The notes under the pieces: model-generated
The model's input: only the letters and a program-made list of their open reading frames with translations
Databases searched by the model: none
Told to the model about the DNA's origin: nothing
IMG/VR virus record: IMGVR_UViG_3300042887_004553
Span: 36-64,035 of that record
Direction: 5' to 3' (one strand)
DNA from: a virus
Taxonomy: Duplodnaviria; Caudoviricetes
DNA length: 64,000 nucleotides
Part shown: positions 1-64,000 of the stretch, in pieces
How the letters are laid out: each line of letters opens with the position of its first letter
Position numbering within the stretch: position 1 is the stretch's first letter
Translations under genes and position numbers: made by a program

Positions 1-1
1 A

Positions 2-640
2 GACGATTATTTACAACAGAAATTCAAGCTGCCAAATTACAGTAAAGAAAACTTGGATCGAGTGATACCCGTTGAAGTTAAACAATTGGCTCCTGGGATC
101 GGCGGTCAAGCTAGAGCCACAATGACTATCACAAACACGCCATTTGGTCAGAAAAAATCCGTTAAACATAATATATTTTTAAATGCCAACGAACCATATA
201 AAAAATCGGGTATCGCTGAACTTGAGGGAGGTCCAGTGAGTTATAAAAGGGAAGATGGATTAGCGTATGATGTCAATAAACATGAAGCAACCCATACTGC
301 ACAAGACTTTGGCACCAGCAATTTAAGGAAAAGTAAACTAACAGGAGGTGATTTACAATATGAATTCGCTCCAGTTTTAGCTGAATTGAAAGGATGGTAT
401 TATCTTGAAACTGGAATAGCGTTAGGGTATGATGCTGATTATATAGCGTTGGGATCCAAAGAAGCAGACGAACAATGGGAAAAATTTATGAATTATTGCA
501 GACAACGTAATGCTTTTAATGAATTGGGATATGGTTCAGAAATTGATTTCGAAAAACTTTTAAATGAACCAGAGGGCAGGGCAGCAATGAGAAGAATAGC
601 CAAGACAGCTCCGATAAAATCAAACACAATGGCCGCCTAA
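2..640 (+). CDS. N-terminally truncated hypothetical protein with HExxH motif (possible zincin-like metallopeptidase)
   Basis: Frame is open from the window start (DDYLQQKF...); contains KHEATHTAQ. Confidence 0.6.
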   Translation, partial: DDYLQQKFKLPNYSKENLDRVIPVEVKQLAPGIGGQARATMTITNTPFGQKKSVKHNIFLNANEPYKKSGIAELEGGPVSYKREDGLAYDVNKHEATHTAQDFGTSNLRKSKLTGGDLQYEFAPVLAELKGWYYLETGIALGYDADYIALGSKEADEQWEKFMNYCRQRNAFNELGYGSEIDFEKLLNEPEGRAAMRRIAKTAPIKSNTMAA

Positions 641-650
641 ATAAGATCAA

Positions 651-1100
651 ATGATAAATGATCAAGAAGATTTGGGGCATTGGGTAAGAGTGGAAAACAT
701 AGAAACTTTTGGTGATGAATCTAAAGAGTATTTTGGATTCGTTTATAGAATTACATTACCAAGTGGTTATTGGTACATTGGATCAAAGCAATTGCAATCT
801 AAAAGGAAATTAAAACCATTAAAGGGTAATGTAAATGCAAGAAGAAAAGTGGTTGAAAGCGATTGGAAAGATTACACTTCATCTTCTAATTTAATAAATG
901 ATTATATTTCTAAAAAAAGCAAGATTGGGATGTTGTTTGAAATCATCACATTAACTAAGGGTGGGAAGTTTGAATTGAAATATTGTGAAATGAAACATCA
1001 AGTTTTAAACAATTGTTTATTTGATGAAAAATGTTTAAATGGAATTATTAATGTTAGATTAGGAAAAAATAAAAAAATATCGCTTGACAAAATACTGTAG
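651..1100 (+). CDS. GIY-YIG endonuclease (T4 endonuclease II-like)
   Basis: FGFVYRIT...YWYIGSKQ and DWKDYTSSS motifs; TAAATA 7 nt upstream of ATG. Confidence 0.8.
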   Translation: MINDQEDLGHWVRVENIETFGDESKEYFGFVYRITLPSGYWYIGSKQLQSKRKLKPLKGNVNARRKVVESDWKDYTSSSNLINDYISKKSKIGMLFEIITLTKGGKFELKYCEMKHQVLNNCLFDEKCLNGIINVRLGKNKKISLDKIL

Positions 1101-1112
1101 TATAGTTATAAT
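1084..1112 (+). promoter_or_regulatory. Perfect sigma70 consensus promoter
   Basis: TTGACA(1084-1089)-N17-TATAAT(1107-1112). Confidence 0.85.
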
Positions 1113-1156
1113 TACTCTGTGTTCCACATTAAATACAATTTATATTTAAATAAACT

Positions 1157-1609
1157 ATGATTTATTATATTATAAAATATAATATTCTATATAATAATAT
1201 ATTACATGATATAATAAAATTCTGCAATAAATTTGAAATAGACTTTAATACACAGAGTATTAAAAATAAAAAACAATTAATAATTTATTATTCTATATTG
1301 CAATTATTAATAGAATTAAAAAATAATAATTTAGATAAACCAATTATAATATTTGAGAAAACTATAAAAGATTATACAATAGAATCTTGTTTAAGTAAAA
1401 TATCTAAAATACTAATTATTCCAATTTATTATTGTGAAAAATATGATAATTCAGAAGGTATGAATAAAGAAATTTCAATGAAAGCTGATATTTTTTATGA
1501 AAAAAACACATTTAACTCGAAGAAATTGAAAAAATTATTAATGGGTAATAATTTTAATGCCTTATCTGAAAAAATTACAGATTTTAAACTTTTGGTAAAT
1601 CGTCAGTAG
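1157..1609 (+). CDS. Hypothetical protein (very AT-rich)
   Basis: 150-aa ORF downstream of sigma70 promoter; TAAATA 4 nt upstream. Confidence 0.7.
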   Translation: MIYYIIKYNILYNNILHDIIKFCNKFEIDFNTQSIKNKKQLIIYYSILQLLIELKNNNLDKPIIIFEKTIKDYTIESCLSKISKILIIPIYYCEKYDNSEGMNKEISMKADIFYEKNTFNSKKLKKLLMGNNFNALSEKITDFKLLVNRQ

Positions 1610-1925
1610 ATGGAGCGTATTTTTCAATAATTGGAATTATTTTCTTCAACACTTCTCCTGCATTATTTTCGTTAATTTCACCAATATCTGCTAACATGGA
1701 TTGTTCTCTTACTTCCAAGGTGTCTATCATTAATGCTTTTGGTAATAACCTAACTAAAAACACAAAATTCTCTGGTGAAAGTGGTTTTTTGGCATCTGGA
1801 ATCTCTGGAATAGGTGTAGGTGCCGCTTGATCTGGAGCGGGTGGTTGCTCAGGAATAGGAGGTTGTTCCTGTTCAGTTATAATCTCTCTATATGCTCTGT
1901 TTAATAAGTTGTGAAATCTGCTCAT
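1584..1925 (-). CDS. Hypothetical protein with capsid-targeting-like leader and Pro-rich linker
   Basis: MSRFHNLLNRAYREIITE-Q leader. Confidence 0.75.
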   Translation of the reverse strand: MSRFHNLLNRAYREIITEQEQPPIPEQPPAPDQAAPTPIPEIPDAKKPLSPENFVFLVRLLPKALMIDTLEVREQSMLADIGEINENNAGEVLKKIIPIIEKYAPSTDDLPKV

Positions 1926-2614
1926 TTGTTTTTTATTATTTCTAAATTGAATCTTGCTCTTTTAATTACAGCTTCATTTACAGCTTTACATTCTCCACTC
2001 AACATGCTTGTAATCTGCCCAACTAAATTCATTCCATTAGAAAGATCAGACATATCATGCCCCATTTCTTTGTCGTATAAATCATAGTCTATTACGTCTT
2101 TGACTGATGAAACAAAATCAGAAGCTTTTACTAATTTACTCAACATCCATGCTTCCATCTTTGGAGATGAATCTAAAATTTGCATTAATTCGTCTGCACA
2201 TTTTAAAATTTTATATACTTCGGATTTCGCCATTTCTAGATTGGAATTATCATATACATCGTATCCCTCTTCACCACATGAACAATCACTCATTCCACAC
2301 CCACAAGTACTTTCTTCATCAGCCTGTTCAGCACCACATTGACCATCTGCACATTTAGAACACGACGAGGCTCTATTCATATCGGCAGCATTTGCATTTT
2401 GTGCCATGTCTTCAGCACTTTGTCTAGGAGCAGCAGCTGTAAATGTTATCTGACTAGGATCATCTGCATTATTGATAATTACACTTTGTCCTTCATCCTC
2501 GTTTTCATCTCTATAAAGTGAATTTTGAGCAGAAGAAGGAATACCTGCATTCATCTCATTTAAAATTTGTTCGTATGCTTTGGAAATATCCAATAGACTG
2601 TTTTTTCTACCCAT
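1922..2614 (-). CDS. Hypothetical acidic, Cys-containing protein, putative head-internal (start moved to MGRKN)
   Basis: TAAATA 5 nt upstream of ATG at 2614; leader ends YEQILNE; motifs CSKCADGQC and CGCGMSDCSCG. Confidence 0.75.
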   Translation of the reverse strand: MGRKNSLLDISKAYEQILNEMNAGIPSSAQNSLYRDENEDEGQSVIINNADDPSQITFTAAAPRQSAEDMAQNANAADMNRASSCSKCADGQCGAEQADEESTCGCGMSDCSCGEEGYDVYDNSNLEMAKSEVYKILKCADELMQILDSSPKMEAWMLSKLVKASDFVSSVKDVIDYDLYDKEMGHDMSDLSNGMNLVGQITSMLSGECKAVNEAVIKRARFNLEIIKNK

Positions 2615-2619
2615 GTTAT

Positions 2620-2640
2620 TATTTATGATTAAGCTAAATA
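2620..2640. promoter_or_regulatory. Back-to-back divergent T4-type late promoters
   Basis: TAAATA on minus (2620-2625) and on plus (2635-2640), each 5 nt from an ATG. Confidence 0.7.
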
Positions 2641-2645
2641 ATAAT

Positions 2646-2924
2646 ATGCAAAATTTCGATAAACTGGTTAATTTAATTTTAGAGGGAGCACGTTGCACAG
2701 GGCCTACCAAAAAAGCATCATCTACAGCAAAGGGTAAAAAATGGATGCAATGTGTTAAAAATCCTAAAGGGAAGGGTTATAAAAGAGTTCATTTTGGACA
2801 AAAAGGAGTCAAAGCCACTGGAAAAAGCGGAAATACTAAACGTAAAAAATCATTTCGCGCCAGACATGGTTGCTCTTCTGCAAAACCAGGTACTGCAAAA
2901 TATTTAAGTTGCAAGAATTGGTGA
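2646..2924 (+). CDS. Small basic Cys-containing protein with capsid-targeting-like leader (start moved to MQNFD)
   Basis: MQNFDKLVNLILE-G leader; C-terminus RKKSFRARHGC...YLSCKNW. Confidence 0.8.
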   Translation: MQNFDKLVNLILEGARCTGPTKKASSTAKGKKWMQCVKNPKGKGYKRVHFGQKGVKATGKSGNTKRKKSFRARHGCSSAKPGTAKYLSCKNW

Positions 2925-2935
2925 TATATTAAACA

Positions 2936-3346
2936 ATGAAATTTATAAAATTATACAACTTAATCATGGAAAATGTTTTGGGTATTGTGGAGGATATATA
3001 CATAGAAGGCATAGGTACAATTAAAGCCAAAACGGACACTGGAAATACAGCACACAATGTTTTACACGGTATAATATTAGGTAAAGATAATAATATGGTT
3101 AAATTTGAAACCGTTGATGGTAAAGTAATATCATTACCATATGAAGAAGAAATAAAAATACACATTGGTTCTGGTAATAAAGAAGATAGGCCAGTTGTTA
3201 GGTTTAATGTATCAATTAATGGTAAATCCCATGAAGGTGTTCCTTTTTCAATAGCTGACAGAAGTGAAAATGAACATAAGGTATTATTAGGTGAGGATTT
3301 CATTAAAAACAATGGTGGAATCATTAATGTCAACAAAGAAGATTAA
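2936..3346 (+). CDS. Retropepsin-like (RimK-associated, DTG-type) aspartic protease
   Basis: KAKTDTGN, RPVV, SIADRSE and VLLGEDFI motifs typical of RimK-linked proteases. Confidence 0.8.
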   Translation: MKFIKLYNLIMENVLGIVEDIYIEGIGTIKAKTDTGNTAHNVLHGIILGKDNNMVKFETVDGKVISLPYEEEIKIHIGSGNKEDRPVVRFNVSINGKSHEGVPFSIADRSENEHKVLLGEDFIKNNGGIINVNKED

Positions 3347-3364
3347 AAAAAGATAAATAATATT

Positions 3365-3838
3365 GTGAAATTCATAGGTCTATTGGAAAAAGCAGTGCAG
3401 TCTACAAAACTTCAAAAAGTACGTATCAAGGTCGATCCTGTATGGTCTGAGAAGTTGGGTATAATGAATTCACCACATTATGAAGGATATATACTGCAAG
3501 AATGTCCAGGAAGCAAAATGGACTTCAAAGTTTTTATTATCAACACTCCATCGGGAATTGATCCTATACAAACCGTCTCTAAAGCTCATATTGAGCCTAT
3601 GGATGTCGAGACTCCACAAGAAGCTGAAAAAACAACTAAGTTTAATGGGTCGAGACTTTCGACGTTTAAGAAACACCTCGTAGCTAAATTACAAGAATTG
3701 GGTAAAGATATTGAATCGGCTGATGTCCAGCAAGTGATATCATCTAATGAAATTTCTTTTATTGAAACATATCTTAAACAAATGGGTTTAAATGATGAAG
3801 ATATTTTAAATCTTTATAGGAAAACACTTCAGAAGTAA
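3365..3838 (+). CDS. Hypothetical protein
   Basis: GTG start 5 nt after TAAATA; leader MKFIGLLE. Confidence 0.75.
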   Translation: MKFIGLLEKAVQSTKLQKVRIKVDPVWSEKLGIMNSPHYEGYILQECPGSKMDFKVFIINTPSGIDPIQTVSKAHIEPMDVETPQEAEKTTKFNGSRLSTFKKHLVAKLQELGKDIESADVQQVISSNEISFIETYLKQMGLNDEDILNLYRKTLQK

Positions 3839-3853
3839 TAAATAATTCTAATT

Positions 3854-4531
3854 ATGCCATTCAAAAAAACAACATCAAAAAAAACTGCAACAGACGATAA
3901 AAAAGGGAAAAAGACTGATGCATCTGATAAATCCGCTAAAAAGAAAGGTGGTAAAAAACCTTTACCATTTTTCTTAAAAAAGAAATTTGAGGACAAGTCT
4001 AAAAAGGCTAAAGTGGAAAAGAAGCCAGTTGCTAAGAAAAAGAAGAAATCAGTTGTTAAAGAATCTTTTGATGGTTTCATCAAGCACTTGCTCAAGGAAT
4101 CTTTCGGTTTGCTTAAAAAAAAAGTAGTTGAAGAAAAAAATAAAGACGCGGATATAGAAACATCCGATTTATCTTTAGTTGAAAACCCTAAGATCAATAA
4201 AAAAGATAGAATTAAAATAACCAACCATATTCACGGTAGTAAAATGCTTGGTGGTAACTTAAAGGTAGATAGCATAAGTAAAGGACTTCACGAGGTTGGT
4301 AATATACTAGATTCGTGCGGATACAATTTGGAAATGGTCACTGGTGATATGATCATGGGAGAAAAGGGCAGTATTTTACTGAAATTCAGTAGAAAAACAG
4401 ATAATCCCTTCATTGAAGGTGTGGAAATTGAAAATTCCAGAATTAGTTTTTCTTGGGAGAATATTGAATCACCAGATAAAGATGGTTTCCAATCTAAGAA
4501 AAAATACGAAATCCTTGCTTATTTGACTTGA
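3854..4531 (+). CDS. Hypothetical protein with Lys-rich N-terminus
   Basis: 29 Lys in the first 70 aa, followed by VVKE-S and LLKE-S. Confidence 0.8.
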   Translation: MPFKKTTSKKTATDDKKGKKTDASDKSAKKKGGKKPLPFFLKKKFEDKSKKAKVEKKPVAKKKKKSVVKESFDGFIKHLLKESFGLLKKKVVEEKNKDADIETSDLSLVENPKINKKDRIKITNHIHGSKMLGGNLKVDSISKGLHEVGNILDSCGYNLEMVTGDMIMGEKGSILLKFSRKTDNPFIEGVEIENSRISFSWENIESPDKDGFQSKKKYEILAYLT

Positions 4532-4567
4532 TAGTTGATTAATTTCATTATTGTTCTAAATTAATTC

Positions 4568-4825
4568 ATGGACAATAATAAATTCAAAAAAGATCTAGAG
4601 AAACTCTTAAAGAAAAACGAGGATTCCGTATTAGCAAGTTACATTGCAAAGTGTTTAAAGGATTACGGTGCTCAAAGTGTGGAACAAGTGGCTCCAGTTG
4701 ATGTTATTTTACAAACACCAGACTTGAGTGTTCAACCACAAAAGTCAAACGCAGCACCCATTGGCAATAACCCCACGACAAGTGGATGGTCTAATCCGTT
4801 TGGCGGCACTAGTTGGGGAGCTTAG
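4568..4825 (+). CDS. Hypothetical protein
   Basis: 85-aa ORF in gene-dense context. Confidence 0.65.
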   Translation: MDNNKFKKDLEKLLKKNEDSVLASYIAKCLKDYGAQSVEQVAPVDVILQTPDLSVQPQKSNAAPIGNNPTTSGWSNPFGGTSWGA

Positions 4826-4826
4826 T

Positions 4827-5243
4827 TTAACGTAGAACTTTATTTGGATCTACTTTGCCTTGAGCGGCCACACTAGCACGACCGACTTTTCTTTTGTTAT
4901 ATTCGCAAATTTCCCTAGCTCTGGGGTCTGCGATTAAGTGGCAATTCTGGTACTCCTCATTATCTTCTTGTTCTGGATAAGCGGCGTTTTGTGCTTTTTG
5001 AGCGGCTCTCATTTCTTCGGCAAACTTGGGATCACCAGCATTTATGCTTTTTACGGGTCCACCCTTCCATTTAGCTGCAACTTCGGGGTCGCTTAATAAA
5101 TTGTTCAAACCTTTTTTAAATTCTTCATCGAGATCTGAAATAGCGATTGCGCTTAACAATGCCTTAACCCTATCATCGACTTGTTCTTTTAAAACGCTGC
5201 GGTATTGTTCAAAAATGCAATGGGTGTCTTTTTTTCCTATCAT
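4827..5243 (-). CDS. Hypothetical protein with capsid-targeting-like leader
   Basis: DTHCIFEQYRSVLKE-Q leader; TAAATA 8 nt upstream. Confidence 0.75.
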   Translation of the reverse strand: MIGKKDTHCIFEQYRSVLKEQVDDRVKALLSAIAISDLDEEFKKGLNNLLSDPEVAAKWKGGPVKSINAGDPKFAEEMRAAQKAQNAAYPEQEDNEEYQNCHLIADPRAREICEYNKRKVGRASVAAQGKVDPNKVLR

Positions 5244-5288
5244 ATGTTATATATTTATTTAGTTATATGATCGACTAAATAATAATAA

Positions 5289-6080
5289 ATGAGTAAATTT
5301 GATAATTTTTGCAATTTAATTTTAGAAGCATACGGTAAAAGAATGGACATATCTCCCGCTGACGGTAGACCTGGTCCAGATAGATACAATAATCCAGGCG
5401 GTGCATACCCTTCTCAGAAATTTGAAAAATATGGAATGGAAGGACATGGTATCCTTAAAGATCCGAAAACTGGTTCAACGCACCCAATAGGTAGATATCC
5501 AACTTTAGCTAACGGTATCGCTGCTAATATGGCTCATTTGAAATCCATGCCAGTAATAGGAAAAACCGTAGCTCAAGCGAGATATTACTGGGTAAACGGT
5601 AGATGGGGTGGTACCATGTCATTAATTGGAATGGATAACAACCAAGTAATAACTGCTGAATTATTAAATGATCCCAATTGGTTATCTCAATGGATGAGAG
5701 CTACAGCCTCCGCCGAGGGTTTCGGTAATAAAGGAAGGCGAATAGACGATGCATCAATGCAGGAAGGACTTGCCATGTTAAAAAGCGGAGGAGACATTAA
5801 TCCAAATAAATCATACGCATCTGCTGACAAACAACCCCAACAGACAACACAAGCAAGTGGTAAACAACCCCAACAAACGACACCAGCAAGTGGCGAACAA
5901 TCTCAACAAACAGCAGAAACGACACCAGTATACGACGATGACCCTGACACCAACAAATTAATGGCTGATATAGCTAATATTTACTCAAAAGGCATTACAG
6001 CTGACTCTGCAAAGGAAGCACTTAAGGTCGCCGCTGGAGCGGGTCAAGATATTTTCAAAAAATACTCAAAGGATGCTTAA
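5289..6080 (+). CDS. Putative lysozyme-fold virion protein (NNPG-type) with Gln-rich repeats
   Basis: YNNPGG...YPTLANGIAA...TVAQ...ATASAEG pattern; three KQPQQTT-like repeats; leader FCNLILE-A. Confidence 0.55.
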   Translation: MSKFDNFCNLILEAYGKRMDISPADGRPGPDRYNNPGGAYPSQKFEKYGMEGHGILKDPKTGSTHPIGRYPTLANGIAANMAHLKSMPVIGKTVAQARYYWVNGRWGGTMSLIGMDNNQVITAELLNDPNWLSQWMRATASAEGFGNKGRRIDDASMQEGLAMLKSGGDINPNKSYASADKQPQQTTQASGKQPQQTTPASGEQSQQTAETTPVYDDDPDTNKLMADIANIYSKGITADSAKEALKVAAGAGQDIFKKYSKDA

Positions 6081-6110
6081 ATGCTAAATAGTTTGATTAA
6101 ATAATAATAT

Positions 6111-6857
6111 ATGAGAGACAGAGATTCACAATTAATTTTTGAAAGTTATAAAAATAGGGTTTTTTTAGAAGCGGATGAAAAAAAGTGGGAAGATGATAGT
6201 TCTGCATGGTTTTGGTTCAAGATACTCGACCCAACAGGTATTAGTTCTTATCCTGATTTGTATGACGCTATTGTTGAATTGAAAAAAAGACCCGAAGACG
6301 TTGGTCCTTGGGCGATGTTGATTTTGAATATATTCTTGGCTTTGCCAAACTTTGGACTTTTGGCCCTTGGGGTTGGGGGAATTGGTTGGGCTGGCTTGAA
6401 GGGCTTGGCTAAAGCAGCCGTAAAAGCAGGAGACAAAGAAGCTCTTAAAGTAGCGGAAAAAGTTTTACAAATAGCCAAAAACGATGCACGTATTGAGAGA
6501 CTTATGCTTAAATTTGGTGAAACGTTGGCAAAAAAAGGTTTAGCTGATAAATCCACGGTTGATTTATATATGAATATCGTAAAAACTGGAAATTTTTCAA
6601 AAATCGGATCTAAAATCACTGGAGGAGTAAAGGGGGAAGTTGTAAAAGACATAGGTAGAGGTGGGAGAGAAACATACGGTGCTATTGATAATGCACTTAA
6701 AGGAGAGGGTGAATCTAAACCCCCACAGGCCGCGTCACCTATGCCTACACCGAGCTTTAGTATGAAACCCCCTACCAGGTCTGAATCATCACCAAGTCGT
6801 AAAAAAACCAATCCCGCTAGACAACCAAGTTCAGGATTTGAGATGCTTGATTTATAA
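6111..6857 (+). CDS. Hypothetical protein with DPTG motif and hydrophobic hairpin
   Basis: ILDPTGISSYPDLYDA followed by a hydrophobic segment; paralogous to 56404-57555. Confidence 0.75.
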   Translation: MRDRDSQLIFESYKNRVFLEADEKKWEDDSSAWFWFKILDPTGISSYPDLYDAIVELKKRPEDVGPWAMLILNIFLALPNFGLLALGVGGIGWAGLKGLAKAAVKAGDKEALKVAEKVLQIAKNDARIERLMLKFGETLAKKGLADKSTVDLYMNIVKTGNFSKIGSKITGGVKGEVVKDIGRGGRETYGAIDNALKGEGESKPPQAASPMPTPSFSMKPPTRSESSPSRKKTNPARQPSSGFEMLDL

Positions 6858-6865
6858 ATAAAAAT

Positions 6866-7951
6866 ATGAATAATAGATTTTTAAAAGAAGATGAGTACGG
6901 CGTATATCAACAGCAAGTAGATATTGCAGCTGTTTTTGAAAGAATTAAAGAATTCAATTCTTTAGCAAATAGCGATAAATTAGCCGATGATGATGCTACC
7001 ATAGAATATGCTCATAACTTAATTGAAAAATACAGAGAGTATAATACAGAAGAAGCTAAAAAATACACGGTAGAAAAACAAATACCAGTCAGAGATATTT
7101 TAACTTCATTTGCAACTTCTCTAAAGCAAGTTTTCCCAGAAAAATACGATTCTGAATTTAATCCTATTTTTTCTAAGGTTCAAATTTCTCCAAAGGCATC
7201 AGGAAAGCCATCTGATTCAGCAGCTGAACCACCCACCCCGACAAGTCCAGATGAAGATGGCTTGCAATATGATGAAGATAAGCCCGAAGAAGCAGATCAA
7301 AGAGATTCTGAACGTGAATTTGACTATGATGAAGATAAGCCTGATGGAGCGGATCAGTCCAAGAACGGCGAAGCTGAAACACCATCGGATAAAACATATC
7401 ATCCAGATTCTATTATAGATTATTTGGACAGTAAAGGACAGCCCAGTGATTTTGAATCACGTAAAACACTAGCTCAAAAAATGAGAATCTCTGATTATAG
7501 AGGAACCGCTTCTCAGAATTTGTCACTGTTGAGTGCATTAAAAGGCGGAAAAACAGAAGTTCCCATCAAACAAGCGGAAATTATGGGAAAAGTAGAGACA
7601 TCTCCTCAAATTAACTTCGCTGGATCGAAACAGAATGCATACATCGATATGGGTGGGGGTAGATATGCACCAGCATCTGAAGATGAATTAGGTGATCCAA
7701 AAGTTCAACTATATATCAAGAATCCCAAAAAAGGGCAGGGGGAATATATGAAACCGAATTATATTAAAGTCAGAAGAGAGGGTTCTGATTTAAGACCACA
7801 ATCTAAATTCGGTGGAGTGTTGGGTTCCGCATCTAATTTCTTGGGAGATATAGGAAATACTCTTTCTGGAAAAACACGCTCAAATAGAGAAGAAGCTGGA
7901 AATGGTGAATATACAAAAAATCGAGACGGCACATATACACGTAACATGTAA
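6866..7951 (+). CDS. Hypothetical virion-type protein with DUF3597-like (endolysin cell-wall-binding-like) module
   Basis: SIIDYLDSKGQPSDFESRKTLAQKMRISDYRGTASQNLSLLSALK; TATAAATA 5 nt upstream. Confidence 0.7.
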   Translation: MNNRFLKEDEYGVYQQQVDIAAVFERIKEFNSLANSDKLADDDATIEYAHNLIEKYREYNTEEAKKYTVEKQIPVRDILTSFATSLKQVFPEKYDSEFNPIFSKVQISPKASGKPSDSAAEPPTPTSPDEDGLQYDEDKPEEADQRDSEREFDYDEDKPDGADQSKNGEAETPSDKTYHPDSIIDYLDSKGQPSDFESRKTLAQKMRISDYRGTASQNLSLLSALKGGKTEVPIKQAEIMGKVETSPQINFAGSKQNAYIDMGGGRYAPASEDELGDPKVQLYIKNPKKGQGEYMKPNYIKVRREGSDLRPQSKFGGVLGSASNFLGDIGNTLSGKTRSNREEAGNGEYTKNRDGTYTRNM

Positions 7952-8001
7952 ATGTAATTAATTGGCACATGATAAACGTTGTGTTTATGTGATTTTTTCT
8001 A

Positions 8002-8029
8002 TTGCATTATTATTTTATCATTGTAAGAT
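8002..8029 (+). promoter_or_regulatory. Sigma70-type promoter, 6 nt before ATG
   Basis: TTGCAT-N16-TAAGAT-N6-ATG. Confidence 0.6.
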
Positions 8030-8035
8030 ATCTTT

Positions 8036-8743
8036 ATGAGGATTGCATTTTCAGGAACAAGTTGCAGTGGTAAGTCTACAACAATTCAACATTTTTTACA
8101 AAAATGGCCCACATATTCTTTGGTTAAAAGTGATTATAGGAAATTGGTAAAGAAGAAGAAACACTCTAAAAATACAACACCTAAACTACAAAAGGAAATA
8201 TTGGATATTTTATGTACTGAATCGGATAAATTCACTGCACATGAAAAGGTAATCTATGATAGATGCCCATTAGATAATTTAGTATATACGATGTGGTGTT
8301 ATGGTAAGGGTATGAAGGGATTTACCGAGAAAGTAATGGAATACACCCTCTACAAGGTTAGGCAATCGATGCAAAACTTTGATGTCATTTTCTTGTGTAC
8401 TAGGGATTTAATGCCTCCAATTCAGAATAATGGTATCCGTGAAATTGATGCTGATTACGTCAATGAAATTGATAACATATTTAAAGCAATTTTAAGCAAA
8501 TATAAAAAAGGTGTTGAAACATTGCCATTTTTTGAAAAGGATAATGCTCCTGCGATTATTGATATTCATGGTGAGCCATTTGAACGAATAGCTCAAATTG
8601 CAATGTATGTTACGGAAGATGGAGATGCATATGGTGAAGATCAGTCTCTCATAGATATCAATGAATTGGCAGAAATGAATAAATTGCTTAGAGAACAGAA
8701 GGAAGCAACCGCTCAAGAAAACAAAAGCATTATTATTACATAA
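8036..8743 (+). CDS. P-loop nucleotide (dNMP/thymidylate-like) kinase
   Basis: RIAFSGTSCSGKST Walker A; IYDRCPLDNLVY motif. Confidence 0.75.
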   Translation: MRIAFSGTSCSGKSTTIQHFLQKWPTYSLVKSDYRKLVKKKKHSKNTTPKLQKEILDILCTESDKFTAHEKVIYDRCPLDNLVYTMWCYGKGMKGFTEKVMEYTLYKVRQSMQNFDVIFLCTRDLMPPIQNNGIREIDADYVNEIDNIFKAILSKYKKGVETLPFFEKDNAPAIIDIHGEPFERIAQIAMYVTEDGDAYGEDQSLIDINELAEMNKLLREQKEATAQENKSIIIT

Positions 8744-8754
8744 ATAATAATATA

Positions 8755-8967
8755 ATGTTTTACAAAAGAGCAAATTCTTTAATTAAAGAAAATTATAAAT
8801 CCATTCCAATAAGGTCTAGGATGTATTATCCTAGAAATTTTGCACTTTCCCCAGAATTCGTCAAGTCTTTTAAAAAAGAAGTTGAGAGACTTAAAGCTGA
8901 AAATGTATCTGAAAGAGATATAATTCGTAAACTGACAAAGGCTTTAAACTTTCACGTTAGGGATTAA
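8755..8967 (+). CDS. Hypothetical protein
   Basis: 70 aa; TAAATA 8 nt upstream; leader NSLIKE-N. Confidence 0.65.
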   Translation: MFYKRANSLIKENYKSIPIRSRMYYPRNFALSPEFVKSFKKEVERLKAENVSERDIIRKLTKALNFHVRD

Positions 8968-9521
8968 TAGTATTTCGTAACCTTGGTGGCAAAGGATGCC
9001 GCTATGCTTTGGCTTGTGGTTGATGAAATTATAATGGAATAGGTGTATGGGTTGGGACTACCTGGATTTACTGCTGATGATAGGAATAAAGCCCAATTCA
9101 TTAATGATGCACCCTTGTCTATTGGAGATACATTGATGTCATTGATCAAAATGCTTGAAATCTCGCTATTGAAATCAGTTTTACCGTAAAACGCATTGGC
9201 ATTTACGGTAATTGTATTTGGATAAACCTCGAACAACCTAGGATAATTGGCTGTTAGTGCATCTATTCTGAGGCTGACAGCACTTAACACGTTTGTACTT
9301 AAAGTCTGAAAACCCGCATCAACAGATGCTGACATTGACATCGATCTAGAACACAATGTTGCAATTATATTATAAAAGGAAACATTATTGGGTCCAATTA
9401 CGAAATCGGCAAAATCGATTATATTTGTGCCAGTTTCATTTTCTACAATCAAATAATTTCCTTCAATTATTTCTTCTAATTGAGGCAATTCTTTAACTTT
9501 TTTTGTATTGTATAATGACAT
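8964..9521 (-). CDS. Putative small tail-fibre/baseplate appendage protein
   Basis: N-terminal KVKELPQLEEIIEGNYLIV anchor-like motif shared with fibre proteins. Confidence 0.55.
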   Translation of the reverse strand: MSLYNTKKVKELPQLEEIIEGNYLIVENETGTNIIDFADFVIGPNNVSFYNIIATLCSRSMSMSASVDAGFQTLSTNVLSAVSLRIDALTANYPRLFEVYPNTITVNANAFYGKTDFNSEISSILINDINVSPIDKGASLMNWALFLSSAVNPGSPNPYTYSIIISSTTSQSIAASFATKVTKYY

Positions 9522-9522
9522 T

Positions 9523-9897
9523 TTAGTGATTTACGGTTAAAATTCTTTTCCAATCTTTACTATTTATAGTTCCAACTGAAACAAAATAATCTTTCGTATT
9601 AGCCGCAAAGTACATTATACCAACTCTGTCTGGTATGAATATTCCTGAAGGAGATACGCCCCCACTTAAAAGTGTCGTTGTAGTGGCAGATAAAGAATAT
9701 AGATCCAAACTGAGTTTGTCTTGATTGGCCGATAAATTTATAAAATCAGAATAAAATGAAACCTGAGTACCAGACAATACGACAGAACTAAAAGAAACTA
9801 TTTGAGTTCCTAAAATTTTATTATCAATTAGAAGTAAATCGCTTATATCGACTTTATCTGCTCTCGTAAGTGTTCTGATATTAATTCCATCTGGCAT
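9523..9897 (-). CDS. Putative small tail-fibre/baseplate appendage protein
   Basis: INIRTLT...SDLLLID anchor-like motif; TAAATA 6 nt upstream. Confidence 0.55.
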   Translation of the reverse strand: MPDGINIRTLTRADKVDISDLLLIDNKILGTQIVSFSSVVLSGTQVSFYSDFINLSANQDKLSLDLYSLSATTTTLLSGGVSPSGIFIPDRVGIMYFAANTKDYFVSVGTINSKDWKRILTVNH

Positions 9898-9925
9898 TTG
9901 AATTATTTATTATTTGGGATAAGAT
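9898..9925 (+). promoter_or_regulatory. Sigma70-type promoter, 7 nt before ATG
   Basis: TTGAAT-N16-TAAGAT-N7-ATG. Confidence 0.55.
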
Positions 9926-9932
9926 ATACAAG

Positions 9933-10727
9933 ATGATTTTTCTAGGAATAATTACTTGCAATAGATCGAAATTCTTTAAACAATGTTACGAATCTGTTAA
10001 AAATATCAAAAATTTAGATTTTTTGGCAGTTGTAAATGACGGTGAAGAGGACATTGATGTTGAAAAAAATGTGTTTTATGTTAAAAATAAAAAAAATATA
10101 GGAGTTGGTAAAAGTAAAAACATACTATTTAAAAAGGCCATAGAAGTAGGTGCCGATCATATTTTCATAATGGAAGATGATATAATAGTAAAAAATTCAG
10201 ATGTTTTCAGCGAATACATTAGAGCCAAAAACATAACAGGAATACAACATTTTTGCTTCGCATATCATGGACCAGCTAACAAGAATGGGATTTCTGGAGG
10301 AAAACCAGCACCTAAATTCATAATCGACTACGGTGACATTAAGTTATCTATCAATACTCACAGTGTTGGTGCATTCTGTTATTATTCTAAAGAAGTATTA
10401 AATAAAGTGGGTATAATCGACGAAAAGTTTGTAAATGCATTTGAGCACGTTGAGCACTCTTACAGAATAGCCAAAGCTGGATATACTACACCATATTGGA
10501 ATTGGTCTGATCTTGCCAATAGCACAAATTACTTAGATGAAATCGAATGTTCCGAGAAAAGCAGCACAATACGTCCAAGAAAAGATTGGCAGAAAAACAT
10601 TGAAAATGCCGCATTGTATTTTAAGGAAAAACATGGCGTTTTACCAGCATGGCAAAACTGTGTTCCAAACACATCCGAGGCAGATGTAAAGAATATAATG
10701 AAAGAAATCTTTAAGAAGAAGAAATAG
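9933..10727 (+). CDS. Glycosyltransferase family 2
   Basis: GIITCNR, VVNDG, NIGVGKSKN, FIMEDD, FEHVEHSYR motifs. Confidence 0.85.
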   Translation: MIFLGIITCNRSKFFKQCYESVKNIKNLDFLAVVNDGEEDIDVEKNVFYVKNKKNIGVGKSKNILFKKAIEVGADHIFIMEDDIIVKNSDVFSEYIRAKNITGIQHFCFAYHGPANKNGISGGKPAPKFIIDYGDIKLSINTHSVGAFCYYSKEVLNKVGIIDEKFVNAFEHVEHSYRIAKAGYTTPYWNWSDLANSTNYLDEIECSEKSSTIRPRKDWQKNIENAALYFKEKHGVLPAWQNCVPNTSEADVKNIMKEIFKKKK

Positions 10728-11622
10728 AACTACCCATCTTTTCAAAAGTATTGTTTTCTGGGTTTATCAACAATAAATTGTCCTTTTTATTTAGGAAGGA
10801 GTTGATTGAACCAGCAATTTTAGTCATTTGAGCACTATGAGTTCCAATTACATACTTACACTGTTTCAATATTTCAACATTTTTAACGAACGTTAAAGTC
10901 TCTTGTTCTTTTAATGATGGATTCCTTAAAACCATCTCAGCATTTGATACTGATTTATCACCATATCGCTTTTCGTCACTATCATATATAAAGTCATAAT
11001 TAGGATACTTGTTTTCAATTTCATATATATAATCCAAGTCATCGCTCGTTACAAAAATTTTCTTACCATCATAAAACTTTTCGACAGTTTCAAATAAGAA
11101 TGACTCCGATAGGTAAGGACTTTCGGTAATTTTATCACCTCTCCTCAAATGCAATGCTAATACATTTCCAAATGTATCAATTTCATATTTTTCTTTTATG
11201 AAACCGATCTGTTCATTGACTTTAGAGGTGTAGTTATCATTTAATTTAAAAAGATTGTATAAGAATCCTGAATAACTCAAATAATCGACCTCTTGCGGAT
11301 GCCAGCATTGATATTTTTGCATATTTGGACTATTCCAATATGCACCAAAATCAAAAAATACGGCAACATCTTCTGAGTCCGTAAAATTAAACTTACTTAT
11401 TTCATTAATGCCTTTTTCCTTTAAGGTATTTAAATTCACATCAAACGCTTTAAAGGGGTCATCATAAATATAAGATGTATATCTGAAAATGGGTATACGA
11501 TTGAAAGCATGAGCTATTTGCATTATTAACTTTCTTCTAGCATACATGGCCCCAAAACCACCCCATTCAATATCTCCTATAATATACTTTTCTAATTTAT
11601 TTGAAAAAATGTCGTAATTCAT
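10711..11622 (-). CDS. Alpha-1,6-fucosyltransferase-like (GT23/NodZ-FUT8 type)
   Basis: LALHLRRGDK, IFVTSDD and VIGTHSAQM motifs. Confidence 0.7.
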   Translation of the reverse strand: MNYDIFSNKLEKYIIGDIEWGGFGAMYARRKLIMQIAHAFNRIPIFRYTSYIYDDPFKAFDVNLNTLKEKGINEISKFNFTDSEDVAVFFDFGAYWNSPNMQKYQCWHPQEVDYLSYSGFLYNLFKLNDNYTSKVNEQIGFIKEKYEIDTFGNVLALHLRRGDKITESPYLSESFLFETVEKFYDGKKIFVTSDDLDYIYEIENKYPNYDFIYDSDEKRYGDKSVSNAEMVLRNPSLKEQETLTFVKNVEILKQCKYVIGTHSAQMTKIAGSINSFLNKKDNLLLINPENNTFEKMGSSISSS

Positions 11623-11631
11623 TGTACTAAT

Positions 11632-11659
11632 ATTTTAGTTTTCAACACATCGATGTCAA
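11632..11659 (-). promoter_or_regulatory. Sigma70-type promoter
   Basis: TTGACA-N16-TAAAAT-N9-ATG on the minus strand. Confidence 0.7.
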
Positions 11660-11695
11660 TTTGATTTTTATAATATAATAAATAAATAAAAAAAT

Positions 11696-12364
11696 ATGAG
11701 TTTTATTGAAGAATGTACTGGAGCATGTGATTGGGATAATTTAATTTTGAGCAGATTTCAAGAATTTGTTCCAGAAAATAGTATTGTCGTTGATATCGGA
11801 GCTAATCATGGCATTTTTTCATTTGGTATAAATGAAAAGATGCAAATAAAAGAGATATATGCAATAGAACCAGATTTGGAAAATTTTAATATTTTAAAAT
11901 CTAAAACAAGTCATGATTCGAATATTAAATTGATCAATGCCGCAATTTCAGATAAAAATGGTAAAGTTGATATATACGAAGGTAATGGTGACCATGCAAC
12001 TAGAAACATTCTTGGAAATGACTCTTTGAACACCAATTTTACGATAAAACACATCAAAAGAGGAACAGTTGATTGTGCAACATTGGATTTTATTTTTTTA
12101 GAAAAATTAAAAATTCAACCAAATGCATGTAAAATAGATACTGAAGGAGCTGAAACATTGGTTCTTAGAGGTGCTAAGAATTTAATTGAAAAAATGGATT
12201 GTCTTTTTGTAGAAATACACAACGAAACAACATATAAAGAAGTTATAGAAATGTGTTTTGAAAATAAGTGGGAAGTTAGATGTTTAAAAAATCTACACAA
12301 GATAACAACACTGGATGAATTGGATTATTGTTATCAGATTATAATTCACCCACAAGGTCTATGA
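11696..12364 (+). CDS. FkbM-family SAM methyltransferase
   Basis: VVDIGANHGIFS, AIEPD, KIDTEGAE motifs. Confidence 0.9.
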   Translation: MSFIEECTGACDWDNLILSRFQEFVPENSIVVDIGANHGIFSFGINEKMQIKEIYAIEPDLENFNILKSKTSHDSNIKLINAAISDKNGKVDIYEGNGDHATRNILGNDSLNTNFTIKHIKRGTVDCATLDFIFLEKLKIQPNACKIDTEGAETLVLRGAKNLIEKMDCLFVEIHNETTYKEVIEMCFENKWEVRCLKNLHKITTLDELDYCYQIIIHPQGL

Positions 12365-13226
12365 TTTTAGATGTGACTTTATCTAAGGTGAAATATTGAT
12401 TATATATTTCCCTACCTTTTCTTACCATAGATTGAATATCTTCTTCTGTTTTAGATAGAAGAATGTCTTTTAATTTATCAATATCATCTACATTTAATAC
12501 GATTGCGAAATCGTTGTAATTTATTTCATTGGAAAATGGTAAATATGGCTCATTGTCGTAAACGTAAACTGGAATAGAACCCATTTGCAATGCCTCATAA
12601 AAACGATAGCTCTGTTTACCGTAACCTCTAGCACATATGGTGAAGATTGATTTTTTAATGATATCGACATAGGATTCAAACTCTGTTTTATTGACATCAT
12701 ACTTCCAAGTTTTAGATGACACATAAAAAACATTGTGTTTTTGACAATATTCTACAACTTTCTCCCTAACAGAGTGAGTATTAGATGCGACGAAACTACA
12801 GAGTATGTTCTTTTTTGATTCAGATAAGACGCTAGAAGGCATCTTAGAACAGATTAAAGGTATGGGGATGCCCTTGGCGTAATTTCCCCCCGCTGAGTAT
12901 ACGTCTATGTCTAGAAAATCAACATTTTCCATGGGAGCATCATCATGTTGACAGACTGTGAAATATTTTTTATCTTTCGGTATAGTATTTAAATAACATT
13001 TAATTACTGGATTAACATATCCATGTATCCAATTTCTCTGATACATGTTGGTCCAAAAAATGGGTAGATAATATCTAGAATATTCTTTATCTAAACAATT
13101 TTTAATAAAGAAATCACAAAAAAATTCCTCAAGATATAGACCCTGATGATAACACGGATATGGTGTTAATGGATATTTTATTCTTAAGTACGTTGTATCA
13201 AATAGTATTTTTTCTTGAAATTTCAC
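12339..13226 (-). CDS. Exostosin-family glycosyltransferase (GT47)
   Basis: SIFTICARGYGKQSYRFYEALQMGSIPV...LPFSNEINY. Confidence 0.85.
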   Translation of the reverse strand: MKFQEKILFDTTYLRIKYPLTPYPCYHQGLYLEEFFCDFFIKNCLDKEYSRYYLPIFWTNMYQRNWIHGYVNPVIKCYLNTIPKDKKYFTVCQHDDAPMENVDFLDIDVYSAGGNYAKGIPIPLICSKMPSSVLSESKKNILCSFVASNTHSVREKVVEYCQKHNVFYVSSKTWKYDVNKTEFESYVDIIKKSIFTICARGYGKQSYRFYEALQMGSIPVYVYDNEPYLPFSNEINYNDFAIVLNVDDIDKLKDILLSKTEEDIQSMVRKGREIYNQYFTLDKVTSKIIDLVGEL

Positions 13227-13872
13227 TCTTTATATAATCTAATAATTTTAATTTGTTTTCGATCCCACCAACCCAATTACCATGATGCATCAATATCCCA
13301 CTGGGAATATTGTCATATTTTTCAAATCTCCAAAGATCATTCCCAGTATTATACGCTATAGTGTAATATTTGTCTTCGGGTAAAATTGACCAATTTAATT
13401 TATTTTTTAAATAATTAAATGCGTACTGATCGTGCTCAAAATAGTGTATGATCTTTAATGTGTCTTTGAAGACGTTTAAAGTTTTATCGTTACAATTTAT
13501 GATCATGAATCCAGCACATAAAATTACATTTTCTGGACATTTGGGAGTGTCATTCTGAGCATATATGTCTACCTTTTTATCATTATATTTAAAAATATCT
13601 TCTTCGAAACCCTCAAAGAATTGAACATCTACATCTGAATAAATTATAAACTCACCCATGTTATCTTCTATTGCCTTAATAACCATTCTGACCTTATCGG
13701 CCATAGTTTCACGGAAACCCTTTTCACCATATTCTCCTTTTTCGCCTATTTGTTCGCTTTCACATAAATGAAGTGAGAATTTTTTATTTTTATTAATTTC
13801 TCTATATGAAGGTAAAAAGAAACGATCAAAGAATACTTTATGTGATTTTGTAATTAAAGTGTATATTTTCAT
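13198..13872 (-). CDS. Nucleotide-diphospho-sugar transferase (GT77-like)
   Basis: IIYSDVDVQFF, CAGFMII, DQYAFN, HHGNW motifs. Confidence 0.8.
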   Translation of the reverse strand: MKIYTLITKSHKVFFDRFFLPSYREINKNKKFSLHLCESEQIGEKGEYGEKGFRETMADKVRMVIKAIEDNMGEFIIYSDVDVQFFEGFEEDIFKYNDKKVDIYAQNDTPKCPENVILCAGFMIINCNDKTLNVFKDTLKIIHYFEHDQYAFNYLKNKLNWSILPEDKYYTIAYNTGNDLWRFEKYDNIPSGILMHHGNWVGGIENKLKLLDYIKSEISRKNTI

Positions 13873-14780
13873 AATAAAGTTTCTATGTGTTTTGCAAAAG
13901 AACTAGAGGATAGGTATTTTAACCATAATTCTCTACATCTTTTCTGTCTTTCGATTAAATCATATTTAGCACAGTATTCCATTATTTTTTCTGGTAATTT
14001 ATCCAACTCATTTTCCTCAACAAATACTATTTCATTCTTATAATCTATTAAGTTTTCAAATGGTAAAACGCAATCTGTATTTACAAAAACAGGTATTCTA
14101 CCAAAACACATTGTTTCGTAAAAACGATAAGAAAAATTACCACAACCCCTGGGAGTTAAAATAAAAATGTTTTCTTGTAAATTTTTAAAAAATCTATCTC
14201 TTCCAGTTTTTTTATCTTCATATGGATTTTGAAAAAATGAAAAAATCTCATCATGATTGACTTTAATATTGGATTTCTTCAATATACTCAATGCTTCCTT
14301 TCGAATCGGTCTATTGCTGTCTCCACAAAATCCAACAGAGACATTATTGGAAAAGCCTTTAGAGTGCTGATTTATATCTGGTACAAAAACTGGAAAGGCG
14401 AATTCATTTGACTTTCTTTGAGAAGCATAAAATGATGTTCTAAAAAGAACAATATCGTCTGGAATATTATAATCTCCACCAAAATCATCATTATTTAAAC
14501 ATATTAACCTTTTACCATAGTGTCTAGATTTATCCAAAAGTTCAAGGAACCTATCTTCCTTTGAATCTTTAAATTTAAAAGGTAATGCGAAATAATCGCA
14601 ATTTACCTCATCAGCATATTCCAACCCTTCGATGTTGTCGAAAATACCAGATTCCCAAAAACGATTATCGTTTATGTGATTTTGAGCCTGTTGAGAAAGG
14701 AGAGGATATGTGAAAAAAAGTTCAGTGACTAATTCCAGATCCTCTCGTTTTACTTTAGTTTTATCTACGTAAATTTTCAT
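13869..14780 (-). CDS. Exostosin-family glycosyltransferase (GT47)
   Basis: FILTPRGCGNFSYRFYETMCFGRIPV...LPFENLIDY. Confidence 0.85.
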   Translation of the reverse strand: MKIYVDKTKVKREDLELVTELFFTYPLLSQQAQNHINDNRFWESGIFDNIEGLEYADEVNCDYFALPFKFKDSKEDRFLELLDKSRHYGKRLICLNNDDFGGDYNIPDDIVLFRTSFYASQRKSNEFAFPVFVPDINQHSKGFSNNVSVGFCGDSNRPIRKEALSILKKSNIKVNHDEIFSFFQNPYEDKKTGRDRFFKNLQENIFILTPRGCGNFSYRFYETMCFGRIPVFVNTDCVLPFENLIDYKNEIVFVEENELDKLPEKIMEYCAKYDLIERQKRCRELWLKYLSSSSFAKHIETLL

Positions 14781-15574
14781 ATGAAATATTTTTTTTCCAA
14801 TTCTTCTTCATTTGGGAAAGGTGTCCAATAATTAGCACCCTCTCTTTTCAAAAGCACTTCAAACAGATACTTGTGCCAAGTATCACAGTCTGGCTTATTG
14901 ATATTCCACAATAAATTTTTATTATAATCAAGCTCAGGTGATTGATGCGAGGAGATTTCTTCGTGCATTATATGAAAAAGCATAGGAGGCCATTTATTAC
15001 AAAAATCACAATTTCCATATTTTTTCATTTTTGTAGCATAATCCACATCCCAACCACTAATTGCATATATGTATTTTGGAAATTTATCTCTATGTTCTTT
15101 CCACCATTTTGTTTTAACAGCATATGCATCAAATCCAGCTATTTGATAATGTGAAATTTCTTTTGGTTGTTCATCTAAAGATTTTATATCACTTATAGCT
15201 AATCTAGCGGCACAATATGTATCGAAGTCTGTATTTAGGATATGTTTAATGAAACGATCAGATACAATGATATCTGAATTTACAAATATAAAAACATCAA
15301 TCTCATTTTTATCAGAATAATCACACAATGAATCGAACATATCGTTAATCATCGGTAAATCCCTCTTGCTACCATTAGTGTAATATGAACTTTTTTCCTT
15401 TAATACTGGGAGGAATGTTATGTTATCATCATGTTCCTTACATTTACTGTTAATGAAATCTAAATTTAACAATGTTAAATTAAACTGATCTTTCAATTTC
15501 AAAAGGCTTTTTTGAGATATTTTTATCCTTTCATTTAAGGGATAGTGTAAATTGAAACCTATTGCTATTTTCAC
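14777..15574 (-). CDS. Putative GT-A fold glycosyltransferase
   Basis: FIFVNSDIIV (DxD-like), GFDAY, FHIMHE; within GT operon. Confidence 0.6.
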   Translation of the reverse strand: MKIAIGFNLHYPLNERIKISQKSLLKLKDQFNLTLLNLDFINSKCKEHDDNITFLPVLKEKSSYYTNGSKRDLPMINDMFDSLCDYSDKNEIDVFIFVNSDIIVSDRFIKHILNTDFDTYCAARLAISDIKSLDEQPKEISHYQIAGFDAYAVKTKWWKEHRDKFPKYIYAISGWDVDYATKMKKYGNCDFCNKWPPMLFHIMHEEISSHQSPELDYNKNLLWNINKPDCDTWHKYLFEVLLKREGANYWTPFPNEEELEKKYFI

Positions 15575-15580
15575 AAGTAT

Positions 15581-15608
15581 ATCTTATCGACAAGTTTCTT
15601 TATTTCAA
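15581..15608 (-). promoter_or_regulatory. Sigma70-type promoter of the GT operon
   Basis: TTGAAA-N16-TAAGAT-N6-GTG on the minus strand. Confidence 0.6.
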
Positions 15609-16211
15609 ATTCAAAACGAAGAAATAATCATTATGTGTACCATCCCAATTTGGATTATTTTGTAGATTGAAATCCGTGACATTTTCAACGCAATCGTATC
15701 CTAAATTTTTCAAAAAAGTAAAAATATCATCCCTATCCTTTTCATATATCTCTATAAGCATATATTTTATTATTGTCTTTGTGAAATTTATACCCTTTAA
15801 AACATCAAATTCATATCCCTCAACATCTAATGATAAAAAATCAATATTATTATAACCAGATTCCTCGATTATTGACTGTAAGGTTCTAGCTGGAACTGTT
15901 ATTAATTCGTGTTTAACGCCTATGTCACTCAATCTAGTTCCTAAAATTGAAGACATTGGGTGTCCTGTGAAATCTCCTTGAATTGTGAGGTTTTTATATT
16001 CTGGTGAAACACATGCACAGTTAAAAATCTTATCATTGGGTCTATTAATCAAACAGGCATCATACCCTTTAGGTGACGGTTCAATCAATATGCCTTTCCA
16101 ATTTAGTTCATCTTGAAGACGTTTTGTATTTGACCAATGGTGTCCATCCAAAGCTCCTAATTCTATGTATATGCCATCCCTGTAATTTAATGTGTCCGTG
16201 TAAACTCCCAT
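15600..16211 (-). CDS. FkbM-family SAM methyltransferase
   Basis: YIELGALDG...WKGILIEP; LSLDVEGYE; TAAATA 7 nt upstream. Confidence 0.9.
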   Translation of the reverse strand: MGVYTDTLNYRDGIYIELGALDGHHWSNTKRLQDELNWKGILIEPSPKGYDACLINRPNDKIFNCACVSPEYKNLTIQGDFTGHPMSSILGTRLSDIGVKHELITVPARTLQSIIEESGYNNIDFLSLDVEGYEFDVLKGINFTKTIIKYMLIEIYEKDRDDIFTFLKNLGYDCVENVTDFNLQNNPNWDGTHNDYFFVLNLK

Positions 16212-16248
16212 GTTTTTTTATTTAATGTGTATTAAATAAAAAACAACT

Positions 16249-16866
16249 TTAAACACAACTTTCAATTAATTTGGCTTCGGACTCTCTTCTTTCAAGTAAA
16301 CCATCTAACCCTTTACCAATCCAAATGCGTTTCATATTACGGAATTCTTTTGCAATTTTTTTATAATCCTTTTTAGGTATTAAATTCTTAATATTCACCA
16401 TTTCTTTTCTAGACTCACCTTTAAGGCTAGTGCCTCTGTTAAATACTAAGGAAATAATAGCACCATATGCATCTGAATGTAAATCAGATAAACCTGGAAA
16501 TGTTTTTTCTGCAAGTTTTGTGAATTTAGGCCAAGTTAGTTTTTGAAAAATATCTAATGCCATATCCCAATCAACAGTAATTCCAGCTGATCTCAATTTT
16601 GAAGCATATTCTTTCCCTCTTTCTCCTGATTTTCCAGATGCCTCTTGTATTAATTTTATTTGTTCTTTTGGAAGAGATGTGAAAATTTCACTCAACTCTT
16701 TTTGAGAATAATACGCACAATCTACTCCAATTGCAATTGTAGGTCCAGAAGCACCTCCAGGCCAAGTAAATTTGGATAGATATTTTTCGTAATACGATTT
16801 GCCTCCACCAACTTCATACTGGAGTAATAGTTTTAATGTTTTATCAGATGGTTTAGATGAGTTCAT
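16249..16866 (-). CDS. Endolysin, lysozyme-fold (pesticin-like muramidase)
   Basis: YEVG...WPGGASGPTIAIGVD; SLVFNRG; GLLERRESEA; last gene of the lysis cassette. Confidence 0.8.
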   Translation of the reverse strand: MNSSKPSDKTLKLLLQYEVGGGKSYYEKYLSKFTWPGGASGPTIAIGVDCAYYSQKELSEIFTSLPKEQIKLIQEASGKSGERGKEYASKLRSAGITVDWDMALDIFQKLTWPKFTKLAEKTFPGLSDLHSDAYGAIISLVFNRGTSLKGESRKEMVNIKNLIPKKDYKKIAKEFRNMKRIWIGKGLDGLLERRESEAKLIESCV

Positions 16867-17284
16867 AGTCGTCTTCTTTAGCATTTGTATGAATAACTGT
16901 TATGTTTTCTGTCTTTTCCGTATGTGTTGTACCTTCCAATGCGGCACTAGATGAACTCCCGTATTTCAAATCCACCACCGCTTGAGCACCAACATAAGTT
17001 GCAATAATAACGGATAATATTTCAATTGTCTTAGAAAATATTGTCACAAAGCCGCTTATCATATCTGGAGCACCCTTTGGTATTAAAAACATTATACCAA
17101 TGCTAGAAAAATAAAAAAACGCAAGTATTATAACAGATGTCAACACTATATAGAATTTTTTGGATTCCATGTGATTTGTTGATTTTAATCTTTTATGATT
17201 TTGGGAAGACGTATTTGGAGGCACTTGATTACTGCTCAGATATGAAATTCCACCCATCACTGCATTTTTTATTAAAGCCATCAT
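16853..17284 (-). CDS. Putative holin (two transmembrane segments)
   Basis: Two hydrophobic helices and acidic tail; directly upstream of the endolysin. Confidence 0.55.
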   Translation of the reverse strand: MMALIKNAVMGGISYLSSNQVPPNTSSQNHKRLKSTNHMESKKFYIVLTSVIILAFFYFSSIGIMFLIPKGAPDMISGFVTIFSKTIEILSVIIATYVGAQAVVDLKYGSSSSAALEGTTHTEKTENITVIHTNAKEDDYELI

Positions 17285-17388
17285 AAAAATAGGCTAGTAA
17301 AAACAACTCCAGATAAAAAACCTATCGTAAAAACGATTTTTGTTGGGTGCTTCCAAAATAATTCAATAATTGTTTCATTTATATTCAT
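17281..17388 (-). CDS. 35-aa single-TM protein (absent from ORF track)
   Basis: MNINETIIELFWKHPTKIVFTIGFLSGVVFTSLFL*; overlaps both neighbours by 4 nt (ATGA coupling). Confidence 0.65.
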   Translation of the reverse strand: MNINETIIELFWKHPTKIVFTIGFLSGVVFTSLFL

Positions 17389-18002
17389 AATATTCCTTTA
17401 ATTCTTAAATATGTTGCTCCACCTATTGCTCCAAGTAACATTACTATAATGATATTTCTACGTAATATTGCAAGATCCTTCTCAACAAGTTTCTTCTGCA
17501 TAATATTTAAATCATTAATCATTTTATCTCTATTTTCCATTTGACGAATCAGTTCATTATCGACCAACTCTTTGGCTTCATATAACCCATCATTATCTCT
17601 TTGTATTTGAGCAAATGTTTCCTTATCTTTTAAAAGACGTTGATACTCTTCAGTGCTAACCACAACAACAGTATCGGATCTGTATTTTTCAGGAATGATT
17701 ACCATCCTTTGTTTATTAACAGGGATTGGATCATGTTTGCTACTAGAACCAATTGTTTCAATGTGTTGTTGAACACTTTTTTGATATATTGATTCTATTT
17801 TTATTCTATTTTTTGGAGGTCTGACTAATCTTGTTGTTTCTGTAACATATTTGTCTGCTAAATCGATCCTAGCGGCTTCCATAGAATCTTTAGAGGCATA
17901 CACGACCTTAGATAATGCCTCAGATTGTTTTTCTGTATATATTGTACATGAAGATGTAAATATGCACAAAATTGTAAAAAACAAGTAACGCAATTTATTC
18001 AT
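17385..18002 (-). CDS. Putative unimolecular spanin (lipoprotein with C-terminal TM)
   Basis: Signal MNKLRYLFFTILCIFTSS-C (lipobox-like); coiled coil; C-terminal IIIVMLLGAIGGATYL followed by RIK. Confidence 0.65.
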   Translation of the reverse strand: MNKLRYLFFTILCIFTSSCTIYTEKQSEALSKVVYASKDSMEAARIDLADKYVTETTRLVRPPKNRIKIESIYQKSVQQHIETIGSSSKHDPIPVNKQRMVIIPEKYRSDTVVVVSTEEYQRLLKDKETFAQIQRDNDGLYEAKELVDNELIRQMENRDKMINDLNIMQKKLVEKDLAILRRNIIIVMLLGAIGGATYLRIKGIL

Positions 18003-18007
18003 ATAAC

Positions 18008-18040
18008 TATTTATATAATTGTGTTAAATATATATAAATA
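18008..18040. promoter_or_regulatory. Divergent late promoters
   Basis: TATAAATA on both strands, each 5 nt from an ATG (18002 minus, 18046 plus). Confidence 0.7.
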
Positions 18041-18045
18041 ATAAC

Positions 18046-18306
18046 ATGGCACAAATCAAATCTTATCAAACAGCGGAAAATGGTAAATTCGTAGAAATAG
18101 TTGGAAATACACAATATCCAGCGGTTTCTGTGGTCAGGTGGTCTTATCCAGATACTTCAGACGCATTTCCAGAAAACACAGGATTACCAGCGGTTAGTTC
18201 AGTTGATATATATTCAAAATACGCTGTTTTAGTGGAACCAGTTGGTTTAATGGCACAGTTAACTACAATGACAAACGTTCTCTGTGCTATTTTATTGAAA
18301 CCCTAA
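18046..18306 (+). CDS. Hypothetical protein
   Basis: 86 aa; late promoter. Confidence 0.7.
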   Translation: MAQIKSYQTAENGKFVEIVGNTQYPAVSVVRWSYPDTSDAFPENTGLPAVSSVDIYSKYAVLVEPVGLMAQLTTMTNVLCAILLKP

Positions 18307-18312
18307 TATAAA

Positions 18313-18693
18313 ATGAAATATTACTGGCAACCAGACATTGATAATTGGGTTATTAAAGAAAACGATGCATCTATTTCAAATAGCACATATGCTGGAGATA
18401 AAATGGCTGCTGGTTCCAATGCAAGCTTTACTGGTGGTATTCCTATAAAATCACAAGAAGAGGAACACGATAAATTAGATCAACCATATAAAGGAATAAC
18501 CACGCTATCTAGATTGAAAGAACAAATCAATCAAATACTAGAAGATGCATATGGATTGAGTAAGGTTGATAAGGGGGATAAATCATCCAACCCATACGAG
18601 AAAATTATCAATATATTAGATAATCCAGATTTGAAAACCATGCTGGATATAGCATCTGATGAACTTAAGAAGAAAAATCTTTCTTCTTTTTAA
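18313..18693 (+). CDS. Hypothetical protein
   Basis: 126-aa ORF. Confidence 0.7.
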   Translation: MKYYWQPDIDNWVIKENDASISNSTYAGDKMAAGSNASFTGGIPIKSQEEEHDKLDQPYKGITTLSRLKEQINQILEDAYGLSKVDKGDKSSNPYEKIINILDNPDLKTMLDIASDELKKKNLSSF

Positions 18694-18913
18694 GTTTTTT
18701 TCGCTTTTTACCTTCAGGCCATTTAATTAAAATTGGTTGATTTCCTGTTGGTGCAAATCCAGAAACACCAGCACCCTTAAATCCAGATGGTAAAACTCCT
18801 TGGCTGTTTATGTTTGTGGAAGGTACAGGGGCTTGTCTTCCTTGAACAGCCTTAGCCCTTGGATACACATTATGTCCTTCAAGGATTTTTAATATTTCAT
18901 CATCAAATCTCAT
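18665..18913 (-). CDS. Small basic protein with capsid-targeting-like leader (start moved to MRFDD)
   Basis: MRFDDEILKILE-G; TGATG overlap with the upstream gene. Confidence 0.65.
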   Translation of the reverse strand: MRFDDEILKILEGHNVYPRAKAVQGRQAPVPSTNINSQGVLPSGFKGAGVSGFAPTGNQPILIKWPEGKKRKKLKKKKDFSS

Positions 18914-20067
18914 CAAAAAGCCTTTATACACTTTGTAACAACAGCACTAGGTTGTATAATATTTACTGGTTTACCCAACGGACCAGAATTTAAACCATCA
19001 ATTGATCCATCATCTGTGGTTCTAATATCTAAACCGAAATTTCCAACATTTGGTAACAGGGATGAATTACCAGAAGCGCCTCCAGCAACCACTGATTCTA
19101 AAGTATGAGTATGTGATGGTATATTTTCCTTTTTAAGAATGGAGTTTTCATCACCACCGACAGCGCCAACATAATTATCCAATGTGTTGGTTTTTATGCC
19201 CCCTGAACCAATCGTTGTTTTTCTACGAAGGTCTGGAACGTTAAATTTTGGAGCAACTCCCCCCCAGTTATTCCCAATAACATTGAATAATTCTGGGTAT
19301 TCTGAAGCTGAAAATGATTGACCATCACAAGATAAAAAACCAGTTGGTGGGGTGATTCCAGCAAAATCGATTATCGTTCCTATGGGGATACCAAAAACCT
19401 GATTACTATTGACCAATAGAGGGGATAATACATCAGCCAAATCTTGTAAATTTATATTTTCAACTGAACCATAAATGCCTAAATTGCCTTTAATATGGTT
19501 TCCTGGCATATCATCCAACATTTCATTGGTGACTCCTCTATCATTTATTTTCAATTTACCTAGAGCATCAAAACCCAATCCTCCAATTGTTGAAGTATCC
19601 GTTAATCTTATTTTAGATTGATCGATTGGATCTTTTTCCAAACCTCTACCCACAATATTATCCGTCAAATATGTTGCATCTAAACTTTTAAGCTTTACGG
19701 ATATACCACTTGTTTGGCTTAAAACAGTTGTCATGTTATCTGCTGTAAAATTTCTAGTTATTTTAGCATATGACTCTATATTTAAAGTATTTATACCAGT
19801 TAATGTATATAAGTTATTTGTTGTATTATCAAATACCATATCTCCACGATATGCTGAAACAATTCCACTTGAATTTGTAAATAAATTAAAATTGGCAAAT
19901 CCTAAAAACTTATTAGATATAACATTTCCACCATAAGTTACACCATCTCCTATAAAAAGCCTCTCATAATCCGATACATACATAGGTTCACCTGAAGAAT
20001 ATACAACATTTTCCCTCTGTCTTTCAACACCTGTACGTAAAATTATCTTGGTAAATTTATCTGCCAT
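18913..20067 (-). CDS. Tail collar-domain fibre protein (short-tail-fibre-like; start moved to MADKF)
   Basis: N-terminal KIILRTG...GEP...RLFIGDG; IPIGTIIDFAG...GFLSCDGQ...YPELFNVIG tail collar; TATAAATA 5 nt upstream. Confidence 0.85.
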   Translation of the reverse strand: MADKFTKIILRTGVERQRENVVYSSGEPMYVSDYERLFIGDGVTYGGNVISNKFLGFANFNLFTNSSGIVSAYRGDMVFDNTTNNLYTLTGINTLNIESYAKITRNFTADNMTTVLSQTSGISVKLKSLDATYLTDNIVGRGLEKDPIDQSKIRLTDTSTIGGLGFDALGKLKINDRGVTNEMLDDMPGNHIKGNLGIYGSVENINLQDLADVLSPLLVNSNQVFGIPIGTIIDFAGITPPTGFLSCDGQSFSASEYPELFNVIGNNWGGVAPKFNVPDLRRKTTIGSGGIKTNTLDNYVGAVGGDENSILKKENIPSHTHTLESVVAGGASGNSSLLPNVGNFGLDIRTTDDGSIDGLNSGPLGKPVNIIQPSAVVTKCIKAF

Positions 20068-20119
20068 AGGAATATTTATATTGGACGCTGTAAATAACAC
20101 TCAAGATGTTATTAAAATA

Positions 20120-20147
20120 TTGACTATCCTTTATTATAGTGTATCAT
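20120..20147 (+). promoter_or_regulatory. Sigma70-type promoter, 7 nt before ATG
   Basis: TTGACT-N16-TATCAT-N7-ATG. Confidence 0.65.
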
Positions 20148-20154
20148 TCATACA

Positions 20155-20613
20155 ATGAATGAAGAATTTTTATCTTACGAGGAAGCCCCAGTTGAAAAAT
20201 ATAATAAAATAAAAAACATTAAAGTTTTTGTAGGATGTAATATTAAATCCTTATATGATGAAAAACGTATTCGAATTAAAGAAGAGTTTAATCCCATTAG
20301 AATCGAACATTGTGGAAGAAATTTATTCGGTACTATTTTCGAACCAAGTAAAAAACATTTGTTTTTTGTAAGATTTTCACTAGATGTGGATTCATTAGAT
20401 TTATATTCGTACAATAAGCTATTATCCGAAAACAATTTATCCTGTGATGAAAATTTTGCTTATTTAACAAATAAATTATATCCCGTTGATTCAAAATACA
20501 TTTGCGAGTACATACCGAATTTTAAATATAGTGAATTCTTTGAAGATGATTTAAATGTACCTGTATATCAGAACATTAAATCCGTAAATATGTTTTTTTT
20601 GACTCCAGAGTAA
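20155..20613 (+). CDS. Hypothetical protein
   Basis: 152-aa ORF with its own promoter. Confidence 0.7.
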   Translation: MNEEFLSYEEAPVEKYNKIKNIKVFVGCNIKSLYDEKRIRIKEEFNPIRIEHCGRNLFGTIFEPSKKHLFFVRFSLDVDSLDLYSYNKLLSENNLSCDENFAYLTNKLYPVDSKYICEYIPNFKYSEFFEDDLNVPVYQNIKSVNMFFLTPE

Positions 20614-20647
20614 AACCTTTGGAGGTGGGTTAAATAGGAATACACAT

Positions 20648-21619
20648 ATGATTTTCGAAGAACAAATTTCACGCAAACCAAACAAATATCCATGGACAGA
20701 ACAATTCATAGAGGCTATGCATAATGGATTCTGGACGGATAAAGAATTTTCTTTTAAATCCGATGTTCAACAATTTAAAGTTTCATTGAGTGATCAAGAA
20801 AGAGAAATTATCATTAGAACATTATCGGCTATTGGCCAAATTGAAATAGCAGTTAAAACTTTTTGGGCAAAGCTTGGGGAAAATCTTCCCCATCCAGCAT
20901 TGCAAGACTTGGGATATGTAATGGCTAACACTGAAGTTATTCATAACAACGCATATGAACGTCTAATTTCCACACTTGGATTGGAAGATGTTTTTGAAGA
21001 AAATTTAAAACTCGATTGGATCGAAGGTAGAGTCAAATATCTTAAAAAATATACTCATCGTTATTATAAAGATTCCAAAAAGCAGTATGTTTATGCATTG
21101 ACACTGTTCACTTTATTTGTTGAAAATGTTTCTTTATTCTCCCAGTTCTATGTGATCAACTGGTTCGCTAGATTCAAAAATGTTCTTAAGGACACAGATC
21201 AACAAGTAAAGTACACACGCAATGAAGAGAATATTCATGGTATGGTTGGTGCTCAAATCATCAATACTATCAGAGGGGAATATCCAGAATTGTTTGATGA
21301 TGAATTTAGAAACAGAATCATCGGTGAAGCGAAAGAAGCGTATGACGCAGAGTCTAAAATTATTGATTGGATGGTAAATGGAATTAAAGAAGAAGGTCTT
21401 AGTGCCGTTATTCTCAAAGAATTTGTTAAGAATAGAATCAACGAATCATTAAAAATGATCGGATTTCCTAATGCTTTTGAGATTGACAAAAATCTCATTT
21501 CTTCTACAATGTGGTTCGAAGAGGAATTATTGGGCAATAATATGACCGACTTTTTCCATAGCAAAGACACGGGTTACTCTAAAAAATCACAATGTTTCGA
21601 TGAATCTGAATTATTTTAA
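20648..21619 (+). CDS. nrdB: Ribonucleotide reductase class I beta subunit
   Basis: FWTDKEF, EVIHNNAY, VENVSLFSQF, RNEENIHG diiron motifs; DFFH. Confidence 0.95.
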   Translation: MIFEEQISRKPNKYPWTEQFIEAMHNGFWTDKEFSFKSDVQQFKVSLSDQEREIIIRTLSAIGQIEIAVKTFWAKLGENLPHPALQDLGYVMANTEVIHNNAYERLISTLGLEDVFEENLKLDWIEGRVKYLKKYTHRYYKDSKKQYVYALTLFTLFVENVSLFSQFYVINWFARFKNVLKDTDQQVKYTRNEENIHGMVGAQIINTIRGEYPELFDDEFRNRIIGEAKEAYDAESKIIDWMVNGIKEEGLSAVILKEFVKNRINESLKMIGFPNAFEIDKNLISSTMWFEEELLGNNMTDFFHSKDTGYSKKSQCFDESELF

Positions 21620-21621
21620 TT

Positions 21622-21789
21622 ATGGATCATTTTAAATCGGATAAAACTGCGGATGAATTAGCATCATCTTATAGAAGTGCAATGCATGAAACGATCGAAG
21701 AATGTTTGAAAAAAATAAAATATCTTGAAGAACAGCTTGATATTATAGACGAAGTTATTAAAGAATTAAAATTAAAAAATATTATATGA
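21622..21789 (+). CDS. 55-aa predicted helical protein between nrdB and nrdA (absent from ORF track)
   Basis: MDHFKSDKTADELASSYRSAMHETIEECLKKIKYLEEQLDIIDEVIKELKLKNII*; ATGA overlap with nrdA. Confidence 0.7.
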   Translation: MDHFKSDKTADELASSYRSAMHETIEECLKKIKYLEEQLDIIDEVIKELKLKNII

Positions 21790-23435
21790 TAAACAAATAC
21801 GAATGGCTGAACAAGGACTCCCGAAAATTTCTCGAACGAGGATACTTGTTAGAGGGAGAAACGGCAGAACAAAGAATTAGAGATATAGCAGATACCTCGG
21901 AAAAATATCTAAATATTAAAGGATTTGCTGATAAATTTGAAGATTATATGTCAAGGGGATTTTACTCTTTGTCTAGTCCAATCTGGTCAAATTTCGGACG
22001 TAAAAGAGGTCTTCCAATCTCTTGCTTTGGATCATACATTCCTGATACTATGGATGGAATTATGGAAAAGGTTTCTGAAACCGCCGTAATGACAAAACAT
22101 GGTGGTGGAACATCTGCATATTTTGGTAAACTTAGGGGCAGAGGGACTCCGATTTCTTCTGGTGGAGAATCTACAGGTTCCGTGCATTTCATGGAATTAT
22201 TCGATAAACTCATGAATGTAGTTTCTCAAGGAAATGTGCGTAGAGGATCATTTGCTGCTTATCTCCCAATCGATCATCCAGACATCGAAGAGTTCTTGAA
22301 GATTAAATCCGAAGGAAGTGATATTCAAGATTTATCTATTGGTGTTTGTGTTTCCGATGAATGGATGAACAAAATGAAAGATGGTGATAAAGAAGCTCGT
22401 AAGATTTGGGGGCTTGTTATCAAGAAACGTTTCGAGTCTGGTTATCCGTATATTTTCTTTAGTGATAATGTAAACAATCAAGCTCCTCAAGTTTACAAGG
22501 ATAAGGGGTTGATGATTAATAATTCTAACTTGTGTTCGGAAATTATGCTTTCTAATTCGGAAGGTGAGTCTTTTGTTTGTGATCTATCATCATTAAATTT
22601 AGAGGCATGGAATGAGTGGAAGGATACCGATGCAGTGGAAACCTTGGTTTATTTTTTGGATGCGGTAATGACCGAATTCATCGACAAAACAGAAGGAATG
22701 AAGTTCATGGAAGCACCTAGAAAATTTGCAATGAACCAGAGAGCATTGGGTGTTGGGGTTCTAGGATGGCATTCTTTATTGCAATCTAAAATGATCCCAT
22801 TTGAGTCTATGGCAGCAAAGATGTTGAACAGTCAGATTTGGATATCAATTAGAAGTAAAGCTGATAATGCAACCAAATCATTGGCTGACAAATTGGGAGA
22901 AGCACCATTATTGATTGGATATGGTAGAAGGAATGCAACAACACTTGCTATTGCCCCCACTACATCTAGTTCTTTTATACTTGGTCAAGTATCGCCAAGT
23001 ATTGAACCGCTTAATAGTAATTATTTTGTCAAAGACCTCAGTAAAGGTAAATTCACATTTAAAAATCCATATCTCAAAAAACTCTTGAAAGAAAAGGGTA
23101 AAGACGATGATGAAAATTGGAAGTCTATTTTAGTTAAAGGTGGTAGTGTTCAGCATTTAGACTTTCTTTCGGAAAATGAAAAAGACGTATTCAAAACTTT
23201 CGGTGAAATATCACAAAAAGAAATCGTAATCCAAGCGGCACAGCGTCAAAAGTATATTGATCAGGGTCAGAGTTTGAATATTATGATTCCCCCAAATACC
23301 AAACCGAAGGAAGTTAATGAACTTATGATTTTTGCATGGGAACAGGGTATTAAATCACTCTATTATCAGCGCAGTGCCAATCCAGCACAGGAGTTAGCTC
23401 GTTCTATTTTAAGTTGCAAATCATGTGAAGCATAG
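21786..23435 (+). CDS. nrdA: Ribonucleotide reductase class I alpha subunit (short, no ATP cone)
   Basis: LPISCF, GGGT, RRGSFA, SNLCSEI, APTTSSS, KSLYYQR; C-terminal CKSC. Confidence 0.95.
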   Translation: MINKYEWLNKDSRKFLERGYLLEGETAEQRIRDIADTSEKYLNIKGFADKFEDYMSRGFYSLSSPIWSNFGRKRGLPISCFGSYIPDTMDGIMEKVSETAVMTKHGGGTSAYFGKLRGRGTPISSGGESTGSVHFMELFDKLMNVVSQGNVRRGSFAAYLPIDHPDIEEFLKIKSEGSDIQDLSIGVCVSDEWMNKMKDGDKEARKIWGLVIKKRFESGYPYIFFSDNVNNQAPQVYKDKGLMINNSNLCSEIMLSNSEGESFVCDLSSLNLEAWNEWKDTDAVETLVYFLDAVMTEFIDKTEGMKFMEAPRKFAMNQRALGVGVLGWHSLLQSKMIPFESMAAKMLNSQIWISIRSKADNATKSLADKLGEAPLLIGYGRRNATTLAIAPTTSSSFILGQVSPSIEPLNSNYFVKDLSKGKFTFKNPYLKKLLKEKGKDDDENWKSILVKGGSVQHLDFLSENEKDVFKTFGEISQKEIVIQAAQRQKYIDQGQSLNIMIPPNTKPKEVNELMIFAWEQGIKSLYYQRSANPAQELARSILSCKSCEA

Positions 23436-23460
23436 GTGATTTTAGATAAATATTAGAACC

Positions 23461-24705
23461 ATGCCTGTTCTAATAGATACCAAAAGCGAAGAGAGTGATT
23501 TACACCCAACATTATTTGGATTTCCAACTAAAAATGGATTTGCATCTAAGAGTTTAAATTTCATTTATATAATTGTCATGGTTGTTGCCGTGGCATTTGC
23601 ATTTCACGCTCTCGCTCTAATACTCACTGGTTGGAATGTTGGTTTAATATTCCTAGCATCTTTGGCTGTTGTCGGTTTACCATACTGTATTAAAATTATA
23701 ATGTATGGTAAAGAAGTGTTTGAATATAACATGGCTGTTCTTTGTATAGTAATCAGCCTTTTACCCACAATATTCGACTTTGTGGGTTTTTATTCTGAGA
23801 CTAGCATTAAACAGTCTTTGATGAATAAAAAATTCGAAGTTTTGGAAATTGTTAATTATTTTGATAAAGAAGCTAGATCATCTATTAACAAAGAGATATT
23901 GGCTTTAGAAAATGGTGCAAATAAAAAATTAACTGAAGAAGAACAGAACTTCAATATAAAGATAAAGGAATTTAATGATAAATTGAATAGAGTTGAGAGC
24001 GATATAGAACAAAAATCAAACTCTCAATTGCGAGTATTAAACGATAGAGTTAATAAAGCACAACAGGCTGTGACGGATGAAACGAAGGGAGTTAGGGGTA
24101 AGTCAACATCTGGAATATCTGGAGTTGGTCCAAGATCAATTGAATTGGAGGCTGATTTAAGGAAAGAAGAAGCGACTGTCGAATTGGAAAAAAAGGAATT
24201 GGATGATAATAAGAAGAGAGAAGTTGAAACAACCAAAACAACTATTGAATTGGAAAAAAGAACTTTGGAAGAAAATTATTTGAAAGAATTGGATAGAATT
24301 AAAAAAGAAAATGAAAGTAAATTGAATTCATTGAATCAAGGAATTGAGTCGATAGAGGCTTTATTGGGAAATGATGGTTTGGTATTGAAAGCCAACAAAG
24401 CAACTAGTTTCATGGAACTGGCAGATGTTTCAGTTAGATTGAATAGTGCTATAAATGTAGTATCCTCTAAATTAAATGTTGAACCAAAATATATAAAATT
24501 CGAATCCGATAATGTTATTCAGTTGTCATTTGGTGCATTAATTCGTGGAGACATCACAGCATTAATATGTTTCTTATTGGCTATGTTACTGGAAATAGTT
24601 GATACCATAATAGTTTACATGGTTCGTGGTGTTAAACCAGAAAAAAAGAAAAAATACGAAGAGCCAGTTGATAATTTGAGATCGAGGACATATTACGATT
24701 ATTGA
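23461..24705 (+). CDS. Membrane protein with long coiled coil (DUF4407-like)
   Basis: Three N-terminal TM segments, coiled coil containing SGISGVGP, C-terminal TM. Confidence 0.65.
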   Translation: MPVLIDTKSEESDLHPTLFGFPTKNGFASKSLNFIYIIVMVVAVAFAFHALALILTGWNVGLIFLASLAVVGLPYCIKIIMYGKEVFEYNMAVLCIVISLLPTIFDFVGFYSETSIKQSLMNKKFEVLEIVNYFDKEARSSINKEILALENGANKKLTEEEQNFNIKIKEFNDKLNRVESDIEQKSNSQLRVLNDRVNKAQQAVTDETKGVRGKSTSGISGVGPRSIELEADLRKEEATVELEKKELDDNKKREVETTKTTIELEKRTLEENYLKELDRIKKENESKLNSLNQGIESIEALLGNDGLVLKANKATSFMELADVSVRLNSAINVVSSKLNVEPKYIKFESDNVIQLSFGALIRGDITALICFLLAMLLEIVDTIIVYMVRGVKPEKKKKYEEPVDNLRSRTYYDY

Positions 24706-24715
24706 CAAATAATTA

Positions 24716-24743
24716 TTGACATGTGAACTTATTCTGTTAATAT
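24716..24743 (+). promoter_or_regulatory. Sigma70-type promoter with extended -10
   Basis: TTGACA-N16-TAATAT with TGn directly before the -10. Confidence 0.7.
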
Positions 24744-24760
24744 TAATGGAATATCTTCAT

Positions 24761-25810
24761 ATGATACACAACAAAAAAGCAAAAGCACTGGAATTGAAAA
24801 CAAAAGGTTACACAGCATGTGAAGCCGCACATAAATTGAATATTCCAAAATCAACTGTTTGGGATTGGTTTAATCCTAAGAGTAAGAATGAATATCCAGT
24901 TTCTTATGTTAATGATAATTTAACTGAACAAAGAAATTCCAGAAAAGAAAGTCTCGATATTGAAGATTTCCTATCCCAATTAGCTCCAATTGAAATCGAT
25001 AAGCCAGTTATCAGAAAAACAGCTAAAAATCCATCGGATTACGTTGTTATCATGAATGATTTGCATTTTCCTATGCAATGTCAGAAATCAATCGACATTG
25101 CTCTCGCTGTAATTGATGAACTCAAACCAAAAAGTATTATTTTAAATGGAGATACTATGGATATGTTAGCAATTTCAAGATATCCAAAAGATATTAGAAC
25201 ATCATTCAATCTTTTAACTGAGAGAATTGAGTATCATAAGTTTTTAAATTCTTTGATTGAAGTTTCCGAAGGTGCTGAAATCATTGAAACTCACGGTAAT
25301 CACAGCGGAGATTCAACATTTGGCCGTTGGTGGAGATATTTGAGTGATAGAATTGGTGAATTGGCATGTCTTCCAGAAATTAAAGAGACATTGAGTTATG
25401 AAAATGTATTTTTGGGTGAATATCAAGAATATGTAACAATGGCTGATTATGTTGAACTCAATAAAGATCTTGTGGTTTTACATGGTGAGGTTGTTAGAAA
25501 ACATGGTGGAATGTCAGCTAGAGGTAATTTGGAAAAATACTTCCAATCTTCAATCATAGGCCACACCCATAGGGTTGGATCGACAGCACAAAGAATTCCA
25601 GGAATTGGAAGAAAGAAAGAGAAGCAAATTTATGCATGGGAGCTAGGCTGTATGTGTGACTTGAACCCCTTGTACGGGTCGGCTCCAAACTGGCAAAATG
25701 CTTTTGGAATTGTATCAATTGGTGAAGATGATAGTTTTTCTGTAGAAACGGTTATGATTAATGATGGGACTGCTAATATTTCTACACTCGGTAAGAGTAT
25801 TTCTGTTTAA
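24761..25810 (+). CDS. HTH + calcineurin-like metallophosphoesterase (start 24746 or 24761)
   Basis: EAAHKLNIPKSTVWDW HTH; MNDLHFP, LNGDTMD, GNH, LHG, GHTHR motifs. Confidence 0.85.
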   Translation: MIHNKKAKALELKTKGYTACEAAHKLNIPKSTVWDWFNPKSKNEYPVSYVNDNLTEQRNSRKESLDIEDFLSQLAPIEIDKPVIRKTAKNPSDYVVIMNDLHFPMQCQKSIDIALAVIDELKPKSIILNGDTMDMLAISRYPKDIRTSFNLLTERIEYHKFLNSLIEVSEGAEIIETHGNHSGDSTFGRWWRYLSDRIGELACLPEIKETLSYENVFLGEYQEYVTMADYVELNKDLVVLHGEVVRKHGGMSARGNLEKYFQSSIIGHTHRVGSTAQRIPGIGRKKEKQIYAWELGCMCDLNPLYGSAPNWQNAFGIVSIGEDDSFSVETVMINDGTANISTLGKSISV

Positions 25811-25850
25811 ATTCATTAAAGAACTGCCATATTATTAACTAAATAATAAT

Positions 25851-27860
25851 ATGGCAGTTCAAACAGCAGAATACTTAAAAGAGCGTTTTCAAGATTTAAA
25901 AAGACCAATAGGTACTGAATTTTCAGACCTAATTGACTCGTGTCACAATAGTTCCGTTTCTGGGAATGTTACCGTTTTTGGTAGCGTTACAGCGAACGAT
26001 GTTTCGGTATTAAATGATGTTATTATGGCCGCTGATAATGGAGCCAAATTCAGAATTACCATATCTGATGTTGGTGAAATTTTAACAACCCCTCTGGTTG
26101 CATTAAGCCCGACTCCTACCCCCACATGTAGCGTTACTCCAACATGTACACCAACAGTAACCCCCACATTAACTCCAACATCAACCCCAACAGTAACCCC
26201 AACAAACACAGTAACTCCTACAGTTACTCCAACAAATACAGTCACTCCAACAAATACGCCTACTGGAACTCCAACAGTTACTCCAACAAATACAGTAACC
26301 CCAACAAACACAGTAACTCCTACAGTTACTCCAACAAATACAGTCACTCCAACAAATACGCCTACTGGAACTCCAACAGTTACTCCAACAAACACAGTAA
26401 CTCCTACAGTTACTCCAACAAATACAGTCACTCCAACAAATACAGTAACCCCAACAAACACAGTAACTCCTACAGTTACTCCAACAAATACGCCTACTGG
26501 AACTCCAACAAGTACACCTACTCCAACCCCTACCCCAACTCCAACTTATATACCACCTGCTTCAATTCCCCTCGCTCTTTTCGAAACGATAAATGTAGAA
26601 GATTCAATAACAGATCTCAGTAGTATTAATGAATATCAAATAACAGTTGACGATGCTGTTTATAGATTCAGTTTATTAGTTGATGGTATTAGTGGTGTGG
26701 ATTTTACAAATATATATGATATTAATGATTTTAATAATTGTAAATTAATTATATCTACAACTAATTCAATTTCCTCAAATAAATCGGAAATTTTTGTCAA
26801 TGAAAGTTGCACATTATCTACAATAAATGATGATTTCTTCACTTTTTATTATTATACAACTGGTTCGGTTGTTGCTAAATTTAGAAAGAAGCTCAAAAAT
26901 GCACCATCTGTGAGTTCTTTCGATTTATGTAACTATGGTGATATCTGTGTAACTATAAATGATTCTAATTTAGGAACCGAGGTTATAGAAACCTTTAACC
27001 ATGATGGTAAACCTATGGCATATTATGAAAATTGGGGGTATGATCAACCCGATAGTTATACTTCACCCAACGGAAGATTTCAATTGCAAAGAGTTCCACA
27101 GGGAAGTTGGGATGAAAGTGGAATTGATGGAGGATATCGTTGGTGGTTTTTTTACACAAACAGTTACACCTCATATCAACTAACATCGCAATTATTTGCT
27201 ACTTTTGATGAAGCGAAATGTCCATTAACAGTAGATTTTGGTGGAAATTGTAATTATAGAGTAGTGTATAAATTGGATCCTGATGGTTGGTACAGATTCC
27301 CAGGATTAAACTACAATGCATTCCAAATTTCTGTTAAAGAAAACGCTTGCCCAGTTACTCCTACCCCAACACCGAGTGTAACGCCAACTAATACGATAAC
27401 ACCTACTCCTACACAAACTGAAAACCTAACACCAACACCTACTCCTACACCAACCGAAACTCCTACACAATATCTACAGCTTTGTGGGTTAAGTTCAGTA
27501 TGTGTAACTATATCTGGAGCTAATGGTTCTTATCTCAATGAATTACCAACTACATATGTTAATTCCACAAGTAGTTACTATATTAATCATCCATCCGTTG
27601 TTCAAGTATATGATGTTGCTGGTTGGGGTAGTGATTGGCCTCTAGTTCTAAAAGCTGATCCTCTTAGTGGTTATCGTTGGCAATGGTTCTTTGGCGAAGG
27701 CATATTCTTAACACAATGGTTTTATTATCCAGTATGCCCAACATCCGTAGATAACGGTGGTCTTTGTGTTTATGAATTAAATACAGGTAGCACTGATTGG
27801 CCTTGGTTAAGCGCACAATATAATGGAAGCACATTGAGCGTTAAAGCTGGTGATTGTTAA
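25851..27860 (+). CDS. Virion appendage-like protein with mucin-like Thr/Pro repeats and a duplicated Cys-containing domain
   Basis: TAAATA 5 nt upstream; N-terminal LKERFQ...[12 protein letters not shown] anchor; about 150 aa of TPT repeats; two homologous domains. Confidence 0.8.
26110..26560 (+). repeat. Coding TPT(N/V)T tandem repeats including an exact 102-nt duplication
   Basis: 26190-26291 is repeated at 26292-26393. Confidence 0.9.
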
Positions 27861-29533
27861 GATTCTTTTCTCAAATCCATAGAATAGTGTTCAAATCTAT
27901 TATGACTTATTGGACTGCTCAATAAAATTGCTGGTTTGATATTCCCAGATATGGTTTGTTGATAGATATAAGACATCCAAGTTTGCTCAAAAGGTCTTGT
28001 CCACTTATCAGTTAAGAACATTTTACGATTTCCATACTTGGAAACGATTTGAGGCCAATTGCAATAATAAATTTCTCCATCAGCAAAAGGAATGCCGTTA
28101 TATGATTTTATATTGTTGAATTTTGTCTTAGGTGCATTCGGATCTAATCCAGAGATAGGTAAATTTGGTTTATCTGGCCAATTTTTAACCCTAAAAGACT
28201 GAGGCACATTATACCAAGCCCATTGAGTCGAGTTATCACCGTAAAATTCTGTAAATGATAATTTCAAAAAGTCATAATTATTTTTCTTAATTATATTTAA
28301 AGTGTTATAATAGAAATTATCCAAATAAACCGAAAAACCATTTTTACAAGGGTGAATCCATTTTGAATTTAAAAACATATCATCTTCAAAGAAGAAATAA
28401 AAATCGAAATTATTTTCATCTGCATGCTCTGCAATAAATTGTCTACCACCACATATTCCTAGATTTTCTTTCTTGATATGATTAAAATTATGTTCTTCAC
28501 ATATCCTAGCATATTCATCAAATGTGGATTCATCTGTTGAATTATCCAATAAGAATTTTCTAGGTTTCGCAATAAAACATGTATCATAAAGAGACATTGA
28601 TTCAATTAATGTTTCAAATTGCTTTGGACTATTAAATGATATAACATATAATGCTGTATTATTCATATCCAAATCATTATCCGTATTTAAAGTCGATGAT
28701 TCCGATTTAATAGTCAACTTATCGTCTTTTAGATTTTCGAAAAAAGTACTCATCAGTCCATTAGATTCTATCTCAAAATAATTGATAATATCGGAGTGTT
28801 TATAACACATCGCAGAAAAGATGGATTCCTCTGTTCCCATATAACCATCATTTAATGTTGTTAATAGTAAATCATAGTACAGTGCGCTTATTGGGGATAT
28901 ACTTTCCTTCAAACCCCCAAAAAAACCTCCTCTAGCTACTTTACTGACCTTAGAATTGGCTATTTGATTTAACTTGCTATATTCAAATCCATGAATTTCA
29001 GTTTCTGCATCATAAGGAAAACATACAAATGAGAAATTCTTAATGTATTTTGGTAATTTATTTAAAACTTTATCATGTGTAAAATAACCATAGTGTACTG
29101 TATTCGTGATTCCAGCATCTATCCAAAACATATGCTCTGAATTAAATGTGTCCATTATTTTAGCATCATTTAATAAAAACATCTTTGACATGACAAGAGG
29201 GTTGTACATCTCTAGTTTGGATTGAGTTGAGTCAATGAGCCAACCAGATAAATTATGCCAATCTGGATTTGTTCTTATTTTTTGAATTTGTTGATAATAT
29301 TCGTTATTTTTAAACCAATTCAAATCTCTCAATATGAATTGAGTATTGTTTTTATTTCTTTCAGAAAATACAATTTTTTCTAATTCAGCATCTCCGAAAA
29401 TAATCATATTTTCTTCTACTTTTAAAAGTTCTTTAAATTTTTCAATATAATGTTCAAAGGAACGCGACCAACCCTCCTTCAAATCACCTCTTCCAATATC
29501 CCATAAACCAGTAACCAATGTTATATTATTCAT
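27857..29533 (-). CDS. HtrL/YibB-like domain fused to a GT-A (GT2-like) domain
   Basis: [30 protein letters not shown]; C-terminal NLGICGGR and FFFEDD. Confidence 0.75.
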
Positions 29534-30396
29534 AATTTAAAGTAATCATCTGTCCATATTTTACTATCATATCCATCGAAGTAACATTCTTTCACCCAAT
29601 TGGGATCATCTATATCCACATAATAATCATCTGAGAGATCAATCCAAGGTCTAGCATTCCATAATTTATCTATATCCAGCTTTGAAGAAAAATCTTCAAC
29701 ATTAACATCTTCATTTTCTATTAAAGATAAAGGCTGTAAATTGAAAATGCCCACAGATTCGAAATGATCATAGAATTTCACATCATCTCCTGCTAATTTA
29801 TCTGAAACCCTCATCCAAGATGCTTTTATACCATACGAATGAGCACAAATTATACCATGTAGACAAGTTGATACTATTTTTTCACATTCATTGACTTGAT
29901 CAATAAATTTTTCTATTTTAGATACGTTAGTGTTTGGATCAATTATTACTGTATTCTTAAATTCATCTTTATTGTTATTAACATAATTTGATACAAAAGT
30001 GTAATCGACAATATGTGGTATTATTCCCAATTTATATTTTTTTTCTATATTTTCTTTTTTATATATTCTTGAAAGTAACATTGCTGGATCTCCAAGCGCA
30101 ACATTCGAAATATCTATACCATGTTCTTTCAATTTATCCAAAGTCCTATAACCTCTCACGGCTTTGTATATTGAATTTTTTAATGGTACAGTCTTATTAT
30201 CCATAATCCCAGTACCCCACACAATTGTATTTTTTCTGTTGCCGACACCTAAAATAGACCCAGTCATCAAAATTTTATTTTCTACCGTATGATGTGTAAA
30301 AATGAAAGGAATGTTTAGTTTTTTCAACATATAAGGAACACTTGTGTCTCCAAAATTGCTAAAAGGTACAAAGTTTACTTTTAATCGTTTATCCAT
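29530..30396 (-). CDS. Polysaccharide pyruvyl transferase
   Basis: NFGD, GSIL, WGTG, AVRGYRT, GDPAMLL, GIIPH, STCLHGIICAHSYG. Confidence 0.85.
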   Translation of the reverse strand: MDKRLKVNFVPFSNFGDTSVPYMLKKLNIPFIFTHHTVENKILMTGSILGVGNRKNTIVWGTGIMDNKTVPLKNSIYKAVRGYRTLDKLKEHGIDISNVALGDPAMLLSRIYKKENIEKKYKLGIIPHIVDYTFVSNYVNNNKDEFKNTVIIDPNTNVSKIEKFIDQVNECEKIVSTCLHGIICAHSYGIKASWMRVSDKLAGDDVKFYDHFESVGIFNLQPLSLIENEDVNVEDFSSKLDIDKLWNARPWIDLSDDYYVDIDDPNWVKECYFDGYDSKIWTDDYFKL

Positions 30397-30413
30397 ATGA
30401 AATGTCTTTCTTT

Positions 30414-31214
30414 TTATACTCTCAAATAATCAGATAAATTATTGTTGAATAATTTATCAACGTTATCATTTCTCCACAAATTACAACCACTTTTACTGGA
30501 ATTATTTGAAGCGTGTCTTATTACAGGGAAAGATTCAACTACACCATATTTTCTCCATTCATCTTGATCTTTATGTTTAGGTATATACGGTGTATGCGCT
30601 ACTATTTTTTTTATTTCTTTCATTCCCATATAAGCAGAAACCAATTCATCATCAGCCCATCCCTGCATTATATAATTTTCATCAAAATCACTCTCAAACA
30701 TTTTTCTAATATATGAAACCGATTTATAATGTTCCAATATACCAACTCTAACATTCTCGTTAACAGATATCACAAATCTATCTCTAGCATCTTTGAATTT
30801 TTCTCCAATATTATTTAAACCAGCAAATCCTATTGCGGTTTTATCGTCATTTATTTCTCTCAAACGAACATGTTCCTCTATGAGACGAGATTCATATACG
30901 AGATCATCATCGACAGTTATTATTATTTGTTCAGGATCATTTATCCTTTTTATTGTTGGATATATTTTCGTAATTGAACCATAATCTTCTGTTCTAAAAA
31001 TTTTCAATACGCTTTTTTTACTAATATCATCAAGCCATGTTGGTATAATATACTCTCTGTTATTCTTTTTATTGATATGAGGTATATTAAAATGTATTTT
31101 ATAATTTTTATATGTTTGATTTAAGAGAGAAAATATTACGCTCTGTAATCCCATTGGGTTTTCAGATTCCAATCTTTCTGGAATGGTTGTTAATGTTACA
31201 ATTACATTTTTCAT
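30414..31214 (-). CDS. GT-A fold glycosyltransferase
   Basis: VTLTTIPERL, EDYGSITK, ITVDDDLVY, DDELVS. Confidence 0.8.
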   Translation of the reverse strand: MKNVIVTLTTIPERLESENPMGLQSVIFSLLNQTYKNYKIHFNIPHINKKNNREYIIPTWLDDISKKSVLKIFRTEDYGSITKIYPTIKRINDPEQIIITVDDDLVYESRLIEEHVRLREINDDKTAIGFAGLNNIGEKFKDARDRFVISVNENVRVGILEHYKSVSYIRKMFESDFDENYIMQGWADDELVSAYMGMKEIKKIVAHTPYIPKHKDQDEWRKYGVVESFPVIRHASNNSSKSGCNLWRNDNVDKLFNNNLSDYLRV

Positions 31215-32458
31215 AAGGTCCCAGTGATTTTTTCACACCAATCCTTAGATTCACTATGAGGCCAAACAACCCAATACTTTGGATTCTTGGTGGTCTGAAA
31301 TTCTCTCCAAATCTTACAATATTTATCTGGATCATTCAACATTCCTTGTATTTCAACTCTATCCGCATCTTTTCTGTAAATAGTCTCATCATTTTCATCA
31401 TGGAATGCTACAACCCAAAAGTCGTAATCACTCTCTGGAACCTGACTATATCCAACATCGATACAATGTTTGAAGATTTTAGCAAATTCTTTCTTCCAAT
31501 TTTCTTCTCCACCCAATTCTTCAATAGATGGATTTGGTGGATATTTTTTATCTAAAGTATATTGCTGCACTGACCTATCTGAGAACATTAATCCAGCATA
31601 TTCCTCATAATCACGCAATGTCCTAGTAGTACCGAAGCCATATTTCCCATCATGACCTTCTTGTTTTTCACCATCCATACCAAACAATTTTCTGTTTGTT
31701 AAATGCGAATGAGTGTTTTTATTTCCCCAGTCCTTATCATCATCCCATTGTTTAGTTCTACCCTTCCTAGTGTATTCGTGCCAAATAACTACCTTATGTG
31801 GGTGAAATAAATCATAGCCATGAGTATATGCTCTAACTGCTATGGATATTTCTTCTCCATGAAAGTAATACTCTGGATTATGCTGAACTTCATTTGAAAA
31901 CTCACCTAATGTGAAACACAAATGGGCTGAATAAAATCTAGCGGGAACAGGTGCATCCAATTTTTCCGAATCGGGCATATCTTCTGGAAGGAAAAAGACA
32001 GCACCTTCTGGAATAAATCTGTCAAATGCCATTCTCCAAGGTTTTTGTATTCTTTCTGCTGGATCATTTTCTGGATTGAATGATGGGGCATATGTTGTCA
32101 ATAATGGTTTTTTATATCCTTTAGATTGCAACTGTTCAATCATATTGATAAGAGTTTCGTCCCAATTTGGAGCGAAACGCATATGAGAATCTATTTGCAA
32201 AGTATATTTTTCATCAGAATATAGTTGCTGTATCTTATTTCTAGCCCAACATGTACCTTTACTTTCGTTATATGGTACATCTATGATTTTAAATCTAGAA
32301 TCACTTTTAAATTCATCCATACTAGCATCATCATCACTATGTTGCCAACAAATACCAAATACTAATTTTTCTGGATTTTTTGCATTTTTAATGCAATCTT
32401 TGACGGTCAATATTAGTTGTGAATCACGATAAGAGGCTATTTGAATAAATATTTCCAT
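31211..32458 (-). CDS. GT60-like (Skp1-hydroxyproline GlcNAc-transferase / polypeptide HexNAc transferase)
   Basis: IFIQIASYRD, GTCWARN, LQIDSHMRF..NWD, YFHGEEIS...RAYTHGYDLFHP. Confidence 0.85.
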   Translation of the reverse strand: MEIFIQIASYRDSQLILTVKDCIKNAKNPEKLVFGICWQHSDDDASMDEFKSDSRFKIIDVPYNESKGTCWARNKIQQLYSDEKYTLQIDSHMRFAPNWDETLINMIEQLQSKGYKKPLLTTYAPSFNPENDPAERIQKPWRMAFDRFIPEGAVFFLPEDMPDSEKLDAPVPARFYSAHLCFTLGEFSNEVQHNPEYYFHGEEISIAVRAYTHGYDLFHPHKVVIWHEYTRKGRTKQWDDDKDWGNKNTHSHLTNRKLFGMDGEKQEGHDGKYGFGTTRTLRDYEEYAGLMFSDRSVQQYTLDKKYPPNPSIEELGGEENWKKEFAKIFKHCIDVGYSQVPESDYDFWVVAFHDENDETIYRKDADRVEIQGMLNDPDKYCKIWREFQTTKNPKYWVVWPHSESKDWCEKITGTL

Positions 32459-32503
32459 TAAAGAATTTATTCAATTAAACTTAAAAGTAAACTCCCTTTT
32501 TCT

Positions 32504-35500
32504 TTAAATATCTATCGAGTGTGGAATTAATACACTGGCTTTTTGAACACCTTTATTAATTATGTCTTGAGAATTTAAAATTTGTTGCAATTGCCCATAT
32601 GTCCCCAAATCCAATATATTGTTATATTGGGCAATATTAGTAGAACCCAATATAATAGATCCAGCCACATTTATTCTATAATAAACAGTTCCAGAGAATA
32701 AAACCCCACTATATGTTGATCCGAATTTGAATCTATATATAATCGGGCTTACTATATTATCTCCTGGATTTGTATTAGCATCTCTATCAGTGGGTGTTGG
32801 ATAAAACGTTATCTCATCTATGCTTATGAATTCTATTTCACTATCCAGATTGTTTGCTCTTATTTTGACATTTGAGTTTAATGTGGTTGAGTTTAATGTA
32901 TCAAAATCACCATTTACATATATGGTAACATCTTCGTTTAATCCACTAGATTTAAATGTGTAAATATTTCCAGATACATTTACCATATCAACTGCATTGG
33001 AATCTAAAGTTAAATCTTCATCAAACGCAAAAGAGCCAATAGACTTAGAAGCTACAGATGTTCCACCATTATAATCAATACCATTAGATGTTGTTAAGAA
33101 ATAAGAAAGATAATCATATATTTTATTTGTGCTATTTAGGTCGGAGTATAAAGATGTGACGATAACATTCGGTTCAGTTACTAGAGGATCAACATTTAAC
33201 GTTGCAACATTTATGTTGGTTACTGAAGAAATATCTTTGTCCATCGCAAAGGATCCGAGAGATTTCACGTATCCGTATTTCGCAATCGTGTATGACCAAG
33301 TACCAGTTGCTGAATCTGCTCCACCTAAAATTAATGTTTGATTTCCACTTCCGTAATAATATCTGACACCATTTGGTTTATATATTGCAATATATGCATC
33401 GGTTGGTATCGTTATATTGATAGATATAGGGACGCTTGTAGTGATTTCAGCATCAGTCACATCGTATATGATGGAATTTATTCTTGTGATGTTTATAGCA
33501 CCCGTTTTAGGGTCGTTTATAACTTTATCAATTGTACAATTGGTATAAAAAATAGAATAAGGTGAGTTCGTATTATATACCAAAGTTCCTTTTAAGATTA
33601 AACCAGTCAAATTGACAACATTTGTATCGTATAAATTTGTGGCATCTATTTCAACGTTTTGAACTGTAGATATTCCAGAAAGATAAACATTTGATGATTG
33701 AATCGTATCGAACAATAATGTCGATGTTATTTTATCCGATTTTATAGTAAATGTTGAACCATCATATTCAAATACCTTAGTGGCATTTGAATCTATGACT
33801 AAGTTATTAGTTAACAGATTTAAAGTATTACCGTATAAATAATATTCTGGATATTCCATAGCAGCACTGGTTGTGCTGTAATATGATAGATAGTTATATA
33901 TCTCTTGAATATTATTTAATATATTGAATGCCGATACATTAGTTACAACATCTGAAGCATATATATCTGGTGTAAATTTTGGAGATATATCAATAGTGGT
34001 TCCATTAACAACGAATGAACCATCTCCTATTCTGAAACCATATTTTGCATATTTATAAGTCCATGTTCCAGTAGAATTTAATGGTAAAGCTATTATTTGA
34101 TCTTGGTTTGTGTGATATTTTATATCCCCAAGATTATCATATATCGATATGTATCCACCTTGAATTGTTAAATCTAAATAAGTTGGAACCGAATTATATA
34201 ATGCTCCATTTAAAAGAGTAAATGTACCTGTTGTTGTTATTTGTCCAATAAAATTATCGCTTTTAATCGTGATAGTTGTGCCATCGAAAGCAAATGCACT
34301 TGATGCTGTTTTGTCTATTTCTACATCATAAGCACCAGCATCAATTTTATTACCGTCTCTAGTGACGATTGTATTATTTTCTCCTGTAAAATTATCATAT
34401 AAATAAGATTTTGCTCTATCATAAAATTTTTGAGGCGTATCTATCGACAAATATGCATTTACTATAGATTTATCATTTTGTGTTATTGAATTGTCATCGA
34501 ACAATAACCATTGAATATTTAATACATCAAATCCCTTTAAAGGATATGTAGTTTTTGATAAAAGATGCCCGTAACTGCAAAATTTAAATGTAAAATCGTC
34601 CGCATCTGTGTTTGAATCACTTCTACGATCAACTTTATAGAAACCACCAAACCTAGTGGTATCCCAGTCAGAATAGCTTGGTGCTTCACCAAGAGATTCT
34701 CTCCAACTATTACCACTAAAGCCAGGAATATTATATGGTCCCCCATTAACTGATCGTGCTGAGTCTTCGGTTGTAAGGTATTCTAATATTTGAGTAGCAG
34801 TTGTAACTTTGAATGTTGGAGTGTTTCCGTTTAAATCTGTCGTTTGTTGATATGTTATCGGTACAGTGTAATTGTATGATACTGTACCATTTGGATTTAA
34901 CACACCCAACGATAATGTGGGTGGTTGAGTATAATTATTATCAGATGGGTCTGGAAATGTTACATTTTTCGCATACGGCGAAGGGGTGTCTTTACAATAA
35001 ATCTTAACAGCAGAAATAGGTACATTTGCACTATTAATTGTTTTTATAGCAACTTCTTTTTTTACAAAAACACATCCTTTTTGAGCACCTGATCCAGTAG
35101 TATTTCTCCATACGCCCTTAACATTAGATCCAGTAGAAGAATTTGTAATAATCCAGTCTCTATGTGCAAAGCGTCCATCGGCGGCATGTCCTATATCATA
35201 TTCGTTAGCATTCTTAGAAGCATCGAAATTTCTTATTTCATATTCAAAATATGCGACGGTGAAACTTAAAGTTTCTATCAACGCGGCGGATCTTAAAATA
35301 AATCCTTTATCTTGCACAAATCGAGATGGATGAAAAGTAAAATCGTTGTTATATGTTTCAAAATTTCTCAATATACCCTGCATACCAGATCTAGTATCCA
35401 CCGTGCGTGTTGCAAAAATAGACAAACCATCAATATTAACCTGAGCAAGATTCGTAACACGATGGGTTACAATTGTACCACCTCTTGCCCATAAAAGACC

Positions 35501-36112
35501 ATTAGCACTAACATTAATAGAAGATTCGTTTGCTTGGAAATTTGTTGGTGATGTTCCCGTAAAATAAAGACCTGTTCCAGTAGAAAACCTAGTTCTACCT
35601 AAAACTGTTACTTCACTTCCATAATTATAACAAGCTTTTAAATTAGATGATCCGTTTGATGGTGGTATTGCTATGGTTTTGTTTGAGTCTATAGTGACGG
35701 TGTTGACAGTAACTGCTATTACTCTAAGACTTTGACTATCTAATGATGATGATGCGGTACCAGTAAACCCTACAGCATCACCAACTTGAAATGGATGACC
35801 ATTTCTAGTAAAAACAAGATTCCCATCAGCATTTAATGACCATGCTGAATTAGCACCAGAATTGTCTGGTGTTTTGTCAACATATAAACAAGGTTGAAAT
35901 GTACCATCCCCATCGTGGGAAAATATAAGAACTTCTGTTTCTGGATTATGAGACATTGTTCCTTGAATATAAAGTCTGTTTTGTCCAAAATTATAATATG
36001 TTATACCGTCATCTACGGTTCTCGTAACTCCTGCGTTCCCAGCAAGACCTGCAAAACTCGTATCTCTGCCTGTTTGTGTTATTATATTTGATGCTGGTGC
36101 TGAAAATGCCAT
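32504..36112 (-). CDS. Large beta-rich virion structural protein (fibre/adhesin-like)
   Basis: 1202 aa, Thr/Ser/Asn-rich, internal duplicated GYISIY...WTY..AKYG module; TATAAATA upstream. Confidence 0.65.
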   Translation of the reverse strand: MAFSAPASNIITQTGRDTSFAGLAGNAGVTRTVDDGITYYNFGQNRLYIQGTMSHNPETEVLIFSHDGDGTFQPCLYVDKTPDNSGANSAWSLNADGNLVFTRNGHPFQVGDAVGFTGTASSSLDSQSLRVIAVTVNTVTIDSNKTIAIPPSNGSSNLKACYNYGSEVTVLGRTRFSTGTGLYFTGTSPTNFQANESSINVSANGLLWARGGTIVTHRVTNLAQVNIDGLSIFATRTVDTRSGMQGILRNFETYNNDFTFHPSRFVQDKGFILRSAALIETLSFTVAYFEYEIRNFDASKNANEYDIGHAADGRFAHRDWIITNSSTGSNVKGVWRNTTGSGAQKGCVFVKKEVAIKTINSANVPISAVKIYCKDTPSPYAKNVTFPDPSDNNYTQPPTLSLGVLNPNGTVSYNYTVPITYQQTTDLNGNTPTFKVTTATQILEYLTTEDSARSVNGGPYNIPGFSGNSWRESLGEAPSYSDWDTTRFGGFYKVDRRSDSNTDADDFTFKFCSYGHLLSKTTYPLKGFDVLNIQWLLFDDNSITQNDKSIVNAYLSIDTPQKFYDRAKSYLYDNFTGENNTIVTRDGNKIDAGAYDVEIDKTASSAFAFDGTTITIKSDNFIGQITTTGTFTLLNGALYNSVPTYLDLTIQGGYISIYDNLGDIKYHTNQDQIIALPLNSTGTWTYKYAKYGFRIGDGSFVVNGTTIDISPKFTPDIYASDVVTNVSAFNILNNIQEIYNYLSYYSTTSAAMEYPEYYLYGNTLNLLTNNLVIDSNATKVFEYDGSTFTIKSDKITSTLLFDTIQSSNVYLSGISTVQNVEIDATNLYDTNVVNLTGLILKGTLVYNTNSPYSIFYTNCTIDKVINDPKTGAINITRINSIIYDVTDAEITTSVPISINITIPTDAYIAIYKPNGVRYYYGSGNQTLILGGADSATGTWSYTIAKYGYVKSLGSFAMDKDISSVTNINVATLNVDPLVTEPNVIVTSLYSDLNSTNKIYDYLSYFLTTSNGIDYNGGTSVASKSIGSFAFDEDLTLDSNAVDMVNVSGNIYTFKSSGLNEDVTIYVNGDFDTLNSTTLNSNVKIRANNLDSEIEFISIDEITFYPTPTDRDANTNPGDNIVSPIIYRFKFGSTYSGVLFSGTVYYRINVAGSIILGSTNIAQYNNILDLGTYGQLQQILNSQDIINKGVQKASVLIPHSIDI

Positions 36113-36125
36113 AGTTTATATATAT

Positions 36126-39100
36126 TTATATTATAATTTGTTTTCTTGCCAATAAATTTGATAAAACATTACTAGTAAAATTTTCAAAATACTCATCTCT
36201 TTGTCCATTTGTTGAAATGAAACGGTAATACGTTATATCTGATGGTGAGGATTCAAAAATATACTCATAAACATCACCAGCATCACCGCTTTCCGTTGCG
36301 GTTCCCAATAGTGTTGGAGTTGTCTTATAACCTCTTGTTAGGGTCATCCAATCTATAATTGTACCGTATATTTTACCATCAACAGTTAAAGAACCGTTTG
36401 CACTAAGTGAACCATTTATTGATCCACCAGTTAAATTTAAAAAATTAGTGTCAACATAATTGAATGTTGTATAATCGGCACTATTAGTATTAAAGGAAGT
36501 GTAAATTGAATCCCAATTAGCACTATTTGAATTAACACCAGTATAAACCGAATCCCAATTAGCAGATGTATCCTTAACTGAAGTATAAACTGAATCCCAG
36601 TTAGCAGATGTATCCTTAACTGAAGTATAAACCGAACTTAGAGAAGCGTAAACTGAATCCCAGTTAGCGGATGCATCCTTAACTGAAGTATAAACCGAAT
36701 TCCAATTAGCACTATTACTATCTACTGTACTATATACATTTAATCCTTTATTTATATCTGGATAAATTATGGAAAATAATTCCCTGCCAGCAGACATGAA
36801 ATTACCAGATGTCCAAATATCACTAGATGCACTTAATTCACCCTTAACGGTGAAATCTTTGTTTGGGGTGCTAGTTTTTACACCAACATTGGGATAGGTG
36901 CCATTATTTCCACCAATATGCAAAACTTCCAGATCTAGATCAATATCATAAAATGAAGCAATGTCTCCAGTGCCATTATTACCAACATAAAGTGCTGGTC
37001 CAGTGTTTCCAATATTAACAACACTCAATGCACTAGTAGTTGAATAGACTGTATTTAAAAAATAAGAATTGCCTGTTGAACTTAAGTTACCATAAACGGT
37101 TAAATTCGCATTGATTTTGGTTTCACCAGTTACAGTTCCTCCAGTCAAATTTAAAAAGTTACTATTAACATAATTAAATGTCGTATAATCAGCACTATTC
37201 GTGTTGAAAGAAGTATAAACCGAATCCCAGTTAGCAGATGTGTCTTTTACTGAAGTATAAACCGAATCCCATTTAGTAATATTCACAGAACTCAATGGTA
37301 AAAATTTACCATCAACATATAGCTTGGAAACTGCACCAGATTCATCTCCCCACAATGCACTCAACGCTGAAACTGTAATATATGTGCTTGTCCAATTTTC
37401 AGAACTTCCATTGGATGCATATATAATATCTTTTACATTAATATCACCAGAAACCCTCAAACTACTTGTTGTGCCTATATCGGCAGATAATGCAGACAAG
37501 TAAGACACTGTAATACCATATGTTTTGAAATTAGTGGCTGTAAAATCGTTTGCGAATATTTTATCGCTATAGATAAAATCTAAATTGGAAGATAATGCAC
37601 TTAAAAATAAAGTTTCCGTTTTTTTACTGTAAATGTAATCAGAATCGGCTGATAAAACCCTAGCATTATTTGCGGTTAATATATTAAAGTAAGATACATC
37701 TGATGTTAAATTTTGAATTAAAGTGTTATCGGCACTTAAAAATGATACGGATAAATCTTGTATTTTGGATTTATTTATAACAGAATTTTGAACATAAGAT
37801 ACATCTAAGTAGGATGATAATGCACTCAAAAATGAAACATTTAAATTATTTAATGTGGAATTTGCACTAACACTTAAATTTTCAGTTACGATCAATCCTC
37901 CTTCAACATGTAACGTGCTCAATGGGTTGGTTGTGTTTATTCCAACAAAACCATTATCAGCAATACGCATTCTTTCACTCGTAGTGCTAATTGTATCCAT
38001 TTTAGTGGTATGCAGTGATATATATGCACCAGCATTTGTTGAACTTTGATCTCCAGCGGCCTTAAAATTTATAGATGCATTTCCACCATAACCATAATTT
38101 GGATAATTTACCCCATTATGGGAAAAGGCTGTTAGCCTAACAATGGAATCATTAGCGGAAAGAGCTTTTTTTAACGATTCGTTTCCTCTGGCATGAAAAG
38201 ATCTAATATTATTTCCAGAACCATTATTGTTAATGCTTTCTATTGCTATTATTCTATCATCTGAAGTTTTAACTAAATTGAGTAAATTATTATAGCCATA
38301 TTGATCATTATATTTTACATTTCCAATATTTACATTATCATATGCTGTTAATGTATTTGTGATTGTATCATTGGAAACTAATGCTTTGGTATTAATTTCA
38401 CCTTCAACTTGATTGATAATGACGTGATCTCCAAAATTAATATTACCACTTTTATTACTTGAATTGAATAAAATTTTACCTACAAGATCGTGGTTTGTTT
38501 CTTTACTATCATCTCCAATTACAGAGTCCTGTGGAATAGCACTTAAAAAGTTTATACCAGTACCCACATTATCAAAAGTATGAGAATATGCCACTATAGA
38601 ACTTCTAATATAAAATAAAACATCACTTCCAGAATTTAATGAATCTACTGGTGGAACATATGTTTTTCCAGTTACGCTCGCATCTGCACTTAGAGAATAT
38701 ACCTTTTCAACTATAATATCACACTCATATCCCTTAGATGGAAATAATGCTGGACGTAAATTTGAAGCACTCTGGACCACAAAAAATGTACCAGAATTGT
38801 TTGCACTCAAATAATTTATTCCAGACGATAATACTGTATAACTTCTATCTACTATTTGAAAAACTTGACCAACATATGGTTTTTTGTTTTTAGGAAATTG
38901 TTGATTTGCGGATAAATCAGGTGATCCTAAATTTGTGATAACAAATGTATCAGTATCAACCCCGCTTAAAATAGCAAATTTTAAACTACCAACCATTGTT
39001 GGCTTAGGAGATTTACCGATAGATACCAAACCACTTAACCCAAAGGTACAATTACTTCCATTTACTACAGCTGTACCACCATCTGTTGCAACTATGCCCT

Positions 39101-40187
39101 CAGCACAACAAATTGTAGAGTTATCGATGACATTTATTAAACCATTACTGGATACATGTATACCCTTACCACCTTGATTGAAATGTTCACATGATTCAAT
39201 TGTCATTGAACGCAATGGACCATCTACTAAATTACCATTAACGTATATTGTACCGCCAGCATCACTCTTTGTGGACTCGGTTGGCGTTGTTATTGTGTAG
39301 CAATTAAAAATGTAAGGAGGGTTTATTATGAAAGGTCTCTCGACAGCAGAAGATAAATTATAATATTTCGTTTCCCAGAATTCTTTCTGTTTTACTAATT
39401 CTTCGGAAGTAAAAAATATTTCATTATTGTCGAAACTTCTAAAGTATCTACCCAAAAATGCAATTCTAAATGGATCTAATATTATCTGTCCAGCATCTAC
39501 GTTAAAATTTAAAAAACTAGATTTAGATAGCTTTGTTATTGGGTATTTTGCAAAGTCTAAAGCATAATAATAAGATGCCTTAGCTGTTGCTTCCACTATT
39601 CTGGTTGAAGGGTATCCCGCAACACTTGAATCGTTTAAACGAGCAAATTCTGGATAGGCAACAGCATATGCTGGTGAATAATAATCCTTAAATGTAAAAC
39701 CCTGAATGGATGTTTTATTATCCACCCAAAAAATATCGTAAAATTTATTTTTTGGTATTACGGTCACGCTTCTTGAATTCTCTCCAATTACTGTCACTCC
39801 TGGAGGAACATATATTGGATTATCTTCAACGTAACTACCAGCTCTAACATATATATTAACGGGATTGGGATAGGTTCCCCATCCATTTATGTCTTCAAAA
39901 TCTTTCGCATCTTGTGGTATGCTTCTGGATATCTCCAAAGCCTTAGCCATAGCTCTCTTAATTGTCCTAAATGCAAATGATTCGGAATTTCCCAATGCAC
40001 TATCATTTCCAGACATATTAACAAATAAAGTGTTCGGTAAAGTAGGAGATACGAATTGTTTTACAACATCAGTGACACTTTGCAAAGATGCCCTAAATTC
40101 TCCACCAAGTTCCCTATATCCAACCAAATAATCGCTAATATCTGGTGGATCGAATATTGTAAAATCACTGAATTTTTTATAAGCCAT
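36126..40187 (-). CDS. Long tail fibre/spike with beta-helix-like N-terminal region and repeat shaft
   Basis: TLFVNMSGNDS...AFRTIKRA; ERMRI...GFVGINTTNP..TLHV fibre motifs; SANWDSVY repeats. Confidence 0.75.
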   Translation of the reverse strand: MAYKKFSDFTIFDPPDISDYLVGYRELGGEFRASLQSVTDVVKQFVSPTLPNTLFVNMSGNDSALGNSESFAFRTIKRAMAKALEISRSIPQDAKDFEDINGWGTYPNPVNIYVRAGSYVEDNPIYVPPGVTVIGENSRSVTVIPKNKFYDIFWVDNKTSIQGFTFKDYYSPAYAVAYPEFARLNDSSVAGYPSTRIVEATAKASYYYALDFAKYPITKLSKSSFLNFNVDAGQIILDPFRIAFLGRYFRSFDNNEIFFTSEELVKQKEFWETKYYNLSSAVERPFIINPPYIFNCYTITTPTESTKSDAGGTIYVNGNLVDGPLRSMTIESCEHFNQGGKGIHVSSNGLINVIDNSTICCAEGIVATDGGTAVVNGSNCTFGLSGLVSIGKSPKPTMVGSLKFAILSGVDTDTFVITNLGSPDLSANQQFPKNKKPYVGQVFQIVDRSYTVLSSGINYLSANNSGTFFVVQSASNLRPALFPSKGYECDIIVEKVYSLSADASVTGKTYVPPVDSLNSGSDVLFYIRSSIVAYSHTFDNVGTGINFLSAIPQDSVIGDDSKETNHDLVGKILFNSSNKSGNINFGDHVIINQVEGEINTKALVSNDTITNTLTAYDNVNIGNVKYNDQYGYNNLLNLVKTSDDRIIAIESINNNGSGNNIRSFHARGNESLKKALSANDSIVRLTAFSHNGVNYPNYGYGGNASINFKAAGDQSSTNAGAYISLHTTKMDTISTTSERMRIADNGFVGINTTNPLSTLHVEGGLIVTENLSVSANSTLNNLNVSFLSALSSYLDVSYVQNSVINKSKIQDLSVSFLSADNTLIQNLTSDVSYFNILTANNARVLSADSDYIYSKKTETLFLSALSSNLDFIYSDKIFANDFTATNFKTYGITVSYLSALSADIGTTSSLRVSGDINVKDIIYASNGSSENWTSTYITVSALSALWGDESGAVSKLYVDGKFLPLSSVNITKWDSVYTSVKDTSANWDSVYTSFNTNSADYTTFNYVNSNFLNLTGGTVTGETKINANLTVYGNLSSTGNSYFLNTVYSTTSALSVVNIGNTGPALYVGNNGTGDIASFYDIDLDLEVLHIGGNNGTYPNVGVKTSTPNKDFTVKGELSASSDIWTSGNFMSAGRELFSIIYPDINKGLNVYSTVDSNSANWNSVYTSVKDASANWDSVYASLSSVYTSVKDTSANWDSVYTSVKDTSANWDSVYTGVNSNSANWDSIYTSFNTNSADYTTFNYVDTNFLNLTGGSINGSLSANGSLTVDGKIYGTIIDWMTLTRGYKTTPTLLGTATESGDAGDVYEYIFESSPSDITYYRFISTNGQRDEYFENFTSNVLSNLLARKQIII
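36480..36720 (-). repeat. 14-aa (42-nt) [13 protein letters not shown](T/A) coding repeats
   Basis: At least five tandem units; further copies near 37190-37270 and 63290-63345. Confidence 0.85.
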
Positions 40188-40192
40188 TTTAA

Positions 40193-40852
40193 TTATTTAG
40201 TGTTGAGAAATACCTCTAACTCCTTAGGATCCATATCATAAATCTCAGATAGCAAGAAATTAAAATTTTTTTTCAAAAATATTATTTTTTTATACATATT
40301 TTGTAAGTTTGAAGTATATAATAATTTAGAAAAATAGAATAATGTATTGTCGAAACAATTCAAATATATTTTAGGAATGCCTTTTATAAAATCTGGCACT
40401 TCAAACATTAATGTTTTACTATCATTTATATGCTTCTTAATGGAATCTATGCTATTACCCGTTTCATTCAAAATCTCATTAACATCTGCATAATACATGT
40501 TTTTAGGTAATTTTATTGAATCGATATTATATTTAAAAGACTCTTTTAAGATATTGTGTAATAATATTTCATATGAAATTATATTAGAATCCTCATCCTT
40601 AGCTGATAATTTTAAAATTGGATTTATAAAATTTATTTTTTGGTGTAAAAGTATAATAAATTTATCTATGTTGGTTAAAAGATTATAATCACTTGATGAT
40701 TTTTCACATATTTCATTGAATCCATCATTAATTGTATCGTAATCTGAATTTTCTATATACGAGTTTAATTTAAAATAATCACCAAAAGTTATATTTTTGA
40801 TTTTAATTTCATTTTTTAAACTAGGTATATAGCATTTTGTATATAAATTCAT
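40193..40852 (-). CDS. Putative baseplate hub assembly protein (gp26/gp51-like)
   Basis: YIPSLKNEIKIKNITFGD N-terminus and SEIYDMDPKE C-terminus; position next to tube genes. Confidence 0.55.
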   Translation of the reverse strand: MNLYTKCYIPSLKNEIKIKNITFGDYFKLNSYIENSDYDTINDGFNEICEKSSSDYNLLTNIDKFIILLHQKINFINPILKLSAKDEDSNIISYEILLHNILKESFKYNIDSIKLPKNMYYADVNEILNETGNSIDSIKKHINDSKTLMFEVPDFIKGIPKIYLNCFDNTLFYFSKLLYTSNLQNMYKKIIFLKKNFNFLLSEIYDMDPKELEVFLNTK

Positions 40853-41799
40853 TATAAATATGGAATTAAATTTTTAGGAGCGGATCCCCCACCAATTCCT
40901 CCTTGAAATGGGCTAACTTGTGGAAATTTACCCTTAAACATTCCAGATATTGTGTTTATGATGTTGGGTAAAGGTAAATATAATGAGTTAGCAACTGCAT
41001 AATTGGTGTATGTCCAAGTGCTTTTCATAATTGGGGGGGTATTGGGTTCTTCATATCCCAAACTATAAGACTCTACAGAGGTTGGCACACAATTAAAAAA
41101 AGTCCAAACCTTTTTTGGAATCATGGATACGTGTTGATACGTTTTACCATATTCCATAACATATACGGTGGATTTAACGTTCCTAACGTCTCTACTCCTG
41201 TCGCTATCTTTTTCTCTTGCAACAAAACCAAAATGCTCTGATGCAATGACCCAAGGTCGCAATACAAAATCCGCAAAGGATGTATTTGTTTCTAAAAATT
41301 CTATGCTCATTGAATTTGGGTTATAAGAAGATCCCCTACCACCACTAGTTATTCCTGGTAAAAAACCCCTGTTATTTTCAACAGAAGCTGGCGTAACATT
41401 CATTGTTTCTCCAGGAATTGTTACTTTTTGAGCAAAAATACAACCATTTACCTTTTGAAAGGGGAATGATGTTAGTATATTTTTAGCTTGGGTTATATTA
41501 AAATTCTTATAATCACCACCAGTTACCTCTAAACCCTGCAATATTTCAGTATTGATGCATTGGGGAAATGGTTGTATCAGTATTATCCATTGAGTCTGTA
41601 ATGGTATAGCGGTCAACCAAGACTCTAATTGCAATAAGAAATAATCTCTAGTAGAAACCAGAGGAGTGCCTTGTATATTGAAACCGAAGAGATCAGTTAT
41701 TTGAGGTTGGGTTAATGGGTTTCTACCATTAGCTATACCAGCAACATTGCCAACCAAACTATTAAAGGCATTGCTTAAAGAATTATTTAATGCTCCCAT
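40852..41799 (-). CDS. Tail tube initiator/baseplate-tube junction protein (gp48/gp54-like)
   Basis: Tube-fold motifs VTIPGE, SIEFLET, FFNCVPTSV; downstream of the tube gene. Confidence 0.6.
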   Translation of the reverse strand: MGALNNSLSNAFNSLVGNVAGIANGRNPLTQPQITDLFGFNIQGTPLVSTRDYFLLQLESWLTAIPLQTQWIILIQPFPQCINTEILQGLEVTGGDYKNFNITQAKNILTSFPFQKVNGCIFAQKVTIPGETMNVTPASVENNRGFLPGITSGGRGSSYNPNSMSIEFLETNTSFADFVLRPWVIASEHFGFVAREKDSDRSRDVRNVKSTVYVMEYGKTYQHVSMIPKKVWTFFNCVPTSVESYSLGYEEPNTPPIMKSTWTYTNYAVANSLYLPLPNIINTISGMFKGKFPQVSPFQGGIGGGSAPKNLIPYL

Positions 41800-41812
41800 T
41801 TTAATTATTTAT

Positions 41813-41837
41813 GGGAGGGAGTGGTTCACTCCCTCCC
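41813..41837. other. Strong GC-rich hairpin after the tail tube gene
   Basis: GGGAGGGAGTG-gtt-CACTCCCTCCC, 11-bp perfect stem. Confidence 0.75.
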
Positions 41838-41852
41838 TTTAATACGGGACTT

Positions 41853-42404
41853 TTAAACTTTTTCTTGCCAGTAGTGATATGCCAAGCTAACCTTGAAAGA
41901 TAATATACTACCGCCACTGGCTTCTGTTCCTGGAGTATAACTTAGTTCTCCGAGATTTCTAATACTAACACCTACTAATTGAAACTGATTGACCTTTTCA
42001 AAATTATTATCTAATTGCACCAAATCAATTGTAGAAGATGCTATCGGTGTTAAGTAATTTCCAGTACTATCTTTATCGTCGAAAGTATCCCTACTCCATT
42101 GTTGGAATTTTTTATAAAGAGCGGAATCAGCTGCTGCATAAAATTCTATTTCATATTTATCAGAAGATGGATATGATGCCATTCCTGGCAAATTAAAGGT
42201 CAGTCCCATGTATTTTACTGGAACATTTCCAATATCCCTTCCTGGCAATGACATTGATCTAGCATAAACCAAATCATCTTCATCATATTTTGTGGTTGTA
42301 CCACCTGGGCTAATGCTTAATATTCTAAATTGTACATCTCTTGTAAAATCTCTTAAAGATGATACTCTGTAGAAGTCTTGTATTGTTTGTTTTGTTGCTG
42401 CCAT
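41853..42404 (-). CDS. g19: Tail tube protein (T4 gp19-like)
   Basis: SLPGRDIGNVPVKYMG...PG; directly downstream of the sheath gene. Confidence 0.85.
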   Translation of the reverse strand: MAATKQTIQDFYRVSSLRDFTRDVQFRILSISPGGTTTKYDEDDLVYARSMSLPGRDIGNVPVKYMGLTFNLPGMASYPSSDKYEIEFYAAADSALYKKFQQWSRDTFDDKDSTGNYLTPIASSTIDLVQLDNNFEKVNQFQLVGVSIRNLGELSYTPGTEASGGSILSFKVSLAYHYWQEKV

Positions 42405-42427
42405 AATGTATTATAATTGGTTAATTG

Positions 42428-45400
42428 TTATTTTCCGATCAATTCATCGAAGTTTGTTCCAGTTCTTGTTGCATAGAAGTTCACCAAAATAAATTCGGCT
42501 GTTCTTACTGGTTGAATATAGATATCAATCTTCAATTCGTTGTTATCAATGACATCAGGTGTATTGTTTCTTTCGTCACATACGATTCTGTAGTCATAAA
42601 GACCTTCAGTGTTTTTAGCATTTTCAAATATTGGTGCCAATATGTTGATAACTTGAGTTCTTGTGAACAATGTGTTTGGTTCAAATACGAAGAACTTGGC
42701 TGTATTCTTTGTTGCTTTTTCTAAATTAAGGAACAAACGACGAACATTGATACGATCAAATGCTGATGGTTTTTTAAGCAATGTCTTTTGTCCAAATACA
42801 ACAAAACCTTCATTTGGGAAAAATGCTATAGGATTCATTGATATCTTATACAATTGATCACGTTGCTTTTGTTTAGGATAAAGTGCTAAATCATTTGCAC
42901 CAGCCACAACTCCACGAGTAAATCCAGCTGGAGCATACCATGGTTGGAAATTAGCATCAGTATTTGCCATAATTCCAGCAGCTACTCCAGAGAAAGGAAT
43001 CCACATTTGACGACTTGATGATGAATCGTAAACTTGTACCCAATTTGAATATGTTGTAGCGTATGAACAATTAATTTTACCAAATTGATGGCGTAATGGC
43101 CAATACATATGCTGTGAAAAATTAGTAGCACTATAATTGGCTGCTAAAGGATCTGGATCTACTCCAGCATTAGGTGACCATATTTTTTTAGTATTTAATA
43201 CCTTGCTGTTATCTCCCTGTATGAATATATTGCGAATAGGATCAAGGATAACTAAGAAATCTTTTCTTTGTTTCTCAGCGGCAAGTATGAATACGTTAGC
43301 TACAGCCAAATAATTGGATATAATTCTGTTTGCCTCATCATTAAGACCTTCAAAATTTGTGATAAAACATGCTGAAATAGCATTTAAAGGTGTTGAATCT
43401 GAATATTTACCAGCAGATAGATAAGCACCACCACTTTGTTCAATGGCATTAACGTATATTGTGCCTAATCCAGCTTCAGGAGAGATGTCTATAGGAAATA
43501 CATCAGCGTTTTCTACCAACTCAAAGGCTCTTTCTAATTTTTTAGGTAAAGCTCCGATTTCTCTTTCAACTGTTGCTGTATTTGTATATATACCCAATGG
43601 GAACAGTGCATCAACTCTACCATAATCAGCTATAAGGCTCAATATGGTTGACTGAGTTGAGCCAACTCTCTTAGCATAAGTTAAATCATTATCTTGGAAT
43701 CCTGGGGAAACCAATGGAATTGATAGTCTATTACTTAAGAACCTGACTCTCTTCGTAGGATTACCATTAACATCTAAACCTGAATCCAAATATCTATCAC
43801 TTAAGAAAGGATTCACCATGATATCTAAGTTCGCAGAAGATGCATTTGCAACCTTTTCAATGGAGAATGTCTTAGATGGTCCTCCATTACTATCACCGAT
43901 TTCACGATTATAGTCTATAGAACCAGTGTGAGATTCGGTTAAACCATAAGACATTTGAATCGAGTTTCCGCTATTTAAATTCTGACGTAATTTAAAAATA
44001 GCTAATGCGAATGTGTCATTAAATGATTCGTCGGCCAAATCATAATTCGACAGATTTTCCATAACCTCAGAAAGAGAAGAACCGTCTCCAGTTTTTCCAG
44101 CCGATAATGCAAATGACATTCTACTGGTAGGTAATGATATGTAATTTTTCGTGGCAACAACATTTTCATTGATACCATTGATGGATTGTATGCCGTCAAA
44201 ATCTGTAGCTGGATTGTAATTGCTGTTATCTATGGCACCAACATAATATCCTTCAAATTTATTGTTAATTGAAGTTTGAGCTTTATTCAAAACAATCATT
44301 CCAGCATGACCTAGTGTATTGAATGAAAAATCTTGAGTGGATACAGAAGGATTATTTGTCCAATTTATATTACCCTGTTTAATTGACTCATATTCTTCTG
44401 GAGACAACTCAATGTGTGTTGGTTTACCAATGTAACATGTCTTTCCAAGATAGTCAAAGGTATAATTGGATGCTGGTAATGTATCCAACCCTCCTTGTAA
44501 ACCAGGATTGGCCTCACCATTTAGTGAGCTTTCAATAGATGCGCTAAATGATTGAGTACCGTTAGCAACAGCAAATGTACCTGTATCATTACCGTCAACA
44601 TTTAAAACAGCATCATTTTCAGAATTCAATCTTGCTCTAACAGGACCAATTACATTTACAGTTGGTTTAGCAGAGTAACCCAATCCGTAATCTAGTATGT
44701 TAATACTATCAATTTTATATGTAGGAACAAGAGAGCCATTCACGTTTACGGTTGGTTGTGCACCAGTAGTTGCCCCTACGAATGTTATGGTTGGGGCTGT
44801 AATGTAACCCAAGCCAGTATTGATTAAATTAAGTGACGTTACACCAAAAGTACCAGTACCATCATTGCCTAAATTGGCAGTAAAAGATGCTGCACTTATT
44901 TTATCGCCCGTCACAACAACTGTAGGCGCAATAGAATAACCAGATCCACTATTTTGTGAAAGAATGGTTGTGCCACTTATGACAAAAGTACCAATTCCAT
45001 CATCAATCATAACGGCTCTAGCGGAAGCTACTCTCGTATTTGTTCCAATGATTTCTATCGTCGGCTCATTCAAATATCCACTTCCACCATCAACTATTAA
45101 AACGTTAGTGATTTGAACGGATGCACCAATATCTATGGTTGGTTGAGAAAATGAATCTCCACCAAATACAATATCAATAGATTTAATTCCAAAAGTATCT
45201 TGACCTAAACCATCGTCAGCAGTGACACCACGCAACACAGTCCCTGTTTGACCAGGTGCATTTGAAACTATGGATGGCATTGTAACGTAACCAGAACCGC
45301 TGTTGGTAACAACAACTGAAGTCATTTTATATGCCGACAGATATACATTATATGCATATCTGGAAGCTACTGGATATGCTAATGCACTGTATTTCCAACT

Positions 45401-45694
45401 AGAAAAACCTTCACCTTTATCAGCACCATACGGTAAACGCGTGACAGTTACTTTGGCTGGTGAAGAATTTATAGCGCCTTTCACAGAATGATAAAAATAA
45501 CGTTCTGCTGAATTTGTAGGAGTACCGTAAATTTGTTCAAATTCTGAAATGGATGTTGGCTGTAGAACCTCATCAATAGGGCCTTGGGCTGCGAATCCAG
45601 CGATAAATACATTAGTTCCTACGACAGTATCTGCCCTCAATGTTAAGTCTATTTCATTAATTTCTACACCTGGTGATTGAATTGTTCTTGCCAT
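42428..45694 (-). CDS. g18: Tail sheath protein (T4 gp18-like) with inserted repeats
   Basis: SPGVEINEID N-terminus; WYAPAGFTRG, GQKTL, DRINVRRLF, CDERNNT, IQPVRTAEFI. Confidence 0.95.
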   Translation of the reverse strand: MARTIQSPGVEINEIDLTLRADTVVGTNVFIAGFAAQGPIDEVLQPTSISEFEQIYGTPTNSAERYFYHSVKGAINSSPAKVTVTRLPYGADKGEGFSSWKYSALAYPVASRYAYNVYLSAYKMTSVVVTNSGSGYVTMPSIVSNAPGQTGTVLRGVTADDGLGQDTFGIKSIDIVFGGDSFSQPTIDIGASVQITNVLIVDGGSGYLNEPTIEIIGTNTRVASARAVMIDDGIGTFVISGTTILSQNSGSGYSIAPTVVVTGDKISAASFTANLGNDGTGTFGVTSLNLINTGLGYITAPTITFVGATTGAQPTVNVNGSLVPTYKIDSINILDYGLGYSAKPTVNVIGPVRARLNSENDAVLNVDGNDTGTFAVANGTQSFSASIESSLNGEANPGLQGGLDTLPASNYTFDYLGKTCYIGKPTHIELSPEEYESIKQGNINWTNNPSVSTQDFSFNTLGHAGMIVLNKAQTSINNKFEGYYVGAIDNSNYNPATDFDGIQSINGINENVVATKNYISLPTSRMSFALSAGKTGDGSSLSEVMENLSNYDLADESFNDTFALAIFKLRQNLNSGNSIQMSYGLTESHTGSIDYNREIGDSNGGPSKTFSIEKVANASSANLDIMVNPFLSDRYLDSGLDVNGNPTKRVRFLSNRLSIPLVSPGFQDNDLTYAKRVGSTQSTILSLIADYGRVDALFPLGIYTNTATVEREIGALPKKLERAFELVENADVFPIDISPEAGLGTIYVNAIEQSGGAYLSAGKYSDSTPLNAISACFITNFEGLNDEANRIISNYLAVANVFILAAEKQRKDFLVILDPIRNIFIQGDNSKVLNTKKIWSPNAGVDPDPLAANYSATNFSQHMYWPLRHQFGKINCSYATTYSNWVQVYDSSSSRQMWIPFSGVAAGIMANTDANFQPWYAPAGFTRGVVAGANDLALYPKQKQRDQLYKISMNPIAFFPNEGFVVFGQKTLLKKPSAFDRINVRRLFLNLEKATKNTAKFFVFEPNTLFTRTQVINILAPIFENAKNTEGLYDYRIVCDERNNTPDVIDNNELKIDIYIQPVRTAEFILVNFYATRTGTNFDELIGK

Positions 45695-45751
45695 ATAAAG
45701 TATTTATATTTTGTCAAGAGTCTTTTTTCGTATTTTTGTATTTTTTTATTA

Positions 45752-46324
45752 TTACATCAACTCAGCCTTGAATTGATGATAAGAATATTGAAAAGATGAC
45801 TCCATTTCCGTTGCATCTCTATCAGAATAACTCACACCGCCTAAAGAAACTGGAAAACAATGTATAAAATCAAATTTTATTACGTTTTTATTATACTCAT
45901 CCTTACCATATATTGTTATGTTGGTTTGATAATCGGGCATAAATCCATCAGATTTTATCGGTGAATTGTATAAACCAGTCTTACCATCATTAAATGAATT
46001 TAACCATCGATATATGTTCCAATAGTTATTAAACATATTATCTATAGTGAAGTTGACAGTCATATTTTCAAAAGCTGGACGAGAATATGATGTAACTTTC
46101 GAAACTTGTCCGCCATAAGGTGTATTTATTGATGGAATAGCTAGAGTCGGTATAACTGAACCATATATGGAACATTGAACTGCATCTGGAATGACTCTGT
46201 TATTAGATCTTTCAAGTACAGATTTTTGTGATTTTAAAATTTTTGGCAAATCAAAAACCATAATAAACTTATCTTTTCTCTGTTTATTAAAAGCCGATTG
46301 AAATATTGAAAGATTTGTTGCCAT
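45752..46324 (-). CDS. Tail completion/tube-terminator protein (T4 gp3-like, tube fold)
   Basis: FENMTVNFTIDN..NNYWNIYRWL; FIHCFPVSLGGVSY. Confidence 0.65.
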   Translation of the reverse strand: MATNLSIFQSAFNKQRKDKFIMVFDLPKILKSQKSVLERSNNRVIPDAVQCSIYGSVIPTLAIPSINTPYGGQVSKVTSYSRPAFENMTVNFTIDNMFNNYWNIYRWLNSFNDGKTGLYNSPIKSDGFMPDYQTNITIYGKDEYNKNVIKFDFIHCFPVSLGGVSYSDRDATEMESSFQYSYHQFKAELM

Positions 46325-46332
46325 GTTATTAT

Positions 46333-48081
46333 TTAGAATGAATTTTTATTAAAGATGTCCCAACCATCACGTTTTAATATTTCATAATCTGGCAAACTCG
46401 ATAAAGGGTCCGAATTATCATTGAAAGTTGAAAAAACTGTGGGTAATGGCATAAATGCTTGGGCATCCCTTTCATTGACATATATATTGTTTGGTGAAAT
46501 CATATCTCCAATACCATAATCAGCTGGTTTTATTTTTAATGGTCTTTGATTATCATCCACAGATATGATTTCATAATATCTTTTACATATATCATTAATT
46601 AAAATAGCAACTGTCCAAACTAATGCCATAACCCTATCATCTAATGTATTGGCTGTTCTACCGCTCCAAGTACCATTTGGGTGTCTGATAAAATCTTTCA
46701 ATTCCATTAAAGTTTTAATATCCCTTAATTTTATACAACGCATTTCATTTAAAAAATAACGCATATTTGTTACACCTTCTATTTTTGAATTCTGGTGACT
46801 TATAATACCGCTTTTACTTGTCAACTTAAAATCGTTTCCAATCGCTCCTTTAGTACCCCAAGTTACTATATTTTCATAACCATAATTATTTTTCAATGAA
46901 TCTACAACTTGAGCACCACAACCATTTCTTTCGATCAATACTGGTGGTCTTCCCCATTGTTGGAGAATATCGTGTAATTTTTGTGCAAAATTATATGGTG
47001 ATATTTTTTTAGTGTAATATACGGCATCTTGTGTAATATTTGTTAAATCTGTTACATTTAATATTTGACACACTGTAGCATTTTGGTTCAATCCTTCACC
47101 AACATCGACTCCTACTGCATAAAAGTTATTATCTTTGGGTTCATCCCATACAATATATTGACCATCATCAAAAATAAATTCTGGATCTTTACAACTCGAT
47201 TCTAACATGGTATATACATCTTGATCTATTGGTATTTCACCAGATGCTAAAAATGCATTTTCATATTCTTGTAAAAAGGCATCCCTAGATTGAAGAGTCC
47301 TGACAGTTTCATTTTTCCATTTTTCATCACGGCCAGGTACATCCCACCAATCAACTCTTTCTGGATGCCACCCATTCCATTCCCCACCTGTTTTATTCGC
47401 ACCCTCCCATAAACTATGAAACAAATTACCAATTCCATTTGGTGTTGAAGCCGCTAGAATTTTTGATTTCTTTGCAGAAGAAATGATTGGATATACTGAT
47501 CTCCAGAAATTTTCCAACAAACCAGCATCAAGGAACGCCAATTCATCTAATACTAAACAATTTACCGATTCACCACGACCAGCATCACTACTTGTTGTAG
47601 ATATACCAACGCTTGAGCCATTAGAAAGAGTTATATTGGTTTGCCCATACTCTACAGCACCAGCTTTAATGAAGTTCGGCATCATTTCAAACGCTGTTTT
47701 AATTCTCTTAAGAATCATCTTTGCAGTTTGTTCTTTGTTGGCTACAATTAGAATTCTTTGATCTTCCTCAAACAATGCAACCCATAGAGCATATATGGTC
47801 ATGATGGTCGTTTTTCCAATTTGACGACTTGCTAGTAATATATTGAATCTATTTTCTGTTAATGCTTTTAAAATTCTTGTTTGAAATTTATGTAATTTAA
47901 TTTTTTGTCTACCATCATCGACATTGATAATGTAAAAATAATTACTTGCAAAGTGTAGAATATTTTTCCTACACTTTGCAATCTCCTTTATCATTTGAGG
48001 AGTATAGTCATATTCAGTTTGGGCTGTTGGTAAGTTGCTGTTGCCCAAATAGAACTTTTCTTTTAATTTTTTTAATGGCAT
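46333..48081 (-). CDS. g17: Terminase large subunit (T4 gp17-like)
   Basis: ASRQIGKTT Walker A; LVLDELAF Walker B; STPNG; GVDVGEG; DDRVMAL. Confidence 0.97.
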   Translation of the reverse strand: MPLKKLKEKFYLGNSNLPTAQTEYDYTPQMIKEIAKCRKNILHFASNYFYIINVDDGRQKIKLHKFQTRILKALTENRFNILLASRQIGKTTIMTIYALWVALFEEDQRILIVANKEQTAKMILKRIKTAFEMMPNFIKAGAVEYGQTNITLSNGSSVGISTTSSDAGRGESVNCLVLDELAFLDAGLLENFWRSVYPIISSAKKSKILAASTPNGIGNLFHSLWEGANKTGGEWNGWHPERVDWWDVPGRDEKWKNETVRTLQSRDAFLQEYENAFLASGEIPIDQDVYTMLESSCKDPEFIFDDGQYIVWDEPKDNNFYAVGVDVGEGLNQNATVCQILNVTDLTNITQDAVYYTKKISPYNFAQKLHDILQQWGRPPVLIERNGCGAQVVDSLKNNYGYENIVTWGTKGAIGNDFKLTSKSGIISHQNSKIEGVTNMRYFLNEMRCIKLRDIKTLMELKDFIRHPNGTWSGRTANTLDDRVMALVWTVAILINDICKRYYEIISVDDNQRPLKIKPADYGIGDMISPNNIYVNERDAQAFMPLPTVFSTFNDNSDPLSSLPDYEILKRDGWDIFNKNSF

Positions 48082-48117
48082 TTGATAATATTTAGATTCT
48101 CAGAGTATAAATACTAT

Positions 48118-48984
48118 ATGATGAATAATACGAACAACAGATCAAGCTCAATCAAAGATATTGGTAACATTTATCGTCAAATGCAAAATGAAAAAGCATC
48201 TTTGATGAATGAATCGGTATTACTAGAAGCCGCTAAAAAGAAATCAGCACAAGTTAAGGCAAAAATGCCCAAAGATACTTTCCCATATTCCAGTGATAAT
48301 GTGAAAGAACCTTCAACATTGAAGAAAACTGGGCCTGGTAATGTTAAAAATTTAAAGAAACTTAAAAAAGATAAAAATTTTTCACAAAAAACTAAAAAAA
48401 TTGATGAAAGTGGTATAAATAACTTTATGAGTATATTTGATAGACTTTATGAAGATGTCATGAATAATGACGAACTAGATTTTAACGCAGGAATCGGCAC
48501 AGGTCCAGAAGGTGATGCTGGTGATTCCGATCTCGATCTCGACACCGATAGTGATGATGATAGCGACAGTGATAATGAAGTCACAATCACACTTGATAAG
48601 GATTTAGCTAAAAAATTGCTTGACGTTTTAAAAGACGTTGTTGGTGATGACGATCAAAGCGACACTGATTTGGAAGACCTCGGCGTTGACACTGATTCTG
48701 ATAGCGAAGATGAGGATTACGAGGACGAAGGAAATGAAGAAAATAATTTCTATGAAACCACAGACATTGAAAAGGTTCCTGATTCTGCTGGTCATAAACT
48801 CCAAAAAGGTTTTGCAGCCTCTGGTAACATCAAAGCATCCTCTGGTAAAGCAAATGCTAGTGTAACCGATACAGTTGGAACTGAGACTGGTAAACATCCA
48901 TTAGATCATAAGTCCGAATTAACCAATCCTTCTAAGAATAAGGTTGGTAATTTCAAAACTGGCAAAAGCCTTTTTGAACAATAA
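48118..48984 (+). CDS. Acidic putative prohead-core/internal protein
   Basis: TATAAATA 4 nt upstream; LMNE-SVLLE-A sites; Asp-rich centre. Confidence 0.7.
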   Translation: MMNNTNNRSSSIKDIGNIYRQMQNEKASLMNESVLLEAAKKKSAQVKAKMPKDTFPYSSDNVKEPSTLKKTGPGNVKNLKKLKKDKNFSQKTKKIDESGINNFMSIFDRLYEDVMNNDELDFNAGIGTGPEGDAGDSDLDLDTDSDDDSDSDNEVTITLDKDLAKKLLDVLKDVVGDDDQSDTDLEDLGVDTDSDSEDEDYEDEGNEENNFYETTDIEKVPDSAGHKLQKGFAASGNIKASSGKANASVTDTVGTETGKHPLDHKSELTNPSKNKVGNFKTGKSLFEQ

Positions 48985-49004
48985 AACAAATTAAATAAAT
49001 ATAG

Positions 49005-49036
49005 AAAACCCTCGAAGAAATTCGAGGGTTTTTTGT
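49005..49036. terminator. Bidirectional intrinsic terminator
   Basis: AAAACCCTCGAA-GAAA-TTCGAGGGTTTTTT between convergent genes. Confidence 0.9.
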
Positions 49037-49044
49037 TGTTTAAT

Positions 49045-50595
49045 TTAAATGTTTAATTCGTATTTTAAACTACCGCAGTCATAAACCTTACTGTAACCAT
49101 TAATTTCCATATTTTCCCTCTCAGAAATAGATGGATTGAAATTTTTTAATTTTTTATGTAGGAATTGTTTAGCAAAAGAAAATCTGTGAAATCTTTCCTT
49201 AAATGTCTTAGTGTACCAATAATTGGGTTCTGTTTTTTTAACTAATGTGAAATTTAATTTTTCATAAAGCTCACCATTAGACCATCTTCTATCACAAAAG
49301 CTCATTATTTTCTTAGGGTAATGTTTTTTTATAAAATTAGATAATAACTTTTGAGCACCGCCCATGACTGTAACATTTTTCATTGAGCAATATCTACTCA
49401 ATTCATATTCACCCTCTGATAATTTTTGAGATAATGCCCTTCTCGATTTTGTGAAAGTCATCAAAGATAAAAGCCTATTTCCTTTAAAAAGACCCAATCT
49501 AATAAGACCTCTATCGGCACCTTGTAAATGATATTTTAATAAAAATTTTGAAGATAACTTATGATCAATTTCTTTAACAACGCATTCCCTAGCATTTATT
49601 TTTATTTTATTTAAATTCAAAACACTAGACAGTCTAGACAATACTTGTTTTGATTTTAATTCTATCTCATCTGAAAATATCTGTATTAGTTTTATACCAT
49701 TATCTAAACACTTTTCTGTTTTATTTAAATGATACTTTCTATCCTTTTTCGCATCACTGTGCCAATATAATCCATTACATTCTATGGCTATATTTTTTGA
49801 AGGTATGAATATATCCAATTCCATATTTTTTATAATACTTCTACTTCTTCTAATGTATGATATATTGTGTTTATCTAAAAAATTACTTATAAACATTTCA
49901 ATACTAGTACCCAACTTTTCACATAATGGGCATTTTATATTGTAATTATTGTTTAACCAATGTTCAAATTTATGATTACATTTTTTACATTGCCATTTAT
50001 AGTTTATTTCGTAGTCATGTGCTCCTTCATATTCATCAAACGTGAATAGAGGAATCAAATTTTCATATCTGTTTTTTAAATTACCATAATATCTTTTTTT
50101 AATAGAGTTACTTATTTTATCACCAGAATATGCCCTTTTAATTTCACCACTCTTAATGCGCTTATCATATTCTTCGCTTTTAAAGTAGTTATCGACACCG
50201 TATTTTTCCATTAATGTTTTTTTACTTTTATCCATACCATATTTCGATGCTAGAATATTTTCTGAACCATATTTTAAAATATTCGTCTTTTTAGTTTTTT
50301 CGAATATGAATGAAGTATCTTTAAATCTACATGAATTACTACAATATTTCTGAAAACATGCTTCTGAAGGATTGAATTTAACATCCCCCTCACATATTTT
50401 ACATATTGGTTTATTTAAAATATCATTCACGAAACAAAATACCTTTAGAGAAAACGGATCATTGAACCAATTAATTGATGAATTGATTGATTCGTACATC
50501 TCCTTACCAAAAAAATCTATAAACATTTTTGGTTTAATGAATCTAGTACTTCCCTTATATTTTTCATTTAAGAAATTGGTTATTTTGTCTTTCAT
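49045..50595 (-). mobile_element. Free-standing putative homing endonuclease (Hef-like/DUF559-type; start moved to MKDKI)
   Basis: CxxC ribbons, KYG repeats, ELDIFIPSKNIAIECNGLYWHS nuclease motif, YELSRYC...DRRWSNG; AT-rich; TAAATA 5 nt upstream. Confidence 0.75.
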
Positions 50596-50651
50596 ATATT
50601 TATTTATCCATTGTATATACTCCAAAAGTATTTTCAATAAAAAAATATATA

Positions 50652-50684
50652 AAAAAAGAATGTCGGGGATTTCTCCCCGACATT
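50652..50684 (-). terminator. Intrinsic terminator of the major capsid gene
   Basis: AATGTCGGGGA-GAAA-TCCCCGACATT followed by CTTTTTTT on the minus strand. Confidence 0.9.
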
Positions 50685-50710
50685 CAAGTTGTTTCGCCTA
50701 CTTCTAAATA

Positions 50711-52207
50711 TTAGAAGTATACCGAGTTATTGCCTGGTGTAAAACCTTCACCGAGACCAGCTAACAGAATTACGTGGTAATAAAGATTGGCTCCGAATAT
50801 ATTGTCAACAACGCCATAGCGGGTCATAAGACCAACTCTTGGGCTGAAGTCATTCGTGCCGATTGTCCTTTGGATCATCACGGGGATGTAAGGGCAATAA
50901 ATAATACCAGTATCGTAGAATTCAGGTCCTTTGTAACCAAGTAAAGCATATTCCACACGATTCGTGCGGGCTTGACCTGGAGACAAGTAGGTTGAACTAC
51001 GTCCTTGCTCAAATTGAGCTTCTGTGCGAGTATCACGGTAAACGTTGAACCTTCCACCTAGATTACCAACTTTTGCAACACCGACAGGCTGTGTATTAAC
51101 ATTACCTTGAACTGGTACCCATTGGAATTCGGGTAACATTTCGAGGATTGCGGCAACGCGAGGGGTACAAACGATGAAGTTTGCAGCACCACGGCGATTG
51201 CGAATAGCAATACGGTTAGCTTCGATGATTAAACGTTGATAGAAATCACGGTTGCGCTCGACGAGCCAGCGGCCATCGGCGGATGCAGGACTCCATACGG
51301 AGTATCCAACACCAAAACCAGCGTTGAGGGACGTTTGAATCATACGCATGATCATCTCACGATCGATCTCAGCTTGCAATTCATAAGACATTGCATTTGT
51401 GAGTTCGGTATCGATATCGATGCCATTCATATTCTTCAAATCCTGCTCTAGTTCAACTGACCAACGTGCAGCAAGGCGGCGTGTGCCAGCCTCAACAGCG
51501 GTCTTCTCGAAAGAAACTTCGATTTGAGGGATTTTACCTGTCAATTCGAAATTTGCTAAGAGTTGAGCAACACCTTGATCTTGTCCAATCATTGGGAAAA
51601 GATCGGCGTATGCGCCGCTTGCACCAGACAACTTAGCACTGGATGTACCAGTGTAACGTGTGTCTAGGTATTGGTAGCCGAGTTCCTTACCACCAGCAGC
51701 GGCTTGAGGATTGGGGAGGGCGGCATTGGCATTTGTGCCAGTTCCGTCAACACCATCATTACCGAGTTGGTTTGCGAGGTACTTGTAACGTAGAGCGAAG
51801 GCTAAACCAACGGGACCGCCCATAGGTTGTACGCCAACGATTTCATTAGTAATCAATTCAGGGAAAGTACGGCGAATCATCGGGATGAGGATTTTGGGTA
51901 AGCGAGCATCACCATTGGCATAAACATCTCCACCAGGATAACTGTTGGGGAAATTTGCACCAGCACCACCATAACCACCAGCGTTAACGCTTCCGAAAAC
52001 GGAAGAGCCGCCACCAGCTTGGTTGGATTCCTCAATGCACCAGCGTTCTTGGTTTTCAAGAAGCATAGCGGTATTGAGGCGTGTATGATCGTCTTCGATA
52101 GCGGCAACCTTATCTGAAGTATAATTCAGAACGGGCTTCCACTTCTCCAAAAGGGCTTCAGCGCGAGTTGTATCAATATAGGCTTGTGTAGGTCTAATTT
52201 GTTTCAT
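50711..52207 (-). CDS. g23: Major capsid protein (T4 gp23-like; start moved to MKQIR)
   Basis: LLEKWKPVL, LENQE, VGVQPMGGPVGLAFALR, RRLAARWSVELEQDL, FYCPY-like IYCPYIP, TRYG. Confidence 0.97.
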   Translation of the reverse strand: MKQIRPTQAYIDTTRAEALLEKWKPVLNYTSDKVAAIEDDHTRLNTAMLLENQERWCIEESNQAGGGSSVFGSVNAGGYGGAGANFPNSYPGGDVYANGDARLPKILIPMIRRTFPELITNEIVGVQPMGGPVGLAFALRYKYLANQLGNDGVDGTGTNANAALPNPQAAAGGKELGYQYLDTRYTGTSSAKLSGASGAYADLFPMIGQDQGVAQLLANFELTGKIPQIEVSFEKTAVEAGTRRLAARWSVELEQDLKNMNGIDIDTELTNAMSYELQAEIDREMIMRMIQTSLNAGFGVGYSVWSPASADGRWLVERNRDFYQRLIIEANRIAIRNRRGAANFIVCTPRVAAILEMLPEFQWVPVQGNVNTQPVGVAKVGNLGGRFNVYRDTRTEAQFEQGRSSTYLSPGQARTNRVEYALLGYKGPEFYDTGIIYCPYIPVMIQRTIGTNDFSPRVGLMTRYGVVDNIFGANLYYHVILLAGLGEGFTPGNNSVYF

Positions 52208-52302
52208 ATTCGTTTTTTTTTTGTTTTCCTTTTTTTGTTCGACTTTGGAATATTTTTCAATTCCAGATTCAGACATTAATAATATTAATATCTCAGCTAA
52301 AA

Positions 52303-53181
52303 TTAGTATTTAGATAACTCCTTAAGATAAGGGTTCATTTGAACATCTTCTCTATGTGAAGGTGTTGTTCTCTCCTCGACGATTATTCTAGGAGCATCTA
52401 CTTCTCTAGTGACAGAACGCTTAAGTGCGCTCTCTTTTAGTTCATGAATTCTATCGGATTCATTTCTGCTAAATAGGTTCAATGCATAATCAAAGTTCTC
52501 ATTTATGAATTGAGCACTTTTGTTTTTCATGATACGAGTAATATAGTCCTTTTTCTTATCGTTTAAACCAGCAACTTTCTTTTCCAATAAGAGATCGGAA
52601 GAGATGGCATTGTATTTTTCAACGAGATAGCAATGTTCTTTTTCAATTGCATGGAGTTTCTTGTTGGCTTCATCAATTTGTTTCTTACCATCAATGATGG
52701 CTGATTTAACTGATTTTTTAGCAACGGCTGCATCAACTCCAAGGAAGTCTTTAATTTGCTCAAGAACAATAGTTGCTCTTTTGTTTTTAACAGCCTCTTC
52801 AATTTGAGCTTTAGGCAATGCCTCATTAACATAAGCATCCAAATATGTGGAAACGTCATTAATGATGTTGGATTTGAAAGAGCCAGCTTCGTTAACCAAT
52901 GCTGTTTGATATTTTTCAACAATACCCTTTAATTTCTGACCGTGATTAATATCAATAGCTTTAACAACCTTTTTTAATTTAGTTGTGTGGTCTTTATCGA
53001 TGACTTCTAAAAGGTGAGATAATTTAGTAGCATAATCATTATCTTGTTTAACGAGAGCAGAAGCTACATGAATCTTTGCTTTTTCTTCTACAGCATTTTC
53101 AAATGCTGATTGAATTTCATTGAGTGCTTCTTCGCTTAGAAGTTCTTTAGTAACTTTTTTGAGTTGCTTTTTGATATCCAT
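52303..53181 (-). CDS. g22: Prohead core scaffold protein (T4 gp22-like)
   Basis: Helical 292 aa directly upstream of gp23; LLSEE, VSTYLDAYV, C-terminal MNPYLKEL. Confidence 0.85.
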   Translation of the reverse strand: MDIKKQLKKVTKELLSEEALNEIQSAFENAVEEKAKIHVASALVKQDNDYATKLSHLLEVIDKDHTTKLKKVVKAIDINHGQKLKGIVEKYQTALVNEAGSFKSNIINDVSTYLDAYVNEALPKAQIEEAVKNKRATIVLEQIKDFLGVDAAVAKKSVKSAIIDGKKQIDEANKKLHAIEKEHCYLVEKYNAISSDLLLEKKVAGLNDKKKDYITRIMKNKSAQFINENFDYALNLFSRNESDRIHELKESALKRSVTREVDAPRIIVEERTTPSHREDVQMNPYLKELSKY

Positions 53182-53186
53182 ATTTT

Positions 53187-53342
53187 TTAAAATTTATTAA
53201 TGCCCTCTAACACTTTTGTTTTCACTTTCTGTTCGAGAATAGCTTTTAAGTATTTATGCACTGATGAGTAATTTTTTTCAGATAAATGTCTTAAAAATTT
53301 AGAAATGTTAATTTTTTCGTTATTATTATAATTTTTATTCAT
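53187..53342 (-). CDS. 51-aa putative prohead core protein (absent from ORF track)
   Basis: MNKNYNNNEKINISKFLRHLSEKNYSSVHKYLKAILEQKVKTKVLEGINKF*; TAAATA upstream; homologous to C-terminus of the adjacent 466-aa gene. Confidence 0.75.
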   Translation of the reverse strand: MNKNYNNNEKINISKFLRHLSEKNYSSVHKYLKAILEQKVKTKVLEGINKF

Positions 53343-53362
53343 AATATAAAGGTATTTATTCC

Positions 53363-54763
53363 TTAAATTTTGTTTATGGCTCTGTATAAATTCTTTTCAA
53401 CTTTAGAGTTTACAACTTTTTTCAAATACTCATGAGCTTGTGAATAATTTTTTTCAGATAAACATTTTACGAATTTAGCAATATTTTTGTTCTCTTGAAT
53501 TTCCTCGTCGGCTTGATCTTTAAAAAATGCAGAAGCATCACCAGGGGTCTTCTTATAATTAGATGCCGTTTTCTGTACAGGTGCCGCTTGTTTTGTGGGT
53601 GCCGTTTGTTTTTTAGTTGAAACAGTTTGTTGGACAGGTGCAGCTGGTTGTGTAGTTGCTGTAGCTTGTTGTTGTACAGGTGCGGCTTGTTGTGCTGCGG
53701 GCTGTTGTTGGCCTCCACCAATGAGTGCTTTTTTTAATAAATTACCAGCACCACCAGCCAACTTAGATGCACCACCAACAATACCACCGAGAGGCTGATC
53801 ACCAATGAGTGCTTTTTTTGCAAGATTACCAGCACCACCAGCCAACTTAGATGCACCACCAATGACACCACCCATTCCTTGTTGCTGTTGTGGTTGCTGT
53901 TGTTGTGGTTCATTGGCGGGTGCTTTTGGAACTGTTCCAGCAGCATATTGTTTCTCTCCAGTTGCATTTGTTCCTTGTGTCATTTTCTCGTTTGCTCTTA
54001 GTTTATTCAAGAGATCCGTATTCTGCTGTGCTGTTCCTGTATAATTTTGAATACCATACTGTGCCGCCAATTCTCCTCTGGATGCTTTATCAAATGCTTG
54101 ATTTTTACCAGCCAAATAATCTACAATAGAACCATTATTTGAAGATGATTGTTTTTTATTTGAACCCGCTCCTGTTGTTTTGGCGGGAGCTTCTTGTGCC
54201 GCATCTGGATTTCCAATACTAATACCCCCACCAACTTCTAGTGGCGTTTTTTCGCTATTAGGAGCGGTTCCACCACCGCCTAAATCCGCTGGTATTTTAA
54301 CATCAATATTGGACGCGGAACTACCTTGGGGGTCAGTCGGCATTTGTGCGGTTACTGCCCCACCAGAATTTGGTGCTGATGGTTTTGTTGCTGGTAATGT
54401 TAAACCACCTACACTAATTCCACCACCTGAACTACCTGTCGGTGTACTAGGCATTTGTGCGGTTACTGCCCCACCAGAATTTGGTGCTGATGGTTTTGTT
54501 GCTGGTAATGTTAAACCACCTACACTAATTCCACCAGAATTACTTTGTGGACCAGGAACATCAACAGGTTTAGCAACTGTTGATGGGGCAGCACTTCCTT
54601 TGGTAATTTCATCAAGTATCGCTTGTTTTTTCGTTGGGTCTTTAATTCGATTCGCTTGATCTTTAAGTGCAAGAATTTCTTCACGTGATAACTGTTGTTC
54701 TTTAAGAAGCACTTTTTTTGAATAAGATTCGAAAATATTGTGAATGTCTGAATTTTGTCCCAT
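53363..54763 (-). CDS. Low-complexity mosaic protein: leader + repeats + DUF3597-like module + core-like C-terminal helix
   Basis: IFESYSKKVLLKE-Q; SIVDYLAGK...GIQNYTGTAQQNTDLL; C-terminal KFVKCLSEKNYSQAHEYLK. Confidence 0.8.
   Translation of the reverse strand: MGQNSDIHNIFESYSKKVLLKEQQLSREEILALKDQANRIKDPTKKQAILDEITKGSAAPSTVAKPVDVPGPQSNSGGISVGGLTLPATKPSAPNSGGAVTAQMPSTPTGSSGGGISVGGLTLPATKPSAPNSGGAVTAQMPTDPQGSSASNIDVKIPADLGGGGTAPNSEKTPLEVGGGISIGNPDAAQEAPAKTTGAGSNKKQSSSNNGSIVDYLAGKNQAFDKASRGELAAQYGIQNYTGTAQQNTDLLNKLRANEKMTQGTNATGEKQYAAGTVPKAPANEPQQQQPQQQQGMGGVIGGASKLAGGAGNLAKKALIGDQPLGGIVGGASKLAGGAGNLLKKALIGGGQQQPAAQQAAPVQQQATATTQPAAPVQQTVSTKKQTAPTKQAAPVQKTASNYKKTPGDASAFFKDQADEEIQENKNIAKFVKCLSEKNYSQAHEYLKKVVNSKVEKNLYRAINKI
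54339..54536 (-). repeat. 87-nt exact direct repeat (GGISVGGLTLPATKPSAPNSGGAVTAQMP x2)
   Basis: 54339-54425 is identical to 54450-54536. Confidence 0.9.
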
Positions 54764-54779
54764 AAATTTATTTAGTCTG

Positions 54780-55439
54780 TTACTGTTTATTTAATTTAGC
54801 CCTAATTGAAGCAATGATTTCATCATCCGATTGTTCTTGAGCCGCTGGTTGAGTTGCAACTTGTGCATTGGGTTGTGACGCTGGAATTGCCTGTGGTTGC
54901 TGCGGTTGAGTTATTCTGGTACTTCTAATATTATCATTACCTTTACCGTCTGATGTTATTTTATAATTTACACCATCAATCTCTCCTTCACTTTTTCCTT
55001 GTTTTTTTAAAGTGTCTTTCACATTATTCATGGTTTTTTCTCGATCAGCCATTCCTATGGTCTGTTCTTTCGACCACCCCTTTTCCTTCATTTTCTTCTC
55101 TTCATCAGGAGTTAATTCCCTATTCCAATCAGGTTTTTCTCCATTTATTGAATAATAATCGGCATGATTTTTCATAATATCCTGTCTCTTACGGTAATCC
55201 TTAATGCTTTCACCATCTCTTCGTTTCAGATTAGGATTAGCTTCTTCTTCTTTCGCATTTTCTTCCGAAGCTCTAATATCGGCTTCCAACCTCTTTCTCA
55301 TAATCGGATCCGTTTCCGTTTCTAATTTCTTTTTTTTATCTTCGAGTTCCTGACCTCTAACAATCATGGTCTGTTCTTTCAAAAGAACGCTGTTAAAGTA
55401 TGAACCGAAAATGTTATATGTGTCTGAATTTTGTCCCAT
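54780..55439 (-). CDS. Hypothetical protein with a leader paralogous to 53363-54763
   Basis: MGQNSDTYNIFGSYFNSVLLKEQ versus MGQNSDIHNIFESYSKKVLLKEQ. Confidence 0.8.
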   Translation of the reverse strand: MGQNSDTYNIFGSYFNSVLLKEQTMIVRGQELEDKKKKLETETDPIMRKRLEADIRASEENAKEEEANPNLKRRDGESIKDYRKRQDIMKNHADYYSINGEKPDWNRELTPDEEKKMKEKGWSKEQTIGMADREKTMNNVKDTLKKQGKSEGEIDGVNYKITSDGKGNDNIRSTRITQPQQPQAIPASQPNAQVATQPAAQEQSDDEIIASIRAKLNKQ

Positions 55440-55463
55440 AGTATGAAGTATTTATGTTTATAT

Positions 55464-55964
55464 TTAAGAAAATTTTAATAGATTATTCAAAACCTGTTTA
55501 CTTTGAGAATTAGAGGGTTGCGGTACATTGGAGGGTTGTGGTGTATTAGATGCTTGAGGTGTAGTCGCAGCACTAGAAGGATTTTGTTTATTATTAGCAA
55601 CCGCTGCTAATAATGCCACCACTTGTTTATTATATAATTCGTTTTGTTTAGAATCACCTTTTAACTGATCAAGTAGAGTTTTTTGCATAGCCGCAACATC
55701 TTGAGTGGGTTCTCCTTGATCCGCTGTGGGTTCATCTATAGCTGCGGGTTCATCTGGATTTGTGGGTTCTTTTATACCTGTCGGAAGTTGTTTAATACCC
55801 ATAGGCTGTTGTTGTTGCCCCTTAATATCTTTGGGTTGAACTACGGGTCGTTCATTTGAAACTGGAGCAACCGCTGGAGAAACTTTGGTAGATGATATAT
55901 TTCCTCCCTGTAAACTCTCTTTTAAAATTTTATTAACAAGTGAATCAAATTTGGATTCTATCAT
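55464..55964 (-). CDS. Gln/Pro-rich protein with capsid-targeting-like leader
   Basis: SKFDSLVNKILKE-S; TATAAATA 5 nt upstream. Confidence 0.75.
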   Translation of the reverse strand: MIESKFDSLVNKILKESLQGGNISSTKVSPAVAPVSNERPVVQPKDIKGQQQQPMGIKQLPTGIKEPTNPDEPAAIDEPTADQGEPTQDVAAMQKTLLDQLKGDSKQNELYNKQVVALLAAVANNKQNPSSAATTPQASNTPQPSNVPQPSNSQSKQVLNNLLKFS

Positions 55965-55969
55965 GGTAT

Positions 55970-55990
55970 TATTTATACATCAATTAAATA
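55970..55990. promoter_or_regulatory. Divergent late promoters
   Basis: TATAAATA on minus (55970-55977) and TAAATA on plus (55985-55990), each 5 nt from an ATG. Confidence 0.7.
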
Positions 55991-55995
55991 CTTAT

Positions 55996-56421
55996 ATGGA
56001 TATTTTCACAGCTTATAAAATTATTAAAGAATCTAAGGTCAATCAATTCAGTGGTGCTGGTATTGTTTTTTATGATGGAGAACGTATATTACTATTGAAA
56101 AAAGCAAACAGAAAATGGGGATTCGTTGGGGGTAAACCAATAGAAGAAGAAACGCCACTAAAAACTGCAATGAGAGAGGCTAAAGAGGAAATTGGAACAA
56201 TTCATGGTGTGAATAAAAAAGAATTGAAGATCAGTCTCAGAGGAAATACTTATTACACTTATATTTTTAAAGTTGAAAAAGCATTTGAGGATATAACATT
56301 ATCAGATGAACACATTGATTACTCTTGGGTTAAGTTAGATAATTTAGATAAAATTAAATTATCTAAAGCATTCCAAGCTTGTATGGGAGATATATTAAAA
56401 GCTTTAAGGTCTTTGCGTTGA
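55996..56421 (+). CDS. Nudix hydrolase (start moved to MDIFT)
   Basis: GGKPIEEETPLKTAMREAKEEIG Nudix box; LSDEH..YSW. Confidence 0.9.
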   Translation: MDIFTAYKIIKESKVNQFSGAGIVFYDGERILLLKKANRKWGFVGGKPIEEETPLKTAMREAKEEIGTIHGVNKKELKISLRGNTYYTYIFKVEKAFEDITLSDEHIDYSWVKLDNLDKIKLSKAFQACMGDILKALRSLR

Positions 56422-57555
56422 GATCTCACCAAATCTAGAAAATCTTCCAAGAGGGTTTTTTTCAATTCGCTTTAATGTTTCTTTATTCAAATCTTCTCCA
56501 GATTTTTTCAAATCTTCTAATGTTTTCGGAATATCTCCGCTACCCAATATAGTAGCAGTCTTGAATGGATTTTTTAAAGCCTTGCCTGCAAGTTTACCTG
56601 GTAATTTCACTGCTCCGATAACGGTTTTTCCAAATATTCCAGCTTTCGGTGCTTTTGTTATTATTTTTTCAGCTTTCACTACTTTTGGTATTAATTTTTC
56701 AGCTTTCACTGCTTTTGGTATTATTTTTTCAGCTTTAGATGCTTTAGATATTTTTGGTGGTCTTTCAGTTAATCTGGCATTTCTAGGTCTGAATGGTAAT
56801 TTACGTCGGATCCAATTTGCGATCCCCGTGGATATTTTAGTTGCTCCCAATACTCCAAATAATTTTTCCATAACTTTAGCACCAGAACCAGTTAATAATC
56901 TCAATGGTAGAGTCAAAATACCAAATATCGGTTTAAATGCAAATGTTGGAACAACGGCCAACTGTGCCGCTAGTAGGTTCAATTGATAGATGGTTTCATA
57001 TTCCGTACCTTTATGTTTTTCATAAGCCTCAGTAGCGTCTCTTAAGTAAGGCCAAGACAATACACCTGTAGGATCGAAAAATATGGCAACCACTTTATAT
57101 AAAAAGTTCTCACTTATTTCATCATTTAGTTTTTTTGTAAATTCCACACCAATAACATATGTTAATATATTATCCATTTTTTCAACAACATGATCGGCCA
57201 AACGATCTTGTGTTGGAGCCATTTTCACCAATAATTCATTACCTTTTTCTTTAGCATAATCCCATCCTTTTGATATTTTATCAGAAAATGTTGATTCATT
57301 TACTTTGATATTGGGTGAAAGTTTTTCAACTTGTCGAATGAACTTATCGACATATTCTCCACCAGAATTAAATTTTTCTTTCGCTTGTGCAAAAAAAGCA
57401 GCATTGCCTTCATCATTTTTTCTTTGAATGTCTGCAATAATAGCATCTTCCTTACTCAAAGGCTTATCATCCTCTTTTTCAATTTCTACACTCTCGTCTT
57501 GTTCAAAAATCAAACGATTTAAAATATTATTTACAGCTCTATCGAATCTCAACAT
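56404..57555 (-). CDS. Hypothetical protein with DPTG motif and hydrophobic hairpin
   Basis: FFDPTGVLSWPYLRDA; leader RLIFE-Q; KAEKIIPKA repeats. Confidence 0.75.
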   Translation of the reverse strand: MLRFDRAVNNILNRLIFEQDESVEIEKEDDKPLSKEDAIIADIQRKNDEGNAAFFAQAKEKFNSGGEYVDKFIRQVEKLSPNIKVNESTFSDKISKGWDYAKEKGNELLVKMAPTQDRLADHVVEKMDNILTYVIGVEFTKKLNDEISENFLYKVVAIFFDPTGVLSWPYLRDATEAYEKHKGTEYETIYQLNLLAAQLAVVPTFAFKPIFGILTLPLRLLTGSGAKVMEKLFGVLGATKISTGIANWIRRKLPFRPRNARLTERPPKISKASKAEKIIPKAVKAEKLIPKVVKAEKIITKAPKAGIFGKTVIGAVKLPGKLAGKALKNPFKTATILGSGDIPKTLEDLKKSGEDLNKETLKRIEKNPLGRFSRFGEISTQRP

Positions 57556-57563
57556 ATGATTAT

Positions 57564-58295
57564 TTAGAGTAGATCGTCTTGAAATTCACTAATGGCTTTT
57601 TTATAAGAGTCCTTAGTCTCATCATTTGCATTATTAGTGTATTGCCAATTCCAAGAAATATTATCCACAACATTGAATCCGTAGAATTTCAGAACTTGTT
57701 TTTGTGTATCAATTACATTTGAGCCATTCCAATTTTGCCCAGTTAAAACAATCCCCGCATCTATATCTTTAACGATATTGGATTCCCTCAATGTGGTGTG
57801 TCTATTTTCTATCCAACACAATCTTTCGATTAATTTTTGATAGATTGAATTAGTTTGACCCCAACGCACCGAGCCAAAAAACACCACACAATCGGATTCA
57901 AAAAGTGATTTAGACACTTTCCATAATTCATCGTCTTTATTGTTAATAGAACACCAACAACGATGATATCCACTTGGATTTTTATCACTATTTTTCAATA
58001 ATGAATCTTTCACACCACAAGAATTTCCATTTGCACTGCTAACATTTCCTTCACATACGTATATATTGAGCTTAGAAACATCAATAATTTCCACCTTTTT
58101 CATTCCAAGTAATTCTTGGATATGATACGCTAATTGAGTACTTTTAGGAATATCGTCAGCGGCTTTTTCCCAACGATTGGATGTTGTTAAAAATAAAACT
58201 TTATTTTTCTTTTCTAAAAAATTGATAGTATTGTCAATTTTTTGTTTTATTTGAGAGGAAGTCGATTCCATAATGTAAGAAGAAAAGGATTTCAT
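57564..58295 (-). CDS. Flavodoxin-fold NAD(P)H-dependent FMN reductase / iron-sulfur flavoprotein-like
   Basis: KVLFLTTSNR, KSTQLA, DVSKLNIYVCEG, ESDCVVFFGSVRWG...QKLIERL. Confidence 0.8.
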   Translation of the reverse strand: MKSFSSYIMESTSSQIKQKIDNTINFLEKKNKVLFLTTSNRWEKAADDIPKSTQLAYHIQELLGMKKVEIIDVSKLNIYVCEGNVSSANGNSCGVKDSLLKNSDKNPSGYHRCWCSINNKDDELWKVSKSLFESDCVVFFGSVRWGQTNSIYQKLIERLCWIENRHTTLRESNIVKDIDAGIVLTGQNWNGSNVIDTQKQVLKFYGFNVVDNISWNWQYTNNANDETKDSYKKAISEFQDDLL

Positions 58296-60661
58296 ACGTC
58301 AACAGGTGCAAATCCTTTAGCATTTAATTGGTTACTTAAACCAACTCCAGCATCTCTAGTTACATTTCCTATATCTGGAGCAGTTAATCCGTTCTCAACC
58401 TTTTTAGATTCAACTATCGTGTTACCATCTACGCCAGCCGCATTACCTCTAACTTCCTCATATGTTCCCTTCAATGTTAAAGGCAAGTTTCTGAATAAGT
58501 GGCTGTGTGGATAAACATAAAAACATCCATCATCTGCCTTTTTCCCACTATCAGTGCTTACCAATGGAACTGGATTACCTGTTATAACTATAGTTGCCGC
58601 GCCACCATTTACTGTAGCTGTGAAACTTGTACCTACAGCAATATATCCTGTAATTTTAGCTGAATTGGGATCAGCGGTTCCATACAATATGTCTTGAGTT
58701 TCTGTTTCTTGAATACACAATGGAGCGGTAATATGTTGAGTGAATAATTCTCCTTGGACAAGGATACCGCCACGACAAACAACGTTACCATCTACAGCTA
58801 AATTATTTTTAATGAAAGTTTGATTGTCGGATTGTATTGAAATATTTGGAGCTTTTAAAGATAAAACTTCACCAGTGGCTATATTTAAACCGCTCTTGGA
58901 ACTTAAATTCAACTGCTCACCTGTGAGTTCTGCAACAGTTCCATACAAACTAAGTGCTCCAGTTGTACTGAGATCAAATCCACCAGAACCACCCAATAAA
59001 TTAACACCCTGTTGGGCATCAATTGTAAATTGACCACCTGGAAATTTATCAACATGAACCTTTTCGACAACAGAGCTTACAACCTGTGATGGGTATAAAC
59101 CCTTATCACCATCCAATTTAATTCCAATATCGTGAGCAGCACCAGCCTTATTGATTCTAATACTGTCTAAATCATTTGCAGCACAACCAACACTTAAGAA
59201 GAAGTCTTTCGTGACATTTAGTATAATACTTCCACCATTTCCTAAGGCATTTTCAGCTTCAAAAAAATCTTCCGCTGACTTTAAATATAAATTTCCTATT
59301 TCGTCTTTCCTTGGATCTTTTGGATAATTACCGCCCATTGTTGATGGGGAAGTACCAGCTCCATTGCAAACTTTACATTTTTCCTTTTTAGGGTACTGTT
59401 CTTTAACGGCATCTTTTATTCCTAACTTGGTTTTAGCACCACCAAAAAGATTCATAGCACTTTTTATAGCACTATCTTTAAATGACATTTGACCACCAGC
59501 TATCGCCGCCTTATTATCTTTATCACCATTTCCACCAGTCAATGTATTCAAAGAACGTCCTTGACTACAAGCTGGACACGGTGGATTTTTTCCAGATTTT
59601 TTCGAAATTGGTGAAGAAAAAAACGAATCAGAGCCAGAATTTTGTGTTTCTGGTAAACTTTTAACTGCATGAATATTTGCCGCAGTATCTTTCCATTTTT
59701 GAGCGGCAGCATAATCGGCAACACCAACTTGTATCTTAATATCACCAGCTACATTTATATCTGAATTATCACCACATTTGAATGAATAGGTATCTTCTAC
59801 TGTAGTAAATTGAGCACCCTTAACCAACTTGCTACTCTGACCCATAACAAGACTTTTTTTACCAGAATTATTAAATTCCGTATGTGATCCACTATCATGA
59901 GCTATGCTCACGGCTTCCTCATTGTCTGTACCATTGAAACTTATACTACCACCCTTATAATTCATTGCTGTCAGCTGTCTTCTTTTCGAATCTTCGGGAT
60001 TACTTTCTTTAGATGGATCATTGTTTTCATATCCACTCGGATAATTAGTGTCGTCGTATATTTGCTTATAAGTACTTGCCGATGGGCTATATCCAAAAAC
60101 AACTGGTGTATTGGGATTGCCTTGTAAGAAAAATAACCAAACTTTAGTATTGACTTGAGGCACACCAAACATTCCCTTTGGTGCATTATAATATGATTGG
60201 GTACTATAAGACGAACCCAAGGGATTAGGGTTATCAGATGAAGATGAGAAACCATCCGATGGGGGATTTTCCTTCACATCAGCACCAGGAGGAGATCCTG
60301 TAGAGTGATCTTCGTCTTCAGATTGTTGATTACCATACGTTGGACTATCTGATATTGTTGCTTTATTACTTGAGGAATTGAATGCACTAAACCCGCCGCC
60401 AGTTATTGGTAAAGAAACCTCAGCCCAAGGTAATTTGAATTTTATTTTTTCAATATACTTTGTCAAATCTACTAATTTTTTACCTTTTGGTTGGTAATTA
60501 GTACCAAATTCTCCAAAATAAAATTCAGAATCATAGTCTTCTTTATCGACATCTATGAGTGCCATATGTAAATGAGGTACAAACACTTTCACTCTACCCA
60601 ATCTATCTGGGTCATTGTTCTGTACGATAACTCCTCTAAAAAAACCTTCTTGTTTTTGCAT
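58292..60661 (-). CDS. g5: Baseplate hub/needle protein (T4 gp5-like, no lysozyme domain evident)
   Basis: FFRGVIVQNNDPDRLGRVKV, PWAEV, VPQVNTKVWLFFLQGNPNTPVVFG OB-fold; HDSGSHTEF; HSH tip motif. Confidence 0.85.
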   Translation of the reverse strand: MQKQEGFFRGVIVQNNDPDRLGRVKVFVPHLHMALIDVDKEDYDSEFYFGEFGTNYQPKGKKLVDLTKYIEKIKFKLPWAEVSLPITGGGFSAFNSSSNKATISDSPTYGNQQSEDEDHSTGSPPGADVKENPPSDGFSSSSDNPNPLGSSYSTQSYYNAPKGMFGVPQVNTKVWLFFLQGNPNTPVVFGYSPSASTYKQIYDDTNYPSGYENNDPSKESNPEDSKRRQLTAMNYKGGSISFNGTDNEEAVSIAHDSGSHTEFNNSGKKSLVMGQSSKLVKGAQFTTVEDTYSFKCGDNSDINVAGDIKIQVGVADYAAAQKWKDTAANIHAVKSLPETQNSGSDSFFSSPISKKSGKNPPCPACSQGRSLNTLTGGNGDKDNKAAIAGGQMSFKDSAIKSAMNLFGGAKTKLGIKDAVKEQYPKKEKCKVCNGAGTSPSTMGGNYPKDPRKDEIGNLYLKSAEDFFEAENALGNGGSIILNVTKDFFLSVGCAANDLDSIRINKAGAAHDIGIKLDGDKGLYPSQVVSSVVEKVHVDKFPGGQFTIDAQQGVNLLGGSGGFDLSTTGALSLYGTVAELTGEQLNLSSKSGLNIATGEVLSLKAPNISIQSDNQTFIKNNLAVDGNVVCRGGILVQGELFTQHITAPLCIQETETQDILYGTADPNSAKITGYIAVGTSFTATVNGGAATIVITGNPVPLVSTDSGKKADDGCFYVYPHSHLFRNLPLTLKGTYEEVRGNAAGVDGNTIVESKKVENGLTAPDIGNVTRDAGVGLSNQLNAKGFAPVDV

Positions 60662-60668
60662 ATGTTTA

Positions 60669-61862
60669 TTATTCTTTAACTCCTTGTGCTATCAATTCGC
60701 CTGGTATGGTTTCCAATGCTTTTAATTTTGCCATGTTTTCCTTCATGCTTGTTAATTTATCTATTTTAGCCTTTGATGCTATAATACCTTCTTTTATTTT
60801 TTTCTTGTCAATTTTATCGCTCGTGACTTCTGTTGGATTTTTTATGATAGCAGTAACTATTCTGGGACGTTTTTTCATATACGCTAAGGCATCTTCCTTT
60901 TTATCGAAATAAATACCAACAACTGGATATGTGGCACTTATACTCAATCCTTTCGATGCTGTAGCAACATCAACACCTTCCCTTTCTTTTTTATCATCAG
61001 AAAAAGTAACCTTATGTCCTATCAATATTCTTGAATTATCGACAGCTAAACTATAATCATTAACCAATTTGCTTCCCGAATTGGCTTTTTTAGCCGCAGC
61101 TTCTGGGACAGCACCTTCACCCTTACCCCAATACACTTGCCTATCAACTGCAATTTTAATGGTACCATCTTTTTCTTTTTGTTTTATGTTGACATTATCA
61201 TTCAAAAGATCCAAATACGCTGAACTATCCAGTTGGTCATGTATTAAACTCTGTTGACTTAAAAGTACGGATGCAGCACCAGCCGCTTCTGTTGCAGTAT
61301 TTGTTGCTTCCTCTACGACTTTTCCAAAAAAATCTGGTTTTGCTAAATCCTTTATTTGTCTTGGAGATAATTTAGTGAAACTTTCAAGACTATTCGTGGC
61401 GGTATTATACATCGCACCCAAACTCTGAGTATTTACATTTAAAGAGGTTGCGCTGTTTAACGTGTCCATTGCAAAATCAGACATTTTTGATGCATTGCTT
61501 TGGATTTCATTAGCAACATTTGATATTTCTTCCAAAAGCTTCTTACCTTCATCGATAGCCCCTTCAACTTCTCCCTTTATGGCATTGAAAGCTCCTTCAA
61601 CTTCACTTTTTAAGTGATCCTTTACACTAGCTAAACCGCTTGCCATTGCATCTTTAATTTCACTCATGGAAATCATTCCAATCTTACCATCTATTCCAGT
61701 TTTCAGTAAATTTTCTGGTAATAATCCCTGAGCTTTTTTCGAAAATTCTGAAAGAAGAGGTACATTTGCCGCATCCAATACTGAATTTAAATCTATCCCT
61801 TCATCTAACTTTCCCGCAAATGCAATTAGATCTTCCTTTATTTCCGATGCGCCAAAATTCAT
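60669..61862 (-). CDS. Hypothetical helical protein, probably baseplate-associated
   Basis: 397 aa, Ala/Lys/Glu-rich; TAAATA 5 nt upstream; adjacent to gp5. Confidence 0.7.
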   Translation of the reverse strand: MNFGASEIKEDLIAFAGKLDEGIDLNSVLDAANVPLLSEFSKKAQGLLPENLLKTGIDGKIGMISMSEIKDAMASGLASVKDHLKSEVEGAFNAIKGEVEGAIDEGKKLLEEISNVANEIQSNASKMSDFAMDTLNSATSLNVNTQSLGAMYNTATNSLESFTKLSPRQIKDLAKPDFFGKVVEEATNTATEAAGAASVLLSQQSLIHDQLDSSAYLDLLNDNVNIKQKEKDGTIKIAVDRQVYWGKGEGAVPEAAAKKANSGSKLVNDYSLAVDNSRILIGHKVTFSDDKKEREGVDVATASKGLSISATYPVVGIYFDKKEDALAYMKKRPRIVTAIIKNPTEVTSDKIDKKKIKEGIIASKAKIDKLTSMKENMAKLKALETIPGELIAQGVKE

Positions 61863-61874
61863 AAAAATATTTAC

Positions 61875-61902
61875 TTGATAATCTCATAATTCCATATATA
61901 AT
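61875..61902 (+). promoter_or_regulatory. Sigma70-type promoter, 7 nt before ATG
   Basis: TTGATA-N16-TATAAT-N7-ATG. Confidence 0.7.
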
Positions 61903-61909
61903 TTGATAA

Positions 61910-62251
61910 ATGGAAGACGTAATTACATCTATCGAGAAAAAATACCCACTTGCAACTGAAGAATTTATAAAAATACAATCTATTCAATATTTAACTTTTT
62001 GTAAAAAATTGAATGATTATGGCCCATATAATGTCACAATGGGTAAAGATATTAAAAATTCAGAAGACATTAAGACTGCACTAAGTGTGATTTTAGTTCG
62101 TATTTCTGATAAATTTCAAAGACTTTTAAATATTCTTTTTTATAAAAAAGAATTAACAGAATCAAACGAACCTTTAATTGACTCCTTCAAGGATCTTGGA
62201 GTTTATGCCATTATTGCTGAAATCATCAATAATGGTAAATGGAATAAATAA
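61910..62251 (+). CDS. Nucleotide-modification-associated domain 1 (DUF1599-like)
   Basis: KKLNDYG...VRISDKFQRL...DSFKDLGVYAII. Confidence 0.75.
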   Translation: MEDVITSIEKKYPLATEEFIKIQSIQYLTFCKKLNDYGPYNVTMGKDIKNSEDIKTALSVILVRISDKFQRLLNILFYKKELTESNEPLIDSFKDLGVYAIIAEIINNGKWNK

Positions 62252-62254
62252 TTT

Positions 62255-62617
62255 TCAATTTAAGGTGAGAAGGTATTTAGTCTTATTCACGGTGGCTAAC
62301 ATTTCATCTCTTATGTTTAAGAGATCCGTGTCTTTTTCATCTAAAATATTGGATAATTCATACGATAGATAATTTGATATTTCTTCTATTGCTGAGTTAT
62401 AATCTAATTCCGATTCTGTTTTTATGTTTATAGAAATAGGAGATAGTTCCTTCCCATATTTTCCGAGCAATATTTCCACGAAATCATCTACTAGACCGTT
62501 CAATGTATCGTATGCTTTACCCAATGCTTTGTGTTTAGAATAAGAATCTGTCTGCCAATGATAATATTTCAATTGATTAACTATTGTCAATAGATTTTGT
62601 ATGATTTTTTGATACAT
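62255..62617 (-). CDS. Ferritin/Dps-like four-helix protein (DUF5856-like)
   Basis: QLKYYHWQT.SYSKHKAL...LVDDFVE; NIRDEML...KTKYLLTL. Confidence 0.8.
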   Translation of the reverse strand: MYQKIIQNLLTIVNQLKYYHWQTDSYSKHKALGKAYDTLNGLVDDFVEILLGKYGKELSPISINIKTESELDYNSAIEEISNYLSYELSNILDEKDTDLLNIRDEMLATVNKTKYLLTLN

Positions 62618-62659
62618 TTTAAATATTTATATTATTGAGTATTTTTTCTAAATAATTTA

Positions 62660-63070
62660 GTGGAAGATTGTAATTGCAAAAAAAATAACAATAAAGATTA
62701 CTCCAAATCTACATTTAATGTCTATTTGAGTAACCTAGCATCAACATTGGTAACAATTTATGGTGATATGTTTCAGTATACGACATTAAATGGCTTATAC
62801 TTATCATCTTCAAACACATCGATACCATCTCTAACAACGTTAAATTTATATTCAAACATAAAATCCATAAGTGGTAGATATCCAGCAATTACGGTATTTC
62901 CAGTCAAAGATTACGATGTTGTTGAAAATTATATTCTTCAATTTAAATTACCAAGTGATTTACCAGTTGGTAATTATGATATAATTTATTTTAATGATGC
63001 GGGTTATTTTAAAGCCTCTAGTACTAAAAGATTTACGTACTTTACTGTAAATAGTTCACCAACTCCATAA
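62660..63070 (+). CDS. Hypothetical beta-rich (Ig-like?) protein
   Basis: GTG start 5 nt after TAAATA; LPVGNYDIIYFNDAGY. Confidence 0.65.
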   Translation: MEDCNCKKNNNKDYSKSTFNVYLSNLASTLVTIYGDMFQYTTLNGLYLSSSNTSIPSLTTLNLYSNIKSISGRYPAITVFPVKDYDVVENYILQFKLPSDLPVGNYDIIYFNDAGYFKASSTKRFTYFTVNSSPTP

Positions 63071-63110
63071 AAATAAATTTAAAAAATAAATTTCTCATCT
63101 AAATATAATT

Positions 63111-64000
63111 ATGGCTAATATCAACTTCACAGAATTCAATTTAAGAACATCTCCTCTAACTGGTGATTTTCTTGTTGGATATGATGAAAATAGTTCCAAT
63201 GAAATTAGAATGGAAATTAAAGATGTTTTATCTTTAATAAACAGCGCAAAATATGAAAGCGTGTATTCATCTGTGAATGTTACAAGTGCCAATTGGGATT
63301 CAGTTTACAGTAATGTGAATTCCAATTCCGCTTCTTGGGATAGTGTAATTGATGTTAAACATGAATCATCGACAAATTATATTTTACAACAATCGGACGT
63401 AGATTCCTTATTAACGTTTAATACGACAACTTTAACTCGCGTTATAATTCCAACTGACTCTGTTTTAAATGTCCCAATAGGATCACATTTAACTGTGATG
63501 AGAAAAGGTAGCGGTTTTGTCGATTTATCAGCCTCTTTTGGTGTCAGCTTATTAAGTGTAAATTCTTTCACATTTTTAAAAAATGTAAATTCCATAGCTA
63601 CACTTGTAAAGTTGAACAATGATGAGTGGTTATTACATGGTGATTTGGATTTGACCCCACCACCAACCCCAACTCCAACCCCAACAAATACGCCTACACC
63701 TACAGTTACACCAACGATCACCCCTACTGTAACGCCGACTAATACTGTAACCCCAACAATAACTCCAACAACAACGCCAACCAATACAGTAACCCCTACT
63801 GTAACTCCAACAACAACGCCAACCAATACTGTAACTCCTACAGTAACACCGACTAATACTGTAACCCCAACAATAACTCCAACAACAACGCCAACCAATA
63901 CTGTAACTCCTACAGTAACACCGACTAATACTGTAACCCCAACAATAACTCCAACAACAACGCCAACCAATACTGTAACTCCTACAGTAACACCGACTAA
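63111..64000 (+). CDS. C-terminally truncated fibre-like protein with SANWDSVY and TPT repeats (absent from ORF track, no stop in window)
   Basis: TAAATA-N5-ATG; MANINFTEF...GDFLVGYD; ...WLLHGDL followed by a TPT array to the window end. Confidence 0.85.
63660..64000 (+). repeat. Coding Thr/Pro repeat with 72-nt period
   Basis: 63851-63922 is identical to 63923-63994 ([24 protein letters not shown]). Confidence 0.9.

Follow-up and report, generated by a model that had tools for sequence, protein, structure and literature searches.

A portable phage gene module that probably O-glycosylates Thr/Pro-repeat, fibre-like proteins

Families GT27 and GT60 both O-glycosylate Ser/Thr residues of polypeptides and have the DxH motif as their hallmark (PMC7185993, PMC8724618, PMC3769586). 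Among phages, the mycobacteriophages Che8, Corndog and Myrna are reported to O-glycosylate structural proteins in the host cytoplasm with their own glycosyltransferases and a methyltransferase (Freeman et al. 2023, as cited in PMC12619734 and PMC12363180). In those phages, the C-termini of capsid and tail-tube subunits serve as acceptors, and the enzyme families differ from the GT60 and HtrL-GT enzymes considered here, for which separate Thr/Pro-repeat proteins are the candidate acceptors. Virions of the Xanthomonas jumbo phage XacN1, a cultured relative, contain at least two Schiff-stained (PAS-positive) glycoprotein bands, in which the proteins were not named (Yoshikawa et al. 2018, PMC5852040). 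The authors attributed the stained bands to ORF328/ORF334 and suggested phage glycosyltransferases as their makers (PMC5852040).

Unlike the phage studied here, PBCV-1 and mimivirus are eukaryotic giant viruses; the likeness lies in virion glycosylation that is virus-encoded, cytoplasmic and independent of the ER and Golgi, and in eukaryote-like GT families and methyltransferases. PBCV-1 glycans are N-linked and are carried by the capsid protein, and we know of no description of a GT60/Thr-Pro pairing in chlorovirus PBCV-1 or mimivirus.

The window analysed here is a 64,000-nt stretch of a 64,035-bp contig from an uncultured lake phage. Both clusters of glycan enzymes described in the initial annotation were found where it had placed them (9933-16211 and 27857-32458), inside a myovirus segment that also holds two tube genes (Table 1). 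Ten of the twelve ORFs it had called glycan enzymes have family support: one GT60-like, two GT47-like, one FUT8-like, two FkbM, one pyruvyltransferase, one HtrL + GT-A fusion and two GT2-like. The remaining two match none of the families in PHROGs or, with E-values up to 10 allowed, in Pfam. Its "GT77-like" label and two further "GT-A" labels are without support; no GT77 signal was found. No TM segment or signal sequence was detected in any of the twelve enzymes or in the two Thr/Pro proteins, and all enzymes of both clusters are predicted to be soluble.

Table 1. Features of the window discussed in the text
Feature	Coordinates	Strand	Evidence or remark
GT-A (GT2/GT25-like) glycosyltransferase	9933..10727	+	phrog_2456 glycosyltransferase 1.5e-26
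FUT8-like (GT23-like) enzyme	10711..11622	-	PF19745 (FUT8_N_cat) 5e-9
FkbM methyltransferase	11696..12364	+	PF05050 6.8e-16
GT47 exostosin-like / RXYLT1_C-like	12339..13226	-	PF03016 1.1e-17, PF24785 1.4e-12
ORF, GT label without family support	13198..13872	-	no Pfam/PHROG family
GT47 exostosin-like	13869..14780	-	PF03016 3.6e-12, profile positions 200-291 of 293
ORF, GT label without family support	14777..15574	-	no Pfam/PHROG family
FkbM methyltransferase	15600..16211	-	PF05050 5e-19; first gene of minus-strand run 16211 to 12339
Thr/Pro-repeat protein, proposed acceptor	25851..27860	+	translation
HtrL-like + GT-A tandem glycosyltransferase, downstream bracket	27857..29533	-	PF09612
Variable-cassette gene 2, polysaccharide pyruvyltransferase-like	29530..30396	-	PF04230 (PS_pyruv_trans)
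Variable-cassette gene 1, probable GT2-like GT-A glycosyltransferase	30414..31214	-	language-model (Atlas) score
GT60-like soluble glycosyltransferase	31211..32458	-	PF11397; proposed initiating polypeptide HexNAc-transferase
Two giant fibre-like genes (1202 + 1353 aa)	32504..40187	-	context, not predicted acceptors
Sheath	42428-45694		myovirus segment
TerL	46333-48081		myovirus segment
Major head protein	50711-52276		myovirus segment
Second Thr/Pro-repeat protein, further candidate acceptor	63111..64000	+	cut by window end

The true unit is smaller than twelve enzymes and consists of GT60, a swappable cassette and HtrL-GT, occupying 27857-32458. This order, with HtrL-GT downstream of GT60, was kept in 77 of 82 related loci, although the viral loci (n=80) are mutually related and the counts are not independent events. 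The cassette genes of these loci fall in 49 clusters, and some cassettes include nucleotidyltransferase and epimerase genes; homologs of the first cassette gene of the window occur in only 3/82 loci and of the second in none. XacN1 carries the same module (ORF334, 48% identical to GT60; ORF330, 41% identical to HtrL-GT), with a carbamoyltransferase in place of the pyruvyltransferase. There it is convergent with the gene of a 3313-aa protein beside baseplate-wedge genes, which has C-terminal TP linkers as in the window. GT60, HtrL-GT, the cassette and the TP link were not recognised in the XacN1 paper (PMC5852040). We read the unit, with a probability of roughly 0.6, as a portable protein O-glycosylation module, and we propose that it acts on Thr/Pro-repeat proteins of the phage itself.

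The GT60-like assignment was borne out by family, motif and fold. The enzyme is a true PF11397 member (6.6e-67; 226.9 bits, cut-off 21) with a DxH motif and a fold nearest to the mucin-initiating polypeptide transferases. Its catalytic GT-A domain (about residues 1-295) is accompanied by a conserved, beta-rich C-terminal domain of about 115 aa (about residues 320-415); across 45 sequences, conservation of D90-S-H92 is ≥ 90% and H227 is invariant. The best 29 structural matches of its AF2 model (pLDDT 95.9) are all GT27 mucin-type ppGalNAc-Ts (Z 19-22), with generic GT-A folds at Z ≤ 18. Animal GalNAc-T2 (2ffu) and T10 (2d7i) match best (Z about 22, rmsd 3.2-3.5 over about 270 residues) and share the DxH metal site and, as proposed here, the habit of starting chains at Ser/Thr within Pro-rich mucin domains. 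However, identity is only 10-16%, the phage enzyme is not a GT27 member by sequence, and, unlike GT27, it has no ricin-type lectin domain match. It contains no TM segment and, without a membrane anchor, would therefore act in the cytoplasm, unlike Golgi GT27.

Protist GT60 enzymes (T. cruzi mucin pp-alphaGlcNAcT, Dictyostelium pp-alphaGlcNAcT and Gnt1) have PF11397, DxH and a GT-A fold nearest GT27 in common with the phage enzyme. The likeness to the T. cruzi enzyme extends to Thr-rich mucin-like tracts as the presumed acceptor (PMC3769586), and that to Gnt1, which acts on Skp1 hydroxyproline, to the predicted soluble, cytoplasmic state. Unlike the protist enzymes, the present one is encoded by phages and bacteria, carries the additional C-terminal domain and has an HtrL-GT tandem enzyme and a swappable cassette as partners. 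Nor does it have a consistent prolyl hydroxylase partner. Hydroxyproline, which had been considered as an acceptor, is unlikely because the complete XacN1 genome has no P4H-type oxygenase.

The HtrL-GT fusion and the pyruvyltransferase were likewise correctly named at the outset. The former matches PF09612 (HtrL_YibB; 5e-18) over residues 3-251 and has a second GT-A domain with an EDD motif at 383-385; the latter matches PF04230 over the cut-off (2.2e-9). The neighbouring cassette gene scores 0.99 in the Atlas language model to phage clusters, 15-28% of which carry PF00535, with only 15 bits for Pfam GT2. The best fold matches of the HtrL-GT model (pLDDT 87.6) are the two-domain enzymes LH3, mimivirus R699, LARGE1, K4CP, COLGALT1 and PmHS2. 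The bifunctional polymerases LARGE1, K4CP and PmHS2 in this list raise the possibility that HtrL-GT is a LARGE/K4CP-like co-polymerase, and that the module makes a polysaccharide, either free or bound to a primer, which would not be attached to the Thr/Pro proteins but released, or deposited on the cell or the particle. Chloroviruses have hyaluronan or chitin made on infected cells, and the nucleotide-sugar genes in cassettes of relatives would fit as well. However, the TM-scores are low (0.22-0.30) and reflect only the tandem GT-A layout, and LH3, R699 and COLGALT1, which match equally well, glycosylate proteins. Moreover, the window showed neither an exporter nor a membrane enzyme of the synthase type. 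Polysaccharide synthesis would also leave the Thr/Pro association unexplained, and we consider it improbable.

The mucin-like Thr/Pro protein beside the module is real. An N-terminal domain of ~90 aa is followed by ~150 aa of TPT-x repeats and then by two Cys-containing domains with a second TP linker between them; the gene has a tandem repeat (102-nt period, 3 copies) and overlaps at its 3' end with that of the convergent HtrL-GT gene. The second Thr/Pro protein reaches 83% T/S/P in a 30-aa window and has a weak match to a PHROG tail fibre (6.8e-6). Both proteins are putative virion parts; their non-repeat domains gave no informative matches. The giant fibre-like genes, one of which (36126-40187) matches tail fibre phrog_17885 (2.8e-19), immediately precede GT60 on its strand, with the GT operon behind them. 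No mucin-like tract was found in the capsid, tube, sheath or either giant fibre, which speaks against the glycan coat on the virion at large that had been suggested.

Co-occurrence of GT60 with TPT-repeat genes was strongly positive in the forward direction and in a controlled reverse test, and weaker in bacteria. In 52 of 63 loci, at least one of the three genes preceding GT60 is a Thr/Pro-rich ORF, whereas just 31/1114 (2.8%) of other ORFs are Thr/Pro-rich. These upstream ORFs split into >60 sequence clusters, so the link outlasts gene turnover. In the reverse test, a (TP)6 repeat was the sole criterion for choosing 44 viral contigs, and PF11397 was present in 8 of them; of 49 controls, chosen with a random 14-mer, 0 had it (p=0.002). 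The repeat was ≤5 kb from GT60 in 6 of these 8 positive contigs. A 98%-complete relative of 295 kb has only 11 of 65 window genes in common and a TerL 23% identical, yet its GT60 and HtrL-GT are 72% and 63% identical and a Thr/Pro protein lies directly upstream. Judged from such comparisons, the module travels as a unit across phage backbones with almost nothing else in common. In bacteria, GT60 and HtrL-GT are neighbours in many loci and fused in two, and a Gemmatimonadaceae locus has the order Thr/Pro protein, GT60, HtrL-GT; only about 30% of bacterial GT60 loci have a nearby Thr/Pro ORF. Because the pairing recurs in unrelated phages and bacteria, it is probable that the phage puts a coat of sugars on fibre-like proteins of its own. 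Proximity of GT60 and Thr/Pro genes could also come from a shared variable host-interaction region.

Such a region would be the source of the Thr/Pro neighbours if the module and cluster 1 instead served, during infection, to remodel LPS, capsule or EPS as envelope glycans of the host, which could block superinfection or aid release. Bacterial polysaccharide loci typically hold HtrL_YibB, WcbI, GT25, GT10 and pyruvyl/FkbM enzymes, conserved flanks around a variable middle recall O-antigen and capsule loci, and PHROGs class such glycosyltransferases as morons. Nevertheless, five relatives contain no phosphoglycosyl transferase, none of the 12 enzymes is membrane-spanning, and the family and fold of the GT60-like initiator are known for polypeptide acceptors (PMC7185993, PMC8724618). 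Together with the linkage to Thr/Pro genes, which persists between unrelated backbones and was confirmed by the reverse test, and with late-type boxes on genes of lytic-type myoviruses, this makes envelope remodelling unlikely, if the strongest of the alternatives.

Under the preferred reading of protein O-glycosylation, the GT60-like enzyme would add the first HexNAc, probably GlcNAc from host UDP-GlcNAc, to Thr of the TPT-x repeats in the host cytoplasm, the likely targets being the proteins at 25851-27860 and from 63111 onward. Cassette enzymes such as the GT2-like transferase and the pyruvyltransferase would extend and decorate the chain, and the two-domain HtrL-GT may add one or two further sugars or a repeating unit. 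The product would be a lineage-specific glycan on extended linkers of fibre-like appendages, altered whenever the middle cassette is swapped; such a glycan would make the linkers stiffer, shield them and change how surfaces are recognised. Exclusive use of host donors agrees with the window, where no nucleotide-sugar gene was found among the ORFs scanned, but not with relatives that have nucleotidyltransferase and epimerase genes inside the cassette.

Outside the window, cluster 1 was found only once, in a near-identical relative, and in no case next to GT60; the single twelve-enzyme line of initiation, extension and capping first envisaged is not supported. Both FkbM methyltransferases stand; the two GT47 exostosins and the GT23-like fucosyltransferase do so in part, as the Exostosin_GT47 matches cover only the C-terminal third of the profile and the FUT8_N_cat match is partial (profile positions 342-476 of 499). 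The first gene of the cluster scores 20.4 bits for Pfam GT2, under the cut-off. Cluster 1 is a second, lineage-specific set of glycan enzymes, which may elaborate the glycan of the module or build another.

The module adjoins a family-B DNA polymerase gene in XacN1 and most relatives, often in the same orientation, and because of this placement an early or replication-linked function fits better there than a late one. With RNase H and Nudix genes also adjoining in XacN1, the enzymes might be thought to glycosylate phage DNA, building multi-sugar chains on hydroxymethyl-pyrimidines for restriction evasion. Multi-GT DNA hypermodification is known in phages (Pyle 2024, as cited in PMC12619734), and the second domain of HtrL-GT weakly matches TAGT (TET-associated GT; 18.8 bits, under cut-off). 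However, a thymidylate-synthase-family hydroxymethylase is absent from the 98%-complete relative, in a search whose controls matched; Tet_JBP gave no match there either, a weak point as its search control also had none. Neither type of gene occurs among the window ORFs scanned, the nearest structural relatives of the enzymes are polypeptide transferases, and the Thr/Pro association would again go unexplained; DNA as the substrate is thus very improbable.

In the window, a TAAATA box stands at -11 of both Thr/Pro genes, as in the tube and sheath genes, and at -13 of 15600-16211, the head of the cluster 1 operon. Such boxes are also present at 11696-12364, on TerL and on both giant fibre-like genes. 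For GT60, the late box is present only as the variant ATAAAT; the gene lies 45 nt behind a fibre gene, and the interval (32504 to 32458) contains no terminator-like site.

The GT60-like enzyme of this phage (hereafter GT60) carries a DxH motif (D90-S91-H92), which is conserved to 90% or more across an alignment of 45 sequences, all of which retain H227. Because a sequence search of PDB chains returned no match, its predicted structure (pLDDT 95.9) was compared instead, and in VIA-align the best 29 matches were all GT27 polypeptide GalNAc-transferases (Z 19-22, rmsd 3.2-3.8 over ~270 residues), whereas generic GT-A folds reached Z 18 at most. GT27 enzymes start the mucin glycans of animals. Beyond about residue 330, the protein continues as a beta-rich domain of ~115 aa that is conserved in phages and bacteria, and the listed structural matches, made with the whole model, gave no alignment of this domain to a lectin domain. 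A C-terminal ricin-type lectin domain is absent from GT60 enzymes (PMC8724618), and DxH replaces DxD specifically in GT27 and GT60, two families that have Ser/Thr polypeptide O-glycosylation in common (PMC7185993). In protists, mucin-type glycans are started by GT60 enzymes, which place GlcNAc on Thr (PMC8724618; PMC3769586). Alpha-GlcNAc transfer from UDP-GlcNAc to polypeptide Thr, Ser or Hyp is a putative activity of the phage enzyme, suggested here by the association of its gene with Thr/Pro-repeat genes.

The initial annotation raised a co-occurrence of GT60 with TPT-repeat genes across genomes, and this was borne out in both directions. Of the 63 loci in which GT60 is preceded by 3 kb or more of sequence, 52 have a Thr/Pro-rich ORF (any 30-aa window with at least 60% T/S/P and at least six Pro) within three genes upstream of GT60, as against 31 of 1114 other ORFs that qualify; given the relatedness of the viral loci, these counts do not represent independent events. 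The Thr/Pro-rich ORFs make up more than 60 sequence clusters, and the link with GT60 thus persists despite turnover of the partner. In the reverse direction, PF11397 was present in 8 of 44 IMG/VR contigs picked for encoding (TP)6 alone and in none of 49 controls picked by a random 14-mer (Fisher p=0.002); it occurs in 7/16 of the (TP)6 contigs of at least 50 kb, and the repeat lies within 5 kb of GT60 in six of the eight PF11397-bearing contigs. The co-occurrence spans at least four different flanking contexts as well as bacteria, where the link is weaker than in viruses: a Thr/Pro ORF is found at ~30% of bacterial GT60 loci, mostly within three genes of GT60. One Gemmatimonadaceae locus has the order Thr/Pro protein, GT60, HtrL-GT, the last being the HtrL-like and GT-A tandem enzyme that also accompanies GT60 in the phage.

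Many of the Thr/Pro proteins just upstream of GT60 in relatives (L013-L080) start with one of a few ~60-aa domains (for example MACSKYTLTNTG..., MAIGIRILS.NLSGQT..., MAYQNINQYNYRK...), which recur on proteins of 90 to 2200 aa. From their sequences, these domains look like a modular anchor family with TP linkers to variable distal parts. A Thr/Pro-rich protein directly upstream of GT60 in a Gemmatimonadaceae MAG (L349:7218-7943) has a ~100-aa structured N-terminal domain, then a hydrophobic stretch and lastly a tail of 130 aa made up of Ala, Thr, Pro and Ser, and is possibly a bacterial substrate of another type than the phage fibres.

A glycan coat on the whole virion, as initially proposed, is not indicated. 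No Ser/Thr-rich tail or tract was found in the major head protein, both tube proteins or the sheath, and no mucin-like tract in either giant fibre; capsid, tail and giant fibres were set aside as targets because they lack mucin-like tracts. The two Thr/Pro proteins are the candidate acceptors in the window, and a place on the virion is suggested for them by late-type boxes, a weak tail-fibre PHROG match and analogy with the cultured Xanthomonas jumbo phage XacN1. The homolog search found no homologs of Thr/Pro protein residues 1-95, and language-model and structure look-ups of the C-terminal domains gave nothing above chance. The search for prolyl hydroxylase and sugar-nucleotide genes outside the window covered relatives. 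Hydroxyproline is an unlikely acceptor, since P4H-type oxygenases are absent from the complete XacN1 genome and were found in a single relative, the 98%-complete, 295-kb G004, far from the module. G004 also has a 140-aa Thr/Pro-rich ORF immediately downstream of its major-head-protein homolog (104655-105077; L089:4655-5077), which could be a capsid-associated acceptor.

GT60 and HtrL-GT bracket a cassette that varies from phage to phage. The HtrL-GT model is a tandem GT-A (pLDDT 87.6), and its best fold matches are the two-domain enzymes LH3, mimivirus R699, COLGALT1, LARGE1, K4CP and PmHS2, at low TM-scores that therefore speak to architecture alone. GT60 has 443 IMG/VR relatives at about 68-81% identity and full-length homologs (46-49%) in the jumbo phages XacN1, Xoo-sp13, CM1 and RAS14. 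An HtrL-GT homolog lies downstream of GT60 on the same strand in 77/82 loci, at a distance of about 1.5-10 kb, and at 17.5 kb in G004. The intervening genes group into 49 clusters, arranged in about 31 architectures, with GT25, GT10 fucosyltransferases, GT2, PLOD-type GT, FkbM and carbamoyltransferase among their contents; the 20-gene cassette of G004 includes a nucleotidyltransferase, an epimerase/dehydratase, WcbI, GT61 and a Fringe-like GT. Few or none of the related loci share the two cassette genes of the window, and in a lake contig both bracket genes are 86-87% identical to those of the window while the middle is unrelated. G004 has 11 of the 65 window genes in common, with TerL 23%, GT60 72% and HtrL-GT 63% identical. 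Judged by these sequence comparisons, the module is one that moves between phage backbones.

A family-B DNA polymerase adjoins the module in most relatives and in XacN1, which, together with a sub-threshold TAGT match, would suit glycosylation of phage DNA by the module enzymes; this is highly improbable, as a thymidylate-synthase-family hydroxymethylase is absent from the 98%-complete G004 in a search with positive controls; G004 stands in here for the window's own genome, which is incomplete. G004 likewise gave no Tet_JBP match, a negative of little weight because the control genomes gave none either.

GT60 relatives form more than 4,600 clusters at the 50% identity level. Beyond phages, they occur in the genomes of at least 568 bacterial species, with Acidobacteriota, Gemmatimonadota, Verrucomicrobiota, Bacteroidota and Burkholderiales among them. 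In 27 of 71 scored bacterial loci, GT60 has an HtrL-GT homolog no more than 8 kb away, often directly adjacent, and in two loci the two are fused; the enzymes therefore belong to one pathway. The fusion-like single ORFs, each with matches to both enzymes, are L381:7998-10111 and L406:17-3649, from one Vicinamibacterales and one Myxococcales MAG. Two contigs of 230 kb (L341) and 610 kb (L344), binned as Saprospiraceae/Lewinellaceae MAGs, carry GT60 homologs of 60-72% identity with HtrL-GT and Thr/Pro/Ser-rich ORFs adjoining; these are either a hint of a Bacteroidota host or phage contigs mis-binned into MAGs.

The twelve ORFs read as glycan enzymes by the initial annotation were assigned to families with Pfam, PHROGs and one language-model look-up, and ten have family support (see table), while two match nothing in Pfam, searched to E up to 10, or in PHROGs. 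The label "GT77-like" falls away, since none of the twelve has a nucleotide-diphospho-sugar transferase Pfam match, the three ORFs without assignment having been checked to E up to 10. The GT47 and FUT8 matches, all in the second enzyme group (cluster 1, 9933-16211), cover the C-terminal part of the profile alone. Cluster 1 was found in one near-identical relative alone and never beside GT60; its GT47 gene occurs among viral contigs in that one relative alone, so cluster 1 is not tied to the module, and the single twelve-enzyme assembly line first envisaged is unproven.

Features of the window with their positions and the matches on which they were assigned
Feature	Positions	Match
GT-A	9933-10727	family match
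FUT8-like	10711-11622	FUT8 catalytic domain, 35.9 bits vs cut-off 27.6; profile positions 342-476 of 499 alone
FkbM	11696-12364	family match
GT47-like	12339-13226	PF03016, 64.7 bits vs cut-off 33.4; profile positions 156-290 of 293 alone
ORF without match	13198-13872	
GT47-like	13869-14780	PF03016, 46.7 bits vs cut-off 33.4; profile positions 200-291 of 293 alone
ORF without match	14777-15574	
FkbM	15600-16211	family match
Lysis-like genes, between the two glycan clusters	16249-18002	
Tail-collar-fibre-domain protein, between the two glycan clusters	18913-20100	many PHROG tail matches
Ribonucleotide reductase subunits	20648-23435	
Metallophosphoesterase	24716-25810	
Thr/Pro protein	25851-27860	
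HtrL_YibB + second GT-A domain (HtrL-GT)	27857-29533	family match
Pyruvyltransferase (cassette)	29530-30396	family match
Probable GT2-like (cassette)	30414-31214	family support
GT60-like	31211-32458	PF11397, 226.9 bits vs cut-off 21, E 6.6e-67
Thr/Pro protein	63111 onward	

No transmembrane segment or signal peptide was found in any of the twelve proteins. The eukaryotic families that they resemble are Golgi membrane enzymes; unlike these counterparts, the window's enzymes would, from their sequences, act in the cytoplasm. Remodelling of host-envelope glycans, another conceivable role, is unlikely, given that there is no membrane enzyme among the twelve and that a phosphoglycosyl transferase occurs in none of five relatives; it would also leave the Thr/Pro link unexplained.

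The window, which is AT-rich (~33% GC), is nearly the entire 64,035-bp contig of an uncultured myovirus, in which sheath, two tube genes, TerL and major head protein were the structural genes identified. A close cultured relative was not found, megablast of 27857-36112 against cultured phages giving no match, and the sole match in one metagenome scan was a 5.8-kb relative. A TAAATA box stands 11-17 nt before the start codon of 30 of the 65 window genes (for example at 45701-45708, 36123-36130 and 25835-25840), with about 1.5 expected by chance. Essentially all recognisable structural genes have it, among them those for sheath, tube, TerL and fibres, as do the genes of the two Thr/Pro proteins and the gene that opens the minus-strand run of cluster 1. 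In front of GT60 the box takes the variant form ATAAAT. GT60 lies 45 nt behind a fibre gene, the gap has no terminator-like site, and each of the four genes of the module overlaps or adjoins the next, an arrangement that fits a presumed late co-expression of the module with the structural genes.

With its phage-encoded glycosyltransferases and methyltransferases, an operon behind fibre genes and late-type boxes, the window resembles virion glycosylation of the mycobacteriophage type. Unlike that type, where the acceptor tract is at the C-termini of capsid and tail-tube subunits, the candidates here are separate Thr/Pro proteins. XacN1 encodes, beside its baseplate-wedge genes, a 3313-aa protein whose end consists of small Cys-containing domains with TPTPTP linkers between them, and the gene is convergent with that for HtrL-GT, the same layout as in the window. 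At least two bands of XacN1 virions were Schiff-stained (PAS), and ORF328 and ORF334 were proposed as the makers (Yoshikawa et al. 2018, PMC5852040). ORF334 is the GT60 homolog. The stained bands, for which the proteins' identity was not given, are an experimental hint of virion glycans in a related phage.

Taken together, we consider it possible, with a probability of roughly 0.3, that GT60 and HtrL-GT form the conserved core of a mucin-type O-glycosylation system, widespread in prokaryotes and phages and so far undescribed, that acts in the cytoplasm on Pro/Thr linkers. Phages would carry core and substrates between unrelated genomes, swaps of the middle cassette would yield serotype-like, strain-specific appendage glycans (a phage "glycocalyx"), and HtrL-GT may, in the manner of LARGE1, add a repeating disaccharide to the GT60-primed chain. 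No description of the module was found in the literature on GT60/PF11397 or HtrL in phages or on O-glycosylation of Thr-rich phage fibres; phage-encoded virion glycosylation has so far been documented for mycobacteriophages and only suggested for XacN1. If the module acts as its gene associations suggest, mucin-type O-glycosylation, regarded as eukaryotic, would be common in lake phages and many bacterial phyla, and the Pro/Thr "linkers" of phage fibres would be glycan carriers, not plain spacers. The swappable cassette would then add a new dimension to the surface diversity of phages, which could affect host range, particle stability and the recognition of particles by grazers or defences. 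The idea is directly testable, because the cultured XacN1 has the module and deposited virion proteomics data.

Two further observations concern the wider family and its surroundings. Three matches in the representative library (P0123, P0124 and P0127) are proteins of 1600-2460 aa with up to four tandem GT60-like domains. G004-type phages also encode, near the module, a conserved protein of 456 aa in which an Fe/Mn superoxide dismutase domain is joined to a long extension (L023:19743-21113 and homologs, 38 loci).
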